Positions 1 to 64,000 of a DNA stretch of 64,000 nucleotides are shown in pieces. This DNA is from a virus: IMG/VR virus record IMGVR_UViG_3300047160_020099, positions 64,001 through 128,000 of that record; one strand, given 5' to 3'. A program made the translations under genes and the position numbers. Every line of letters begins with the position of its first letter. Positions within the stretch are counted from its first letter, which is position 1. The notes below the pieces were generated by a model. That model ran no database searches and was not told the DNA's origin. It was given only the letters and a program-made list of their open reading frames with translations.

Positions 1-25
1 GGGATGAACTGGGGACGTTCTTCTG

Positions 26-310
26 ATGGACAACTTCTATCATCGACGGCTGGTTCTCGCGAAGAAAGTGATACGGCACAAGCAGTCGTCGATAATCAGA
101 CAGACACACATGCTGGAGAATACGCTACGCAGGAAGATCAAGCAGTGGGCACAACGTGGTTACAGCCTGGCGGAGGGCATGATCTACGTCAAGGTGGACA
201 ATGGCTACATCGAGGTATCAGCTTTGATGTCGCTGTTACCTTACGACCAGGAGTGCTGTGACCCCAAACTCTTGCTCAAGCTGATGAGGCACAAGTACTC
301 CAGGACATAA
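26..310 (+). CDS. hypothetical protein
   Basis: ATG overlaps the TGA of an upstream frame (TGATG); tightly packed with the next ORF. Confidence 0.55.
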   Translation: MDNFYHRRLVLAKKVIRHKQSSIIRQTHMLENTLRRKIKQWAQRGYSLAEGMIYVKVDNGYIEVSALMSLLPYDQECCDPKLLLKLMRHKYSRT

Positions 311-312
311 TC

Positions 313-750
313 ATGCCAGTAGGACTTCTCTATGATCGCTACGTGACGCAGAGCGCGGTTCTGCGTGTGAAAGACGCTGCAGCTGCAGCTGCTTCACTTG
401 AAAACGGGCAACGGCCTTGGATGGTGCCTGATCTAGGCGACGGCAGTTTCACTATTCCTGGGCTGGCTGATGCGTACGACCGCAGCGAGATGTCGGAGGC
501 CTATTCGCTCATCCTGACCCAGCCAGGTGGAACGCAAGGCGACGCGATGGCGGCCAAGCTCCAGTCCGATTACCTGGCCTCACAGGAGAGGGCCTATCGG
601 CTTCGACAGTCAGGCCCGGTGCGTTGTGCCATGCACGCCGCCGCACGACGACAGGCTCATGGCGCTGTCAACGGCGTCTTTGGCCGCGTGGACGCCTTTG
701 TGCAGGACCTGATCATGGCAGGGGCAGCCAACTATGTCGGGGATGAGTAA
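313..750 (+). CDS. hypothetical protein, possibly virion-associated
   Basis: 145 aa ORF, stop overlaps next start (TAATG). Confidence 0.65.
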   Translation: MPVGLLYDRYVTQSAVLRVKDAAAAAASLENGQRPWMVPDLGDGSFTIPGLADAYDRSEMSEAYSLILTQPGGTQGDAMAAKLQSDYLASQERAYRLRQSGPVRCAMHAAARRQAHGAVNGVFGRVDAFVQDLIMAGAANYVGDE

Positions 751-1313
751 TGTCTGACGTGCTTGTCTTCGTGCAGCAGCCCGACGGGACACTTGTCCCC
801 CAGGTAGCGTCTGCTACCGAAGACGGACAAACTGTTACACCATCCGGCCTCGTTACTGCAGTCGCGCCGCAGCAGACGATCACGACGACCGCGTTGAGTT
901 TCTTGACGACAGTCAACGGCCAGGAAGTACAGCAACTCTATGCTGCCGGCAATCCTGGCAGCACCGTTGTCGCCCAGCAGAAGCTCGCCCAGCGTTTCTT
1001 GCTGCACCTGCTAACTGCACAGGGCTCGATACTCTACAGGCCAACGCAGGGTTGCTCGTTCGTTCAGCAATTACGGATCGGCAAGGCAGCCTCAGAGAAC
1101 GACATCTTCGCGGCGTTTGCTGGCGCCATGCCTGATGTGACGCAGAACATGCAGATAGAAGAACTCAGCACGGACCCGCCCGAGGAACGGTTCGGCTCGG
1201 CACAGATGACCAATCTGACTCTGAATAAGGGCTCCATCGTCACGACGATTACGCTCAACAGTCTTGCGCAGGTGCCCCTGAACCTCATCCTGCCACTCAA
1301 CTTCCTGCTGTAA
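750..1313 (+). CDS. baseplate wedge protein, gp25/GpW-like
   Basis: QKLAQRFLLHLLTAQGSILYRPTQG resembles the gp25 motif; directly upstream of baseplate J. Confidence 0.65.
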   Translation: MSDVLVFVQQPDGTLVPQVASATEDGQTVTPSGLVTAVAPQQTITTTALSFLTTVNGQEVQQLYAAGNPGSTVVAQQKLAQRFLLHLLTAQGSILYRPTQGCSFVQQLRIGKAASENDIFAAFAGAMPDVTQNMQIEELSTDPPEERFGSAQMTNLTLNKGSIVTTITLNSLAQVPLNLILPLNFLL

Positions 1314-1325
1314 CGAGGGCCAGCC

Positions 1326-2975
1326 ATGTCCTTGACAGTCACAGACCTGACAACGCTGGACCCGACGCAGGTCGAGCAGTTTCGTCAACAAGACCAGGCA
1401 CTTATCCAGGAGTACAACCCTGGAGCAGACCTGAAGCGTGGCCCGCTCCAGGACCTGGTCATCACGCCCAAGGCAGCACTGGATACAGCCACGCAGACGA
1501 ACATCGACCTGATCCGTCAGTCGAGCAGCTTGCTGGAGATCAATGCCAACCCGACGCTTGCCGACACAGATACCGTCAACCGGCTGCTGTCGAACTACGG
1601 GCTAACCAGGAATCCCGGCGCCGCAGCTACAGGTACGGTGACCATCGTGCTGAGCGCCCTGGTCCCAACGGTGATACAGCCCAGCACGATCTTCACTATC
1701 AATGGGCTGACCTTCCAGCCGATCATGACCTATGCCGGCCGGGTGACTTCGCAACTGGTGGTTGGCCCCGGCGACGTGTTGATTACAGCACTTGGCTCCA
1801 ACTACGCTTTCTCGATTACGGTTCAGGCTACGGCCGTGGGAGCTGCCGGCAACGTAACGAACGGCAGTACAGCTACGCTCAGTCTGAACCCGCCACAGTT
1901 TGTGCAGGCCTACGCCCAGGGCAACTTTACAGGTGGGCAGGACGAGGAGACCAACGAACAGCTCATCATCCGGTTGCAAAGCGGCCTGGCAGCGAAGACC
2001 TGGAGCAACCGGGCCACCATCGACGCGATGCTCAAGCAGCAGTTCCCGGCATTGATGGTCGAGTCAATCATCGGCTTTGGCGACGCTGAAATGTTGCGAG
2101 ATGCACATGCTCTATGGCCGGGGCATGCTGGTGGTCGCTCCGACACGTACGTTCGTACCGCTCAGCCCTGGCAAGCTGTCGTCCTGACCAAGACAGCTAC
2201 CTTGCAGTCTGTGTCCGGTGTCAACGGCACCTGGCAGTTCACTGTTGGTCGCGACGATGCACCCGGGTATTACGAGATTGACCGCATCCTGCTGCCCAGC
2301 ATGGCATTGACCGCCACCGGCTTCGCCCCCTCAAGCGACGTACGTAGCTGGGACTTTACGCCGGACGCAACACACAGTTACTTCCCCGACGTCACGGCAA
2401 CTATCGAGGCCGTATACAGCCGGTACCAGACCTCGACGGTACAGTTTGTGGATACGGTCACAAATGCCAGCAGTCTGACGCCTGGCGTGTCCACCGCGCA
2501 ATATGTCGTCATCTTCCGGACCATGCCTCAAGTGGCCGCCATCCAGGACTTCCTGGGGCAGCGAAACAACCGCCCGCCGATGGGCGATATTCTTGTGAAA
2601 GCTGCCGTGCCGTGTTTCATGACGGCTTCGATGACGCTCAACATCCTGACAGGCACAACGGTCGATGTTGCGGCCTTGCAGAACGCGCTGGCCGTGGCTG
2701 TGAATACTGCCGGCTTTATTGGCAGCATTGCCGCGTCAATGCTCTCCCAGGTTCTTCACAATGCGCTGGGGGCGGCACTGGTTTCTATCACGGGCATCAG
2801 CCTGGCAGGACGTATCCGAAAGCCAGACGGCACCAACGTTAGCATCAGCAGCTCTACGAATCTTTCATTCAGCAACGACAACTCGACGATGACGACCAAC
2901 CGTACGGTGATCTTCCTGCTCAACGCGACCGACGTTACACTAACGATCGTCAATGTGCCCGCACCGACACTGTAA
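1326..2975 (+). CDS. baseplate J-like protein
   Basis: A.GTVTI, V.ATAVGAAGNV and FTGGQDEETNEQLI.R motifs typical of Baseplate_J. Confidence 0.85.
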   Translation: MSLTVTDLTTLDPTQVEQFRQQDQALIQEYNPGADLKRGPLQDLVITPKAALDTATQTNIDLIRQSSSLLEINANPTLADTDTVNRLLSNYGLTRNPGAAATGTVTIVLSALVPTVIQPSTIFTINGLTFQPIMTYAGRVTSQLVVGPGDVLITALGSNYAFSITVQATAVGAAGNVTNGSTATLSLNPPQFVQAYAQGNFTGGQDEETNEQLIIRLQSGLAAKTWSNRATIDAMLKQQFPALMVESIIGFGDAEMLRDAHALWPGHAGGRSDTYVRTAQPWQAVVLTKTATLQSVSGVNGTWQFTVGRDDAPGYYEIDRILLPSMALTATGFAPSSDVRSWDFTPDATHSYFPDVTATIEAVYSRYQTSTVQFVDTVTNASSLTPGVSTAQYVVIFRTMPQVAAIQDFLGQRNNRPPMGDILVKAAVPCFMTASMTLNILTGTTVDVAALQNALAVAVNTAGFIGSIAASMLSQVLHNALGAALVSITGISLAGRIRKPDGTNVSISSSTNLSFSNDNSTMTTNRTVIFLLNATDVTLTIVNVPAPTL

Positions 2976-2986
2976 AGGAGTTTTCC

Positions 2987-3844
2987 GTGATTCGTTATCT
3001 CACCTGTCTGTTTCTGACCATCGCGGCGTTTGGCACGGCACTGGTGTACATCCCAACCGCGCCGGCCGGAACAGAAGCAGCCCAGAAGGGGGAAGATGCA
3101 CCCACCAAGGTCATGCCGCCGGCCAAAGAAGACGCCGAACCACCGATGCCAATGGCATCACCGCCAGGCGCTGCTGCCGGCGCCTTGCCAGACGACGGTG
3201 AGTTCAAGGAGATGAAGATCCCGGACACCAACAAAGTTGCCGGGTTGACGCTCACGCCGGATCAGACCGTTTCTGCCGCGAAACGTTTCGCCATCGTCCG
3301 TGCCACTACCGACAAGCCCGATCAGAAGGTGCGCTGGATCGTGCTGGGCGCGTTGCCGGGTCTCCAGCCCAGCTCGCTCGTATCGCCCAGCGGTCGGAGT
3401 ATTCTAATATTCCCGGCCGGTTATGCTGACCTGATCGTCGTGATGGCGTACAGCTCTACCGCGGACGGGCCTACAGACGTCGCCGTCAGCAAACTCGCTG
3501 TGGAAGGCCCGCTGGCGCCTTCTCCACAGCAACCAGCTACCAAACCGCCAGTCACAGGTAAGCTGCACGTCACGGTCGTCATCGACCTTGCCAAGCAGAC
3601 GCCTGAACTGGCGGCCATGCGAGCTTCCAAGGCCTTCCGTGACTTCCTTGGGAAAGAGAACTGCGTGTACCACGAGTGCAACCCGGCCACTGTGCCGGCC
3701 GACATAGGGGCTGCACTGAAGAAGGCTGGTCTCCCGTACCCGGCAGTCGTCATCCAGAATGCTGCCGGTGACATCGAGGAAAAGGCCACGTTTCTTACGG
3801 CCGAAGATGTAACAGGCCTTGTGGAACGAGTACGAGGTAAGTAA
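2987..3844 (+). CDS. secreted Pro-rich protein, C-terminal thioredoxin-like region
   Basis: AAGGAG RBS, GTG start, N-terminal signal peptide, GLPYPAVVIQ C-terminal motif. Confidence 0.7.
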   Translation: MIRYLTCLFLTIAAFGTALVYIPTAPAGTEAAQKGEDAPTKVMPPAKEDAEPPMPMASPPGAAAGALPDDGEFKEMKIPDTNKVAGLTLTPDQTVSAAKRFAIVRATTDKPDQKVRWIVLGALPGLQPSSLVSPSGRSILIFPAGYADLIVVMAYSSTADGPTDVAVSKLAVEGPLAPSPQQPATKPPVTGKLHVTVVIDLAKQTPELAAMRASKAFRDFLGKENCVYHECNPATVPADIGAALKKAGLPYPAVVIQNAAGDIEEKATFLTAEDVTGLVERVRGK

Positions 3845-4001
3845 GCTATGGGCGTAATCGGTCATACATGGAGGAGAAACAATGTCGGATCTCATTCTGA
3901 CAACCGAACCCCAACGACTGCTTCACGAAGGCAATCCCACCTCTGCGTAACGTCGCCAGCAGGGCTTCACCCAGGCCCTGCATCTTCGACAGGGAGGTCC
4001 T

Positions 4002-5990
4002 GTGCGTTGGCGACGACTTGTTCTGCCTCTGTTGCTTGTAGCCGGCATTCTACCCGTTCTTGGCGCCGAGCCCGACGCCCCTCCCAGGGTACGTACCGAC
4101 CGCTCCAGACCGCGACTGGCTGCTCGTGGTAACTGGACTGTCGTCAAGAACCTCTACACGCCAAACGACGCGGCCGAGGCCGCTCGTCAAGACTTGCGTA
4201 ACCTGGTGATCTCCAGATTGCCGGGCTATGCCCACATCTTCGTGGCTGCACCAGATAAGGCTGACCAGATCCTTGCTGAGTTCCAGTCCAAATACGCGAA
4301 AACCTTCTGCTACTACAGGTACTTGACCAGCTATAACTTCCCAGAAGCCATGCGGGAAGGGGTCTGGCAGGACGTTTCTTTCCTCGTGAACAGTCTCAGC
4401 CGGCACGACGAGAAGTTCCGACCAGCGTTCGGCGGTCCTGGCAACATCCTGATCCGCATCAACCTGCTTGACTACGACATTGATCCAGAGGATTGGGACA
4501 AGCTCGTTCTCAACGAGCCATACTTCCATCAGGATATTTTGCCTATTGCTGTCAGCAGTGTTGCTGCAACCTCGCCAGAAGAAGTACAACCCGGAACCAT
4601 CAACGAAGGCACGCCACACGCGACGATCAAGGTCCTGACCACGCCAGATGCCGACATACGCCTGGACGACCAGATCGTTCAATCCAGAGGCGCAGAGCGT
4701 ACGCTAGTCACGCCACCGCTGCTGGCAGGCAAGCGCTTCCGCTACACAGTTACCGCGGTCTGGCACGAAGGTGATAACGACCGTACAGCCACCAAACGCA
4801 TCCAGGTAATTGCCGGGCACACAACAGTGGTGGACTTGCGGGTTCCACGGGAACTGCCTGAAACACTGACAACAGTGACCGGCGCTCCAACGAGAGCAAT
4901 GGCTGGCTGGATCAATCCCTGTACCAACTCCGAGCTGGCCTTTCTGACACATTCGCAAGCGCCAATTGCTCGGGCTGATTGGTTCATCGCCAATGCGTCA
5001 GTACCACCAAACTACTACGATCTGCTGCGGCTGAAGACGCTCGATGACTTCAGGGATCTGGCAGGTTTCGACAAGCGGGCCGAACAACGCAAGGAAATTC
5101 GGGCCACGGTCGTCAGGTCCGGTTCTCATGGACTGGCTACGCCGGTCGCTCGCAACAACCGCATTCTGGCCCGTACACCGACATTCCAGGGCTACTTCTG
5201 GGAGACCTTCGACTTCCTCAACTCGGTCAAGGCCCGGAACGTCATCAACAACTTCCTCAACATCAGGGAAGACATTGCCCGACACTTCGAGGTCGGCGAG
5301 CTTTCCGGGCTTAACCCACGCGAATGGTTGCAGCACGTCCGCAACAAGCGTGGTTTCCGCGATGCTGGCGAATGGATCGCGTGTCTCCCCAATGGGCTGC
5401 AGTTTTACTTCCTGACCAATGGACAGGACCAGCGGCTGGACGAGGCAGACATTCACGTTGCGTACGATTCGACGGCCCACGACTTCCGGGTCATCAACGG
5501 CCGTTCCTGTATCTGGTGTCACTCAGACGGCATCCGGCCCTTCCGTAGCCAGTTCCAGCTCCAGATCGGTCCCAAGCAGCTGACGGACCTGGGCATCTAT
5601 CTGAACGACCCCGTGCGGGCACAGGAGCTGTCTGACTTCATTCGCAGGAAGTTCGGTTCGCCGCAGTTCGAGACCGTCATTCAGCGGGATCAGGCGTTCT
5701 ACAGCGAGAACATTGCCGCCGCCAATACACTGACGCCTGAATCCAACGCAGCCTTGTTCCGAAGTCTGTGGGACGGCTACCAGGAAGTGGACTTGAACCT
5801 GAATGTCATCTGTTATGAGCTGGGGATCCAGCCGGAAGAGGTCAAGGCACTCATTGCTGCACGACTCAACGGCGTCAACAACGGCGTCCTTTTGCAGCAA
5901 TTACTCCGGCCGCCGATAGCCATTCGCCGCGATCAATGGGAAGAGGTTTTCGATCAGATAGCGATCTTGACCACCCTGTTACGGCGGTGA
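4002..5990 (+). CDS. secreted protein with TIGR03000-like planctomycete domain and CxxCH haem motif
   Basis: GGGAGG RBS; signal peptide; ATIKV..PDADI.LD..RTLVTPPL.AGK.F.YTV.A.W (~4617-4842); LPNGLQ..NGRSCIWCH (5508-5522). Confidence 0.8.
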   Translation: MRWRRLVLPLLLVAGILPVLGAEPDAPPRVRTDRSRPRLAARGNWTVVKNLYTPNDAAEAARQDLRNLVISRLPGYAHIFVAAPDKADQILAEFQSKYAKTFCYYRYLTSYNFPEAMREGVWQDVSFLVNSLSRHDEKFRPAFGGPGNILIRINLLDYDIDPEDWDKLVLNEPYFHQDILPIAVSSVAATSPEEVQPGTINEGTPHATIKVLTTPDADIRLDDQIVQSRGAERTLVTPPLLAGKRFRYTVTAVWHEGDNDRTATKRIQVIAGHTTVVDLRVPRELPETLTTVTGAPTRAMAGWINPCTNSELAFLTHSQAPIARADWFIANASVPPNYYDLLRLKTLDDFRDLAGFDKRAEQRKEIRATVVRSGSHGLATPVARNNRILARTPTFQGYFWETFDFLNSVKARNVINNFLNIREDIARHFEVGELSGLNPREWLQHVRNKRGFRDAGEWIACLPNGLQFYFLTNGQDQRLDEADIHVAYDSTAHDFRVINGRSCIWCHSDGIRPFRSQFQLQIGPKQLTDLGIYLNDPVRAQELSDFIRRKFGSPQFETVIQRDQAFYSENIAAANTLTPESNAALFRSLWDGYQEVDLNLNVICYELGIQPEEVKALIAARLNGVNNGVLLQQLLRPPIAIRRDQWEEVFDQIAILTTLLRR

Positions 5991-6031
5991 TTATTGGTAG
6001 AATACGGGCGGACCACTGCCAGGAGGGCACC

Positions 6032-6736
6032 ATGCGATTCCATCTTTTTCTACCCATACTATGCTTGCTGTGGCTGGCAACAAGCGGCCGGTCGCAGTAC
6101 TATCAGCCGCCACCGCGTTACCAGCAGCAACCCTATTACCAGCCACAGCCCCAGATCATCTACCAGGACCGGGTCGAATACCGTGATCGCATAGTCCCGG
6201 TCGTTCAGCCTGTACCCTTCACTGTCGCTGTACCGGTAATCTCGTACCTGTACAACGGCTCCAGTTTCAGTCCTGTTTTCAACGCACAGACGACAGTAGC
6301 GAACCCGGGTCTTCAGGTAGCACAGACTACACAGCAGCAAGTACAGTCAGTACAGCAGACGCAGCAAGTTGCTGGCGGCCAGCTCCAGCTCGACGACGCA
6401 TTCATCGACAAGTTGATCGATCGCATCGAGCAGCGGCTGCAACAGCGCAACAAGCAGCCAATCGGGCCTCCGCCCGTACGGAAGGACGAGGCCCTTCACC
6501 AGCAGGTCGTGACGATCCTGTCCAACAACTGCGCTTCCTGCCACACGGCGCCCAAAGCCAAGGGTGGCATTACAATGTTCCTAGGTACCGGCGTCTTCAA
6601 CCCGGCCGTGGACAAGAAGAAAATCTTCGACGCGGCAGACGAGGGGCGCATGCCGCCCGCTGCCAAGACAGATCCATCGGCCGCGTTGAACGACGCCGAT
6701 ATTGCTTTGTTGCGACGCTGGCGAGACTCGGAGTAA
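6032..6736 (+). CDS. secreted protein with planctomycete-type cytochrome c domain
   Basis: AGGAGG RBS; signal peptide; Q/P/Y-rich linker; ILSNNCASCH (CxxCH at 6530-6544)..KGG..RMPP..L..DIALLRRW. Confidence 0.8.
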   Translation: MRFHLFLPILCLLWLATSGRSQYYQPPPRYQQQPYYQPQPQIIYQDRVEYRDRIVPVVQPVPFTVAVPVISYLYNGSSFSPVFNAQTTVANPGLQVAQTTQQQVQSVQQTQQVAGGQLQLDDAFIDKLIDRIEQRLQQRNKQPIGPPPVRKDEALHQQVVTILSNNCASCHTAPKAKGGITMFLGTGVFNPAVDKKKIFDAADEGRMPPAAKTDPSAALNDADIALLRRWRDSE

Positions 6737-6772
6737 GATCGAGGTATGGCTACCACACAAGGAGGAACACTC

Positions 6773-7624
6773 ATGCGTAAGCTCTTTGCCGTTTTCGCTC
6801 TGCTTGCTGCACTGACTTTTGCCAGCCCGGCTGGTGCCTGGTTCCGTGGAGGCTGTTGCGGCCCACGGTGTGGTGCCTCGTCCTTTAGCTTCCGTGGAGG
6901 CTTCTCCAGCGGAGGCTTCGGCTACGGTGGCTACAACTTCGGCCGCAGCTACGCACTGAACGCGCCGTTCTCTCTCCAGACCTTCGCGCCGGCGATGTCG
7001 TCTGGGTTTTCTTTCCAGGCCGCGCCGAGCATGCTGCAGTCTGACGTGTTCCAGCAGGTGATCCCGCCTATCGTCCAGCAGCGGGTGATCCAGCCGGCTA
7101 TCATCGAACAGACCATGACACGGCCATCGATCCAGACCTTCATGTCTGGATATGATCCTGGCTACCAGAGCAGCTACAGCTATCCGACAAACACGTACGA
7201 CACTGGCTACGATACCGGCGGCTATGGCTACGACCCCGGCAGCTATAGCTACGGCGGAGGTTACAGTCTGCCCTTCAACTCCGGCTTCAGCTCTGGCTAC
7301 AGCGGTGGCGGTTTCAGCTTGCCGTTCTCTGGCGGCTTTCGCTCTGGCTACGGCTTCGGCGGCGGCTTCTACGGCGGGTTCCGCGGGGGCTTCCGCAGTG
7401 ATGCCCGTACGCTGCCGATCCGTTTCCCCGGGTTCAGAGGCTCGGGCTTCTCCGCTGGCTTCGGAGGCTTCGGAGGCTTCGGTGGCTTCTCGCCGTTCTC
7501 TTCGACCAACGTCAACGTGAGCCGAGGAGGCCTGTTCGGCCGACGTACCAACGTCAATGTGCAATCGTTCTCGCCGTTCTCTTCGTCCAACGTCAATGTG
7601 AACGTTGGCAGACGGCGCTTCTGA
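6773..7624 (+). CDS. secreted Gly/Phe/Ser/Tyr-rich low-complexity protein
   Basis: AAGGAGG RBS; signal peptide; GGF repeats; duplicated FSPFSS(T/S)NVNV. Confidence 0.75.
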   Translation: MRKLFAVFALLAALTFASPAGAWFRGGCCGPRCGASSFSFRGGFSSGGFGYGGYNFGRSYALNAPFSLQTFAPAMSSGFSFQAAPSMLQSDVFQQVIPPIVQQRVIQPAIIEQTMTRPSIQTFMSGYDPGYQSSYSYPTNTYDTGYDTGGYGYDPGSYSYGGGYSLPFNSGFSSGYSGGGFSLPFSGGFRSGYGFGGGFYGGFRGGFRSDARTLPIRFPGFRGSGFSAGFGGFGGFGGFSPFSSTNVNVSRGGLFGRRTNVNVQSFSPFSSSNVNVNVGRRRF

Positions 7625-7648
7625 ACTTCGGCCGTCGCCAGTCCCAAG

Positions 7649-7681
7649 GACGCCGTCGCCACAAGCGACGGCGTCTTTTTT
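7649..7681 (+). terminator. intrinsic terminator
   Basis: GACGCCGTCGC-CACAA-GCGACGGCGTC followed by T6. Confidence 0.85.
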
Positions 7682-7697
7682 GAACCATGGTTGTGCC

Positions 7698-9104
7698 ATG
7701 CCTTTCGAGTACCCAACTGACCAGCGTGACAACCTGAATGTCTACGCGAGCCTGATAGCCAGCTTCTGGACCACGCTATTCGGCAACGTCGATAACGTGG
7801 TGGACCTGCTGCGCACCTACAAGCTGTCCGAGCGGCAGCTGGCCGGCCAGATGCAGGAGCTGCAAGACACCGTTGGTCGGCAGACTTGTCCCGTCCACCA
7901 CACTCAGGACTGGTACGAGCTTACGCTGCTCCTGTCTACTCGGCAGGCTGGACCCATACCCGGTAGTGTCAGTTACGTTTTGCCGGCAGTTTTACAGAAC
8001 TGCCTACAGGTCACCAACGCCATCACAACCCCTTCCGCAGCCTGGCACAATGGCGTCTCGATGACGATCGACCCGGTCAACCACCTCATCAACTTCGCCG
8101 CCGATCCATTCAACGACCCGAATGTAGTACCTGTACCTGTTCACGATTCCACAGGCACGGTCATCGATACAGCGCTGACGCTGTGGCTCTTCAAGGCGAA
8201 GCTCGACTGGCAGTATCTCTACGAGCAATTCGGTTACGTGGTTGGCGTCGGACAAGACATGGCAAGCACCTACGCCCTCAAGACCTTGCTCAACGCCGTC
8301 TATGACGCCTACACCGCGGGCAGTACCTACGACGCTGTAAGCCGGCTGTTAACAGCACTCACGGACATACCACTCGCGGTCGGCAACGAGACTGTACAGG
8401 CGATCACGCAAGACGCCACCAACTTGCTCGTTATAACCGACCAAACTGTGTATAAGTTCTCGCCAGACGCAACGGCAGTTGTACTGCCTGGGCAACAGCT
8501 CAACCGCAACGATCCGCTCACCGACGCCTTGCAGATCATCGAGCCGACAGCTGGGGTCATCCCGCCGATAATCTCGCAGCTCTCCCTCGGCCCTGGCTTC
8601 CTGCTCGTCGATATTTCGAACGAGCTGCTGTTCAAAAATGCCTCGGTCCCCCTGAACGTGCAGACGGGCGTGAGTGGCTACACAAAGCTGACCTGGCAGT
8701 TGGGCGGCTTTACCACCGACGTGACGACGTTCTTCAACGACCTGCATTCAAGAGGTGTGGCGGCTGGTGCCACGCTCGCCAATTACCTGGATACGCGGAC
8801 GGTACCCGTCGGACAACCAACCGCTGCTGATCTGCCTACCGGTATCAACCCTCTTCAGTTCCTGGTGCAGAACGTCCTTCGCAACAACTGTCTGTTCGTG
8901 TATCTGAAGGTAGACCAGTTTGGCCCCAAGGCACTTGGCACCGGTCTGGCCAGCTTGTTGCGACAGGTGGTGCCGCCACACATGACCGTGATCGTCTACG
9001 CCGAGGTCGTCCAGGCTACTGAGGCCGTTACAATGAACGGTGTTGGCAGTCTGACCAACCCTGGCTATGCTGAGAGCTATTCGCTCTATACCACACCCGG
9101 TTAA
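7698..9104 (+). CDS. putative baseplate/tail structural protein
   Basis: 468 aa, T/V/P-rich; C-terminal L.QVVPPH similar to baseplate wedge proteins; tail-module context. Confidence 0.6.
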   Translation: MPFEYPTDQRDNLNVYASLIASFWTTLFGNVDNVVDLLRTYKLSERQLAGQMQELQDTVGRQTCPVHHTQDWYELTLLLSTRQAGPIPGSVSYVLPAVLQNCLQVTNAITTPSAAWHNGVSMTIDPVNHLINFAADPFNDPNVVPVPVHDSTGTVIDTALTLWLFKAKLDWQYLYEQFGYVVGVGQDMASTYALKTLLNAVYDAYTAGSTYDAVSRLLTALTDIPLAVGNETVQAITQDATNLLVITDQTVYKFSPDATAVVLPGQQLNRNDPLTDALQIIEPTAGVIPPIISQLSLGPGFLLVDISNELLFKNASVPLNVQTGVSGYTKLTWQLGGFTTDVTTFFNDLHSRGVAAGATLANYLDTRTVPVGQPTAADLPTGINPLQFLVQNVLRNNCLFVYLKVDQFGPKALGTGLASLLRQVVPPHMTVIVYAEVVQATEAVTMNGVGSLTNPGYAESYSLYTTPG

Positions 9105-9114
9105 GGAGCCAAAT

Positions 9115-9249
9115 ATGCCTCATGTGCTCATTGCGGCTGTCTTGTTGCTGGTCGTGCTGGCAGTTGCAGGCTCGCGCGACAAGGAGTACGAGGGCAAGCC
9201 AGTCATCCTGCCGTTCAAGCGACCCGACAGGAAGGGTAATTCGGCATGA
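9115..9249 (+). CDS. small membrane protein
   Basis: AAGGAG RBS, one hydrophobic segment, overlaps next start. Confidence 0.5.
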   Translation: MPHVLIAAVLLLVVLAVAGSRDKEYEGKPVILPFKRPDRKGNSA

Positions 9250-9893
9250 CGCCTCTCAAGAAACGCTGGCGACGCCTGGAGAAGCGAGTACCAGGGCTGT
9301 ACGTCAATCCGGATATCTGTCATGGGCGGTATCAGATCTACCGGATTGACGAGGCTACCGGCCACTGGGACTTCTTGTTCTCCAAAGAGAACCTGGTCCT
9401 GTACACCTGGGGCTACCTTGCCTGCCAGTGCATTGGCCGTGGTAATCCAGCCTACGCTGTGGCAGCCGCTTACCTGGAGTACATGAACGTCGTTACAGCG
9501 GGCACCGTGGTAACGCCGCCTACCTACGACCGCTCGGCCGGCCTATCCTATTTCAGCGGCTTGCCAGTCAACAAGGATTATCTGCGTGTGCCGCTCGTTG
9601 GACTGCCAACGATTGACATTGCTCCTGGCTATGAGCCGTACTTCGTCTCTGGCTCAACCGGCAACCGTGCAACATTCGTTGCACAAAGCACCGGTACTGT
9701 GGGAGTGAACGGCCAACCTTACTCGGCGGCTGCGTTGTCCACAGTCTATGGTGTCACGCTTGTTGCTACACCAGTGCAGAACACACCTGCCGACGACATC
9801 ATCCTGAGTCGTGGGTATTTCAATACTAACGACCAGCAGTTGAAGCAGGACGGCAGCCAGATCGGCGTCCGCTGGAAGATCAGTTTCCAATGA
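9246..9893 (+). CDS. putative tail/baseplate fibre-attachment protein
   Basis: ENLV..G N-terminus and V.WKISF C-terminus typical of proteins preceding tail fibres. Confidence 0.55.
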
Positions 9894-9906
9894 GCAGGGA
9901 TGCGTT

Positions 9907-11319
9907 GTGACACGCTGGAATAGCTCAAATTGCCCGACGCCGGGGCCGGTCACCGACCATACTCCTACCACACCGTCGGCCATACCACCCTGTCCGGAGT
10001 CTTTTACCGGCACCAGTGTTGGCACAGCTGGGCCACGTGGTCAACGCGGTGCTCCTGGTACCGTTGGGCCGCGTGGACCAAGAGGAGTAGGTGGTCAGGT
10101 CGGCCCACAAGGCACTACAGGGGCAACAGGCGCAACAGGTCCACAAGGGCCTTCCGGCGGGCCACAAGGGCCACAAGGAGCAACTGGGCCACAGGGCCCG
10201 CAAGGGGCACGAGGTGCCACCGGTGCGACAGGCCCGCAAGGGCCACAAGGGGTCCCCGGACCACAGGGACCACAAGGTCCGCAGGGTGTTGCCGGGCCAC
10301 AAGGACCATACGGGCCACAAGGCGCTACTGGGCCTGTTGGTGGCTCGGGTAGGCCTGGCAGAGCTGGTCCAGCAGGGCCACGCGGACCGCGCGGACCACA
10401 CGGTCCTGGCGGACCACAAGGGCCACGAGGTGCCACAGGGCCACAAGGCCCGCAAGGTTTCCAGGGTCCCCAAGGTCCGCCCGGCACCTACACAGCTGGT
10501 AACGGCATCAGCATTGTGGGCAGCGTGATCTCAGTGGCTCCGACCATTCCGCAGGCCACCACTGTCAGCGTTGCTGATACAGGTACCAATACCACGCCCA
10601 CAGTCGCTACGCTGAACCACTCGACGTCCAACACGCCGGCCGATGGTCTTGGCTTACTTATGAAGGCCATGGTCGATACAAGTACAACAGCTAGTCAGGA
10701 AGTTGGTCAGCTGGAAATGTCGTGGGCAACCGTGGCTCATGCCTCACGTAAAGCCCAGGCAGTATGTCGGCTTCAAGATGCAGCTGGCGCCCGTGAGATC
10801 TGGCGAGGTAAAGCTGACGGAGCTAATCCAAACATCGGCTTCCTCGGAGCCACGCCATCAGCAGCGTTGGCTTCGCCCGATATGGGTACGCTCGCCACGA
10901 CGTTCGGTCTGGCGTCTGGCACGCCGACATTCAATGCCGTGAACCTTACTAATACGGCAAGCGCTGGAATACCAACTACCGGATCTGCGGCCTCGGGCAA
11001 CGTCAAATACAGCACAGGGACCATAACAGCCAACGGGATTGTGCAAGGCACTGCTACTCCCGTGACCCACGACAACGAAACGGTAACAATCCCGAACTCA
11101 AGTAACACGGCAGTCATCTTGCCGTCGGCTGCAGGTGGACAGCGTATTACCATCATCAACTCCAGTAACACCTTCAGCGTGGCGGTTTTTCCAGCCTCCG
11201 GTGAAACGATCGGTGGCGGGGTGGCCAACGCTGCGTTTACACTAGGGCTAAGCACCAAGATGATGTTCTGCGCTGTAAGCTCTACACACTGGACGGGACT
11301 AGGATTCGACATCAGTTGA
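9907..11319 (+). CDS. collagen-like tail fibre protein
   Basis: Long Gly-X-Y run (GPQ/GPR/GAT), then [11 protein letters not shown] and a beta-rich C-terminus. Confidence 0.8.
10021..10488 (+). repeat. Gly-X-Y collagen coding repeats
   Basis: Recurrent GGNCCACAA 9-nt units. Confidence 0.85.
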
Positions 11320-11334
11320 GAAAACGAGGAAGCC

Positions 11335-11796
11335 ATGCGAGGCGAATATACAGTATCGGTTGCACTTACCGGCGTGGGACCCCCGGCCACCATTCCAGCA
11401 ACGCTGCTTTTGCTCAAAACACCATCAGCTGCAATAGTTGAGGTGCTGGAAGCCTGGATCCAGTCCGAAGACGGTATTGCTCAGCAGATATCTGGGGCTC
11501 TATCCAGAGTTGCTAGTCCTGGCTCGCCAGCTGGCTCGACAGTTACGCCCGAGAAGATGGAGCCCGGCGATCAGGCTAGTGGTTGTACTGTGATCGTTAA
11601 TGTCGAACCTACTGGCAGCTATGACGGCGTTCCTGTTGACTGGCAAGGGGCACCAGCAACCTCTGGCTATCTGTTCAGTGAACCGGTTGGAATGGGCGCC
11701 TTCGCAGCTCCGAGCACCGGCATCGGGCTGAGGATCGAAGAGATCACAACTGCTGGCAATTTCATCGTCGGGCTGCGCTGGGTCGAACACGGATGA
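11335..11796 (+). CDS. hypothetical virion-associated protein
   Basis: GAGG RBS; beta-rich 153 aa after the fibre gene. Confidence 0.65.
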   Translation: MRGEYTVSVALTGVGPPATIPATLLLLKTPSAAIVEVLEAWIQSEDGIAQQISGALSRVASPGSPAGSTVTPEKMEPGDQASGCTVIVNVEPTGSYDGVPVDWQGAPATSGYLFSEPVGMGAFAAPSTGIGLRIEEITTAGNFIVGLRWVEHG

Positions 11797-11877
11797 GTAT
11801 TCCGATACTCGTCTTGTCGGTCGTCCGCCAGGCAGCTACACTGGCTGACGACTGGCATTCCTTCAACGGAGGTGAGC

Positions 11878-12306
11878 ATGAATGGTAAGGTTGAGGTGAA
11901 GATGGTTGGTGCCAACCAGCTTCCAGACTTCCTGCTGAAGCTGTTCAATCAGCTCGGCTGCAACCTCGGGCCGGAGGCTCAGGGCAATGGGGAAGACGCC
12001 GTGCCCGTTGAGCCAGATCCGTATGCCGGTCTGTGTAACTTCGTGGCCGACCAGATGTACTCCATCGACTGCGGCAAGCAGAAGTTCGATGAGAGGCTGA
12101 CAGCTCTGGCCGACAGTCTCGACAAGCATCCGCAGACACAGACCGAGGTTCATCGGCTTCGCGAGGCTGTGTCGCACAAGCTGGATGAGCTCCGCGATAC
12201 GATGCTGCTTCTCGACCCGGTGCTGAAGAACCTGGCCAACGAACAGAAGGCCCAGCAGACAGCCGCGGAGAAGGAAGCCTTCCTCCAGGAAGCCATCAGC
12301 AGCTGA
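11878..12306 (+). CDS. hypothetical coiled-coil protein
   Basis: GGAGGTG RBS; helical C-terminus. Confidence 0.65.
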   Translation: MNGKVEVKMVGANQLPDFLLKLFNQLGCNLGPEAQGNGEDAVPVEPDPYAGLCNFVADQMYSIDCGKQKFDERLTALADSLDKHPQTQTEVHRLREAVSHKLDELRDTMLLLDPVLKNLANEQKAQQTAAEKEAFLQEAISS

Positions 12307-12328
12307 ACAAGCTGGTACTTTGCTGACG

Positions 12329-12355
12329 AAGGCCGGGCAGAAGCCCGGCCTTTTT
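12329..12355 (+). terminator. intrinsic terminator
   Basis: AAGGCCGGGC-AGAA-GCCCGGCCTT plus T tract. Confidence 0.8.
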
Positions 12356-12358
12356 GTT

Positions 12359-12367
12359 TGGTAGAAT
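12359..12367 (+). promoter_or_regulatory. extended -10 promoter-like element TGGTAGAAT (second copy 5995-6003)
   Basis: TG-n-TAGAAT just upstream of the RBS of 12384; same 9-mer upstream of 6032. Confidence 0.45.
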
Positions 12368-12383
12368 CGGGCTGGAGGCACAC

Positions 12384-12818
12384 ATGGCGACACACAGCAT
12401 AACCGTCACACGCTCCATCCCGGTCCAAACCGTAACGTTCGCTCCACCAGGTACGCCTGGTGTAGTGCAGAACTACACACTGAGCTTTGCCCAGATCTAC
12501 ACGGCGAGCGACGGCGTCGGCATTGACGACAACATCTTCTTGATGAATCAGCGGCCTGTAGACCCCACCAATCTCGGCGGCCCGCAGACTGCCGATTACG
12601 TGGGCGTCTGCTCTCCATATGATCTGGCAACCTGGTCGGTAAACGCTCCGGCGCCCGGCCAGACTCTCTTCCGTGTCCTCCAGGTGAACCGTTCTTTCCA
12701 GAATCAGAACGACGCCGACGTTGAGTGGACAGTTGTCAAGGAAGACGTGCAGCTGTTAATCAACGTGCTCAAGGCGAACGACAACCTCAACAACGTCGAG
12801 GTCTTTACTGCTTCGTGA
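12384..12818 (+). CDS. hypothetical (probable virion) protein
   Basis: GGAGG RBS, 144 aa. Confidence 0.7.
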   Translation: MATHSITVTRSIPVQTVTFAPPGTPGVVQNYTLSFAQIYTASDGVGIDDNIFLMNQRPVDPTNLGGPQTADYVGVCSPYDLATWSVNAPAPGQTLFRVLQVNRSFQNQNDADVEWTVVKEDVQLLINVLKANDNLNNVEVFTAS

Positions 12819-12821
12819 GCC

Positions 12822-13082
12822 ATGCTCATCGACGATTCCACAATCAACGCACTGTTACAACGGCCAGAAATGGTCAGGGAGTTCCCTTTCCTGCTGGCCA
12901 CTACCGAGAATGCAAAGGTATGTTGCGGGCGTAGCCGTCGCGTTGCGAACTACCCAATCATCAAGCAGACGATTGCCGGCATGCCCACGGAGCGTAAGGA
13001 GCTCTTCAAGAAGATGCTGGGCGTGCTTTCTTGCCGAGTTGTCTTCCAGGTCAACAACTCCATCTCCGATATCACGATCTAA
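12822..13082 (+). CDS. hypothetical protein
   Basis: 86 aa, packed after previous gene. Confidence 0.65.
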   Translation: MLIDDSTINALLQRPEMVREFPFLLATTENAKVCCGRSRRVANYPIIKQTIAGMPTERKELFKKMLGVLSCRVVFQVNNSISDITI

Positions 13083-13111
13083 AATAGTCGTAAAAGTGCG
13101 ACATTATTGTA

Positions 13112-13780
13112 TGCAGGATCACTACTTCTCGGCCTTTTCGGCCGGGAAGGAATGGCCTGCGACAGGAATCAGCTGTTGGCTTTGGAGTACATCTTGAGCA
13201 CCATTGAGATGTCGGCGAAAGCCGGCCTCCGAGGCCTCCCCTCGCTGATTCTTGTGGCCCCGGCGTGCTAACACCACGCCGGGGTCCCAAACGGTGTGTT
13301 GTGCGCAAGCTGACCGGCCTAACATCACCTACAAAAGCCGGCCTACACGAGGGCCGGTTCGACGTGCGAAAGCACGGACTGTGGCCTGTCCCCTGAAAGA
13401 CACGGGGCAATGGTGATACAACACACCGAACAGGGGCGGGCGCACGCCCGCGTCGCCGCCCCTGCCACTGTCCCTGTGAGCGAACACAGGGGGACAGGCC
13501 GCCAGCGGTCGAGCGACCGGCCAATCGACCGCTGGCACCTTCTAACATCGCCCGGCTTTCTGTCCTTCGCTGGGCGGTGTTGCCAGCGGCCGGCCCCGGT
13601 CAAGTGTACGGCCGCTGGCATTTCAGCTGCCTCCTGCCGGGAGCCTGTCCGCCCCGGCCCACATCGAAATCCTTCACGCCGCTTTGTTAAGCGGGTGGAT
13701 GATTGTGCCGGCAGCCCCCTGCCCGGCCTACAATCCTCTTACCCACTTCTCAAGCTCGTGATAGGATTACCGATGTGGAT
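13112..13780 (+). ncRNA. large structured non-coding RNA, family not recognised
   Basis: More than a dozen helices with + strand G-U wobbles, GAAA tetraloops and nested long-range stems; no credible ORF. Confidence 0.7.
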
Positions 13781-13834
13781 TTCATCCATCTTTGTCTTGT
13801 AGGACGACCTTTGCTTTACATATTGGGGAACCCA

Positions 13835-14113
13835 ATGCTCCGTTTCATCGAAGATAAGTGCGTCCAGACACCACAGAACATGTTGGTGATTGTAGAGGCC
13901 GACACCCCGCCCGAATTGACCAACCGTCAGGCACGCGACGCTGTGCTGGTCTGGGCCAGGCGACAGGGCTTTCCGGCCCGAGGGATCAGTGGCATCCCAC
14001 AGACCTATCCTGTTGACGCGAAGGGTGAGACCAACCCCGAGGTCGTGATGGGCAAGGTGCCTACCGCTGCACATCGAGCTGACTATCAACTGAGCGCCGG
14101 GATTGTCGTGTGA
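13835..14113 (+). CDS. hypothetical protein
   Basis: GGGG RBS-like, overlaps next gene (GTGA). Confidence 0.6.
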   Translation: MLRFIEDKCVQTPQNMLVIVEADTPPELTNRQARDAVLVWARRQGFPARGISGIPQTYPVDAKGETNPEVVMGKVPTAAHRADYQLSAGIVV

Positions 14114-14640
14114 AGATACCTTTCACCATCCATGCCGTAAGCGAGGTAACACACACGCTTACGCCAGCAAAGCGGCACCGGCTGCTCCGGCTGCTGGGTA
14201 GAACGGAAGAACGGCTCGACGACGGCAATATCGAGCTCACACCAGCACAAGCCCTGGTACTGTGGACAGCAGACGCCTTGATGGTGCGGACGGCGTTGCC
14301 GCTGGACCAGCAAGACTTCCTCCTCGAAGAACTCCACCGGACCATAGCAGACATCGGCCGACGCATCTGGCTGACGCTGGAAAAGTTCGAAGAGAAGGAC
14401 GAGCGTGGTGACGTCATCACGGCTCACCTGATGCTCTGGGACTCCCGGTTCGTGTCCGTCAGTGGCAAGAGCGGCTACCTCGATCTGCAAAAAGCTGTCT
14501 GGTTGACGAAGCTGGACAGAGCGCCGCTGTGGACCCAGTCTTGTGACCTGACGACCCTCTTCATAAGCTACCGGGCACGGATGGCCAAGCTGCATCCCGG
14601 CAGGAGAGATACCGATGCCGAGCGAATACCAGCTGCTTGA
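14110..14640 (+). CDS. hypothetical protein
   Basis: 176 aa ORF in a coupled operon. Confidence 0.65.
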   Translation: MKIPFTIHAVSEVTHTLTPAKRHRLLRLLGRTEERLDDGNIELTPAQALVLWTADALMVRTALPLDQQDFLLEELHRTIADIGRRIWLTLEKFEEKDERGDVITAHLMLWDSRFVSVSGKSGYLDLQKAVWLTKLDRAPLWTQSCDLTTLFISYRARMAKLHPGRRDTDAERIPAA

Positions 14641-15346
14641 GAATCGTCTGGCGACCTTCTGGCGCGATCCTCAGATGTTTGGCTTCAACCTCCTGGTATT
14701 GTTCATGGACGTCTACGGAGCCGAAGGCCTCAACTGGATGCCTGAGACTATCGAGATGGAGATCCGCGACGACAGTGGCGTCGATCTGCCGGAAGCCAAC
14801 TTCGACAAGCTGCTGACAGCCATTTCTCTTCTTGTCACTGACAACTTCTTCGTGAGCCCGACAGACTTCACACGAGCGTGTGTGGTCCTGTCAGGCCATG
14901 TCGTGAACCCCGGTTCTCTGATCCTGCCCGACTGTGCCGATCTGGCCTGGGGCCTCACCGAAGGCATGATGATCAATCCACCTGACGAAGATAACGAGGC
15001 ACCCTTCTCGAAAGAGATTGTTGCTTACGTAGGTGCGTGTCTGAATGACGAAGGTATTCTGAACCCTCCTGATATCCTGCGTATCGGCCTCCGTGACAAA
15101 GATTTGGCTGACAACGCACGGTACAGCTTTTCCGACGACCCGGAGATGATGGCGGCGATTTCTGGCTTCGAAGAAGACAAGACGTCGTCCATCAACTCTC
15201 TGGTTCTCAACCGGCTCAAGGACCTGTTCGCGCAACTCCAGTTGTTGCCCCTCAAGAACGGTCAGGCCGTTGCTGTAGCACGGAAGATGATGGCCGGGCT
15301 GGCCCATCAACCCGCTAGCGGCTCACCGCTAAATTCACCCGTTTGA
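14615..15346 (+). CDS. hypothetical acidic protein
   Basis: AGGAG RBS, 243 aa. Confidence 0.7.
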   Translation: MPSEYQLLENRLATFWRDPQMFGFNLLVLFMDVYGAEGLNWMPETIEMEIRDDSGVDLPEANFDKLLTAISLLVTDNFFVSPTDFTRACVVLSGHVVNPGSLILPDCADLAWGLTEGMMINPPDEDNEAPFSKEIVAYVGACLNDEGILNPPDILRIGLRDKDLADNARYSFSDDPEMMAAISGFEEDKTSSINSLVLNRLKDLFAQLQLLPLKNGQAVAVARKMMAGLAHQPASGSPLNSPV

Positions 15347-15411
15347 GTATTGGAATACATGCAGTTGTCGGTACCACGGGGTGCCGGCGTATCGCTGCGC
15401 GCGGAGATCCG

Positions 15412-18099
15412 ATGAAGACATCGTTCGTTGATGACCTGGTTTACAAGTTCAAGTCCGGCTTCCCGGTTACTGCCGTCAATACGACAGAGACAGACCGCTG
15501 TATCCAGGAGATCAAGACTGCCGGCTGGTTGATGGGTGAAGGTTGCAAGGTCACACTCACGCCAGCTGACCGCAACCTGTTCAAGACCCTGTTCAACACG
15601 TATACGGAATACAGCTGCCCGCTGACACCTTCTGGCGAGTTGACTGCGGACATCAAGAAGCTGGTCGCTCTCATGCGACGGCTTTGCCACGAGAAGTCCG
15701 AGGCCGCGGCAGACGTTGACCGACTGCTCGATACGGTCGGCTACCCGGTCATTACCTGGAGCCATACCGGGGGCTTCGATAACGGCGCCGGCGACGTCGA
15801 GCTGGACCAGGCGCTGGTCATGGCGGCCCAACCGTATGACAGCAAGGCACGCGACAAGAACCCGCTGCCGCGCTTTTGCATCCTTGTGTACAAGAACGCG
15901 AACGAGTTTCTGGACCCGCCCGGCCCGGAGTGTGCCCGTTTCCGCTCAGCACTACACACCATCTTCTGCGGCAACCGGCTCGTTGACGGCAGCATCCGGC
16001 GGCTGGTTATCATGCTCCAGCCAGACTGGACGCCGCACACACAGATCGCTCACTGCGTCAACTTCGTGGAGTTCGAGCCACCGAACGAGGAGCAGCTCTC
16101 CCACGAAGTCACGTATGTCGAGGAGTCGTTGCAGTCTTCCAAGCGGGACGTGGTGAAGACCTGCCCGACCGAGCTGCGTAAGCCCATCATTACGGCACTG
16201 CGAGGTTTCACCCAGCACGAAGCCGTGAATGCGCTGGCCTACTGCATCGTCAAGCATCGTGGCTTCTGCCCAGACATGGTACCCACCTTGCACGGGCTGA
16301 AAGCCGAGACCTTGAAGCGGGACGAGGTCCTGGAGTACATCGACGCCGAGTACCTGGCCACCACGGATCAGATCGGCGGCTACGAGAACTACCTGGAATT
16401 CATCAGCGAGTGCCAGGAGTGCTACACGGACGAGGCGGCCAAGGCTGGACTAAAGAAGCCCAAGGGCGTGCTGCTCCTGGGCCTTCCTGGATGCGTAGCT
16501 GAAGACACGATGGTCTCTTACCGTCGGGGTAAACGAACCGGCAACAGAAGTTTGCCGATCAACGTCTTTTGCGACAAGGTGAATGGCACCGAACATCATC
16601 ATGCTGGCGTGAAATGGAAGCCAGGATTGGATACGTATTTGCAATCCTTCAACCCGGAGACTGGAAGGATCTTCTATAACCTAGTCAAAGGTGTTTACAA
16701 GAAGGGGCGTAAACATTGCATACGTATCATCACCGATAACGCTGGCTCAGTCACCCTGACCGATGACCATCCAATTATGACGGCTGAGATTATTTTCAAA
16801 GCCGCCGGTGAACTACGAGTTGGTGATAAGCTTCTGGTGCGTGGCAATATGCACCCCACTAAGTTGGCCAATAAGACGGCTCCAAAACATAAACGCCGGG
16901 TCACGGTTGAAACTCTTAAATATCACCCTCGCGGCTGGCCTCATCCGGTAAAAGAGCCAACGACCGGTAAGGTTTACACCTATCTGCGGCAGCACCGAGC
17001 CAGGCTGGTGCTAGAAGCACATATGAACGGATTGGCCTATGAAGAATTCATCCGAATTCTGCAGAAAGAGCCGACAACGGCTTCAGCATTGAAGTATCTC
17101 GAAGATGGTTTGGAGGTTCATCATCAGAACGAAGATCCAACCGACGACCGTCTGGAAAATCTGCTGGTACTGACAAAGCCGGCTCATACGAAGTTGCACT
17201 GTGATGAAAGTCGTTTCAACGTTGCGTATACAACTGAAGCGACTATTACCGGGATCGAAGCTGTCGGTTACCGCGAGACATATGACGTTTCCATGGAAGA
17301 TCCGTACGCCAACTTCGTGGTTAATGATGGGATCATAGCCCATAACACTGGGAAAAGTATGGTGGGCATGGCCACCGCCCGCATCATGAGCCTGCCGCTT
17401 GTGAAGTATGACTTCGGCAGTGTATTCGGTGGCATCGTCGGCCAGAGCGAAAGCACCCAGCGTCGCGTGTTGAAGCGGGTGACAGCTCTCGGCCCGTGCG
17501 TCCTGCTGATCGACGAGGCGGATAAGGCCTTTGCCGGGATGGACCAGACCATCGGTGATTCCGGCACCGGCCAGCGTGTCTTCGGGCGGCTCCTTACATG
17601 GATGGCCACCGAGAACACGGATGCGTTCATCGTGATGACCATGAACCGGCTGAAGGGTGTCCCCGTCGAGATGCTGCGTGCCGGCCGGCTCGACGCCACT
17701 TTCTACACCGAGTTCCCCAGTCCACCAGAGCGGCAAGAGATCCTGGCCATTCACATGAGGAAGAATGGCGTGGATCCCAACTGCTTCGACCGCAACGACT
17801 GGAAGACCCTGGTCAATATCACGGAAGACTTTGCCGGCGCCGAGTTGGAACAGCTCGTCATCAAGGCCGTACGCACTGCCTGGAAGGCAACCAAACTGGT
17901 GCAGCCGAAGATAGCCCACCTGGAGGCCGCGCGGGTCTCTGTGAACCCGGTCGCGCACCTTGACAGAGAGGGCATGCAGAAGATCCTCGAATTTTGCCAG
18001 GACAAGGCCACGCCTGTCAGCAAGAAGAAGCGTATCGCCAAGTCGCAGGTTGGTCGGCTGCGAAGCAGCATCCTGGTTGACAACCCGGAGAACAACTAA
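15412..18099 (+). CDS. Ycf46-like AAA+ ATPase containing an intein
   Basis: IGGYENY, KGVLLLGLPG[intein]TGKS Walker A, VLLIDEADK Walker B, LRAGRLD arginine finger. Confidence 0.9.
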   Translation: MKTSFVDDLVYKFKSGFPVTAVNTTETDRCIQEIKTAGWLMGEGCKVTLTPADRNLFKTLFNTYTEYSCPLTPSGELTADIKKLVALMRRLCHEKSEAAADVDRLLDTVGYPVITWSHTGGFDNGAGDVELDQALVMAAQPYDSKARDKNPLPRFCILVYKNANEFLDPPGPECARFRSALHTIFCGNRLVDGSIRRLVIMLQPDWTPHTQIAHCVNFVEFEPPNEEQLSHEVTYVEESLQSSKRDVVKTCPTELRKPIITALRGFTQHEAVNALAYCIVKHRGFCPDMVPTLHGLKAETLKRDEVLEYIDAEYLATTDQIGGYENYLEFISECQECYTDEAAKAGLKKPKGVLLLGLPGCVAEDTMVSYRRGKRTGNRSLPINVFCDKVNGTEHHHAGVKWKPGLDTYLQSFNPETGRIFYNLVKGVYKKGRKHCIRIITDNAGSVTLTDDHPIMTAEIIFKAAGELRVGDKLLVRGNMHPTKLANKTAPKHKRRVTVETLKYHPRGWPHPVKEPTTGKVYTYLRQHRARLVLEAHMNGLAYEEFIRILQKEPTTASALKYLEDGLEVHHQNEDPTDDRLENLLVLTKPAHTKLHCDESRFNVAYTTEATITGIEAVGYRETYDVSMEDPYANFVVNDGIIAHNTGKSMVGMATARIMSLPLVKYDFGSVFGGIVGQSESTQRRVLKRVTALGPCVLLIDEADKAFAGMDQTIGDSGTGQRVFGRLLTWMATENTDAFIVMTMNRLKGVPVEMLRAGRLDATFYTEFPSPPERQEILAIHMRKNGVDPNCFDRNDWKTLVNITEDFAGAELEQLVIKAVRTAWKATKLVQPKIAHLEAARVSVNPVAHLDREGMQKILEFCQDKATPVSKKKRIAKSQVGRLRSSILVDNPENN
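16492..17346 (+). mobile_element. intein (285 aa) with HNH homing endonuclease, inserted in Walker A
   Basis: Starts CVAEDT, block B TDDHPI, HNH EVHHQNEDPTDDRLENL..H..LH, ends IIAHN, +1 Thr. Confidence 0.92.
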
Positions 18100-18479
18100 T
18101 GAGCCTTCAGGGCTTTTTCGTCACCGCTCACAAGCAGCTGGCCGTAGCATTTGACAGGCTCGACGGGGCGCTCTCGCACCTCTTCCAGCCTGTCATTACA
18201 AGCGGGCCACTGTTTGAACTGGTCAGGGACACTCACGCGACTGATTGGGTGTGCCAGCATTACCTTGTCGAGGACATCACACCCGACACGGCGGGCAGTG
18301 ACACAATCTACACTGTTACCGTTGAACTGCAGTGCAAAGGAAAGCAAGACCCCAACAAACCGGATGTTGGCAGTCAGCTGATCGCTTTGGTTGAGATCCC
18401 AGTCACCAAGAATGGCCTATGCGAGCTGGAAGTCATTTCCTGCACCAAATACACAGGAGACGGAACAGAACTGGAATGA
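18099..18479 (+). CDS. hypothetical protein
   Basis: Coupled (TAATG) to the AAA gene. Confidence 0.6.
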   Translation: MSLQGFFVTAHKQLAVAFDRLDGALSHLFQPVITSGPLFELVRDTHATDWVCQHYLVEDITPDTAGSDTIYTVTVELQCKGKQDPNKPDVGSQLIALVEIPVTKNGLCELEVISCTKYTGDGTELE

Positions 18480-18982
18480 GACTGCCACTGACCCTGACGA
18501 ACGACGAAAGCCTGGCAGCGGATCGTGTATGCGGTCCCTGCCAGGCTTGTTGTCATACCGTTGCCATCGACGACGAGGCCCTTCAAAAGGCCGAAAGGGA
18601 GCGGTGCTCTAACCTCTGTGCCACTGGCTGCAGTATTTACCCTGACAGGCCCAAAACTTGCAGAGAGTATCGTTGTGCGTGGTTGTCAGGTGCTTTGCAA
18701 GGTGATGAACGGCGGCGGCCTGACCAGCTCGGTCTGATGTTCCACTGGTCCGTCAACCACTGGTTCGGGCTCTTATTGATGTGCTGGGAGGTTCGACCTT
18801 TTGCCAGCGAGGAACCGGCGGCTAGCTATCTCTTGAAGAACCTATCACAGAAGCATTTGATCTGTATGTTCCTCAATGATCGCGGCGACGAGCCAGGAAC
18901 CAGAAAGTTCATTGGTCCGCCGCGTCGCATGGCTCAAGTTGCCGAGTTCGCGGAGAAGCATAAGGGACAGAAACCGGTTTGA
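18476..18982 (+). CDS. YkgJ-like Cys-cluster (Zn/Fe-S) protein
   Basis: CGPCQACC..C..L..GCSIYPDRPKTCREY.C.W. Confidence 0.75.
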   Translation: MRLPLTLTNDESLAADRVCGPCQACCHTVAIDDEALQKAERERCSNLCATGCSIYPDRPKTCREYRCAWLSGALQGDERRRPDQLGLMFHWSVNHWFGLLLMCWEVRPFASEEPAASYLLKNLSQKHLICMFLNDRGDEPGTRKFIGPPRRMAQVAEFAEKHKGQKPV

Positions 18983-19006
18983 AGTAGTGGATTTTTCGAG
19001 GAGCTA

Positions 19007-20113
19007 ATGTCCAATCCAACTGACGAACTTCGGGATATCGCTTCGGTAACCCGAGAACTGAACAGGAACGTTCTCTTCACACATGTGTCTGTGCATCGCT
19101 GGCGCGGGCATAAGGAAGTGGAAGCGGCCACCATCAAGGTCGAGGGCGAGACAGCGACTGAAACACTGGTGACCAAACCGCGGTGGAAGCTGCTCGACGA
19201 CGAGTGGCAACGTAAGTTCTCCAGGGTGGAGACCCTGCTACGCAACATCGTTGCCAAGGCCTCGCCGGCTTTCCCAATCCCCGGCGTCTATGTCATCCCG
19301 CGGCTGCGAGCCCGGCAGTTGTTCGAAGCGGTAGACGAGGTTGCGAAGGAGCAGTTCTACCCGCTGGCGGAGGAGTTTGCCGCTACGTGGCCGTCTTACG
19401 TGGCCAACATCCGGCAAACAGCCACAGAGGCTCAGTGGGCGCAGATCAACAAAGCCTTGCCGACCACAGCCACTGAGCTGCGTAAGAAGTTCCGTGTCAC
19501 GAAGCACATCATCCCGCTGGCCGGCGGCGCCGGTCTCAGCGTGGTAACACTTCGTGACATCTTCACGGACCTTGAGGCAGACCTGTGCAGCAGGCTGCCG
19601 CTGTCCGAGCACAACAAGGAGATCATCACCGCCACATTGCAGACCGCCATGGGCAAACTGCTGCAACACACAGGTGGTGAGTTGACTGGGGGCGAAGCGG
19701 ACAGCTACGCCGTCGAGATCGAGCAGGCGACACGGCAGTTCATCCAGGACACTGCTTCTGTGATTGCTGGCAGCGTTACTCAGGAGCTAAAGGACGCCGT
19801 CGATAATCTGGCCGGCCGGCTGGAAGAACACGGTGTGGTCCGCGACAGCACCATCGAGCTCGTCAAGGCAGCCTTCGAGAAGTACAAGTCGTTCAGCTTC
19901 GCAGCCAACCCGGCCACGCTGGCTCGCATGCACCAGGTCGAGCACCAACTGCTGCACCTATCGCACAAAGAGCTCAACCAGGACAACCGGCACGGCGACG
20001 GCTCGATTGCGAAGGGACTGTCGGACGCACTGAAGGCCTTGCGAGCCCAGGCAGAACAGGACTTCGCGGGTTCGGCAGCGTTTGGCCGCCGGCTCCGCAC
20101 GATCGAGGTTTGA
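19007..20113 (+). CDS. DUF3150-like protein
   Basis: FPIPGVYVIP..F...W..Y pattern, helical C-terminus, context next to AAA ATPase. Confidence 0.55.
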   Translation: MSNPTDELRDIASVTRELNRNVLFTHVSVHRWRGHKEVEAATIKVEGETATETLVTKPRWKLLDDEWQRKFSRVETLLRNIVAKASPAFPIPGVYVIPRLRARQLFEAVDEVAKEQFYPLAEEFAATWPSYVANIRQTATEAQWAQINKALPTTATELRKKFRVTKHIIPLAGGAGLSVVTLRDIFTDLEADLCSRLPLSEHNKEIITATLQTAMGKLLQHTGGELTGGEADSYAVEIEQATRQFIQDTASVIAGSVTQELKDAVDNLAGRLEEHGVVRDSTIELVKAAFEKYKSFSFAANPATLARMHQVEHQLLHLSHKELNQDNRHGDGSIAKGLSDALKALRAQAEQDFAGSAAFGRRLRTIEV

Positions 20114-20126
20114 CAAAGAGGAGCCG

Positions 20127-20558
20127 ATGAATCGAGAGAGCCGTTACGATCCTTATTCCCTCTGGCTTGTCTTGCAGAGCCAACCAGACAAGACGCTGGT
20201 TCACAGCTTCGACCACGGAGACAAGGCCATGGAATTCGCCAAAACATATGACCCGCAGACCGGACCGTTCAAGCTGGCCCGGACTGCGCTAGAACAAGTA
20301 GCGCCGGTACTGGCCGCTGCCGCGCAGGTAGCGATCGGCATCATACGGTCCGAGAAGCACGCCTCGCGTAAGCTTCATGGTGCGGCCAACTTCCTCGAAA
20401 CGTCCCTGCGTTACGCAGCGATGGACCGTGACCTGCCGGAGCTTTACAAGGCGACACGGCGGCAGTTCATGTACGGGTCGCAGGTGCTGGCCGACAGGGT
20501 GCAGGCTGCTACTGATGCCCTGCGGCCCTATCTCGATCTGAAGCTGGTGATGCGGTGA
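20127..20558 (+). CDS. hypothetical protein
   Basis: GAGGAG RBS. Confidence 0.65.
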   Translation: MNRESRYDPYSLWLVLQSQPDKTLVHSFDHGDKAMEFAKTYDPQTGPFKLARTALEQVAPVLAAAAQVAIGIIRSEKHASRKLHGAANFLETSLRYAAMDRDLPELYKATRRQFMYGSQVLADRVQAATDALRPYLDLKLVMR

Positions 20559-20803
20559 GGAGTAGAGGACCTCGGCGTATAAATCTAGGGCATCTCAAGG
20601 AGGTTTACTACGCTGTATGGCTAGATACCTTGTCTTTCGAGCTTGAGCATATCGGTGAAGATCTTGCCTACTTGCTTGGCGCGATGCTCCAGGGCGAATG
20701 CTGTGCATGGCCCGAGCACAGGCCGCTTGTGAAACTTCTTCGGAAGCGGTTTCCGAAGACGCACATCGTGTGGGACTACATCAGCATAGACGAGGAGGCA
20801 TAA
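20555..20803 (+). CDS. hypothetical protein
   Basis: Coupled GTGA overlap. Confidence 0.55.
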   Translation: MRSRGPRRINLGHLKEVYYAVWLDTLSFELEHIGEDLAYLLGAMLQGECCAWPEHRPLVKLLRKRFPKTHIVWDYISIDEEA

Positions 20804-20805
20804 CC

Positions 20806-21249
20806 TTGTCCCATATTACCAAGATGGAAATCGAAGTCACCGATCTTGATTCGCTCAAGGAGGCTTGCGAAGAGATCGGCCTGGAATTCAGAGAAGGTCA
20901 GGAGACCTACAAGTGGTTCGGTGCTTCCGTTGGCGACACGCCCATACCGGAAGGCGTTGATGAATCGCAGCTGGGACACTGTGCGCACGCGCTGCGTGTC
21001 CGCGGCAAGCCCGGTGCCTATGAGATCGGCGTGGTACCCAACGCTACCAGGACGGGTTACCACCTCTTGTGGGACTTCTGGGCCGGCGGTTATGGCCTTC
21101 GCGACGCTATCGGCGACGAGGGCAGCAAGCTTCTCCAGAAGTACACCGAGAAGAAGGTGCTCAAGGAAACGCGGAAGGCCGGCTTCCGGCTGGCCAACAC
21201 CGAGAGGAATTTCGCTGATGGCTCTATCAAGCTCACGCTTCGTCGCTGA
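20806..21249 (+). CDS. DUF1257 (Ycf35-like) protein
   Basis: GAGGAGG RBS, TTG start; SHIT..I..TDLDSLKEAC..G..YEIGV..Y.L.WDFW..DGSIKL. Confidence 0.75.
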   Translation: MSHITKMEIEVTDLDSLKEACEEIGLEFREGQETYKWFGASVGDTPIPEGVDESQLGHCAHALRVRGKPGAYEIGVVPNATRTGYHLLWDFWAGGYGLRDAIGDEGSKLLQKYTEKKVLKETRKAGFRLANTERNFADGSIKLTLRR

Positions 21250-21271
21250 GCCTGAACGAGATCCATGGCGA

Positions 21272-21709
21272 ATGGCCATGCAGCTGGCTGTCATACGCGG
21301 GCAACTACCGGCCTTTAAGCCGGCAGATCTTGAACCCGGCGTCAAGTTCTTCGTGCTCATGCTTGAACAGGCCGGCTGTGAGACCATGTATAGCTGTGAA
21401 GGCCATCCAGGCGGCTTCTATATCGTGTTCCGCGCGCCGAACTACAGGCGAGCATTCGACATCGATCGCTGTGACTCGGTATTTACCACTGAGCTGGACC
21501 ACCGTGAGCTGGTTTTCAGGCTCTCGCTCATGGTAGCTGAACACGGGGATACTTCGTGGGATGATGACAAACGATGCCGACGGCTGAGCTATCTGGCGAA
21601 ACTATGGGAAAAGCAACTTGGCCGTCTCAAAGCTCTGGACGTACTGGAGGATAAATGCAGGAGATCACTATCACCATTGATCGCCTCGGCAAGCCAACCA
21701 TCGAGGTGA
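21272..21709 (+). CDS. hypothetical protein with T.YSCEGH motif
   Basis: LEPGVK.FV.ML..G.ETMYSCEGH motif seen in phage proteins (TYW3-like). Confidence 0.55.
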   Translation: MAMQLAVIRGQLPAFKPADLEPGVKFFVLMLEQAGCETMYSCEGHPGGFYIVFRAPNYRRAFDIDRCDSVFTTELDHRELVFRLSLMVAEHGDTSWDDDKRCRRLSYLAKLWEKQLGRLKALDVLEDKCRRSLSPLIASASQPSR

Positions 21710-21852
21710 AAGGTGTCAAGGGACGACAGTGCCTGAAGGTAACCGAAGGACTGGAACAGTCGCTCGGTGGTAAGGTTGTAAGCCGCGACGCAACTGCTGA
21801 CATGTTGCCTCTCGGTAGCACCACCACAACGACCGCCAAAGTCACGCACTGA
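21655..21852 (+). CDS. DUF2997 family protein
   Basis: GGAGG RBS; I.ITID..G...IEV.GVKG..C...T..LE..LG. Confidence 0.8.
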   Translation: MQEITITIDRLGKPTIEVKGVKGRQCLKVTEGLEQSLGGKVVSRDATADMLPLGSTTTTTAKVTH

Positions 21853-22115
21853 TGGACGTCACGCTGTTCATCGGCCGTGACGGCAGTTTGACATTCCTGT
21901 ACGACGACATCCTTATGCAAGCCCTTCGTGAGCTGGGTCCTGCCAGCACGCGAAGGGCTTCTAACGTTGAGCCCACTACAGACGGTAAACACTGGCTCGC
22001 CGACATGTCGCCCACAGCCGGCCGACCAGTAACTCTTGGTCCTTTCGAGACCCGCCAGGAAGCTCTGGATGCCGAGGCAAATTGGCTCCTGAACTTTCTG
22101 GTGGGCACCATATGA
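21852..22115 (+). CDS. hypothetical protein of the DUF2997/DUF1257 cluster
   Basis: RRASNVEP..W.ADMSP..LGPF.TR.EAL.AE.WL. Confidence 0.7.
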   Translation: MDVTLFIGRDGSLTFLYDDILMQALRELGPASTRRASNVEPTTDGKHWLADMSPTAGRPVTLGPFETRQEALDAEANWLLNFLVGTI

Positions 22116-22120
22116 CGGGT

Positions 22121-22134
22121 AGTATTCGAATACT
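22121..22134. promoter_or_regulatory. perfect copy of dispersed palindrome AGTATT-NN-AATACT (intergenic)
   Basis: AGTATTCGAATACT; 12 further copies listed in findings. Confidence 0.75.
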
Positions 22135-22152
22135 CCTACACAGGATGCAACA

Positions 22153-22503
22153 ATGCCACGCGCAAAGCGCACTACCGTTACTCATTCCGTCAGCAAGAGC
22201 TGCGACGGCGATGGCGATCCATTTGAGCTCGGAATGCCGAGTGAAGAGACGACTGTGGACCTGATCCGTTACCGGGTCATTGCCGAGCTCCACGTCGATC
22301 AGAAGATCGCTGAGCTGACCGCGATCCTGGCAATGGCCGTCGGCACGGGGCCGGCGGCTACAGCAACGCCCAAGACCAGTAAGTGGGCCTGGAACTACGC
22401 CACGTTTGCTGACGCACAGGCCGCTCAACGGCGACTCGCCGATCTGGCAGCGGCCAACAGCAACATCCGGGTCAAAAACCTGACCATTCAGGAGGTAGCG
22501 TGA
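22153..22503 (+). CDS. hypothetical protein
   Basis: AGGA RBS, coupled to next. Confidence 0.6.
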   Translation: MPRAKRTTVTHSVSKSCDGDGDPFELGMPSEETTVDLIRYRVIAELHVDQKIAELTAILAMAVGTGPAATATPKTSKWAWNYATFADAQAAQRRLADLAAANSNIRVKNLTIQEVA

Positions 22504-22862
22504 ACTGGCAAAAGTTGATCGACGAGTTCGAGCCCGTTACCCTGGAGCGTGGTGACCTCACTGTCACCTTCGAATACTGGGATGGCGGGCTCGACAGGAA
22601 CTACTTCAACCCAGCTGAGCCGAAGGACGACAAGCCGACGCTTCACCTTGCCGTCTACCGGGATACGCCGAACGGTTTCGAAATGGAAGCCGCATTTGCC
22701 ACACGGCTTTTGATCAGCGACAGCTTCGAGACGCTGGTCGCGCATCTCGGCGCCATCTTGCCACTGGTCACGCACCAGGCGGATTACCAGATCCTCCTGC
22801 GTAAGGCTCCGTTCGTGTTCGCGGACCGTTCACCAGGCGTTGTGAGCCCGGCCTATGCCTAA
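22500..22862 (+). CDS. hypothetical protein
   Basis: AGGAGGT RBS, GTG start. Confidence 0.65.
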   Translation: MNWQKLIDEFEPVTLERGDLTVTFEYWDGGLDRNYFNPAEPKDDKPTLHLAVYRDTPNGFEMEAAFATRLLISDSFETLVAHLGAILPLVTHQADYQILLRKAPFVFADRSPGVVSPAYA

Positions 22863-23073
22863 CCTCTATGAGATCACGGTCCGTTTCAGAGACGGAGAGC
22901 TATACGGCCGTACTAGTGTACAGGTCTCGGCAACTGACGAACATGACGCCAGGGAAAAAGCGCTCGATGAACTGGCTGAAACGCAGCCCTGGGATGAAGT
23001 GACGGATGTGTGGGTGACCAAGCTCAACGACCCGCCGCCATCGCCTGACGGCGAGCCTCCGCCAGCTGCCTGA
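22855..23073 (+). CDS. small acidic hypothetical protein
   Basis: Overlaps previous stop. Confidence 0.55.
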   Translation: MPNLYEITVRFRDGELYGRTSVQVSATDEHDAREKALDELAETQPWDEVTDVWVTKLNDPPPSPDGEPPPAA

Positions 23074-24223
23074 GATAGTTGTTGCTGAACTGCTTCGAGT
23101 AAGCCGAAGCTTCCTTGACGATCGGCTTGATGCCGAAGTCAGACATGAACTTTTCCAGGGCTTCGACGTCGCCCCTTGGCAAGGTCTGAATGAAACGGGC
23201 GGCCTTCTCGGAATCGACGTACAGGCCGTCGTTGGTCATCTGATCGGCGAAGTCGTCGCCGAAATAATCTCGCACCTCGCCGAGCTTCATTCGCTCCAGG
23301 TCGGCGAGCTTGTACATGTTCCCCGTGGTAGTGCCGACGTGTTCCCTCACAGCCTCGGCCATCTTCTCCCTTGTAAGACCGAACAACACATCCTCCACAC
23401 GCGGCAGGTCCGGACCGTAGCCGGAAACAAGTCCGGCTGTTCGGTCAAACTGGTCCACCACAGCCGCTACCTTGACGCGGACGCCTGGCTCTCGTAGCTT
23501 GGCGGGATGTTGCGCGATCATTTTGGCCAGCTTCAGCATCTCGGTTTGAAGCTCGCTCAGAGGACCCGGTCCCTTGCGACTGGCATGTACCCTGGTAAGA
23601 ATCATCTCGGCCGCTTCGTGTGAGGAGCAGGCACCATGCCCAGCCTGCTTCTCGACGAACTCGTTCAACAGGCCCAGCGTTACGCCCAGCTGGGCCTGCT
23701 TTTGCAAAATCTTGTCGGCGATCTGCTGTCGGACTTCGAAAGTCATGGCCGGGTGGTCCCGGTGCTTGTGCAGGTAATCGGCAGCCGCCTTCACTTCGGC
23801 TGGGTTCTGAATGCGGTAGCGACGGTGCTTGCCGCCATCATCCTCCCAGACAAGAGCAAAGTCTTCATCCGGCAGCAGTGCGTCACTGTTCGGCACATTG
23901 GTGTCGAAAGCTACCTTGAGCTGCCGGATAGAATCATGTATGCCGTGGACTTCGGCGCAGTGCATGATACGGTCTTCGACTGCACTGGCATCGACAGGGC
24001 GGAACTCAGCCCTTTTGTCCAGGAAAAAGGCCATGCTAGCCCACGTGGCTGCCGCCGTGTGACACGGAAACATGCGGTGACGTGGGTCACCGTAAACCTC
24101 TGCCGGCAAGTTGTCTGTGCCACACAGCTCTTCCACAGACGCCTGCTTCACGAAGGCCGGTGGCTGATAGAGCGTGACAAGCCGGTAAAGCTGACGGCCA
24201 CTTACATCACGAGACTGATCCAT
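23024..24223 (-). CDS. hypothetical protein, possibly head/virion-associated
   Basis: GGAG RBS before ATG at 24223; ~400 aa; same strand as terminase. Confidence 0.7.
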   Translation of the reverse strand: MDQSRDVSGRQLYRLVTLYQPPAFVKQASVEELCGTDNLPAEVYGDPRHRMFPCHTAAATWASMAFFLDKRAEFRPVDASAVEDRIMHCAEVHGIHDSIRQLKVAFDTNVPNSDALLPDEDFALVWEDDGGKHRRYRIQNPAEVKAAADYLHKHRDHPAMTFEVRQQIADKILQKQAQLGVTLGLLNEFVEKQAGHGACSSHEAAEMILTRVHASRKGPGPLSELQTEMLKLAKMIAQHPAKLREPGVRVKVAAVVDQFDRTAGLVSGYGPDLPRVEDVLFGLTREKMAEAVREHVGTTTGNMYKLADLERMKLGEVRDYFGDDFADQMTNDGLYVDSEKAARFIQTLPRGDVEALEKFMSDFGIKPIVKEASAYSKQFSNNYLRQLAEARRQAMAAGR

Positions 24224-26957
24224 GACGACTTCTCCGGATCGAGTTCCTGAAAACTTGAACCTGCTGGTGGACTGGACGAAAGCCTTGACAGCGATGGACG
24301 TCGGCGGTGTAGGCAACTACTTGCCATGCACGGTGCGCTGCCCGGGTTGTGCAAATAACACCTTGACCATCTATCAGGATACCACGCTCGGTGGTCAGTG
24401 GGGATACTGCAAGACGTGTCGGCTGGGCGGTGACCTGATCAAGTTGGTTAGCCGCTGGACCATTGGACATTTACACACCGCTTTGGCGTGGTTATACAAC
24501 CGCCAAGCGCTTACCTGTGCCGCTTTGCCCAGCACAGAGAGACTCAATGCTTATGACGCCTGGTATTCCGAGCGCATCAAGCAGACGACACTCTTCTGGG
24601 GACAGGCTCAAGTGAACCTTGTCACCGGGAAGGAAGGTGCTTCAGCCTTCCAGTTCATTGACGAGACCGATCGCTCCAGGCTGGCCGACGGCATTGGCCG
24701 TTTCGTCGGCGTCGCCACCCGAGAACAGGTCGCGGCTTTCCTGGCACCACACAACATACGCCATCTCTTTCCACCTGCCAAGCGGCACGGCGTTCGTCGC
24801 AGCTGGCAGAATGCATTGATCATCCCCTTCCAGGATTTCCCTGGCCGCATCTCCGCCTTCGCCCATTGCATCCACGAGGGTTACCTGGAGCCTGACGTTG
24901 CATACGTGGGGACAGCCTCCGCATTGCCTAACAGCAAGGTCCAAAGGCCTGGCGGTATCGCGATGCTTGACGCCCTATTGCAACCTCCTACGGAGCCATT
25001 CCATGACACCGCGTTCGTACTGCTGGACCCGATCCTGGCACTCCACCTGCAAACCCGACACCTGGCACACAGCCTCGATTACAACCTACTGCCCGTGGTT
25101 GGACTCTGGCCCGGCGCCGACGAAGCCCCGCTCCGCGTATTGGCTCCTACACAGAACCTGGTCTTCTGGGCGCCCAAGCTGACGGCAGATGTATTCCGTC
25201 ATGCCCGCAAGGCTAACGCCAAGATTGCGGTCTGCACAGCGGCCCGGGAGAAGCCAGAGAAACAGCAGAGCAGGTACGCAGTCTCCAAGTGGTTGAAGGA
25301 CCGCGAAGACCAGGCATTGCCGTGGGGTACTGTTCTTGAGGAACACTTACGCACCTTGCCGCCCGTGGAGGCAGAGGCTCTCCTGACCCAGGCCGGTCTG
25401 ACTGGTGAGGAGCTGCGGCAGTTCATAGCCGGTTGCGGAAAGGTCTTGCGCGAACGGCTTGGCACACTATTCACCCAGCACGGCTGCGACAAATGCGTGA
25501 ATGTCAGCAAACACACTGTCATCGAAACGGAGCGAGGCTGGGAACTGCTCAAGCCCCGGGAGTTGATCTGCGACGCCAAGTTGCGTGTCGATGAGGTTAT
25601 CCACCTGCCGGGCAGTGGACGCAGCTACGGACAAGGCTACGTTGTCTACAAGGGCGAGGAGTTACCTTTCACAGCGGAGCTTCACGAGCTGGAGACCAAA
25701 CCCTTCCTCTTCATGAGAAAGCTGCTCATCGAGCACAACAAGGGGCTGCTTCACGCTAATCAGCAATGGCAACGACATGGCTGGAACATTGCCCAGCAAT
25801 TCCACCCGCCGAAACTGGTTCGTGGTGTGGACCACTATGGCTGGGACCCTGTCGAGAACCGTTGGGTCTTCCCTGGTTACTTCATCGACAATCTTGGCAA
25901 CGTCCACGAGCACAAGTTGCCGCGGCCGAAGGTGCGAGGCCTGCCGGCGCTGAATCTCGGCAAGCCACAGGAGTTGCTACCTGATCAGGTTGAACTGCTG
26001 CATAAGTGGAACGATCCGGCTGTGCCAGCACTATGGTCTCTCCTGACGGCAGTGTTGCACAACTTGCTGGCAAGTCCTTACGCCTATGTCGCTTCCGGCA
26101 TTGCAGTCGTTGGTGACGAGTCTGGAAGACGGGACTGTCTGACGCTGGCGCAAGCGCTGGGCTGCCCCATCATGGCCTCGTCAGCCAGCATGCCAGCTGG
26201 CATTGCCGAGCGAATCCAGAAGGAGGAAGCCGACTCCGCATGGCCCGTCCCCATCGAGGGCTTCAAGCGAAGCCCTGGCTGGCGGTACTGGTTCGAGTTG
26301 AAGCCACACAACTGCGTCCTCGGTCTGGACGAGCTGACAGCGTATGTGGGGATGGTCAATGGAGGCTGGTTCTATCTGGAGGCTGCCAACCGGCCCGCAG
26401 TGGAACCAAAACACCTGGAAGTAGCCGCCGTCATGCTGCCTAGCTTCCTCCAGTGGCTGGCCAAGCGGCGCATGGAGCGGACGCTCTGGAGTGAGTCCTT
26501 GCCACTGAATCAGGTTATCGCCGACCTGAGTGCCTGGTTCAGGGAAGCTGGCGGGGCTGTTGATGTGGCTGCCAGGATGAATCGCAAGCTAACCGGCGAA
26601 TACAAGGGCTGCGTCACAGACTATTTCGCCAAGCTCTTGATGAAGCTGTACGAGGAAGGAGCCATTCTTTCACGGCGCGTCGGCTTCAAGTCGGCACAGA
26701 AGACATCGGTCATCTTTATGCCGGAGCGCGACGGGCTGTGGATACCGAAGTCCGGCGTGAATGTCGTTCTCGGCCATCGCAACCTGCCCGGACTGAACAT
26801 CGATCGCGTGACCAGGGCTCTGAACGACGAGAACGTGTTGCTCGACGAGTGTGATTGCCAGGGCACAGCCGGCTGGCTGGTCACAGAAGCCTGGTGGAAC
26901 GAGCAGCAAAAGCAATGGCGTGGTGGGCGTAAAACAGAGCTCAAGCTAGCGAGGTGA
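24222..26957 (+). CDS. large protein with N-terminal primase-type Zn finger and degenerate primase/DUF927-like regions
   Basis: CPGC..CKTCRLGGDLI; LIIPFQD.PG; YGWD..WVFPG; start uncertain. Confidence 0.6.
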   Translation: MTTSPDRVPENLNLLVDWTKALTAMDVGGVGNYLPCTVRCPGCANNTLTIYQDTTLGGQWGYCKTCRLGGDLIKLVSRWTIGHLHTALAWLYNRQALTCAALPSTERLNAYDAWYSERIKQTTLFWGQAQVNLVTGKEGASAFQFIDETDRSRLADGIGRFVGVATREQVAAFLAPHNIRHLFPPAKRHGVRRSWQNALIIPFQDFPGRISAFAHCIHEGYLEPDVAYVGTASALPNSKVQRPGGIAMLDALLQPPTEPFHDTAFVLLDPILALHLQTRHLAHSLDYNLLPVVGLWPGADEAPLRVLAPTQNLVFWAPKLTADVFRHARKANAKIAVCTAAREKPEKQQSRYAVSKWLKDREDQALPWGTVLEEHLRTLPPVEAEALLTQAGLTGEELRQFIAGCGKVLRERLGTLFTQHGCDKCVNVSKHTVIETERGWELLKPRELICDAKLRVDEVIHLPGSGRSYGQGYVVYKGEELPFTAELHELETKPFLFMRKLLIEHNKGLLHANQQWQRHGWNIAQQFHPPKLVRGVDHYGWDPVENRWVFPGYFIDNLGNVHEHKLPRPKVRGLPALNLGKPQELLPDQVELLHKWNDPAVPALWSLLTAVLHNLLASPYAYVASGIAVVGDESGRRDCLTLAQALGCPIMASSASMPAGIAERIQKEEADSAWPVPIEGFKRSPGWRYWFELKPHNCVLGLDELTAYVGMVNGGWFYLEAANRPAVEPKHLEVAAVMLPSFLQWLAKRRMERTLWSESLPLNQVIADLSAWFREAGGAVDVAARMNRKLTGEYKGCVTDYFAKLLMKLYEEGAILSRRVGFKSAQKTSVIFMPERDGLWIPKSGVNVVLGHRNLPGLNIDRVTRALNDENVLLDECDCQGTAGWLVTEAWWNEQQKQWRGGRKTELKLAR

Positions 26958-26958
26958 C

Positions 26959-27312
26959 ATGGCTGAGAAGAAGACGATCTTCTTCCTGGAGATCGTCAGC
27001 GAAGGGACGGTAATCAGCGGCACGGCACATACAACAGAGGAGCATGCCAAACACTGGTTGGCTGAATGGTGTCGAAGTCAGTGGCTAGAGCAAAACGAGC
27101 TCGATCCTGACGATTTCCTCAATCCGGCTGAGGTCGAACTGATAGAAGATGAGTGGGAAAAGCCGTTGTCCGATGATGACAACGAAGCCACGAGCACGTA
27201 CTTCGAACACTGGGATCCAGAGGAAAGCTTCGATCTCGACGAACTGCTTCTTGACCCGCCGCTTCCTGGTGAAGAGCCTGTTGAATCAGGGCATCCCGAA
27301 GAAGCCGTCTAG
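26959..27312 (+). CDS. very acidic hypothetical protein
   Basis: GAGGTG RBS; D/E-rich. Confidence 0.65.
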   Translation: MAEKKTIFFLEIVSEGTVISGTAHTTEEHAKHWLAEWCRSQWLEQNELDPDDFLNPAEVELIEDEWEKPLSDDDNEATSTYFEHWDPEESFDLDELLLDPPLPGEEPVESGHPEEAV

Positions 27313-29283
27313 GTCGTTGCCGCCGCCCATTATCCACGGACTTTCCGGCGCCACCATGTTGAGCTGCTGCTCTGATAGCTTGATGTTGGCCAGAGCAGCC
27401 GTATCCGGCCAGCCTCGCTGCCACCACAAAGCACAGCACGCGAAATTGACGGCATGGGCGAAGTCGTCCTGCTGACCAGCCGCCCGCATGATCGTGTAGA
27501 TATCCCGCCCGCGGGCCATCTCGATCTTGTTCTCGGTCAGGGCCAGGAAGTCGCGTATGAGCCCCGGATTGTCCTTGTTCTCGTAGTCGTACCTGAAGAA
27601 GCGGATCTGGCCCAGCTTGATCATCAGGCAGGTCAGAACCAGGCTACGCGCCTTGTCGAGGATCCAGTAATCTCGGGAGTGCTTCTGCTCCGAGCGGTGG
27701 TAGACCATGATGTTCTGCGTGGCAGTAGCCTGATAGACAAGCGGCACTACACGCTCGATCGGCATACCGGAGTGTACGATCAACGCTTCGCGGCCAGAGC
27801 CGGCGCCGTTGTAGTCGTGGGCTAGCTGGTCGCAGCTGAACGCGTTGAAGACCTTCATGACGTCCACAGCTTCTTCGATCTGCATGGCCGGGTTCAATAG
27901 TTTCCGTCCGTAGATGACGTCGATCCTGCCATCGCCGCGCATGCCGGCAACAGCCATCTTTGTATACGAAATGATCTGGCTATGGCCTTCGATCTTGTTG
28001 CTGTCGCCGCCACCACCCCAGTCCACGCCAAGCACACAGTTCGTATATTCGCGCCGGTGACTCAGTGCTTCAGTCGGCACTTTGCGGCCCAGCAGGTCGT
28101 TGTCCCACTCAAGCACAGACGCCTTGACCAGATCGGTTTCCGTTACCAGCTTGATGCCCTGGTCGCAGCTCTCGCCCAGCACTTCGTTGTCGAATGTGGC
28201 CGGTGAGGTGTTGTTACGTCCTTCCCGTTTGCCCAGCAACTCCTTCCACATGTCGTGGTCGGCGTAGTGGATGGGCATGATGATCTGCGGGATGTGGTAG
28301 CCGGGGAAGTCCCATCGCCTTTGTTCATACCGGTGGACCCAACGCCCCTGGCGAGGAAAGACAGATCGGCCACAGCCGGCACAGATAATCCCAGGGCGAG
28401 CTTCGCTGATGTCGGGATGAAGAGGCCCAATCATCTTGTCCAGATCGAGAGCCTTGCACGGGAAGTTCAGCTTGCCACACGCCTGACAGGGTATGGCCCA
28501 CTCGGCCTGGCTGGAGTCCTGCCACAACGTTTCGATCGTGTTGTCGATGGTCTTGGGCGTGCCGGTGAAAAGCTTGAGCCGCCACGGGGAGTGTGAGCTG
28601 ACTTCCTCGATGACCGGGATCAGGCTATCCATCATGTCCTGGACTTCGTCGTAGTTGATAGCGTCGGCCGAGATACCGCGGACACGGTCAGCATCAGTCA
28701 GTGCAAATGAGAAGAACATCTTTGAGCGGTTCTTGAAGCTCCGTTGCAAGACGGAGTTCTCTGTCTCTGTTCCGGTCCACATGTCACGCACTGGCGAGTC
28801 ACTGATGAAGGGCCGGACATACTGTGTGGAGAAACGCCGCACCTGTTCGTAAAGCGGCGTGACAACAAGCGTGGTGAAGTGTGGGATGGCGTTGGACAGG
28901 GTTATGCTCCTGGCCGCCATGCTGGTGCTCTTGGCCACCTGCCGAGCTGTCTTGTAGAGCACCTCCCGAGCCATACGGCAGTTGAATACCGTTTCGAACG
29001 GGTAATGGTCGTCCAGTGTATATGGACGACCTTTCAGGTTCAGCAATAACGGCAGAAGCGGCACCATCGTACGCAAGCGGCCAGTTTCAGCCAGCTTGCG
29101 AAAGACAGCTATACGCTCCGTCCATGGCACCTTGTGGCCGCCGCTCGTTTCGGCAGCCAGTGCCATCAGCACCTTGCGCACCTGGTCTTCGTCGCTAACG
29201 CGGTGCTGACCACTATATGCAGTTATGGCCGCGCGTCCTTCTGTGGCCAACATTGTTTCCCCATATGTTTGACAGACTGTCAT
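27286..29283 (-). CDS. terL: terminase large subunit (GpA-like)
   Basis: KTARQVAKST Walker A, RGISADAINYDEVQD Walker B, GTPKT, CxxC..CxxC, GVDWGGG and DDFAHA nuclease motifs; start uncertain. Confidence 0.88.
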   Translation of the reverse strand: MTVCQTYGETMLATEGRAAITAYSGQHRVSDEDQVRKVLMALAAETSGGHKVPWTERIAVFRKLAETGRLRTMVPLLPLLLNLKGRPYTLDDHYPFETVFNCRMAREVLYKTARQVAKSTSMAARSITLSNAIPHFTTLVVTPLYEQVRRFSTQYVRPFISDSPVRDMWTGTETENSVLQRSFKNRSKMFFSFALTDADRVRGISADAINYDEVQDMMDSLIPVIEEVSSHSPWRLKLFTGTPKTIDNTIETLWQDSSQAEWAIPCQACGKLNFPCKALDLDKMIGPLHPDISEARPGIICAGCGRSVFPRQGRWVHRYEQRRWDFPGYHIPQIIMPIHYADHDMWKELLGKREGRNNTSPATFDNEVLGESCDQGIKLVTETDLVKASVLEWDNDLLGRKVPTEALSHRREYTNCVLGVDWGGGGDSNKIEGHSQIISYTKMAVAGMRGDGRIDVIYGRKLLNPAMQIEEAVDVMKVFNAFSCDQLAHDYNGAGSGREALIVHSGMPIERVVPLVYQATATQNIMVYHRSEQKHSRDYWILDKARSLVLTCLMIKLGQIRFFRYDYENKDNPGLIRDFLALTENKIEMARGRDIYTIMRAAGQQDDFAHAVNFACCALWWQRGWPDTAALANIKLSEQQLNMVAPESPWIMGGGNDLDGFFGMP

Positions 29284-29337
29284 CCGACAGCTGTCCGTTT
29301 CGTCACACGTTACCAGCTACCTAGCTTTGAGGTAACC

Positions 29338-29505
29338 ATGTCCAAGCGTGATTCTGACTCTCTGGTTGTCAACCTCGCCGGTCCGGTTGTCGTGAGCGGT
29401 TTGATCATTGCCGCTAGCGGTGGTGGTTTCATGCCGCTTCTGGGCATGCTGTTCGGTCTCTATCTTAGCAGCAACGCCCTCAAGGAGGTTGATAGGCATA
29501 AATAA
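29338..29505 (+). CDS. small membrane protein
   Basis: GAGGT RBS, hydrophobic. Confidence 0.5.
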   Translation: MSKRDSDSLVVNLAGPVVVSGLIIAASGGGFMPLLGMLFGLYLSSNALKEVDRHK

Positions 29506-29516
29506 GGAGGTAACGG

Positions 29517-29837
29517 TTGAGTGAGATCGTGATCTTGGCGCTGGCAGTGCTCTCGCTGCATACAGCGTGGTATGAGGGCAGCATGTTCGCTGTCTGGCGA
29601 GAGCATGTCGAAGCCTGGCGAGGGTTGAGCGGCTACAAAAAGCCGCTCGCCTTCGTCGGCGAACTGCTAGGCTGCAAGTTGTGCATGTCGATCTGGCTGG
29701 CCATCCTGCTGGCCGTCTTGTTCAAGCTGACGCCTGCCGTCTTCGGCGGCTGGTGGGTTCGTATATGCGATGCCCTGCTGGCTGCTCTGGCCGCGGCGGC
29801 ACTCATCCAGGTCTATCACCACTGGCTGGATGAGTAG
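29517..29837 (+). CDS. membrane protein, DUF1360-like
   Basis: AAGGAGGT RBS; GELLGCKLCMSIW motif, several TM segments. Confidence 0.65.
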   Translation: MSEIVILALAVLSLHTAWYEGSMFAVWREHVEAWRGLSGYKKPLAFVGELLGCKLCMSIWLAILLAVLFKLTPAVFGGWWVRICDALLAALAAAALIQVYHHWLDE

Positions 29838-29859
29838 TGCAATACTCGTGGAGAGGTTC

Positions 29860-30216
29860 ATGTCACCCGAAGCAAAACGCAAGATGATCTTCGAGAAGGT
29901 GCTGGCCACGCTGAAACGAGCAACGGACGGCGTGCTGGAAGACTATGCCGAGGTTGAGTCGGTAGCCGTGGTGGTTACCTGGAAGGGCGGACTCAGGGAG
30001 TTGCCCATCGGCTTTCTGATGGGACCAGCCGGCCCGCTCTCCGAAGCAGAGCTGGCAAGAACGATCGAACAACTGGCCAGGATGCTCGGCTTTGCCACGG
30101 CACAGGCTGAGAAGCTGGCCATAACGAGAGTGCAACACCATGCGCAGCAAGGCAACCCCACGAACGGAGACCAGGGTCCAAAGACAGATACGCAAGGTAA
30201 CAGGGAGGACGAGTAA
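29860..30216 (+). CDS. hypothetical protein
   Basis: GGAGAGG RBS. Confidence 0.6.
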   Translation: MSPEAKRKMIFEKVLATLKRATDGVLEDYAEVESVAVVVTWKGGLRELPIGFLMGPAGPLSEAELARTIEQLARMLGFATAQAEKLAITRVQHHAQQGNPTNGDQGPKTDTQGNREDE

Positions 30217-30802
30217 GCTTGGTCCTCTTGTCATGGCACCCGTCGGCCAGGTGCTGGGCGAGCTCGGCGTTGCACCAGACGGCTGGGACGCCCTGTTGGT
30301 TGGCGACGGGTCTGGCATCTCGTGGGACCGCGGCTGTGGCTGGGCGACAGTTCTCATTGACCATTACACCAACCTCCGTAAGGATTTTCGCGGCGCCATG
30401 ATGCCGGGAACCGTGTACCTGAGCGAGCTCCTGGCATATTTCCACGCCCTTTTGTGGTACATTCGCGGCCCCGGCAAGATAAGGTTGCGTTCACTCCTCC
30501 ACAACAAACCTGGCGAGCGGGTGAAGGTCCATATCATCACGGACAACGAGAGCGTCGCTCTTCAGGGCCGCGGCGAGTACTCTCGCAAGATGAGTGAAGA
30601 AGTCTGGGCCGGCATGGATGCGATAGCCATGAAGGGCTACGAGCTACACTGGCACTGGATGCGACGGGACAGTCTCGGCCTCAATCAACTGGTCGATCAT
30701 CTGTCCAGGGAATCCCGGATAGCAGTTGAAGGTGTGAAGCTACCGCAGAATACTTCCATCTACGATTTCAACCGAAATGGAGAGACCGATGACAAATCTT
30801 GA
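30140..30802 (+). CDS. ribonuclease H (type I)-like protein
   Basis: GDGSG, SELLA, IITDNE, W.W.RR..N..VD: D-E-D-D catalytic set; start may be 30233. Confidence 0.75.
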   Translation: MRSKATPRTETRVQRQIRKVTGRTSKLGPLVMAPVGQVLGELGVAPDGWDALLVGDGSGISWDRGCGWATVLIDHYTNLRKDFRGAMMPGTVYLSELLAYFHALLWYIRGPGKIRLRSLLHNKPGERVKVHIITDNESVALQGRGEYSRKMSEEVWAGMDAIAMKGYELHWHWMRRDSLGLNQLVDHLSRESRIAVEGVKLPQNTSIYDFNRNGETDDKS

Positions 30803-30986
30803 CCATCTGTATCAGGGCGTCAGAATGAGCGGCGACAAGAAAGTCGAGGAACAGTGGGACAGACTTAGTGGTGCTTTGTATGATCTTGATCGCCAGCACC
30901 CCGACCCTGTTACCGGCGAATTTGTTCAAGTGCGTGCCGAGATGTTGAATGAACTTCTACACGCGTATCGCGATATGACTGCCTGA
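30789..30986 (+). CDS. hypothetical protein
   Basis: GGAG RBS, overlap with previous. Confidence 0.5.
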   Translation: MTNLDHLYQGVRMSGDKKVEEQWDRLSGALYDLDRQHPDPVTGEFVQVRAEMLNELLHAYRDMTA

Positions 30987-31008
30987 TTTCCCGGCATTTT
31001 TTGTCAGC

Positions 31009-31037
31009 TTGCCTGCTGAAGCCTCGACACATAGAAT
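31009..31037 (+). promoter_or_regulatory. sigma70-like promoter of nrdJ
   Basis: TTGCCT-17 nt-TAGAAT upstream of AGGAG RBS. Confidence 0.6.
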
Positions 31038-31099
31038 CGGGGTTCCGGCCAGTTTTCAGTTCGTCACCGGCGTCGAAGCCGGTTTCAGGAGAATACGTT

Positions 31100-33385
31100 A
31101 TGTCGGCTACTCTTGTTGAAGGGCGTGGAACCACGCGCAACGGTACCGGGCGACATCTCGACACGATTGCCAAGCGGGACGGGCGACAGGTGCCCTTCGA
31201 TCAGCAGAAAATCTTCGCGGCAGTGAAGCGATGTTTCGTCAATGGGACGCACACATCGGAGGATACGGCCCAGAACCTTGCCACGCAGGTCTCGACGGCC
31301 GCCATCAACGTTCTCAAGCATCACGGCGAACCTGTCTCTGTCGAGCATGTGCAGCGGGTGGTGATTCAGCAGCTGTGGGCACAGGGTCATTTCGAAGCGG
31401 CCGAGCACTACCAGAACTATCGGGAAGAGCGACGTCGTGCTCGTGAAAGACGACAGGCGATAGATCCCGCTGATACAAGACGAATCACCGAAGATGCTAA
31501 ACATTTCCCAACGCCTATCCAGTATTTCCAGTTCCTGGATAAGTACGCACGCTGGAATGAAGTTAAGGGACGTAGGGAAACTTGGCGTGAATGCTGTGAC
31601 AGGGTGTTCACCTTTTTACGCAGTCGTCCGGTTCTTAACAAAGTGCCGGAAGAAACCTGGGCCATGCTGGATTCTGCTGTGTATGGCTTACAGGTCAGTC
31701 CAGCCATGCGCATTGTGCAGATGGCTGGCCCGGCATTGGAGAGATGTAACTCTGGTGCGTTCAATTGTTGTTACACCGCTTGTGATGATCTGATTGTCTT
31801 CCCCGAAGTCCTATATCTGCTCATGCAGGGCTGTGGTGTCGGTTTCTCCGTGGAGAGCCATTACGTTGATCAGTTGCCTCGCATTAAGAAGCAGAAAGGG
31901 TCATCAGCACGGACACTCCGTATTGATGATTCGACAGAAGGATGGTGTCACGCCTACCGCGAAGGCATTCTGGCTTGGGCGAATGGCGACGATGTCGTCT
32001 TTGACTATTCGCAGATTCGACCCGAAGGAACCAGACTAAGCATTAAAGGGGGCTATGCCAGTGGTGCTCAACCTCTGCAACAATTGCTTGACTTCACGCG
32101 TGATATCTTCTTACGGCGACAAGGTAGCTGGCTACGCACTAGAGACTGCCACGATATCCTGTGCATGACAGGTAAGATTGTCCAGGTCGGTGGTGTTCGA
32201 CGAGCTAGCGAGATCAGCCTATCTGACCTGGACGATACGGTCATGCGTGATGCTAAGAGTGGTAACTGGTGGGACACCAGCCCGTGGCTTGATATGGCAA
32301 ATAACTCGGCCGTGTACCAGGAAAAACCAGATGCTGTGACTTTCATGACAGAGTGGCTGGCCTTGGCAAAATCTGGTTCTGGTGAGCGAGGTATTTTCAA
32401 CCGTCACGGACTAAGTCGGCAAATTCCAAAGCGGAGGAAGAAGGTCCGTTTTGGTATCAATCCCTGTGGCGAGGTGATATTACGCTCTTGTCAGATGTGT
32501 AATCTCTCCATTGTTGTTGCCAGACCAAACGATACACCTGAAACGCTCAGCAAGAAGGTAGAACTGGCTGCCATTCTTGGTACACTGCAATCGACGCTGA
32601 CTCAGTTCAGTCCGTTCCTACGCGATATCTGGCGACAGAATTGTGACGAAGAACGGCTACTCGGGGTGGATATAACAGGACAGATGGATTGTCCCCTGCT
32701 GCGGCCAGGAGTATCCGGTCGCGAAGAATTGCTGAAGTCACTGGGTAGCGTGGTACTCCGAACCAATGAGACATGGGCTGCGCTGTTGGGTATACCAGTT
32801 TCTGCAGCAACTACCGTTGTCAAACCATCTGGCAATAGCGCCTTGTTCTTTGGTTGCAGCTCGGGAATGCACTCCCGGTGGAGTAAACGTCAATTACGGC
32901 GTGTTCGCATCAATCGTTACAGCCCTATGGCAGCCTTGCTTCGTGATGAAGGTGTACCATACGCCACCGATCCATTCAACGAGACCTTACTGGTCTTTGA
33001 TTTCTTGATGGAAGCACCGCCTGGTACACTCACTCGTAACGATATGACGGCCATCGAGCAGTTCCGTAACTGGTTGGTCTGGAAAGAGAACTGGACTGAG
33101 CACAATCCGAGCGCAACAGTCTATGTTGGGCCTGATGAATGGCTGGAGCTCGGTGCCGAAGTCTATAAGCACTTCGATATGATTGGTGGGCTGACATTTC
33201 TGCCAAAGGATGGGGGCACTTACCAGCTACCACCGAACGAAGAGCTTACGGAAGACGATTATGCTACCCGTCGTAACGTCTTTCCGAATATTCACTGGGA
33301 GAAGCTCTCTTACTACGAAGAGAGGGACATGACTACTCCTTTGGCCGAGATCGCCTGTGCTGGCGGCCGTTGTGAGCTGAGCTAA
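31100..33385 (+). CDS. nrdJ: class II (B12-dependent) ribonucleotide reductase with N-terminal ATP cone
   Basis: KRDGRQVPFD..KI ATP cone; AFNC, G.GVGFS, GGVRRA, GINPCGE, CNL, KPSGN, C-terminal CAGGRC. Confidence 0.92.
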   Translation: MSATLVEGRGTTRNGTGRHLDTIAKRDGRQVPFDQQKIFAAVKRCFVNGTHTSEDTAQNLATQVSTAAINVLKHHGEPVSVEHVQRVVIQQLWAQGHFEAAEHYQNYREERRRARERRQAIDPADTRRITEDAKHFPTPIQYFQFLDKYARWNEVKGRRETWRECCDRVFTFLRSRPVLNKVPEETWAMLDSAVYGLQVSPAMRIVQMAGPALERCNSGAFNCCYTACDDLIVFPEVLYLLMQGCGVGFSVESHYVDQLPRIKKQKGSSARTLRIDDSTEGWCHAYREGILAWANGDDVVFDYSQIRPEGTRLSIKGGYASGAQPLQQLLDFTRDIFLRRQGSWLRTRDCHDILCMTGKIVQVGGVRRASEISLSDLDDTVMRDAKSGNWWDTSPWLDMANNSAVYQEKPDAVTFMTEWLALAKSGSGERGIFNRHGLSRQIPKRRKKVRFGINPCGEVILRSCQMCNLSIVVARPNDTPETLSKKVELAAILGTLQSTLTQFSPFLRDIWRQNCDEERLLGVDITGQMDCPLLRPGVSGREELLKSLGSVVLRTNETWAALLGIPVSAATTVVKPSGNSALFFGCSSGMHSRWSKRQLRRVRINRYSPMAALLRDEGVPYATDPFNETLLVFDFLMEAPPGTLTRNDMTAIEQFRNWLVWKENWTEHNPSATVYVGPDEWLELGAEVYKHFDMIGGLTFLPKDGGTYQLPPNEELTEDDYATRRNVFPNIHWEKLSYYEERDMTTPLAEIACAGGRCELS

Positions 33386-33818
33386 ATCGCCATCTAGGCT
33401 TGAGTCGCCGCATGGCCCAGTACATCTTTTCTCGTTGGGCCAGTAAAACACGTGGAACACACTGGCCGCCTCTTGGTGACAATGGCAGAGCTGCAAACTT
33501 TAAGCCCAGATCGGCTTCTACAGCTTTAGTCACAAGATATGGGCGTAGCTGACGCAGGATAGCAGCGGTTTGAAGCTGCTGACACATCCAGGTATAGCTG
33601 GCGTTTGTTTGTGGTCCTCGCGGTGCGTGTTTCTGAACCGTCCCTTGTCCTGTTAGAGTATGTAATCGCTGCACGGTGGGTAGATGTCCCATTGTTACTC
33701 GCAACACAAGGCGGTAAACCGGGCTACGGCAAGTGGGTACGCTTTGCAGTTTACTGATGTGTATGCAACCCTCGCCATCAACGATACCTGCCACCCAGCC
33801 AAGCTCTATGTCAGTCAT
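33333..33818 (-). CDS. free-standing LAGLIDADG homing endonuclease
   Basis: WVAGIVDGEGCI; LRPYLVTK; AGGAG RBS. Confidence 0.85.
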   Translation of the reverse strand: MTDIELGWVAGIVDGEGCIHISKLQSVPTCRSPVYRLVLRVTMGHLPTVQRLHTLTGQGTVQKHAPRGPQTNASYTWMCQQLQTAAILRQLRPYLVTKAVEADLGLKFAALPLSPRGGQCVPRVLLAQREKMYWAMRRLKPRWRFSSAHNGRQHRRSRPKE

Positions 33819-33938
33819 GTGAAGCTCCTATACTACACAACAATAGTAGTATAGCATATGCTCGGTTTCATCATCTCGCGACGCCGCGGTCGGCAGGACG
33901 TTCCTGTCGGACCGCGGTTTTGTTTGGAGGCATATAAC

Positions 33939-34562
33939 GTGAGTAACATCAAGCACCTCGTCATCCGGAACATCACGGTTCGGAAGGTCGAATACGAGGT
34001 CACGGTTTCGGCGACGGGCCAGTTCTCCACCACTTGCAACGGACGGCAGTACACTGCCAACTCGCTTGCCAAGCTGCGGCAGAAGGTGGTGGAGGCCACG
34101 AAGCGCGGTCCAACTCGTATCGACGTGCCGTTCTCCCGCGTTGAGACGAACGGTACGGTGAGGCACGGCAGCGTGATCAGCCGGAACTCGTGGACCCGGG
34201 TGCTGACGGTCCGGTGGGAGGACACCGGCAAGACGGAGCAGATCCACGCCAACAACCTGAACGCCGTGTGCCGACTCGATGACGACAAGGGCGAGCAGCT
34301 GAAGAATCTGATTCTCGGCGTGCAGGAGGCCCAGCGCCGGCTCAGCGTGTACTGGGCTGAGCTGAACGTGAGTGTCGAGCAACGGGTGCAGGAGGCCGTG
34401 GACGCTGCCACGGTGAAGAAGGAGCCCAAGAAGGAAGAGAAGGAGGTGGAGCCGAGTAAAGCACCAACGAGCGAAGGGTCTGGTGACCCTGTGCCTGAGC
34501 CTCACCTTGAGGAAGTCGGACTTCCAGGAAGCGAAGTCGCAGCTACTGGACCTTATGCCTGA
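33939..34562 (+). CDS. hypothetical protein
   Basis: GGAGG RBS, GTG start, strongly GC3-biased codons; hairpin in 5' UTR. Confidence 0.7.
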   Translation: MSNIKHLVIRNITVRKVEYEVTVSATGQFSTTCNGRQYTANSLAKLRQKVVEATKRGPTRIDVPFSRVETNGTVRHGSVISRNSWTRVLTVRWEDTGKTEQIHANNLNAVCRLDDDKGEQLKNLILGVQEAQRRLSVYWAELNVSVEQRVQEAVDAATVKKEPKKEEKEVEPSKAPTSEGSGDPVPEPHLEEVGLPGSEVAATGPYA

Positions 34563-34680
34563 GCTGCCGGAGGCCATCTACGACATCGCTCAGATGCTGG
34601 CAGGGCAAAGTGACAAGGAGTCCTTTCACCAAATCTACTGTGACGCTACGAAGGAGTGATGGCGTACAGCGGTAACCAAG

Positions 34681-34712
34681 GACGCGGTGGTTACGACCAC
34701 CGCGTCTTCTTT
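34681..34712 (+). terminator. intrinsic terminator
   Basis: GACGCGGTGGT-TACG-ACCACCGCGTC-TTCTTT. Confidence 0.75.
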
Positions 34713-34726
34713 ACTCAGGAGGATCC

Positions 34727-34963
34727 ATGGCGCCTTACACCAAGACGCACAAGAAAAATGCGATGCCAGACGGTGACGATGGTTGGTTGGTGACCGAAGC
34801 CGATGGCACGGTTCTGGCAGTATGTTTGACAGAAACCATTGCTGAGATAGTTATGTGGGGCTTGTTGACTGGGCCGGAAGAAGTGCCCAATTACGAGGCC
34901 GACAAGCCATATGGCGAACCTGAAGAGACCCAAGAGGATACCAATGAAGAAGAAGACAGCTAA
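34727..34963 (+). CDS. hypothetical protein
   Basis: AGGAGG RBS. Confidence 0.6.
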   Translation: MAPYTKTHKKNAMPDGDDGWLVTEADGTVLAVCLTETIAEIVMWGLLTGPEEVPNYEADKPYGEPEETQEDTNEEEDS

Positions 34964-35513
34964 CACAGCGCTACCGCCACGCCTCAAGAAGCCGCTCACA
35001 CCCAAGAAGCTACGGGCCTTGTGTGATGAAGAGAACCATATCACAGTTGTGATTGCCGTCGAACTGGGCGAGCTGGCCTGCTGTTCCAGAGATGGCACGT
35101 ATGAAGGGCTCAATGAGATTGCTGACGAGCAGATATGTGACGACCGCTTCTGTCTGCTGGACTTGTCTTATAGGCCTGTTGGTGTCGAAGGAGACAAGGT
35201 CCTGATCGAGGTCAGTGCCGATGCGAGTGACGCACTGGGAGACATGGAAGATGATTCGGCCGAGTGGTGCGACGAAGCTACTCTGTTAGCGGCGGAACAT
35301 TCGTGTGGCCGATTGGTGTCAGCAACCGAGCTCAAAGACGCTGTGGCGCAGTATGCCATCTTCTCTACCCGCGAGCTGAACAAATTGCTCAAGGACAAGG
35401 AAAGGACCTTCGAGGACAACGGCGGCCGTGGCGTGGAGCTGGCTGACGATATCGACTCCATGCGGATGGCACTAGCCGTACGACGTGTGAAGAAAGAGAA
35501 GACGAAGGGCTAA
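34944..35513 (+). CDS. hypothetical protein
   Basis: GAGGA RBS. Confidence 0.65.
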   Translation: MKKKTANTALPPRLKKPLTPKKLRALCDEENHITVVIAVELGELACCSRDGTYEGLNEIADEQICDDRFCLLDLSYRPVGVEGDKVLIEVSADASDALGDMEDDSAEWCDEATLLAAEHSCGRLVSATELKDAVAQYAIFSTRELNKLLKDKERTFEDNGGRGVELADDIDSMRMALAVRRVKKEKTKG

Positions 35514-35515
35514 GC

Positions 35516-35752
35516 ATGCCAAAATACCTCGTCACTCTCGAAGCCCGCGTCACATATGACAGCACCGCACAGATTGAGATTGATGCTGACGATCTCGAAG
35601 ATGCCACGGCTTACGCCCAGTCTCTCATCAGTGGCAACAACCATCTCGACGTGAAATGGGAGCGACTCGACGAGCCCCACCATGACGCCAGCATTGTCAG
35701 TGTCGAGCGGGTAGGCAAACCCGCAAGATCAAGGCGACCCAGAACAAGCTAA
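35516..35752 (+). CDS. hypothetical protein
   Basis: Packed ORF, V.IEIDADD.EDA motif common in small phage proteins. Confidence 0.6.
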   Translation: MPKYLVTLEARVTYDSTAQIEIDADDLEDATAYAQSLISGNNHLDVKWERLDEPHHDASIVSVERVGKPARSRRPRTS

Positions 35753-35813
35753 GCCAACTTTGGCGTCGTCCTGACTGCTCTGTTTGAAGTGTTAGCCGTA
35801 AGGATGCCCACCG

Positions 35814-36560
35814 ATGGGCCAATATGCTTACCCCGATTTTCGCCTTCCTGACGTCTTCAGCAAGGGCAATACCAAGCTGGGTAGAGACGTCCTGACGTTT
35901 TCGCTTCCGGTGATAACCACGTGTCCCGGCAGCTCTTCCGTCTGTCGTGATCTCTGCTATGCCGACCGTGCCCAGAGCCGGTTCAGCACGCCCGCGGTCA
36001 GACGGTGTTACGAAGAGAACCTTGAACTCTCGAAGCGAGACGACTTTCATCTAATCGTCACAGACCTGCTATCGAGGCCGCGCCGTGACAACATCATGGT
36101 GCGTCTGCACGTCTCTGGCGATTACTATGACGAAGCCTACGCCCGAAAATGGCTCTATGTTGTCGGGCACAGCCCGCGTATCACGTTCTGGTGCTATACC
36201 CGCTCCTGGCGGGTCCCAGCCATCCGACCTGTACTTGAGGAACTCGGCGGTATGCCGAACATGAGTCTGTGGTACTCATGTGACAAGGAAACCGGCCGGC
36301 CGGTCGATTTCCATCCAGCAATCAGGCTGGCTTACATGCGGATCGCCGAGAGCGACAAGCCAGCCTACACACCCGACCTGTACTTTCGCGAACACGCCAT
36401 CCGCAAAACAGTCGAGAAGCACGTGGGCGGCACCCTGGTGTGTCCGCCCGAGAATGGCGTGAGCCACAGCGTACGCTGCACAAGCTGCCGAATCTGTGTC
36501 GTTCGTTCGGATGATACAGCCAAGCGGACGAAGGATCGGTTTCCGCTGGAAGTATTGTAA
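35814..36560 (+). CDS. GP88-family (radical-SAM-like) protein
   Basis: GNTKLG..FSLP..TCPG...C..CYA; RLHVSGDYY; FWCYTRSW; C-terminal CP..C..C..C. Confidence 0.8.
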   Translation: MGQYAYPDFRLPDVFSKGNTKLGRDVLTFSLPVITTCPGSSSVCRDLCYADRAQSRFSTPAVRRCYEENLELSKRDDFHLIVTDLLSRPRRDNIMVRLHVSGDYYDEAYARKWLYVVGHSPRITFWCYTRSWRVPAIRPVLEELGGMPNMSLWYSCDKETGRPVDFHPAIRLAYMRIAESDKPAYTPDLYFREHAIRKTVEKHVGGTLVCPPENGVSHSVRCTSCRICVVRSDDTAKRTKDRFPLEVL

Positions 36561-36564
36561 TACT
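36551..36564. promoter_or_regulatory. perfect copy of dispersed palindrome AGTATT-NN-AATACT upstream of dcd
   Basis: AGTATTGTAATACT overlapping the GP88 stop codon. Confidence 0.75.
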
Positions 36565-36611
36565 CAACAACCTGGTGGCACGGAAGCCGCCAGGTCTGGA
36601 AGGAGAAACAA

Positions 36612-37307
36612 ATGAGCGATCATCAGGACCTTGACTGTTTGTTGCCCAGAGAGCAGGTTGGCAGCGAAGCCTGGCGGCGTCGCTATCAATTTGCAGGCGG
36701 AGGGGTCCTTCCGGACTGGCTGATCCGGAAGCTCATCAAGATCGAGCCGTTCGCTGAGGCTTATAACGATTGCGTCGTCTCGTACGGCCTTGGTCACTAC
36801 GGTTACGACATGCGTATTGGCTACGACTTCCGTGTCTTCACGCCGGTACACGGTGTCGTGGTTGATCCTGCCAATCTTGACGAGAGAGCTTTCGTTCATT
36901 TCGACGCCTTGCAACGAAAAGATGAACGACAGCGACCGTATTGCTTGGTACCGCCCAATAGCTTTGCGCTTGGAGTCAGCGTCGAGGACTTCACTATTCC
37001 TCGGGACGTACTTGGTGTGTGCCTGGGGAAATCGACCTACGCGCGTTGCGGTGTGGTAGTGAACGTTACCCCGCTGGAGCCGGAGTGGCACGGCAAGGTG
37101 ACCGTCGAGATCAGCAATACCTCTCCGCTCCCAGCCAAAATCTATGCCAGCCAGGGCATTGCACAGGTTCTCTTCATCAAGGCACTTCGTACGTGCGACA
37201 TCAGCTACGCTGACAAGAAGGGCAAGTACCAGGGCCAGACTTGTTTGACCTTGCCAAGAGGAGGGGGCTATGACCGCACGCAAGAAAGGCAAACGCAGCA
37301 TTCGTGA
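36612..37307 (+). CDS. dcd: dCTP deaminase
   Basis: SYGL..YGYD.R; GKSTYARCG; VTPLEPEW.G; GIAQ; Y...GKYQGQ. Confidence 0.92.
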
Positions 37308-37542
37308 CCGGCTGGCTGCGCTGGTCGAGTACGAAATCGGTCTGTTCCCCGAAGACTTCACCGAGAGTGACCCTCTTGGCAGTTGGCTGGCAGACGACGA
37401 GATGCTCCAGTCCGACCTGGGCGAAAACATAGCCGACGAGTTCGGACTGGAGCTTGCGGTAGATGAGCCAATCTTCCACAAAAAGGATCTCACCTTCGAG
37501 GAACTGTTGGCATGGGTAACGCAGAAGTTGAAGCCGCACTGA
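37270..37542 (+). CDS. acyl-carrier-protein-like protein lacking the DSL serine
   Basis: Acidic 90 aa; ADEFGLEL and T.EELL.WV match the ACP pattern. Confidence 0.55.
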
Positions 37543-38249
37543 GTATCAATGAAGATCCTCGCGATACCGGCCACATCATCAGAGTGTTGCAGGTGCTTGG
37601 TTTGTGCGGCATAGACCTCGGCAAGGGCAAGGAATTCAGTGATGACGCACTGAACCTTTTTGATCAGGCAGCAAAGGAGTACCACTTGGCAGCAACCAAG
37701 AGTTACATACGGTTTGTCATGGAGGGCAAACCGTGGCACGAGGAAGTAACCTTGTGGCGTGATCAGGAGTCGGAACCGTCGAAGGTCGCCCCGCTCATCT
37801 TGGCAGCGTATGACAAGGCCTCTCACGAAGGCTCACCAAAAGGACTATGCCGGCCCATCCACTGTGCCTCATTTCTGGTCTCGTTGTCACCGGCAACTCT
37901 GTATTTCCACTCTCGGGATGTGGCATCGCCCGCCGCCGGGCCTACCAGGGAGCAGGCCATCGTGGAAGCCATCGGCTATCCGATGCGCCCTTCACACGCC
38001 CCGTTGTCGCCGGTCCTTGACTACTTCTACATCGTCTACTGCATCAACCTGGCTGAGATGAAGGACCAGGAACTTCGGGCACGCTGGGAGGCCGAGATCC
38101 TCGGTATGACGCCGGCCTACATGAAAGAGCCGAAGGTCCAGAACCTGGAGGTCATCTACCAGCGTCAGGACATCGCCGAACTGGCCAAGTATGTCACCCG
38201 GCTGGCAAACCTGCATGCTCTGGGCGGACAGCCGGAGAAGCCGTTTTGA
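37512..38249 (+). CDS. hypothetical protein
   Basis: 245 aa ORF, start uncertain. Confidence 0.55.
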   Translation: MGNAEVEAALSINEDPRDTGHIIRVLQVLGLCGIDLGKGKEFSDDALNLFDQAAKEYHLAATKSYIRFVMEGKPWHEEVTLWRDQESEPSKVAPLILAAYDKASHEGSPKGLCRPIHCASFLVSLSPATLYFHSRDVASPAAGPTREQAIVEAIGYPMRPSHAPLSPVLDYFYIVYCINLAEMKDQELRARWEAEILGMTPAYMKEPKVQNLEVIYQRQDIAELAKYVTRLANLHALGGQPEKPF

Positions 38250-39232
38250 GCAACAAGGTCAAGGTCGCCTTCAGACACCTGTGTCTCAACAGGAAGATGC
38301 ATCGTGTCTGGCTGATGACGAACGGCCAGCTGGTGTTCCCAGATCATCCGGACGGCATGAAGGAGCTGACTCGCTACCTGAATCTCACAGAATTGGGTGG
38401 TGAGCACTGTGCTTGTGCCGACATGTGGGACCTCTTTCGCCAAGGGGAAATAATGGCCTTGCCAAAAGTCCTGGCACGGGAGCGACAGCATCCTGGTCAT
38501 GGTTACTATCTTCACAACCTTCCATGGCGTATCCGGAGACGTTACAGCAAGCTTGTTCGTTGGCCTTTGTCTGAGCCAGCAGAACCTTTGCTTCCGGATA
38601 TTGACGAAAATGGCAAGCAGACGAAGCCTGACTTCTACAAGCGAGTAGTTTACGCTGTTGTAGTTGAACTGCGCAGACGAGGCCACCACGTCGTCGCGAA
38701 GGATAACTACACCACATTGCGTCTGTTGGGCAAAACCGACAAAGACGAAGTGACGTTGTTGCGTTTCACATACAGCGGTGGTGACGGCTTTTTCACCGTA
38801 CACGCCCTTGGCAATATTCTCAGTAGTAGCACGATTTGCGGACGGAACATAACTGCTGACGAGAGCAAGAACCCGCCGGTCACATTTCTGGTCGAGTGCG
38901 TCGAGAGGCTACTCATTGGCCTGTTGCTCCACAAAGCCATTCATCGAAATGAGGATAAGTGGGAAACGAGATGTGAGGCCTCCGTGCGCTTGGCCGAGAC
39001 CAATCACGGCGTGCCACATCTGACTATTGTGCCTACCGCTTCATATGCCACCGGCGGCTTCGATTTGAAACTCACCGACCTGACACCGCAAGCTATACGA
39101 CTGTGTGTAAGAGAGCTCAGTCGGCTCGGTGGTAAGTTAACCGCCATTCGGAAAGCTTCTGCGATCAGACTTGATAACCCGAACCGTTTCCCGGGCGTAC
39201 CTGGAAACGGCTTTGGGAAAGGCGAGGTATAG
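38246..39232 (+). CDS. hypothetical protein (N-terminal domain shared with 40802-41644)
   Basis: C...MH...GQL.F.DH...L..LGGE..C. Confidence 0.65.
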   Translation: MSNKVKVAFRHLCLNRKMHRVWLMTNGQLVFPDHPDGMKELTRYLNLTELGGEHCACADMWDLFRQGEIMALPKVLARERQHPGHGYYLHNLPWRIRRRYSKLVRWPLSEPAEPLLPDIDENGKQTKPDFYKRVVYAVVVELRRRGHHVVAKDNYTTLRLLGKTDKDEVTLLRFTYSGGDGFFTVHALGNILSSSTICGRNITADESKNPPVTFLVECVERLLIGLLLHKAIHRNEDKWETRCEASVRLAETNHGVPHLTIVPTASYATGGFDLKLTDLTPQAIRLCVRELSRLGGKLTAIRKASAIRLDNPNRFPGVPGNGFGKGEV

Positions 39233-39234
39233 AC

Positions 39235-40302
39235 ATGGTTCGAAGACTGACGAAGAAACAACACCGCAAGAAGAAGCTCAAGGGCCGCGACGTACGTAAG
39301 CAAAGCAAGATTCCCGCCTGGCTACCCTTCCGGCAAGTTCCCAACGAAGAAATCATCAATCAGCAGCCTGAGCATATGCGAGAGCAGGCTGCCGCGTCGA
39401 TTGCCGGTGCTCAGATATATGTCAACAACCACTATTACGTGACCGCCCGTCAAGTCCCGACCGGGTTCGGACTCATGTTCTGCCTGGAGATCCGGCGACA
39501 CGATCAGGAGCCGATCCACGACTGGCGCGAGCTGCAAAAGGTCAAGAACATGCTCGTCGGCTCCGAGGCCGAGGGTGTGGAACTCTACCCAGCAGAGTCA
39601 CGGCTCGTGGACGCCTCCAACGTGACCTACATGTACTGCTTGCCGGCCAAGACTGGTTCCGACAACAAGCCGCTCACCGACGAGAACGGACTGTGGCAGT
39701 TCCAGCAGTTCCCGTTCGGCTTTGGCAAGCGATTGGTCAGCGAAACGCCGACCAACATCAAGCAGCGGCCGTGGCGCAAGGAAGACCGCCCGAACGATCT
39801 GGTTGTCTTGACGCCCGAGAAGATCAAGGCGGCTTTCGAGGAGTTCGTACGCAAGCGTGCCGAGGCGCAGCGTGCCCAGGAAGAGGCCCAGGGGCTTCAC
39901 CAGGGCGTCCAGGAGCTTCAGGACGCTGAGGAGCCTTCCAAGCTGCTGGACACGGTCCTGGGGGCCAGCAAGGCCCTCGTGGTCGAGAAGCGTGGACAGG
40001 CTTTTGTGGACAACATGTGCGGCCGGGTACTTGAGCTTGTCAATTACCGCAAAGGCTTGATGGCCAAGCAGCCACAGGCTCCCGGTGATGTCGAGGACGC
40101 GAACAACCTTGCCGGCGAGATCAACCGGATCATCAAGATGTTCGACGACGTCCAGAAGGAGGCAGAAAGTGCCGAACAACAAACTCCACTGGGTGACGGA
40201 CTCCCTGGAGGAAGTGGTGAGAGTGGAACAAGCATTATTGCGACTGAGACCCCTGCTGGAGAGCAGCTCGACCATCAAGGAGAACCGGGAAACCATCCTT
40301 GA
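39235..40302 (+). CDS. conserved phage hypothetical protein
   Basis: IRRHD..PIHDWRELQ.VKN.LVG.E.EGVELYPAESRLVD motif. Confidence 0.7.
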   Translation: MVRRLTKKQHRKKKLKGRDVRKQSKIPAWLPFRQVPNEEIINQQPEHMREQAAASIAGAQIYVNNHYYVTARQVPTGFGLMFCLEIRRHDQEPIHDWRELQKVKNMLVGSEAEGVELYPAESRLVDASNVTYMYCLPAKTGSDNKPLTDENGLWQFQQFPFGFGKRLVSETPTNIKQRPWRKEDRPNDLVVLTPEKIKAAFEEFVRKRAEAQRAQEEAQGLHQGVQELQDAEEPSKLLDTVLGASKALVVEKRGQAFVDNMCGRVLELVNYRKGLMAKQPQAPGDVEDANNLAGEINRIIKMFDDVQKEAESAEQQTPLGDGLPGGSGESGTSIIATETPAGEQLDHQGEPGNHP

Positions 40303-40391
40303 GTGCATCAGCTGCATCAAGAACAAGGTACAGAGTATTGACTGGCAGATGATTTCGCTTGCGATCGCTCTTGGATCTACTTGAGGAAGAC

Positions 40392-40802
40392 ATGTCTCGT
40401 TATGTGATCCACATCAATCAGGCCGTGCTCAAGCGTAACCTGAAAACAGGTGAGCGGGAGCCGGCCGTCACATTCAAGAAGAAATCGGGCGGCCGAGCTA
40501 CGACCGCTCATCAGGTTTCCATGCGTGACGCGACCGGGCGAGAGCTCGGTCGCGTCGTCTGTTCCATCGACAAGCCGCTGAAGTGCGGCGCCAGGGCCTG
40601 GGTCGAGACTGCGTTTCTTGATCTGTGGCCTCTCGGCTTGAACGGGGAGCTTGTCAGTATTCCTGTTCATGCAGAGAAACGAGCGGTATGCATACCAATT
40701 GGCGCTATATTGCCAAAACACGTCGCCATTGCCACAGAGTTGGTTAACACCCTCGGCACAGAGGCGACACTTGACCTGATTTGTACATTAGGAGGAAAGT
40801 GA
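40392..40802 (+). CDS. hypothetical protein
   Basis: GAGG RBS; IHINQ..N...PL.CGARAWVET motif common in phages. Confidence 0.7.
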   Translation: MSRYVIHINQAVLKRNLKTGEREPAVTFKKKSGGRATTAHQVSMRDATGRELGRVVCSIDKPLKCGARAWVETAFLDLWPLGLNGELVSIPVHAEKRAVCIPIGAILPKHVAIATELVNTLGTEATLDLICTLGGK

Positions 40803-41644
40803 TGGCCAAAGTCGGTTTCCTCTTCATCCGACGGGTTCGCTGCCGCGATGGCAAGATTCACAAGATCGGACTGACTACCAAAGGCCAGCTGGCTTTTTTC
40901 AACCACACAAAAGCTGAACTCAAGCGACTGTTGAACCTTGCGGCCGTCGGTGGCGAACTCTCGCGCTGCATCGGCATTTTGAAGAGTGTCCGCGGCGTTG
41001 AGTCCAAGGAGTGCTCACATCACATTGACTTCTCCAAGGAGAGTCTGACCAGGCAGTCCATGCGCAAGCAGCCCGCAAAGAGGCTTGCCTGGAAGATCCA
41101 CAACAAGCTCAGGGCCAGACGCGGCGAGGAGCTGATTCCGAAGCTGAACCTTGAGCTTGTTGCACCAGAAGAGCGGACGAAGGTGTTTATGCAAGCCGTT
41201 GCCACGGTGCTTGCTCGACGTGGCATTGAGACGGAGCTTACCTCACACAAGCGGGCCTATCCGACGAAACATTGTGCTGACCATACCTACCACATGCTCA
41301 GCATCTCTTGTGCTCCCAAGCTGCGTAAGCGGCTCATTCACAACAGGAGCTATCACTACGTCACGATGAAGTGGTTTGAGCTAATACCCATGCCTTCGGC
41401 CGATCGCCTGATCGTTGCCACATACTACGGCACCTGGCAACGCGGCGGCGTGAGGCTGCTGAACTGGAAGTATGGCGGACGGATCGTTCGTAGCAAGATG
41501 CTCGACGTTGACGTAAGAGCCATAGCCGACAATATCGAGCGGTGTCTCATCTACAACCTGCAGGTTCTGCCGAAGGTCAGAAAGATACTCGGGCCTCCGG
41601 AAGGTAAGAGCAGAAAACACGAAGCGAAGGAGATCAAGCTATGA
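40802..41644 (+). CDS. basic hypothetical protein (N-terminal domain shared with 38246-39232)
   Basis: AGGAGG RBS; C...IH...GQL.F.NH...L..VGGE..C. Confidence 0.7.
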   Translation: MAKVGFLFIRRVRCRDGKIHKIGLTTKGQLAFFNHTKAELKRLLNLAAVGGELSRCIGILKSVRGVESKECSHHIDFSKESLTRQSMRKQPAKRLAWKIHNKLRARRGEELIPKLNLELVAPEERTKVFMQAVATVLARRGIETELTSHKRAYPTKHCADHTYHMLSISCAPKLRKRLIHNRSYHYVTMKWFELIPMPSADRLIVATYYGTWQRGGVRLLNWKYGGRIVRSKMLDVDVRAIADNIERCLIYNLQVLPKVRKILGPPEGKSRKHEAKEIKL

Positions 41645-42177
41645 CGACAGTCAGGAGGGACACAAAGCTCTTTCCGCTAACCTCCAGCGATAGCACAGCC
41701 AAACTTGAAGAACTGGTTCTAGCCGAGCTGCATCGGCAGGGTTTCGTTGAAGGCCCCAAGAGCCTGCACAAAGGCTATACGCTCTACAAGACGATCTCTG
41801 GCATACCGGTGAATCTGCGGTTCAGAGTCTATACAGGCGGCTACGTCTACGAGCTTGTCGTGTCCTGGGGTCCGACCATCGGAGAAACCACCTATCGCTA
41901 CGCCAAGCCACAGGAAGAATTTGATGTCGGCCGAGTAGTGGCCAACCTGGTGAAGTATTTGAATACTCGCAAAGAGGAGTTGCAGGTCGTCGAATTTCAC
42001 ACTTTGCCGTTTGGAGCTTTCTTCAAGCATGGCGAGATAGAGTGCGTATATCTCAAAACAGAGACTGTCACACGCTCTGGCAATCGACTGAATGCAGTAG
42101 CGCTCGACATCGGGCTACATGTTGCGTTTGCGCCACACACCAAGGTGTACAGGATCGAATCACCGTTTGAGGATTAA
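41641..42177 (+). CDS. hypothetical protein
   Basis: AAGGAG RBS, ATGA overlap. Confidence 0.6.
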   Translation: MTTVRRDTKLFPLTSSDSTAKLEELVLAELHRQGFVEGPKSLHKGYTLYKTISGIPVNLRFRVYTGGYVYELVVSWGPTIGETTYRYAKPQEEFDVGRVVANLVKYLNTRKEELQVVEFHTLPFGAFFKHGEIECVYLKTETVTRSGNRLNAVALDIGLHVAFAPHTKVYRIESPFED

Positions 42178-42181
42178 CCCA

Positions 42182-42502
42182 ATGGCAGGCACCAGACTCA
42201 GGAAAGAGACGCTCCCCGAGAACCAGCCGTTCGACGCACAGGTGGTCATGAGGGAGCTGACTCGTGACTTCGAAGCTATCAGAGGCAAGTTGCGCGCCAG
42301 TCAGGACTTCGACGAGCGTGAACTTGAAGACATGCTCGACGACCTGATCAATTCGGCCTGCACCTTCAAGGCAGGTCTCAGGCGCCGTCGCAAGTTGCAG
42401 GACCAGATGATGCAGCACCGTCAGCAACGGTCAGCTGGCGGCACGAGTTTCAACGATATGATCAACGACTTCGTCAGTATCCACAGCAAGGAGGGAAAAT
42501 GA
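42182..42502 (+). CDS. hypothetical protein
   Basis: GAGG RBS. Confidence 0.6.
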   Translation: MAGTRLRKETLPENQPFDAQVVMRELTRDFEAIRGKLRASQDFDERELEDMLDDLINSACTFKAGLRRRRKLQDQMMQHRQQRSAGGTSFNDMINDFVSIHSKEGK

Positions 42503-42723
42503 TCGCAGCCTCGAACCCGTTCGCCTTGCCCCTCGGTATCTATTTCATGGTCTTCGTCTTTCTGTCACTGCTGGTCCTGGCCGTCAGGTCGCCAGCCTAT
42601 GGGCAGGAGAAGATCGGAGATATCCTGGCTGTCACCATCGTGATCATCATGGTGCTGATTGTCCATCTTGTGCTCGCAGCGATGTTCGACGCACCGGTCA
42701 CCTGGTGGTTGTATCGCGGGTGA
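42499..42723 (+). CDS. two-TM membrane protein
   Basis: GGAGG RBS; two hydrophobic helices. Confidence 0.6.
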   Translation: MIAASNPFALPLGIYFMVFVFLSLLVLAVRSPAYGQEKIGDILAVTIVIIMVLIVHLVLAAMFDAPVTWWLYRG

Positions 42724-42876
42724 TGTACGGTTGTACACCGGTATAACAAAGTAATACCGATCGCAACTGTAAGGTGGTCTTTGTCTTTCAGCCGGAACGA
42801 GTGCCCGGCATGCGGTCCGGTAAGGACTAAGCATGCCGGGCACGAAGTGCCGGATGCTCTTCTCCGTAAGGAGAAG

Positions 42877-43009
42877 TATGGGTTGAATGTCAACTTAGTG
42901 TACAGCCATGCTTCTTATATGGGTTGAATGTCGTCTTAATGTACCGACCATTTTTGGCTTTTCCGGACGACCTGCTTCATATATGGGTTGAAGGTCAACT
43001 TAATGTACC
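42877..43009. repeat. three ~27-bp direct repeats TATGGGTTGAA(T/G)GTC(AA/GT)CTTA(G/A)TGTAC, iteron-like
   Basis: Copies start at 42877, 42918 and 42982; internal GTTGA-N3-TCAAC dyad in copies 1 and 3. Confidence 0.85.
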
Positions 43010-43189
43010 ACCACGCGATGAAGGAGGATTCGTAAGTGTTAACCATAAGTCTTGATGATTCGGAAATCGACATCATTGTCCATGCCCTATGGGTCTTGCG
43101 AGAGATACGCCAAGGTCAGGACATAGACGAGATAGAGGCACTACGTATGAAGATGGCAGAACTACAGTCCGTACCAGAGGCTCAACCGA

Positions 43190-44014
43190 ATGCCAGCGAC
43201 ACTTGACTACACCTTTCAATTTGGCAGACTGCCGACGAATCGTCCTAATCACATTGCAAGGCTGGCTGTTTGCTATCCCTTGATACATCCCAAAAAGGGC
43301 GCGCCGGTCAACTGGGGCAAAGCTATGGCCACCATTCTCGCGATGTGGCGTAGACAAGCCTCGATTCTATGCAGCTTGGGGTGGCTGAGGGTCAAGCACC
43401 CGGTGCGCTTGAGGAATTGCCATCCCAGCATGTTCGTGCTGAAGGATGAACCGCCGAAGGTATATACCTGCTGGTTGGAGAATCTCTGTCCATGGTGCTA
43501 TGCCAGGCATACGAGCCGGGTAGTAAGACGAGTATTGCAAAACTACACTCCGGGCTCGGACATCTTCTACTACAGCCATGTGAACCGTATACCTATCGGC
43601 ATGTTAGACTTCGATCTGCGCCGCGAGCTATACGTACGCGCCGGTCAGCCAAGACTGCTCAAACCTGTAAATCGTTTCACCTGTGCTGGTAGCATGTGGA
43701 CGGTAACCCTGTCACCGGAGCAACACAAAGACAAGCTGTACTGGCAGCTCCATATGCGAATGCTTTGCATGGCCAAACCAGGGCGAGCTCCGATTTTGAT
43801 ACCACCGAGCTGGAAGTGTCAGATATTCAAGAACTCATCTGACGCCGATTTCAATGCAGCTCTGGCCAGGACATTTCGGTATCCTGTGGGTCTGTTGACC
43901 AGCCCAGCCCACTTGGTTATGAAGGCCATGGAAACGAGAAAGGGCCGTCGTTACAACGAAGTACTGGGCGCATTTCGTGCCGGAAAGAAGAAAGAAGATG
44001 AACCAGTTAGCTGA
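43190..44014 (+). CDS. degenerate HUH rolling-circle Rep_1-like protein
   Basis: RL.NC..C...LCPWC..R; WQLHMRML (HUH-like); FRY; KGRR...GAF. Confidence 0.5.
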   Translation: MPATLDYTFQFGRLPTNRPNHIARLAVCYPLIHPKKGAPVNWGKAMATILAMWRRQASILCSLGWLRVKHPVRLRNCHPSMFVLKDEPPKVYTCWLENLCPWCYARHTSRVVRRVLQNYTPGSDIFYYSHVNRIPIGMLDFDLRRELYVRAGQPRLLKPVNRFTCAGSMWTVTLSPEQHKDKLYWQLHMRMLCMAKPGRAPILIPPSWKCQIFKNSSDADFNAALARTFRYPVGLLTSPAHLVMKAMETRKGRRYNEVLGAFRAGKKKEDEPVS

Positions 44015-44222
44015 GGTCATGGACTTGCTCATCGAGCTGGAAGACGTAGGCGTATCGTCCGTCTTCACGGACGGACAGAGCATCTACCTGTTTCCAGCCT
44101 CGAAGCTGTCGATGCGATTGCAAGCTGACGTACGGTTCTACAAGCAGGACTTGCTCAAGGCAAACCTACCCCACTTGCCAAATCATACGGTCATGGTTAT
44201 CGGGGACGTGGTCAAAATCTGA
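43998..44222 (+). CDS. hypothetical protein
   Basis: Overlapping small ORF. Confidence 0.55.
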   Translation: MNQLAEVMDLLIELEDVGVSSVFTDGQSIYLFPASKLSMRLQADVRFYKQDLLKANLPHLPNHTVMVIGDVVKI

Positions 44223-44230
44223 GGAGACAC

Positions 44231-45001
44231 ATGTCGAACGCACTTGACGTCATGAAGAGGATGGCACCGCTGCTGAATGCCGCCGAAGATCATGACATCC
44301 AGATCCTGCTGCTGTCAGGCTTCCTGCAACAGCGACATCCAACGATCGATCCTGAACCATTCACGGACGCAATGTCCAACCTTCTCGCCGCTGGCGGCTT
44401 GCCGCCAGCCGTGGGCGTTGAGCTGCTCTGCTGTCTGGTTGACAGGACCAGCGACGAGGAGAACCTGGCCAAGTATCTGAAAGTCGTGGCCAGGGCCAAC
44501 GGCAAGAAAGCCGAAGAGAAGAAGGAAGAGCCGGCGCCGGTGGCTGCTGCGCCGCCCGAGCCTGTTCCCGAAGCGACAGAAGCTGAGAAGGAACCAGAGA
44601 AGCCCGCACCTGCTCCAACCAAGCGGCCAAGGACGGTGCTGGCAAAGCCAGCTCTGCCATACATCTTCCCGCTGAGCGTGCCAGCCCTGCACAAGATGGA
44701 AGGAATGCTCAAGCGAGCTGAGAAGGACAGAAAGCCGATTGAAGGCTTTGAGGTCGGCGAGGTGATTCAAAGCTACGTGCAGAGGTTGCCAGCACCTATC
44801 GAGACCGGCTCTTCCACACATCCAGTCACGGCAGTATACGTGAACCTGGTGAACAGCGAGGAAGGGCCCGTACTGGACGGCTGCCTCAAGGCTGGTCACC
44901 TGACCGTCGCCTCGGCACCGCCCGGCCGCGACCTTACCAAGCCGATGTTGCTCAAATACGGAGACGTCACTTTCAAGCTGGGCTTTGCCCCGGCGTCATA
45001 A
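44231..45001 (+). CDS. hypothetical protein with Pro/Glu/Ala linker
   Basis: GAGGAG RBS. Confidence 0.7.
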   Translation: MSNALDVMKRMAPLLNAAEDHDIQILLLSGFLQQRHPTIDPEPFTDAMSNLLAAGGLPPAVGVELLCCLVDRTSDEENLAKYLKVVARANGKKAEEKKEEPAPVAAAPPEPVPEATEAEKEPEKPAPAPTKRPRTVLAKPALPYIFPLSVPALHKMEGMLKRAEKDRKPIEGFEVGEVIQSYVQRLPAPIETGSSTHPVTAVYVNLVNSEEGPVLDGCLKAGHLTVASAPPGRDLTKPMLLKYGDVTFKLGFAPAS

Positions 45002-45016
45002 GACAGGAGGCCATGG

Positions 45017-45220
45017 ATGGCCCGTATCATCATACCGCCGCGTCCGCACGAACCAGGAAGGGTTCGTTGTCTCGGTGGTTGCGACAAGTTCTTCGACTCA
45101 CCAGACAGGTGCTGCGTACGCATCTGTCCGAAATGCAAGAAGAGACCTGGCCGGGACTACATGCCGACCAGGTTTTCTTCTGTCGTCGTGGGAGGTAAGA
45201 GAATCGCCATCGAGGAATAA
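45017..45220 (+). CDS. small Zn-ribbon protein
   Basis: C...C...F.S....RICPKCK. Confidence 0.55.
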   Translation: MARIIIPPRPHEPGRVRCLGGCDKFFDSPDRCCVRICPKCKKRPGRDYMPTRFSSVVVGGKRIAIEE

Positions 45221-45228
45221 GGCTCACA

Positions 45229-45807
45229 ATGATCGATCCTGACAATTTCACTCGTTACGACCGGTCTATTCCGGAGCTGGAAGAGATGATACTCTTCTGT
45301 GTTGCAGCCGCGGGACACAACGGCCATTCTTCGGCAGCCGCTGTGGATAGGTTGTTGAAGTCTCTCCGTGGCATGCACGGCAACATAAGGTCACCCTTCA
45401 AGTTGATCAGGCTGTGCAGCCAGTTGAAGCTGTTCATGAAGATGGACGGCATAGGCTGTTACAACGCCAAGAAGAAAACGTTCGAGAAGTTGGCTAACAG
45501 CTACCTCAACCTGCGGACCTGCACGGTCGATGATCTGGAGCGGATACCGGGAATAGGTCCTAAGACGAGCCGGCTGTTCCTGCTGCATTCCAGGCCTCAC
45601 CAATCACTGATCCCACTCGACAGACACATCCTACGCTACATGCGAGAACACGGCTACCCAGCACCATTATCGACGCCCAGTAGTAGAAATCAGTACAGCC
45701 GGTGGGAAATCGAGGCCTTGGACCTTGCTCGTAAGCAAGGAATGTCAGCAGCTGAGTTCGACCAGTGGGTGTGGAGACAGTATCGAGTGAAAGCCAAAGG
45801 AGCTTGA
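45229..45807 (+). CDS. HhH DNA glycosylase, 8-oxoguanine glycosylase-like
   Basis: LERIPGIGPKTSRLFL..LDRHILRYM (HhH with catalytic Lys and Asp); ..EFD.WVW. Confidence 0.75.
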   Translation: MIDPDNFTRYDRSIPELEEMILFCVAAAGHNGHSSAAAVDRLLKSLRGMHGNIRSPFKLIRLCSQLKLFMKMDGIGCYNAKKKTFEKLANSYLNLRTCTVDDLERIPGIGPKTSRLFLLHSRPHQSLIPLDRHILRYMREHGYPAPLSTPSSRNQYSRWEIEALDLARKQGMSAAEFDQWVWRQYRVKAKGA

Positions 45808-46122
45808 ATGTCACTGGACTTCTGCATTGGCGAAGAGGAATTGCGTAAGGCGCTCAAGCTGATTGAGGCTGCCAAGCGGGGTGGCTACAGCCACACATTG
45901 GCGGTTTTCGAGATCAGTCAAGCAGGCAAGAGGCTGGATGATTGTCTTGCCGTGTCTGATGGTTCTGTCGTGTTGAAGGCCCATCCGACCGACAGCCATC
46001 AGAACTGGGGTCGTGCTTGGGACCCAGAAGATCACATAGTGGTTGACGGCGTCTCTCGATACAGAGATGAGTTAGCACCGGAATTCGACAAAAGGCAGTT
46101 ACTGGGAGGCGATGACGGATGA
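45808..46122 (+). CDS. hypothetical protein
   Basis: AAGGAG RBS. Confidence 0.55.
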   Translation: MSLDFCIGEEELRKALKLIEAAKRGGYSHTLAVFEISQAGKRLDDCLAVSDGSVVLKAHPTDSHQNWGRAWDPEDHIVVDGVSRYRDELAPEFDKRQLLGGDDG

Positions 46123-46385
46123 GTGACGTGGAGATTTTGAAGACAGTTGGCGACATCGGTTTGCCACCAGAAGATACTCGTGAAGTTGGAGAATTTGGCA
46201 GGCGTCTCTTCTTGTGGAGACAGCACAGAGGCTTGACCCAGAAAGAGCTAGCTGCAAAGGCTGGCACGCATCCTTATGTGATAACTGCGGTAGAGAGTGG
46301 CGTTGCAAAAGGTGCGCAACTCAATACATTGCGTAAGCTCGCGCAAGCTCTTGGCATAACGATCAGCCAGCTGGTCGGTGCATAA
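46119..46385 (+). CDS. XRE-family helix-turn-helix regulator
   Basis: R..RGLTQKELA.KAG..I..VESG..TL.KLAQALGI. Confidence 0.85.
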   Translation: MSDVEILKTVGDIGLPPEDTREVGEFGRRLFLWRQHRGLTQKELAAKAGTHPYVITAVESGVAKGAQLNTLRKLAQALGITISQLVGA

Positions 46386-46401
46386 CACGTACGAGGTAAC
46401 A

Positions 46402-47046
46402 ATGACTCCTGTCATCTTTCTCGACATGGACGGCGTGGTGGTCGATTTCTTCTCACAGATGTGCAAAGCCCATCATCTGGATCCAGTGGAAGCTTTCACC
46501 CGATTGCAGCCCAAGGACTGGTGGTTTACCAGCGTTCTAGGGCCATTGACCGAGGGTGACTTCTGGGGCGCGATCAATACTTTCGGCGAGGAGTTCTGGT
46601 CGGAGGCCAACGCTTACCCGTACGCTCGACAGTTGTACGACGAGCTGTGCAAGCTGGCACCTGTATACTTCTGCAGTCACCCGAGTCTTCAGCCGAACTG
46701 CGCCTCGGGCAAGTTGAAGTGGCTGCAGAAGTTCCTGCCGCCTGCCAGGCACGACGACTACGTGTTCACGAAGCATAAGCGGTATCTGGCCAAGCAGAAC
46801 CACGTCCTCATCGACGACGCGGACTACAACTGCGAGCACTTCATGGACGCCGGTGGGGCAGCCATCATGTTCCCGCGGCGGTGGAACAAGCTCTACGAGA
46901 TCAGCGATCGCGGAGAGGCGGTCGATTACACCTTGCGGATGGCCAAGACGATCGTGTCCTTCATAAGCGGGATGGGCGATGACTCCGGACGAATTCGACA
47001 ACCTGATGCAGACCAACCCCTGTGCAGTTTGCGGGACCACACATGA
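46402..47046 (+). CDS. 5'(3')-deoxyribonucleotidase (HAD, NT5C-like)
   Basis: IFLDMDGVVVDF; GK.KWL; VLIDD. Confidence 0.85.
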   Translation: MTPVIFLDMDGVVVDFFSQMCKAHHLDPVEAFTRLQPKDWWFTSVLGPLTEGDFWGAINTFGEEFWSEANAYPYARQLYDELCKLAPVYFCSHPSLQPNCASGKLKWLQKFLPPARHDDYVFTKHKRYLAKQNHVLIDDADYNCEHFMDAGGAAIMFPRRWNKLYEISDRGEAVDYTLRMAKTIVSFISGMGDDSGRIRQPDADQPLCSLRDHT

Positions 47047-47305
47047 GCCTACCTTCGTTGAAGTCCCTGGGATGGACAGGCCTGTTGCTGTGTACCAGGG
47101 CGGCGTCCTTGTACAGAAAGTACCAGGTGCTAAGAACGGTGAGTGCGGCTGGGTACAGCTTACTCAGACAGTGTGCGGCACGTGCCTCGAAGCCCTCCAG
47201 GCCATCGCCGACTTCAAGAAGCAAGAAGAGGAGCAAGCCGACTTGCCTGACGAAGTCGTCGAGGACGTGATCGGTCGGCTCAAGGGCGCGCCGACAGTGC
47301 CGTAA
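46979..47305 (+). CDS. Zn-finger hypothetical protein
   Basis: CAVC..CGTC. Confidence 0.55.
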   Translation: MTPDEFDNLMQTNPCAVCGTTHEPTFVEVPGMDRPVAVYQGGVLVQKVPGAKNGECGWVQLTQTVCGTCLEALQAIADFKKQEEEQADLPDEVVEDVIGRLKGAPTVP

Positions 47306-47328
47306 TATTGCAATACTCGGGAGGGAAG

Positions 47329-48495
47329 ATGAGGAAGCCACTAGCCGTCGTGTCGAGCGACGACCATCTTGCTCCATGCGCCTGGAGCAGCCGGCCCGAG
47401 CTTGCCGGCGACAGCTATGCGTCATTTGACCAGAAGGTCGAATACTGCTCGGAAACACATCTGCCGTTGATCCTGGCTGGCGACGTGCTGGACCAGGCCT
47501 ATCCCGATCCGTACACGGTCGGCTACTTCATGGACCGGATCACCAGACTACGCTGGGAAAGCGTACAGGTCATCTACATTCAGGGTCAGCACGAGTTCAA
47601 CAAGAAGCGGCCGTGGCTGGATCTCGGTCCAGGCTTACATCACTTGCACAAGCAGTGGTTCTTCCTACCAGATGGTGCGTCCAAACCGCGTGTCAAGTTC
47701 TACGGTCTGGACTTCCAGCCGGCAGGCAAGCTGAAGGCCGAGCTGGCGCAGATACCAGCTGGCACTGAGGTACTTGTTGCCCATCAAGTCTGGGAAGAGC
47801 GGATGGGCAAGCTGGCCTCGCCAGAAGCTGCCTTCAAGGACGTGCCTACCGTGAAGTGCATCATCACCGGCGACTTTCACGGGCACGGCCAGCAGCACTT
47901 CAAGGGCGCAGATGACCAGGACATCCTCGTGGTCAGTCCAGGCAGCCAGTGTATGCAGGACCTGTCCGAGGACCCGGAAAAGTACTTCTTTGTGATGTAC
48001 GACGATCTGACTTTCGAGTCGATCAAGCTGAAGACCAGACACCGTTCCTTGTTCACGCTGCGAAACCCTGGCAGTTTCGAGGACGACCTGGCTGGCATTG
48101 TGGCCGACATCGAATACGACGATGGGCTACCTGAAGAACTGGTCAAGCCGATCTACATGGTGGAATACTCAGAGGCCATCCCCGACGCCAAGCCCAGGCT
48201 CAAGGCGGCACTGGCTGACAAGGTCCATCTCTTCGCCAGACCAATCATTGTGAAGAAGGTGAAGGAGAAGACAACGGTTACGCTCGGCCTGAGTCTGGCC
48301 GAGCGTATAGTCGCCAGGTACAGCAAGACGGATGTGGCCGTCTTCAATACAGCCAAGCGCTTGCTGGAGGCCAGGGACGTGAAGGCCGAGATCAACAACA
48401 TAGGTGCTGAGTTTCTGGAGCTTCCGTTGGTGAAGACGACACCTTTCGTGTCGCCACCTGAAGAACCAGATGACGGAGGCCTGGGCGTGGGTTAA
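47329..48495 (+). CDS. sbcD: Mre11/SbcD-like nuclease
   Basis: SDDH, AGDVLD, GQHE, AHQ, GDFH, SPGS; upstream of SbcC. Confidence 0.85.
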   Translation: MRKPLAVVSSDDHLAPCAWSSRPELAGDSYASFDQKVEYCSETHLPLILAGDVLDQAYPDPYTVGYFMDRITRLRWESVQVIYIQGQHEFNKKRPWLDLGPGLHHLHKQWFFLPDGASKPRVKFYGLDFQPAGKLKAELAQIPAGTEVLVAHQVWEERMGKLASPEAAFKDVPTVKCIITGDFHGHGQQHFKGADDQDILVVSPGSQCMQDLSEDPEKYFFVMYDDLTFESIKLKTRHRSLFTLRNPGSFEDDLAGIVADIEYDDGLPEELVKPIYMVEYSEAIPDAKPRLKAALADKVHLFARPIIVKKVKEKTTVTLGLSLAERIVARYSKTDVAVFNTAKRLLEARDVKAEINNIGAEFLELPLVKTTPFVSPPEEPDDGGLGVG

Positions 48496-48505
48496 GGAGG
48501 TTTCT

Positions 48506-58304: not shown

Positions 58305-59368
58305 TGAGACCTGATTTGTACAGGAGGCTAGAACAACGTTCACGACGCTACGGCTTCGGCAAGGTGCTTTTCGCCCACGAGAACGAAGCCATGAGTTGTC
58401 ATTACGGCGCTGACAGCATAACAGGACGGCAACGACTCATTGTCGATATGCCGGGTGAATACCTGCGAGTCAACTGCCCGTTCTGCACGGATACCCGGCA
58501 CCGCCTCTGGATCAACTATCAGTGGGGTCTTTATGATCCAAAGATAGGCACCCTCAACCTTTGGCTAGCTATCTGTTTCAATGAAACCGCGTGCATGGAC
58601 AAGCCAGGGAAGCCTGAAGAGTTGTACCGGATCGTCTATAACGATGTCACCAACCGACGACAAGTAAGAGCGGGCGATACAGTCAACAAAGGCATCAAGG
58701 TAGACAAGGCAGCCATATGCCACTTCAGGCCGGCTGGCAACGTGCTGTATCCTCTTCACGTTTTGCCACCGCATCATCGTGCGTTGGCATATCTGCGTAG
58801 TCGAGGTTATGACCCGAACCAGTTGTCTCTGGAACACGGCGTCTCTTATTGTGCGGATGCTAGCGCTGAATTTCCCAAGGCATTCGACAGGATCATCGTT
58901 CCAATTGTGATGCGTGGAGAACTGGTTGGTTGGCAAGGCCGGTACATTGGTGAGCCACCCAAGGGCGTGATGAAGTATTACAACATGCCCGGGATGCAGA
59001 AGATCAAATACTTGTACAACTTCGATGTTGCCTCAAAATACCCATTTGTGGTGTTGACCGAGGGAGTAACAAAGGTCTGGCGAATCGGTCCGGAGGCTGT
59101 GGCACAGTTCGGCAGTACGCTGGCTGGCTTTCAGGCACATCTGATAGATGCGACGTGGCCGACCGTCGTTGTCTACCTGGACGGCAACGCCCACGAGCAA
59201 GCTGAACAGGCCTATTGCTCGTTGCGGGCCATGCCCAACCGTGTCAAGATCCTGCTACCACCAGGGCAAGAGCCTGGTGATTTCAGCCAGGAATATAATC
59301 GTGCGTTGATACTCAATGAAGCCAGAAAGCAAGGCGTAACGTTGCGAATGGACGGAGCAGAGATATGA
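58301..59368 (+). CDS. dnaG: DNA primase (Zn finger + Toprim)
   Basis: RVNCPFC.D..H, YLRSRG, RIIVPI..LVGWQGR, KYYN, LTEG, YLD.NA. Confidence 0.85.
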   Translation: MMRPDLYRRLEQRSRRYGFGKVLFAHENEAMSCHYGADSITGRQRLIVDMPGEYLRVNCPFCTDTRHRLWINYQWGLYDPKIGTLNLWLAICFNETACMDKPGKPEELYRIVYNDVTNRRQVRAGDTVNKGIKVDKAAICHFRPAGNVLYPLHVLPPHHRALAYLRSRGYDPNQLSLEHGVSYCADASAEFPKAFDRIIVPIVMRGELVGWQGRYIGEPPKGVMKYYNMPGMQKIKYLYNFDVASKYPFVVLTEGVTKVWRIGPEAVAQFGSTLAGFQAHLIDATWPTVVVYLDGNAHEQAEQAYCSLRAMPNRVKILLPPGQEPGDFSQEYNRALILNEARKQGVTLRMDGAEI

Positions 59369-62300
59369 GTCCGTGGTCGAATACAGTCCAGACCGTCGAA
59401 CCACCCGAGCAAGCCGGTGAAACCACCAAGGCGCTGCAGACGATCGGTTACGACATGATGGAGGTCTACCCGCTCACCAGCCCAGGTATGCCAATACCTG
59501 GACCTGATTTCGTGGCCCAGGCCGTTGGTATGGGTGACGAGTACCCAGTGATCGAAGGCACCAAGCTCGATAAATGCGTGGTGGCCTGTGGGCCTAACCT
59601 GGAGGAGCTATACAAGCAGGCCCTCTACACCGTGGGTTTCGTGTTGCCGGTCAAGGTCAAGGGCCGTCAGGTCAACACGACGTTCATACCAGGCCACCTG
59701 TGGGGCAGCGATATGGCTGGCCCCAGGCCTGCCAGGGTCATGCTAGTAGGCAAGTGGCCAGGCCCACAGGAAGTGATCGCCAACCGGAACTTGGTGGGCG
59801 AGTCAGGAGCCATCCTCATCGAAGCTCTGGAGAGCTTCGGCATCTCCTGGGAAGAGTGGAACTCCTGGTACATTACCAACCTGGTCAAACACCCGAACGT
59901 GGATCCAGCCTCGCAAAAGCCGGCCCAGTCCATTGTTCGGAACTGCCTGCCACTTCTGTCCAATGAGCTACGTTTCGTACGGCCAGACTTCGTGCTGGCG
60001 ATGGGTGCCGAGGCCTACACAGCTCTGGTCGGCAAGGGCGAGGGCTCGGTGTCTCAGGCACAAGGTCGGATCTTCGAGCGTTCCTGCTTTATCCTCGATC
60101 CGGACGGCGATGGCACAGAAGGCACCTACCACTCCTACAAGGTGATGGGTTGCATCCATCCGGCAGCTGTAGCGCATTCCGCCGATTCACTGCCTGCTTT
60201 TCGTACAGGCATCGAGCACTTCGTCAACATGGTTCGCGGGCAGGTCAAGGAAACTCAACAAGAAGAACTGCATCACCAGCTGATCTACAACGAGGCACAT
60301 CTGGCCTCTGTTGTTGACACCATCCTTGACGAGGACCCGGCGCCGTGCGTGGCCATCGACTGTGAATGGCATGGCGAGTATCCAACGGAGCCAGGTGCCT
60401 GGCTCCGTACTGTCCAGTTCAGCCACAAGCCCGGACACGCTTACTGCCTTGTCTTGCGCGAGGCTGGAGGCCGGCTGGCATTCCGCAGTTCGATCAAATC
60501 AACCGTTCCACATCTACGACGGCTGTTGCTGGAAGGACGTGGACCGAAGAAGCCACGGCTGATCGGACATAGCATACGTGCTGACTTGCCGTGGCTGACA
60601 CTTGGCCTGGACCGAGAGCTTGGCAAGCAGTTGATTGAGGCCAGCAATGCGCCAGAGAACGTCATCAGTCCTGACGGCAAAGTCGTCGAGATGGGCTGGC
60701 GGCGAACCAAGGAAGAGGGTGGCTTCGACACGATGCTGGCTGCACACTCGATCAGGGAGACGGACGGCAGCTACTCCCTCGACATCCTCGGTTTGCAATA
60801 CTGCGGTATTCCTCGTTACGACCAGGCCCTGCAGAAGTGGAAGGCAGAGTACTGCAAAACTAACCACATGGAGCTCAAGGAGCTTGATGGATACGGGATG
60901 TGTCCAGACGACATCCTTCATCCATACGCATGCCTTGACGCCGACGTGACGCAGCAACTCTTCCCCAAGTTCAATGGCGAGCTACTCGATCACGATCCAT
61001 ACGACAATGACAGCCGCATACCATTCTGGATCAGTATGCGGGCTTCGCTCGGCTTCCTCGAAATGGAAATGACTGGGCTGCTGATAGACCGGCCTCGCGG
61101 CGAGAACTTGACACAGGTTTATCTGGATGCAAGAAATCGGTTGCGACAGAAGCTAGAAGAGCTGTTCCAGTGGCCGGGCTTCAATCCCAATTCGGCACAG
61201 CAGTGCAAGGTCGCTCTCTTCGGCGAAAAGTTCTCCGACAAGCGTGACCCGGACACCGGTGAGCTGGTCAAGATCCAGCCGCCTGGTGCGTTGCTCTTGA
61301 ATCTGCTGCCCATCAAGACTGCTGGCAAGCCATCCAAGGACTGGGAACTGGTCATCAGGAAGAAGCAGGAGCATCTCTTCGGGCCATCCACCGACAAGGA
61401 GGTACTCGGCGGGCTGATTACAAGACTCAGCCCTGACACCAAGCGGGGAGAAGGTCCCAAGTTCGGTTTCGAACACGTCACGGCCCTTCGCAACTTTCGT
61501 TTCGCTGGCCAGGTGGTCAAGTCTGTCTTGCGGGCGCCTGTGGCTGAGAATACTCAGCACAACACGAACATCAATGAGGACGGGCAGCTCGAATACGAAG
61601 AGGGTGTCCTGTCGTGCATCCATGTTGACGGCAGGGTGCGTACGCATCTGTTCCAGACCAAGGAAACTGGACGTGCCTCTTCTGCCAGGCCACCCTTGCA
61701 GAACTGGAGCAAGCGTCGGGAAAAGGCCTACAAGGACATCCTCGGCGAATCCTACCTGTATCCACTCCGGACCATGGCCATGGCCACGCCGGGATGGGTC
61801 TTCGTGGAGGCTGACTACCGCGGTGCCGAGCTGTTCATGATGGCCATACAGTCCGGCGACCAGAAGATGATCGAGCACTGCTTGCGGGCCAATCTCCCTG
61901 ATAGCGATCCCAACCAGTACGACATCCACAGCAACCTGGCAGTCAGAGCTTTCGGTCTGAAAGTTACTGACACAGTGCCCAATGACAAGAAGAAGAACCC
62001 AGACAAGCTGACAGCATCGCAGCTGTTGAAGCTGCCGGTCGGCTCGCCGCTGCCACCTACCAAGACAGCGCTGTGGGCCATCGGCATGCCACATATCCGC
62101 GATGTGACGAAGTGTGTAGCAGCTGGTTCACGACTTCTGACTGATCGAGGCTGGATCAGAGTAGAGGAGTTATGTGGTGCATTAGGCGCTGGCGGTTCCG
62201 CCGTCGGAGACGGTTCTGTCATTTCTGATAATGGCGTGACCCCTCTTGTCGGCCTGTATAACGGCGGCGTAAAGCCGTGTATAAAACTGACAGGTGAAGA

Positions 62301-64000
62301 CGGCTACGAACTAATTAGCAGCGAGACTCACAAGTATCGAGTGGTTGACAAGCGTGGCCGATACGTATGGCGTGCGGCTGCCGATATGAAACCGGGTGAC
62401 TGGGTAGCGGTTTTGGATGCCATGGAACCAAAATGGACTGGTGACGCTACCTTCCCAGCTATCGAGGTGGAAGCCAAGACCTGTTTCAAAGACATGGACT
62501 TCCCAGAGCAGTTCAATGAGGACTGGGCGGCATTTCTCGGTTTGTATATCTCGGAGGGAAGTGCCAACCCAGTAACAGGTGTTCTTCAAATCTGCCTGGC
62601 TGTCGAAGACGACCCGACATTCGGGCTAGAGTCAGTGGCAGTTCTGAGCAGGCTGTTTGGCGGCCGGTTGAAGATCGGTTGGGTGGATTACGAGAAACAC
62701 CAGAATCAGATTCGGCTTACGCTCAGCACCGTGAAGCTGGCACGCTGGCTGGATAAGTATTGTCCTGGTGATTCCTATACCAAACGTGTTCCAGATTTTG
62801 TCTTCAAGTGGCCTCCGGAACTTCAGCGGGTTTTCTTGCGGTGGCTTTACGAAGGCGACGGTTCAGTCAAGAAGAACGGAAAAGGCTTTTCCATCACGTA
62901 TGCAACCGCAAGTGAAGGTCTTGCCAAAGACGTGCAGATCTTGCTGAATGGCCACGGTGTTTATGTAAGACGTTCTTCCGAACGCCGTAAAGGCTACGAT
63001 CACAACTACTGGTGCTTGCAGCTCAAGTACAACGAGTCGCGTTGTCGCTTCGTCGAAAAGATCGGTTTCGTAACAGCCAGCAAGCAAAACAAGTGTGCCA
63101 ATAGTGCTACTTATGCTCTGGACTGGGATACGATACCGTATCAAGATGAGCACCTTCGAATAGTATTCCAATACTTGACTGGTGCTGTGAAAGAGAAATG
63201 CCGCGAATGTGTGCGGAAGAATCAACGTGTCAGGCTCACCCGGAATAGATTGCTTATGCTTGTGGAACAGCTCATGCAGCACCAAGATCTGCCGAGACGT
63301 GCCCAGGAAACGCTCGACCATCTTCAAAAGCTGTCCGAGAAGCCTGTTAGGTTTGAACGCGTGAAAACGATTGAAAGTGTTGGGGTGTTGCCGGTGTATG
63401 ACGTGCAGACGACGGAGCCACACTCAGTGTGCTATAACGGATATTTGACACACCAAACGATCGTGTTCGGTCTCCCATATGGAAGAGGTGATAAGGCCAT
63501 TATTCGTGCCGTGGAAGAGGAAGGCACGCAGATCTCCATGCAGGATGCCGCTGCAATCCGAGCGGCGATCCTGACGGAGTATGCAGATCTTGGGCCTTAC
63601 CTCGAACGTTGTCAGGCACGGGTAAAGAATCCTGGCTGGATGCGTAATTGCTACGGTCGCTACCGCCGCTTCCAGCGCGTACGTTTCGGTAACGAGGATG
63701 GCTCTGCCGAACGTGAGGCTGGCAACTTCCCGATTCAGTCCGGCGTGGCAGATGCAGTTAGCCGAGCACTGGACCATCTCTACACCTGGCCAGACCGTTA
63801 TGACGAGAACGGCGTGCCGAAGTTTCGGATGGTCCTGCAGATCCACGACGCGATCCTGTTCGAAGTCCAGATACCCTGGCTGGAGTGGTTCATCGGGACC
63901 GAGGAAGAGCCAGGCGTTGTCGGGAAGTGCATGACCGAGCGTGTAGCTGTGTGGATGTGCGATCTCAACGGCGACAAGAACCTCAAAGTCGAGCCATTCC
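59365..64000 (+). CDS. polA: family A DNA polymerase with N-terminal UDG family-4-like domain, 3'-5' exonuclease and intein (3' truncated, absent from ORF track)
   Basis: Open frame from ATG 59365: PARVMLVGKWPG..E..VG.SG, IDCE, FDTMLAAH, YACLDAD, TGRASS.PPLQN, EADYRGAEL, R..TK[intein]TIVFGLPYG, NFPIQS, LQIHDAILFE. Confidence 0.92.
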   Translation, partial: MSPWSNTVQTVEPPEQAGETTKALQTIGYDMMEVYPLTSPGMPIPGPDFVAQAVGMGDEYPVIEGTKLDKCVVACGPNLEELYKQALYTVGFVLPVKVKGRQVNTTFIPGHLWGSDMAGPRPARVMLVGKWPGPQEVIANRNLVGESGAILIEALESFGISWEEWNSWYITNLVKHPNVDPASQKPAQSIVRNCLPLLSNELRFVRPDFVLAMGAEAYTALVGKGEGSVSQAQGRIFERSCFILDPDGDGTEGTYHSYKVMGCIHPAAVAHSADSLPAFRTGIEHFVNMVRGQVKETQQEELHHQLIYNEAHLASVVDTILDEDPAPCVAIDCEWHGEYPTEPGAWLRTVQFSHKPGHAYCLVLREAGGRLAFRSSIKSTVPHLRRLLLEGRGPKKPRLIGHSIRADLPWLTLGLDRELGKQLIEASNAPENVISPDGKVVEMGWRRTKEEGGFDTMLAAHSIRETDGSYSLDILGLQYCGIPRYDQALQKWKAEYCKTNHMELKELDGYGMCPDDILHPYACLDADVTQQLFPKFNGELLDHDPYDNDSRIPFWISMRASLGFLEMEMTGLLIDRPRGENLTQVYLDARNRLRQKLEELFQWPGFNPNSAQQCKVALFGEKFSDKRDPDTGELVKIQPPGALLLNLLPIKTAGKPSKDWELVIRKKQEHLFGPSTDKEVLGGLITRLSPDTKRGEGPKFGFEHVTALRNFRFAGQVVKSVLRAPVAENTQHNTNINEDGQLEYEEGVLSCIHVDGRVRTHLFQTKETGRASSARPPLQNWSKRREKAYKDILGESYLYPLRTMAMATPGWVFVEADYRGAELFMMAIQSGDQKMIEHCLRANLPDSDPNQYDIHSNLAVRAFGLKVTDTVPNDKKKNPDKLTASQLLKLPVGSPLPPTKTALWAIGMPHIRDVTKCVAAGSRLLTDRGWIRVEELCGALGAGGSAVGDGSVISDNGVTPLVGLYNGGVKPCIKLTGEDGYELISSETHKYRVVDKRGRYVWRAAADMKPGDWVAVLDAMEPKWTGDATFPAIEVEAKTCFKDMDFPEQFNEDWAAFLGLYISEGSANPVTGVLQICLAVEDDPTFGLESVAVLSRLFGGRLKIGWVDYEKHQNQIRLTLSTVKLARWLDKYCPGDSYTKRVPDFVFKWPPELQRVFLRWLYEGDGSVKKNGKGFSITYATASEGLAKDVQILLNGHGVYVRRSSERRKGYDHNYWCLQLKYNESRCRFVEKIGFVTASKQNKCANSATYALDWDTIPYQDEHLRIVFQYLTGAVKEKCRECVRKNQRVRLTRNRLLMLVEQLMQHQDLPRRAQETLDHLQKLSEKPVRFERVKTIESVGVLPVYDVQTTEPHSVCYNGYLTHQTIVFGLPYGRGDKAIIRAVEEEGTQISMQDAAAIRAAILTEYADLGPYLERCQARVKNPGWMRNCYGRYRRFQRVRFGNEDGSAEREAGNFPIQSGVADAVSRALDHLYTWPDRYDENGVPKFRMVLQIHDAILFEVQIPWLEWFIGTEEEPGVVGKCMTERVAVWMCDLNGDKNLKVEPF
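62113..63456 (+). mobile_element. intein (448 aa) with LAGLIDADG endonuclease in polymerase motif B, ending His-Gln
   Basis: Starts CVAAGS; FLGLYISEGS and FLRWLYEGDGS; VYDV..NGYLTHQ, +1 Thr. Confidence 0.9.

Follow-up and report, generated by a model that had tools for sequence, protein, structure and literature searches.

Copies of the palindrome in the window

The stretch of viral DNA analysed here (the window, 64,000 nucleotides) carries 13 copies of the palindrome AGTATT-NN-AATACT, five perfect and eight with a single mismatch, all at the coordinates given by a previous sequence-only reading. The copies, and the gene of one DNA-binding protein lying among them, are as follows.

3398..3411, unstranded, motif copy with one mismatch (AGTATTCTAATATT), CDS-internal, frame 0
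9814..9827, unstranded, motif copy with one mismatch (GGTATTTCAATACT), CDS-internal, stop 66 nt downstream
11796..11809, unstranded, motif copy with one mismatch, junction, first base overlapped by the upstream TGA stop
15346..15359, unstranded, motif copy with one mismatch, junction, first base overlapped by the upstream TGA stop
22121..22134, unstranded, perfect motif copy, junction, stop 6 nt upstream and next start 19 nt downstream
29833..29846, unstranded, motif copy with one mismatch, junction, embedded stop codon, next start 14 nt downstream
36551..36564, unstranded, perfect motif copy, junction, contains the upstream TAA stop, identical in a soil-metagenome contig
41954..41967, unstranded, perfect motif copy, CDS-internal, frame 1
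43531..43544, unstranded, motif copy with one mismatch, within the gene for P0121, a Cys4 protein
46119..46385, plus strand, XRE/Cro-C1-type helix-turn-helix (HTH) protein, 88 aa (HTH_3, E = 9e-11)
47304..47317, unstranded, motif copy with one mismatch, intergenic, 12 nt to the start of a presumed SbcD gene, itself upstream of an SbcC-like gene
55378..55391, unstranded, perfect motif copy, CDS-internal, frame 2
57517..57530, unstranded, motif copy with one mismatch, within a DnaB-like helicase gene
63162..63175, unstranded, perfect motif copy, within the LAGLIDADG intein of a family-A DNA polymerase gene

The previous estimate that practically no such copies would occur by chance was borne out: 100 dinucleotide shuffles gave an expected number of 0.00 for the five perfect copies, and the expectation for all 13 is 0.02. 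An independent gene call also reproduced the proposed placement: the copies at 11796, 15346, 22121, 29833, 36551 and 47304 are found at gene junctions, at or just 3' of a stop codon and 12-69 nt upstream of the next start, and the seven others are internal to coding sequences (CDSs). Among the latter, the copy at 3398 is indeed spelled AGT ATT CTA ATA TTC in rare codons (codon adaptiveness 0.33), and the one at 63162 falls at residue ~1266, inside the polymerase intein (residues ~970-1363). Neighbouring copies, thought to be 1.6-8.4 kb apart, were measured at 1.6-8.1 kb, which keeps the lower limit and reduces the upper one.

Distribution over the whole contig

The window belongs to a 161,936-bp contig (G000) of an uncultured soil phage, a record ~78% complete, and the motif extends over it with 19 perfect and 18 one-mismatch copies, 37 altogether. 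It is the sole outlier palindrome of the contig (19 perfect copies vs 0.011 expected). The arms of the 37 copies are identical at 11 or more of their 12 positions around a centre which is mostly S-S. Two-mismatch copies are only two in number, a background level, suggesting strict recognition with at most one mismatch tolerated.

With a density of one site per ~4.4 kb, the copies are spaced more evenly than random sites (gap CV of 0.48 vs 0.98), and the largest gap is 9,013 bp compared with 18,400 bp for random placement (P < 1e-4). Junctions hold 15 of the 37 copies while non-coding DNA makes up 6.6% of the contig, the typical order being stop codon, motif, 12-20 nt and start; this enrichment could be explained by the low cost of a site there alone. 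The other 22 copies (60%) are CDS-internal, and where they fall bears no relation to the ends of genes. Two copies beyond the window, at 53969 and 128933 of the genome, come directly after a GC-rich terminator hairpin and are followed by a ribosome-binding site (RBS) and a start. Genuine GC-rich terminators were also observed elsewhere, for example at 12328-12353 of the window. A single direction is shared by 185 of the 197 genes.

Selection on the DNA word and its symmetry

The comparison with codon-preserving shuffles, which had been put forward as a check of the sequence-only reading, came out in its favour: the 22 CDS-internal copies compare with a mean of 1.5 (maximum 4) in 100 synonymous-codon shuffles. 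These copies occur in all three frames, where they encode three unrelated peptides, and they use rarer codons (codon adaptiveness 0.49 vs 0.71). Consequently, the excess within CDSs, the use of three frames and the codon cost together establish selection on the DNA word.

The sites of the contig are symmetric. Their centre dinucleotide has no strand bias (CC 7 vs GG 6) and their flanks are symmetric as well, although the reported extension of the dyad by an outer R...Y pair, while present, proved weak (position -1 is G in 17/37 and A in 5/37; position +1 is C in 17/37 and T in 11/37). Only 3 of the 18 mismatches are G-U compatible, no compensatory variants or hairpin-type covariation were found among the 37 copies, and over 24 nt the sites have a fold energy of -3.9 kcal/mol, random 24-mers of the genome one of -3.5 kcal/mol; the sites of the relative G003 likewise fold no better than random 24-mers. 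The symmetry, the lack of compensatory variants and the lack of excess hairpin stability thus favour recognition of duplex DNA by a symmetric dimer. The window gave no Rfam match, and neither extended flank homology nor a conserved downstream element was detected among the copies.

Words of the related phages

Related phages carry words of their own. In R119 the word is AGTCGT-RY-ACGACT, with 10 copies (9 + 1) vs 0.01 expected; in G001, a record 67% complete, it is TTGAGTAA-YGCR-TTACTCAA, a 20-bp element in 61 copies; and in G003 and G004 it is CAWAGAT·ATCTWTG, in 30 and 18 copies respectively. G002, a complete genome of the same family, has no such dispersed palindrome. An AGT-N8-ACT skeleton is common to G000, R119 and G001, extending to AGTA-N6-TACT in G000 and G001, and the orthologous junction 3' of a ~1,530-aa gene displays in each of these three genomes its own word. 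To qualify as the reader, a protein would have to change in step with the inner bases of these words.

Copy densities are similar across several lineages despite the differing words, and the GC content of the word-bearing lineages ranges from 0.48 to 0.62. Confinement to junctions rises with word length, from 33-70% for 14 bp to 90% for 20 bp; in G001, 55 of the 61 copies immediately precede the RBS, in a stereotyped stop-motif-RBS order. Site positions are conserved between G000 and G001 no more than by chance. Between G003 and G004, on the other hand, motif columns diverge by 8.4% and flanks by 24% (Fisher p = 3e-9) and, judging from this divergence, their word is under purifying selection.

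Search for a reader

The XRE protein encoded at 46119-46385, already proposed as the binder, is the sole recognisable sequence-specific dimeric DNA binder detected. The geometry of XRE/Cro-C1 operators, a dyad with half-site centres ~10 bp apart, is present in a genome which encodes an HTH_3 protein. No HTH_3 match was obtained in G001 (67% complete) or G002, the syntenic region of G001 holds only small acidic proteins, and a search of 5.8 billion proteins returned no informative homologue. The XRE protein is consequently a candidate reader which is unsupported by comparative data. Among the proteins exclusive to the motif-bearing genomes, none resembles a DNA binder.

A six-frame search with the ParB N-terminal domain (PF02195) matched 11 of 14 control genomes and gave no match in G000, G001 or G002, a result which speaks to a recognisable phage-encoded ParB and not to a very divergent or host-encoded one. 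No ParA-type ATPase (PF13614, AAA_31) was matched in G000-G004, nor was an SMC-loading or partition module recognised, the only SMC-like protein being an SbcC/Rad50-type nuclease subunit. Phage_integrase had no match in the ~78% of the genome at hand, and a tyrosine recombinase is present in the relative G004. With no integrase there and with its own RNA polymerase (RNAP) and sigma-like factor, the phage looks virulent.

Possible roles of the sites

It is likely that the copies are docking sites for a symmetric DNA-binding dimer. A sequence-specific homodimer would dock on double-stranded DNA at each copy, each half reading one outer AGT(A) half-site; the centres of the half-sites are 10 bp, or one helical turn, apart. 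The reader would most probably be phage-encoded and evolve together with its sites, which may constitute a network covering the whole genome, with a site placed at a junction between stop codon and next RBS where one is available and otherwise written into a CDS at a codon cost. The most likely function would be that of a symmetric counterpart of a stoperator network, the bound dimers acting as barriers or insulators to RNA polymerase which silence or time expression along the near-unidirectional genome. The barrier function taken by itself is tentative and we put it at somewhat under an even chance, whereas for docking and barrier in one joint statement the balance appears about even. That the sites are real, selected, symmetric and evenly spaced, and that their word turns over from lineage to lineage, is shown by the data; we infer a dimeric, phage-encoded protein reader with a barrier function.

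Several observations count against this explanation. The virulent look of the phage gives self-silencing no evident purpose. No reader common to the motif-bearing lineages was found, and the XRE protein is unique to G000. The majority of the copies is CDS-internal, G000 and G001 do not keep their sites at common positions beyond chance, and G002 does without a motif.

The sequence-only reading had a dimeric protein coating the genome. This core idea is supported by the dyad, the lack of strand bias and covariation, the codon cost, the even spacing and the purifying selection on the words of relatives; the models it named are not supported as formulated. The stoperator model, which belongs to temperate phages, disagrees with a site that is palindromic and not asymmetric or oriented, and with the failure to find an integrase in the ~78% of G000 at hand, and the parS/NBS model with the failure to detect a ParB N-terminal domain or a ParA-type ATPase.

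Genome-marking or genome-organising sites, at which dimers dock for a physical process of the whole genome and not for gene control, are a possible though rather unlikely alternative. The process could be the loading of a spreading or sliding protein (KorB-, ParB- or Noc-like), compaction, tethering, or a mark of 'self' for protection or packaging. Even spacing with a capped largest gap, the 60% of copies lying inside CDSs irrespective of gene boundaries, the absence of orientation and the like densities of different words in several lineages are all consistent with such a process, as is the greater junction confinement of longer words, expected if cost is all that makes one position differ from another. 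The missing ParB and ParA components and SMC-loading or partition module speak against it, and the stereotyped order in G001 (55/61) suggests instead a link to gene expression.

A self-identity mark in the form of a private 'genome word', an undescribed but widespread phage system in which a fast-evolving reader and tens of evenly placed sites co-evolve while each lineage rewrites its genome, is speculative and we regard it as unlikely. If true, the word would let a phage tell its own DNA from that of host or rivals for protection, silencing or packaging, and related phages would be incompatible.

An improbable alternative is a host protein exploited by the phage (nucleoid-associated, a global regulator or a defence protein), the words then reflecting the hosts and G002 having a host without the factor. 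No phage reader common to the motif-bearing lineages was found, and the words differ with lineage GC (0.48-0.62), which probably reflects different hosts. However, the conserved skeleton, drifting inner bases and in situ word replacement resemble reader-site co-evolution within a single genome, as in Cluster A phages. The word was also not enriched in 807 bacterial genomes (at most two copies per genome; 802 genomes sampled from two phyla and five MAGs holding relatives, two of which also head the phylum samples), weak evidence against a host reader given the small sample.

Of equally small probability is a dimeric site-specific nuclease or nickase whose defined nicks or breaks would prime recombination-dependent replication, clamp loading or packaging. 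Strict recognition (at most one mismatch) and a palindromic site, as for type II restriction-like homodimers, would suit such an enzyme, but double-strand cutting at 37 palindromes would fragment the genome. The phage-encoded candidates include HNH proteins (an HNH domain is encoded by G000), a DUF1016_N protein of the PD-(D/E)XK type, also present in G001, and P0121. The ferredoxin-like core of the latter has HUH-type Rep nucleases among its tied structural matches (Z 5.4-5.9), indistinguishable from generic ferredoxin-like folds; its invariant residues include no HUH motif, and this core family is also present in motif-less G002.

Very improbable are promoter or activator sites for the phage polymerase, which would form a class of middle or late promoters set at intervals over the genome. 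The phage does encode a multisubunit RNAP (beta-beta' fusion and beta'-C) with its sigma-like factor, the order of terminator hairpin, motif, RBS and start at 53969 and 128933 would fit, and so would one site per 4-5 kb, a usual density for the promoters of large phages, as for the T4 late promoters. Yet a palindrome would fire both ways and 185 of the 197 genes share one direction, many copies lie mid-gene, the distance from motif to start is only 12-20 nt with no conserved downstream element, and RNAP and sigma are core genes found in motif-less G002 too.

Just as improbable is a hairpin in RNA or single-stranded DNA, serving intercistronic stability, processing or translational control and read by an RNA-binding protein or RNase: the 20-nt element of G001 folds well (-6.1 vs -2.5 kcal/mol), has a strand-biased centre (CGCA 24 vs TGCG 8, p = 0.007) and lies 5' of the RBS, where the junction copies of G000 also lie, but arms of 6 bp cannot close over a spacer of only 2 nt, and the random-like folding in G000 and G003, the lack of strand bias and of compensatory or G-U-tolerant variants in G000, the 22 CDS-internal copies and the lack of an Rfam match in the window all oppose it.

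If the reader for which docking is proposed above turns out to act over the whole genome as a barrier, loader or identity mark, the sites would reveal a new layer in the organisation or policing of DNA in large virulent phages and could provide compact orthogonal protein/DNA-site pairs for synthetic biology. The phage family offers a natural experiment, with four lineages bearing four words and one complete genome bearing none; further assets are the AGT-N8-ACT skeleton in three lineages, one in-place word swap, purifying selection and even spacing.

Comparison with known systems

Two familiar classes of repeats were considered and rejected. REP elements with a RAYT, defined as extragenic imperfect palindromes of 20-40 bp with a GTAG/CGTC tag and a Y1 HUH transposase, do not agree with an exact 14-bp dyad of which 60% of copies are intragenic and which has no extended flank homology; the tied HUH-type matches of P0121 are the sole hint of a Rep-like protein. 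Intrinsic (rho-independent) terminators do not agree with an AT-rich stem of the stability of random sequence and no T-run.

The operators of phage 434 repressor and Cro are 14 bp long, ACAA-N6-TTGT, the outer 4 bp being read by an HTH dimer around a variable central 6 bp; this temperate phage has six of them, clustered at two promoters. AGTA-N6-TACT is similarly a 14-bp dyad with half-site centres one helical turn apart, but its 37 sites are dispersed over the whole genome. ParB/parS and Noc/NBS form a broader class with KorB/OB. Neither OB nor parS has a degenerate centre like that of the present motif, every position of these palindromes being specified. In plasmid RK2, KorB loaded on DNA as a clamp at OB operators acts over distance, and the operator may be remote from promoters (PMC11790492). 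OB and the phage motif are both palindromes repeated at kilobase intervals on a mobile element; KorB, however, is a ParB-CTPase, and neither a ParB N-terminal domain nor a partner of the ParA type was detected in G000-G004.

Cluster A mycobacteriophages (L5, Bxb1) have 20-30 dispersed stoperators, mostly outside promoters, whose motif co-varies with the repressor among lineages; these sites, 13 bp long, are asymmetric, follow the direction of transcription and are bound by the immunity repressor of temperate phages (PMC6550527). Dispersed sites, lineage-specific words and a logic of coverage, which in Cluster A blocks transcription anywhere, are common to both systems. Unlike stoperators, the G000 sites form a perfect dyad without orientation, in a virulent-looking phage in which no repressor/integrase set was found in the ~78% of the genome at hand.

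A few phage genomes are known to contain short palindromes in dispersed positions, notably those of Cluster O mycobacteriophages, whose repeat is the closest published analogue. It is a 17-bp dyad, 5'-TGTTCGGNNNCCGAACA, in more than 30 copies per genome, to which no function or reader was attributed (Cresawn et al. 2015, PMC4351075). In Cluster O as in G000, tens of short dyads have invariant arms, a variable centre and no meaningful orientation, and placement is mixed (14/10/10 intergenic, 5'-proximal and intragenic in Corndog; 15 junction and 22 CDS copies here) (PMC4351075). The layouts differ (7-3-7 vs 6-2-6) with unrelated sequences, and so do the phages, ~70-kb Mycobacterium siphoviruses compared with a soil phage of ~160-200 kb that is myovirus-like and encodes its own RNAP. 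Beyond what is described for Cluster O, the G000 family displays even spacing, words of sister lineages on a conserved skeleton, in-place replacement at an orthologous junction and purifying selection.

Count and specificity of the palindrome copies

The 13 copies of AGTATT-NN-AATACT (in duplex form AGTATTCGAATACT) attributed to the window by the sequence-only reading were all recovered, five of them perfect and eight with one mismatch, against 0.00 and 0.02 expected from dinucleotide-preserving shuffles. The window represents bases 64,001-128,000 of a single contig (161,936 bp, 57.8% GC), and the copies extend beyond it: the whole contig carries 19 perfect and 18 one-mismatch copies together with only 2 two-mismatch copies, which indicates that the real set comprises about 37 sites and that the word tolerates at most one mismatch. 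Among palindromes with 6-mer arms and any spacer of 0-8 bp, this word was the sole outlier in the contig (19 observed, 0.011 expected). Isolated half-sites were not enriched, AGTATT occurring 36 times and AATACT 51 times in total, mostly within palindrome copies. A single site was covered by soil-metagenome contigs (150-450 bp) and no sequence differences were noted there.

Placement and spacing of the copies

Gene junctions hold 15 copies, although non-coding DNA represents only 6.6% of the sequence, and 3 further copies are no more than 14 nt away from a predicted start. Typically, a junction copy overlaps or follows a stop codon and leaves 12-20 nt to the next start, lying immediately 5' of the ribosome binding site (RBS); two of them, at genome positions 53969 and 128933 outside the window, are located directly 3' of GC-rich terminator hairpins. 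The remaining 22 copies are internal to coding sequences, where synonymous-codon shuffles give 1.5 on average. These are found in all three frames (6/8/8), giving three unrelated peptides, are uniformly distributed along gene length and use rarer codons (geometric mean adaptiveness of 0.49 vs 0.71). One of them, at 63162, sits within the polymerase intein as had been proposed, the features concerned being:

Window 59365-64000, the gene continuing to 64116 in window coordinates (genome 123365-128116): family-A DNA polymerase carrying a 3'-5' exonuclease and, at its N-terminus, a UDG-superfamily domain
Residues about 970-1363 of the same protein: LAGLIDADG intein

The copies are evenly spread along the genome, with a coefficient of variation (CV) of the gaps of 0.48 vs 0.98 for random placement; the widest gap is 9,013 bp, where random placement gives 18,400 bp on average, and an equal regularity was obtained in none of 20,000 randomisations of site placement.

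Recognition as duplex DNA or as RNA hairpin

A palindrome may be read on duplex DNA or act as a hairpin in RNA, and the two were compared on the sites themselves. The word is symmetric, with its centre being CC, GG, CG and GC in 7, 6, 7 and 7 copies respectively, and its flanks are mirror images; the outer AGTA/TACT half-sites stand 10 bp apart, centre to centre. By our reading, the mismatched copies are not hairpin-compatible, a G-U pair being retained in only 3 of 18, and no compensatory variants were found, the consensus making up 19 of the 20 fully symmetric AGT-N8-ACT sites. Moreover, 24-nt RNAs centred on the sites are not more stably folded than genomic 24-mers taken at random (-3.87 vs -3.50 kcal/mol). 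On these four grounds, namely symmetry, hairpin-incompatible mismatches, lack of compensatory variants and lack of extra fold stability, a sequence read on duplex DNA by a symmetric dimer is the favoured reading and an RNA hairpin is the less likely one for this phage.

The 20-bp element of the relative G001 does have the potential to form a hairpin (-6.1 kcal/mol, compared with -2.5 for random 24-mers), and its centre is strand-biased (CGCA 24 vs TGCG 8, p = 0.007). This longer element may consequently have an additional RNA-level or terminator-like role, perhaps an acquired one. Among its 61 sites (L200-L206), some are lengthened to AAAGTTGAGTAA...TTACTCAACTTT and flanked by A/T runs.

Words in related phages

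G001 (IMG/VR record, 137.9 kb, 48% GC) shares 53% terminase identity with the phage under study, with which it is collinear over about 100 kb. Its word, GAGTAA-YGCR-TTACTC, occurs 61 times and is part of a longer, 20-bp palindrome. Junctions hold 55 of the 61, and there the copies include the stop codon and precede the next start by 12-18 nt. A second relative, R119, was rebuilt by stepwise walking with no overlap mismatches into a 92.8-kb contig (57% terminase identity); its word AGTCGT-RY-ACGACT is present in 9 perfect and 1 one-mismatch copies against 0.01 expected, and junctions account for 7 of the 9 perfect copies, or 7 of all 10. The first four R119 copies (record coordinates 996, 13558, 26096 and 39533) are almost periodic, with gaps of 12,562, 12,538 and 13,437 bp; a ruler-like spacing of 12.5-13.4 kb was discarded, as it is not maintained along the rest of the contig. 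The more distant G003 (153.7 kb) and G004 (119 kb), with terminase identities of about 48-49%, contain 30 and 18 copies of CAWAGAT·ATCTWTG, of which 33-40% are at junctions.

In all motif-bearing relatives, gaps were more regular than random (CV 0.57-0.72, P 0.003-0.05). Across lineages, confinement to junctions increases with word length, which suggests that cost, not function, dictates site placement.

No dispersed palindrome was detected in G002, a complete genome of 198 kb with direct terminal repeats, by a sensitive search that included 4- and 5-bp arms. A AGTCAAAATTGACT triplet considered there as a dispersed word was rejected, being a local hairpin/iteron cluster. It belongs to a dense cluster between two genes at record positions 140,550-140,850 (L214:550-850), made up of hairpins (GACTGCCGTCACGTGGCAGTC four times), AGTCAAAATTGACT three times and GGGAGTCTGACTCCC twice, and this cluster is a candidate origin or regulatory region.

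Turnover of the words and selection on the sites

The three closest lineages (the phage under study, R119 and G001) have the outer AGT...ACT in common at identical spacing and differ in their inner bases (ATT, CGT and AAY respectively); by our rough estimate, the chance of such a common skeleton among three independent 14-bp dyads is at the 1e-3 level. At the orthologous junction that follows a gene of about 1,530 aa, each of the three bears the word of its lineage, the distance from the stop codon being +16, +16 and +3 nt respectively, and no word is present at this junction in G002, G003 or G004. Apart from it, site positions in the phage under study and G001 were not conserved above chance. 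Between G003 and G004, the 14 motif columns diverge by 8.4% and the flanks by 24% (Fisher p = 3e-9), with the core kept at 14 of 16 alignable sites. Taken together, these sequence comparisons depict an inherited system marked by site turnover and by drift of the word itself, as would be expected if a reader protein and its sites evolved together. Such behaviour is documented for the repressor and stoperators of Cluster A mycobacteriophages (PMC6550527).

Search for a putative reader protein

The XRE-type helix-turn-helix protein at window 46119-46385, formerly put forward as a candidate binder, is genuine and geometrically suitable, but among five genomes it occurs only in the phage under study and it is absent from the syntenic G001 region. 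A homologue search gave one distant match on a 3.5-kb contig, which is not informative as this search is without power. No ParB N-terminal domain, ParA-type ATPase or integrase was found in G000-G003, G000 being the phage under study. The only tyrosine recombinase in the five family genomes examined is encoded by G004 (record 104,649-105,137, minus strand; Phage_integrase, E = 2e-12), and because of it some members of the family may be temperate.

Pfam and PHROGs searches on more than 40 candidate proteins revealed no shared DNA binder. Presence in motif genomes and absence from G002 initially characterised two proteins, P0121 and P0122, the latter of which looks structural. For P0121 this presence/absence argument fell, a divergent member having been found in the motif-less G002 by profile search:

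Window 43190-44014, plus strand: P0121, basic protein of 274 aa, a core gene of the phage family, G002 included

P0121 combines an invariant Cys4 cluster (N-C-x-P ... C-x5-C-P-W-C-x2-R) with the motif R-Y-P-x-G-L, which is nearly invariant; its family is large and unnamed, counts 897 representatives (E <= 1e-3) and is without sequence matches in Pfam, PHROG or PDB. Its high-confidence model (pLDDT 93) displays a ferredoxin-like core; it gave no Foldseek match, and VIA matches were weak, generic ferredoxin-like folds with which HUH Rep nucleases tied (Z about 5.4-5.9). Two other candidates were rejected, since a conserved basic protein specific to G003/G004 is a pyrimidine-dimer glycosylase and a 189-aa protein common to the three closest lineages is RNase H-like. 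A 143-aa basic protein common to these three and to the fragment L118 gave a low-confidence model (pLDDT 59), and two more proteins limited to the three lineages are featureless. The multisubunit RNA polymerase and sigma-like genes are conserved in G002-G004 and are core genes, found in the motif-less genome too:

Genome 3591-9485 (L221): beta-beta' fusion RNA polymerase of 1,964 aa, with Rpb2 domain 6, then Rpb1 domains 1-2
Genome 10527-12404 (L221): separate beta'-C, with Rpb1 domain 5
Genome 63295-64026 (L224:9295-10026): sigma-like gene, with sigma-70 region 3

In R119, the beta'-C gene bears the intein-associated Hom_end_hint domain.

Binding by a host factor is less likely for this phage. 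In a test of limited scope, the word was not enriched in 807 bacterial genomes, consisting of 802 from two phyla and five metagenome-assembled genomes (MAGs) holding relatives, two of which also belong to the phylum samples. The MAG bins holding relatives belong to many phyla and therefore allow no host call.

Possible function of the sites

The sites are quite likely, judging from their sequence, duplex-DNA docking sites for a symmetric, sequence-specific protein co-evolving with them. By analogy, the docked protein would form a genome-wide barrier or insulator network to transcription, as a symmetric analogue of stoperators, and this function is favoured because it would account jointly for the coverage-type spacing, the stop-to-RBS preference and the co-evolution of reader and word. 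The main rival is a marking or organising role, either as a KorB/Noc-like loader or as a self-identity mark, which accounts for the intragenic copies and for the spacing as well as a barrier does and also fits the tighter confinement of longer words. Less likely for this phage are a nuclease target and a promoter. Sigma-70-type promoters and terminators were not enriched, none coincided with the motif, and no Rfam family was found in the window.

The stoperator-like and parS-like (through KorB/OB) models of the earlier reading hold as functional analogies, but membership in either class fails on defining features. Among published systems, the nearest is a 17-bp dyad repeat known from Cluster O mycobacteriophages, present in more than 30 copies and of unknown function (PMC4351075), whose mix of positions is similar to that seen here. 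New in the present case are the natural experiment that the family provides, with four words and one genome lacking any, the skeleton conserved across lineages, the replacement of the word in situ at one junction, and the quantification of even spacing and purifying selection.

The phage and its wider family

The virus record is linear and about 78% complete according to CheckV. Of roughly 197 genes, 185 lie on the same strand, and the products identified include Baseplate J, a GpA-type large terminase, a class II ribonucleotide reductase and SbcC-like and DnaB-like proteins. A 918-aa AAA+ ATPase (window 15343-18099, plus strand) has an HNH_3 endonuclease domain inserted upstream of its ATPase module (residues about 586-615), and a baseplate/tail-region protein (window 6032-6736, plus strand), also present in G001, gave weak sub-threshold cytochrome c / haem-binding matches (E = 5e-4).

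GenBank phages offered no nucleotide match and no near relative, their terminases being only 21-27% identical. In metagenomes, a large uncultured family was recovered, with terminase identity up to 72%; a metagenome scan with the terminase gave just one close relative, of 3 kb, and an IMG/VR scan for the exact word gave, among the matches listed, only single chance-level occurrences. The phage is present at low depth in soil metagenomes, sequencing-run matches being soil-metagenome contigs only, and no RNA dataset was among the listed runs with phage sequence. The closest relative fragment, L118 (18.9 kb, 72% terminase identity), has 0 copies and no other repeated word, which is uninformative at an R119-like density. 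Another relative, L122, contains three tandemly repeated blocks (L122:1393-1726, 11889-12311 and 12968-13190), whose units recur every 37 bp and share a conserved core, ...TGCGC-N10-TTGGTACTCGC...; as this period is not divisible by 3, the blocks are probably arrays of an iteron- or CRISPR-like, non-coding type.

Follow-up and report, generated by a model that had tools for sequence, protein, structure and literature searches.

The locus lies in IMG/VR record IMGVR_UViG_3300047160_020099 (161,936 bp, 58% GC, completeness estimated at 78%), which derives from an uncultured phage of ~200 kb; the window, the 64-kb stretch of DNA that was analysed, corresponds to bases 64001-128000 of this record, and all positions are window coordinates unless marked "genome". 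Within the window, a gene-free gap of 752 nt (13083-13834) separates an 86-aa gene that closes the tail module from a 92-aa gene that opens the downstream module, in which genes for proteins of 92 aa, 176 aa and 243 aa are followed by an AAA+ ATPase (Table 1). Both neighbors of the gap are conserved: the 86-aa gene shares 52% identity with its orthologue in the related locus L005 (tblastn), and an HMM built from its orthologues matches in 118 related loci; the 92-aa gene, which in fact begins with the ATG at 13835, preceded by a GGGGA ribosome-binding site, is 68% identical to its L005 counterpart (tblastn) and has 64 relatives among 1.8 billion representatives. The AF2 model of the 92-aa protein (pLDDT 95) had no PDB fold match at E <= 0.001, and the protein matched neither Pfam nor PHROG. 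The phage also encodes a baseplate J-like protein, a collagen-repeat tail fibre, a gpA-type large terminase, ribonucleotide reductase and a family A DNA polymerase with an intein, in addition to the AAA+ ATPase; its own tRNAs are found at genome 151.7-153.4 kb, 75 kb from the gap. Terminase identity to deposited sequences does not exceed 27% (Salmonella phage Arash and some Vibrio phages), and among GenBank phages no match was found for the 243-aa marker protein or, by blastn, for the locus; judged by these comparisons, the phage is without a close cultured relative.

Table 1. Features of the gap and its flanking genes (window coordinates); functional labels of the RNA parts are predictions.
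Feature	Position	Strand	Description
86-aa gene	12822-13082	+	Conserved; CC-G-R/K motif, no function assigned
Predicted phage-family promoter	13080-13112	+	TAAAAT (13080-13085), N11, TGCGACATTAT (13097-13107)
5' hairpin H1	13113-13160	+	GCAGG...CCTGC; in MFE; at predicted transcript start
Domain D2	13162-13255	+	12-bp closing stem (13162-13173/13244-13255) enclosing a 10-bp stem (13178-13187/13227-13236), a 9-bp hairpin and the GAAA-capped hairpin CGGC-GAAA-GCCG (13213-13224)
Hairpin H3	13256-13286	+	Perfect 12-bp stem, 7-nt loop CUAACAC
Domain D4	13292-13428	+	Perfect 11-bp closing stem (13292-13302/13418-13428) around a multi-way junction; includes CGTGC-GAAA-GCACG (13363-13376)
Hairpins H5-H9	13431-13619	+	Five in succession, GC-rich, stems of 9-13 bp, mostly perfect
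C-rich linker	13620-13658	+	Small hairpin at 13636-13658
3' rod D10	13659-13778	+	Long imperfect hairpin, 120 nt; closing helix 13659-13666/13771-13778
T-rich tail motif	13807-13827	+	GACCTTTGCTTTACATATTGG; counterpart of the family terminator tail TTTTTAGCTAT; no strong hairpin before it
92-aa gene	13835-14113	+	Conserved

The GC-rich gap admits open reading frames as long as 158 aa; none of them had a tblastn match in ~180 related loci, in which both flanking genes do match, and a hidden gene was rejected on these grounds. By this comparison the gap is non-coding. Its + strand folds with a minimum free energy (MFE) of -384.9 kcal/mol, against -291 +/- 7.9 kcal/mol in dinucleotide shuffles (z -11.9); the - strand reaches -371.9 kcal/mol (z -7.2), a sense advantage of 13 kcal/mol. 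When the 162-kb genome was scanned in 150-nt sliding windows with GC-corrected energies, windows of the gap took ranks 3 and 11 for over-folding among ~3,200 on the + strand (top 0.3%), and over-folding extended across all of 13050-13700. The original prediction of near-continuous base pairing across 13112-13780 is borne out, as every helix that it listed was recovered in sequence and fold; with gap ORFs that lack matches, all helices in place, strong folding against shuffles and no Rfam, tRNA or tmRNA match, the observation of a structured non-coding stretch is confirmed.

Two other details of this prediction did not survive. Mismatches had been described as mostly G-U on the + strand; the MFE structures of the two strands contain 19 G-U pairs each, and with equal counts the assignment of a strand from G-U pairs was rejected. 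In the interior, the majority of stems are perfect Watson-Crick palindromes, able to fold on either strand. A pseudoknot between ATCACC and GGTGAT had also been proposed; the pairing lies inside the 11-bp closing stem of D4 and would therefore be a nested or alternative helix. In related phages, sense and antisense z-scores are -9.3 and -5.5 in L005 (a difference of 40 kcal/mol) and -16.3 and -7.9 in L024 (26 kcal/mol), in the same direction as for the 752-nt gap. The sense strand is thus favored in three independent lineages, which is indirect and consistent evidence and suggests a + strand RNA. Very probably, the 752-nt gap yields a densely folded non-coding RNA of ~700 nt.

The local hairpins of this RNA are stable to the choice of the folding window and the long-range pairings change with it; the pairings within D4, for example, shift when the folded window is changed. 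Several sequence elements recur within the predicted transcript. The element CCGGCCTA is present in three copies, two of them in D4, and in the remaining 161 kb of the genome it occurs five times, always on the + strand; hairpins H7 and H9 have the arm GCCAGCGG(T/C)CG in common, and AAAGCCGGCCT is present twice in the interior. The 3' rod D10 bears the sole interior-independent motifs that are conserved outside this genome (ATCC..., CTCTTACCCAC and GATAGGAT). Among the hairpin loops of the MFE structure there is no loop-loop complementarity of at least 5 nt, a result that depends on the predicted loops.

The candidate promoter adjoins the 86-aa gene so closely that the stop codon of the gene overlaps the TAAA box. 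In the form seen near the gap, TAAA-N14-TGCGACATTAT, the motif stops ~6 nt short of G13113, the base with which H1 begins, and a transcript start is predicted near this base. The motif was found in AT-poor islands of the genome as TAAA, ~14 nt and (T/G)G(C/T)G(T/G/A)CA(T/C)TAT; the consensus that follows the 86-aa stop codon in related phages is CTAAAT-N12-TGCGTCATAAT-N4-TG. A position weight matrix built from the relatives only assigned 30.5 bits to the copy at 13080-13107, the second best of eight sites in the genome, all of them on the + strand. Under a strict regular expression applied from -25 to +90 nt of the 86-aa stop, the motif was present in 43 of 82 distinct relatives, compared to 1% of random segments; a degenerate pattern that combined promoter and H1 had no matches in IMG/VR.

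At the other end of the gap, a T-rich tail motif precedes the 92-aa gene and is conserved at this place in the relatives. The genome contains eight sites of this motif on the + strand and one on the - strand, most of them after hairpins of -22 to -43 kcal/mol; the 60 nt upstream of the local copy fold at just -13.3 kcal/mol, and the copy itself is degenerate. The 3' rod and tail motif hold the place that a hairpin plus TTTTTAGCTAT occupies in short-slot relatives, and in this respect they resemble the intrinsic terminators and attenuators of the phage family; unlike these, the window RNA has nine upstream hairpins or domains without U-tracts. As judged from the modelled folds, there is no strong terminator between the RNA and the 92-aa gene. 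With the local terminator this weak, part of the transcription probably reads on into the 92-aa/AAA+ operon, and since no strong terminator separates the two, the RNA may be, at least partly, a long 5' leader of the downstream operon. An array of intrinsic terminators was rejected; a scan returned three weak sites where 1.6 were expected, and H3 and H5-H9 were not among them.

Related loci were reached through the 243-aa protein encoded two genes downstream of the 92-aa gene, which has 25 homologues at 40-62% identity; the alignment of these homologues retrieved 80 IMG/VR loci and 80 metagenome loci (~160) from fresh water, sea and soil. A search with three single flanking proteins found no close relative. 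Many of the related contigs measure 190-235 kb, some with terminal repeats, and represent uncultured large phages; related phage loci are designated by L-numbers, and G001 and G003 are complete relatives. The gene order is kept as 86-aa gene, gap, 92-aa gene, ~160-aa gene, 243-aa gene, further genes and AAA+ ATPase. The distance between the 86-aa and 92-aa genes ranges from 44 nt to ~2.9 kb (44-56 nt in some relatives); where the slot between them is purely non-coding its length is ~50-860 nt, and it is longer where ORFs have been inserted.

The slot has a constant frame, consisting of the predicted promoter, a hairpin at the transcript start, and a long terminal hairpin with a T-rich motif similar to TTTTTAGCTAT behind it; in this phage family, such a motif usually comes after strong hairpins. 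The content of this frame differs among lineages. In L035, L047 and L117 the slot is almost empty (~100 nt, two hairpins); in the complete 193.7-kb genome L024 it holds an ORF-free RNA of ~790 nt, the one with the sense z of -16.3; in L025, L029 and L109 it holds an RNA of ~400 nt (z -9) with its own terminator; in L040, L043, L051 and L125 a folded RNA of ~220 nt is followed by tRNA-Met(CAT); and in other loci small ORFs are inserted. The slot RNAs of L024 and L029 are discrete units that extend from promoter to terminator. Every distinct gap of 150-1000 nt that was scanned proved over-folded, with mean GC-corrected z-scores of -0.5 to -4.7 on the + strand. Rfam searches of the relatives' slots returned tRNAs only (15 relatives in gathering mode, five in E-value mode). 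At the sequence level, the large folded RNAs in the slots of other lineages are unrelated to the window RNA.

The nearest relatives carry shorter gaps (L005, 537 nt; L181, 312 nt; L006, 221 nt; L014, 223 nt) and share the two ends of the RNA. Hairpin H1 has a counterpart in L005, which opens at the equivalent position with the shorter hairpin GCAGGC...GCCTGT, so that both sequences begin GCAGG...CCTG(C/T). The rod has homologues in L005, L181, L006 and L014; including the window copy, all five form imperfect hairpins of 100-135 nt, with (G)ATCC on the 5' arm and CTCTT(A/C)(A/C)CC... and G(G/A/T)TAG(G/A)AT on the 3' arm. In a MAFFT alignment of the five, 84% of the cells fall in standard pairs and 18 of 31 pairs show compensatory changes, values to be read with the small number of sequences in mind and with the tendency of any long hairpins to look compensatory when aligned end to end. 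None of 500 column shuffles reached the observed values, and sliding the partners by 1-3 columns reduced pairing to 35-45%. In this alignment, compensatory changes support the basal helix of the 3' rod. A covariance model of the rod, in which the window copy obtains 74 bits, was run over 0.73 Mb of related loci and recovered nothing beyond the five sequences it was trained on; with no further members there, the rod appears specific to a small subclade.

Searches with the RNA by blastn and nhmmer against all fetched loci gave nothing above chance, and the k-mers that it shares with L005, L181 and L024 are not collinear; the interior of ~500 nt (D2, H3, D4 and H5-H9) showed no sequence similarity to the nearest relatives, and D2 has no homologue in the relatives. 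Since it cannot be aligned to any relative, the interior has no covariation support and its fold is a thermodynamic prediction. As far as these alignments reach, what the RNA has in common with its nearest relatives is confined to the 5' hairpin and the 3' rod, and its interior is peculiar to the lineage. The multi-domain architecture of the original prediction is not supported as a conserved one, and the proposed comparison of homologues for covariation turned out positive for the rod in five sequences and found no alignable homologue for the interior. The suggestion that the RNA might be a ribozyme or a guide precursor found no backing in the sequence, which has no conserved core, no sign of catalysis, and no guide-type repeats or spacers.

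Large structured phage RNAs such as GOLLD and ROOL rank among the least understood RNAs; cage-building by RNAs of this type has recently been shown by cryo-EM. Nanocage RNAs of this kind are marked by conserved intermolecular kissing loops or A-minor bridges and by the formation of homo-oligomers. The window RNA resembles them in being phage-borne and non-coding, in its size class of 0.5-0.8 kb (GOLLD and ROOL measure 0.6-0.8 kb) and in having no assigned function. The stretch is of the GOLLD/ROOL size class, as originally predicted, and it is non-coding, heavily structured, sense-biased and placed behind a conserved promoter motif. The likeness extends to tRNA sites: GOLLD and ROOL adjoin or contain tRNAs, GOLLD env-38 is located after a Met-tRNA, and the linker of GOLLD can harbor tRNAs (bioRxiv 10.1101/2024.12.08.627333); the slot of the window RNA holds tRNA-Met in relatives. 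GOLLD combines a conserved 3' region with a variable 5' region (bioRxiv 10.1101/2024.12.08.627333), and in the window RNA the 3' rod is conserved and the rest variable. The differences are equally clear. The covariance models of GOLLD and ROOL had no match at gathering score in the 64-kb window or at E <= 10 in 12900-14000, and none in the slot RNAs of the relatives; unlike GOLLD and ROOL, the window RNA shows no conserved multi-helix core and, as far as the predicted loops reach, no covariation-supported pseudoknots or kissing loops, and its interior is a string of near-perfect hairpins in contrast to their irregular, ornate fold.

Other known families were rejected as well. The Rfam comparison, set beforehand as a check, found no family match at gathering thresholds or at E <= 10 beyond chance-level miRNA and sRNA matches at the locus (E of at least 0.14), far below gathering scores. 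ARAGORN and Rfam found no tRNA or tmRNA in the window, and group I or II introns and RNase P RNA had no Rfam match, in agreement with the previously reported absence of RNase P, tmRNA, tRNA and group II domain V hallmarks; the genes that flank the gap encode separate, complete and conserved proteins. A template RNA of a diversity-generating retroelement (DGR) was dismissed, as the 752-nt stretch matches itself alone in the 162-kb genome and Pfam detected no RT domain in eleven nearby ORFs. Stable RNAs of phage T4, species 1 and 2 (RNA C and D), measure ~120-140 nt and are co-transcribed with tRNAs, an arrangement similar to the ~220-nt folded RNA and tRNA-Met that share the slot in four relatives; unlike the T4 species, the window RNA is ~5 times larger, and the tRNAs of its own genome are remote from it. 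On sequence criteria the RNA is best classed outside GOLLD, ROOL and every other Rfam family, as a large, probably promoter-driven structured phage RNA with a conserved frame and rapidly changing content.

It is probable that the + strand from 13113 to ~13780-13820 is transcribed from the conserved promoter into a dense non-coding RNA of ~700 nt that occupies a variable "RNA slot", and that the cargo of this slot comprises two multi-branch domains and a row of very stable hairpins, in part the product of internal duplication. The slot would be kept by a large family of uncultured ~200-kb phages between the tail-module 86-aa gene and the AAA+-module 92-aa gene; it would supply promoter, 5' hairpin and 3' rod or terminator, and the space between them would be filled by each lineage with large folded RNAs, tRNA-Met, small ORFs or almost nothing. 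The promoter, as its motif suggests, would fire to produce a transcript that opens with a protective hairpin, carries the lineage-specific cargo, and either stops at the terminal rod or undergoes processing around it; past the weak local terminator, a share of transcription would continue into the 92-aa/AAA+ operon. The tRNA in the slot of four relatives and the separately terminated RNAs in others indicate that the slot may deliver stable RNAs acting in trans, and not a leader alone. As to what the window RNA does, our guess, prompted by the tRNA in the relatives' slot and by analogy with the phage-borne GOLLD and ROOL, is a stable accessory RNA with a trans-acting role, a scaffold or a decoy for some host or phage factor.

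Read in this way, the locus adds a new evolutionary pattern to the large phage RNAs, that of a fixed expression frame in ~160 metagenomic loci with an RNA content that turns over by lineage and sometimes includes a tRNA. Provided that the cargo RNAs have a function, the slot would offer a natural comparative system for the roles and the origin of giant phage RNAs, and also a ready-made RNA expression site in jumbo phages. A bolder version, which is speculative and in our view improbable as a whole, holds that globally distributed ~200-kb phages keep a promoter-equipped "RNA cargo slot" in which each lineage evolves or acquires its own giant RNA (0.4-0.8 kb) or tRNA, with a turnover as fast as that of anti-defence protein hot spots; the 700-nt RNA would then be a counter-defence decoy or self-assembling scaffold, and would represent a new class of fast-evolving RNA effectors.

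The same weak terminator that would allow read-through also permits a cis-acting alternative, in which the RNA is a long 5' leader or attenuator that acts on the 92-aa/AAA+ operon by tuning its read-through, processing or translation and has no function in trans. The Shine-Dalgarno sequence and start codon of the 92-aa gene lie inside a small hairpin (UUGGG-GAA-CCCAA), the 5' CUCCUCC tract of L005 pairs in the MFE with a downstream GGAGGGG ribosome-binding site, and short-slot relatives show the classical attenuator layout of promoter and then terminator before the 92-aa gene. A leader of this kind is difficult to reconcile with a length that ranges from ~50 to 860 nt, an interior that is not conserved, and relatives that carry a tRNA or separately terminated RNAs at the same position; a riboswitch or known cis-regulatory leader was rejected since no aptamer or leader family in Rfam matched, and 500 nt of near-perfect hairpins far exceed the need of any known attenuator. 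An exclusively cis-acting role is therefore considered unlikely, although it is the best placed of the alternatives to a slot for stable RNAs.

Less likely again is that the cargo is non-functional or weakly selected, with palindromes accrued by duplication and insertion in a permissive, non-essential slot and transcribed through position alone. The lineage-specific and unalignable interior, the many perfect palindromic stems that fold on both strands, the internally duplicated hairpin arms, and the tolerance of the slot for anything from ~50 nt up to inserted ORFs would all fit such an origin. Yet the hairpins are absent elsewhere in the phage genome, and dispersed REP/MITE palindromes were rejected, with no second copy in the phage and with an H7/H9 pattern that yields scattered single matches in unrelated high-GC genomes (185,000 genomes searched), without sign of a REP or MITE family. 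Moreover, independent lineages each keep a large, very stable and sense-biased RNA, as in L024, and two GAAA tetraloops and multi-branch domains are not expected from simple palindrome duplication. Should the cargo RNAs nevertheless be non-functional, extreme structure (z -12 to -16) could arise without conservation, which would counsel caution for RNA screens that rely on folding energy.

Least likely, and by a long way doubtful, is a DNA-level or replication element in place of the RNA slot. It would serve as an origin of replication, or as one primed by transcription like that of ColE1 with its RNA II preprimer or the R-loop origins of T4, and either the promoter-driven structured RNA or the palindromic DNA itself would initiate DNA synthesis. 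The structured replication preprimer of ColE1 plasmids, RNA II, is promoter-driven, untranslated and rich in stem-loops at ~0.55 kb, and the promoter with its structured untranslated RNA of ~0.5-0.7 kb resembles it; the locus also falls in a broad trough of cumulative GC skew that spans genome 73-93 kb and is deepest at 80.3 kb, although almost all genes share one strand, and the gap is the largest non-coding stretch within this valley. Unlike the ColE1 system, the locus shows no sign of an origin, of an RNA I-type antisense partner or of a hybrid-forming G-rich/C-rich tract, and in the GC-rich region no AT-rich unwinding element or iterons were found; of the two complete relatives, G001 has no V-shaped skew and G003 has its minimum 30 kb from the slot. 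The skew valley is 20 kb wide with a fitted breakpoint at genome 84.5 kb, the slot shrinks to ~50-180 nt in many relatives, and iteron-like repeats are located elsewhere, at 42877-43015 in the window.

The slot between the genes for an 86-aa and a 92-aa protein, which in this phage is predicted to hold a folded RNA of about 700 nt, carries RNAs of other sizes in uncultured relatives (listed below by locus handle, with L024, L025 and so on denoting retrieved phage loci). In L024, the slot RNA ends in a 40-bp terminal rod and a terminator, and its folding energy relative to shuffled sequences is far lower on the sense strand (z -16.3) than on the antisense strand (z -7.9); an Rfam match for this RNA of about 790 nt was not found. 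Since the boxes GGTRTAACCCRC and GTTAAATGGG are common to the slot RNAs of L025 and L029, the shorter RNA of these loci and of L109 looks like a separate slot-RNA family.

The promoter of the phage family (CTAAAT-N12-TGCGTCATAAT) and its terminator tail (TTTTTAGCTAT) are both conserved in more than 100 metagenomic phage contigs that range in GC content from 38 to 69%; this conservation across such a compositional range suggests that the sigma factor or polymerase which reads the two motifs is encoded by the phage and not by the host.

Features of the phage and of the corresponding slot in its relatives
Feature	Position	Remarks
Promoter/terminator motif sites, whole genome (examples)	window 13080-13107; genome 12417, 14186, 30087, 32232, 142695, 149182	
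AAA+ ATPase, 918 aa	window 15343-18099	HNH domain, aa 583-624, shortly before AAA domain, aa 668-789
Family A DNA polymerase ORF	window 59365-63999	UDG and 3'-5' exonuclease domains; LAGLIDADG and intein-splicing domains inside
tRNA genes Gln-TTG, Pro-TGG, Met-CAT, Trp-CCA	genome 151703-153401	outside window
ORF-free slot RNA, ~790 nt	L024:2940-3730	IMGVR_UViG_3300048837_000984, complete 193.7-kb genome, distant relative
Slot RNA, ~400 nt, promoter to terminator	L029:3470-3840; L025:3066-3509; L109:3156-3540	z -9
Folded RNA, ~220 nt, directly followed by tRNA-Met(CAT)	L040:3590-3883; also L043, L051, L125	one slot transcription unit
"Genome" refers to the whole 161,936-bp record.

The orthologues of the AAA+ ATPase in relatives measure only 540-656 aa, and the greater length of the protein in this phage therefore fits an HNH-type intein or insertion; the intein of the family A DNA polymerase would then be the second in this phage, beside the putative one in the ATPase.

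Among other non-coding stretches, gaps of 420-570 nt alternate with the four tRNA genes, and an over-folded stretch of about 240 nt (genome 149470-149700, L004:1470-1700) lies 3' of a small membrane-protein-like ORF. Within the window, the non-coding stretch at 42725-43015, 3' of an ORF that ends at 42724, contains strong hairpins (42725-42870) upstream of three direct repeats of about 30 nt (TATGGGTTGAAKGTCRWCTTARTGTAC; starts near 42877, 42920 and 42983); the repeats look like iterons or operators and may thus point to an origin or to a site where a regulator binds. Cumulative GC skew reaches a broad minimum at genome positions 73000-93000 (window 9000-29000) despite the location of almost all genes on the + strand; this minimum could stem from the region where replication starts, or from a shift in base composition where the structural module borders on the replication module.
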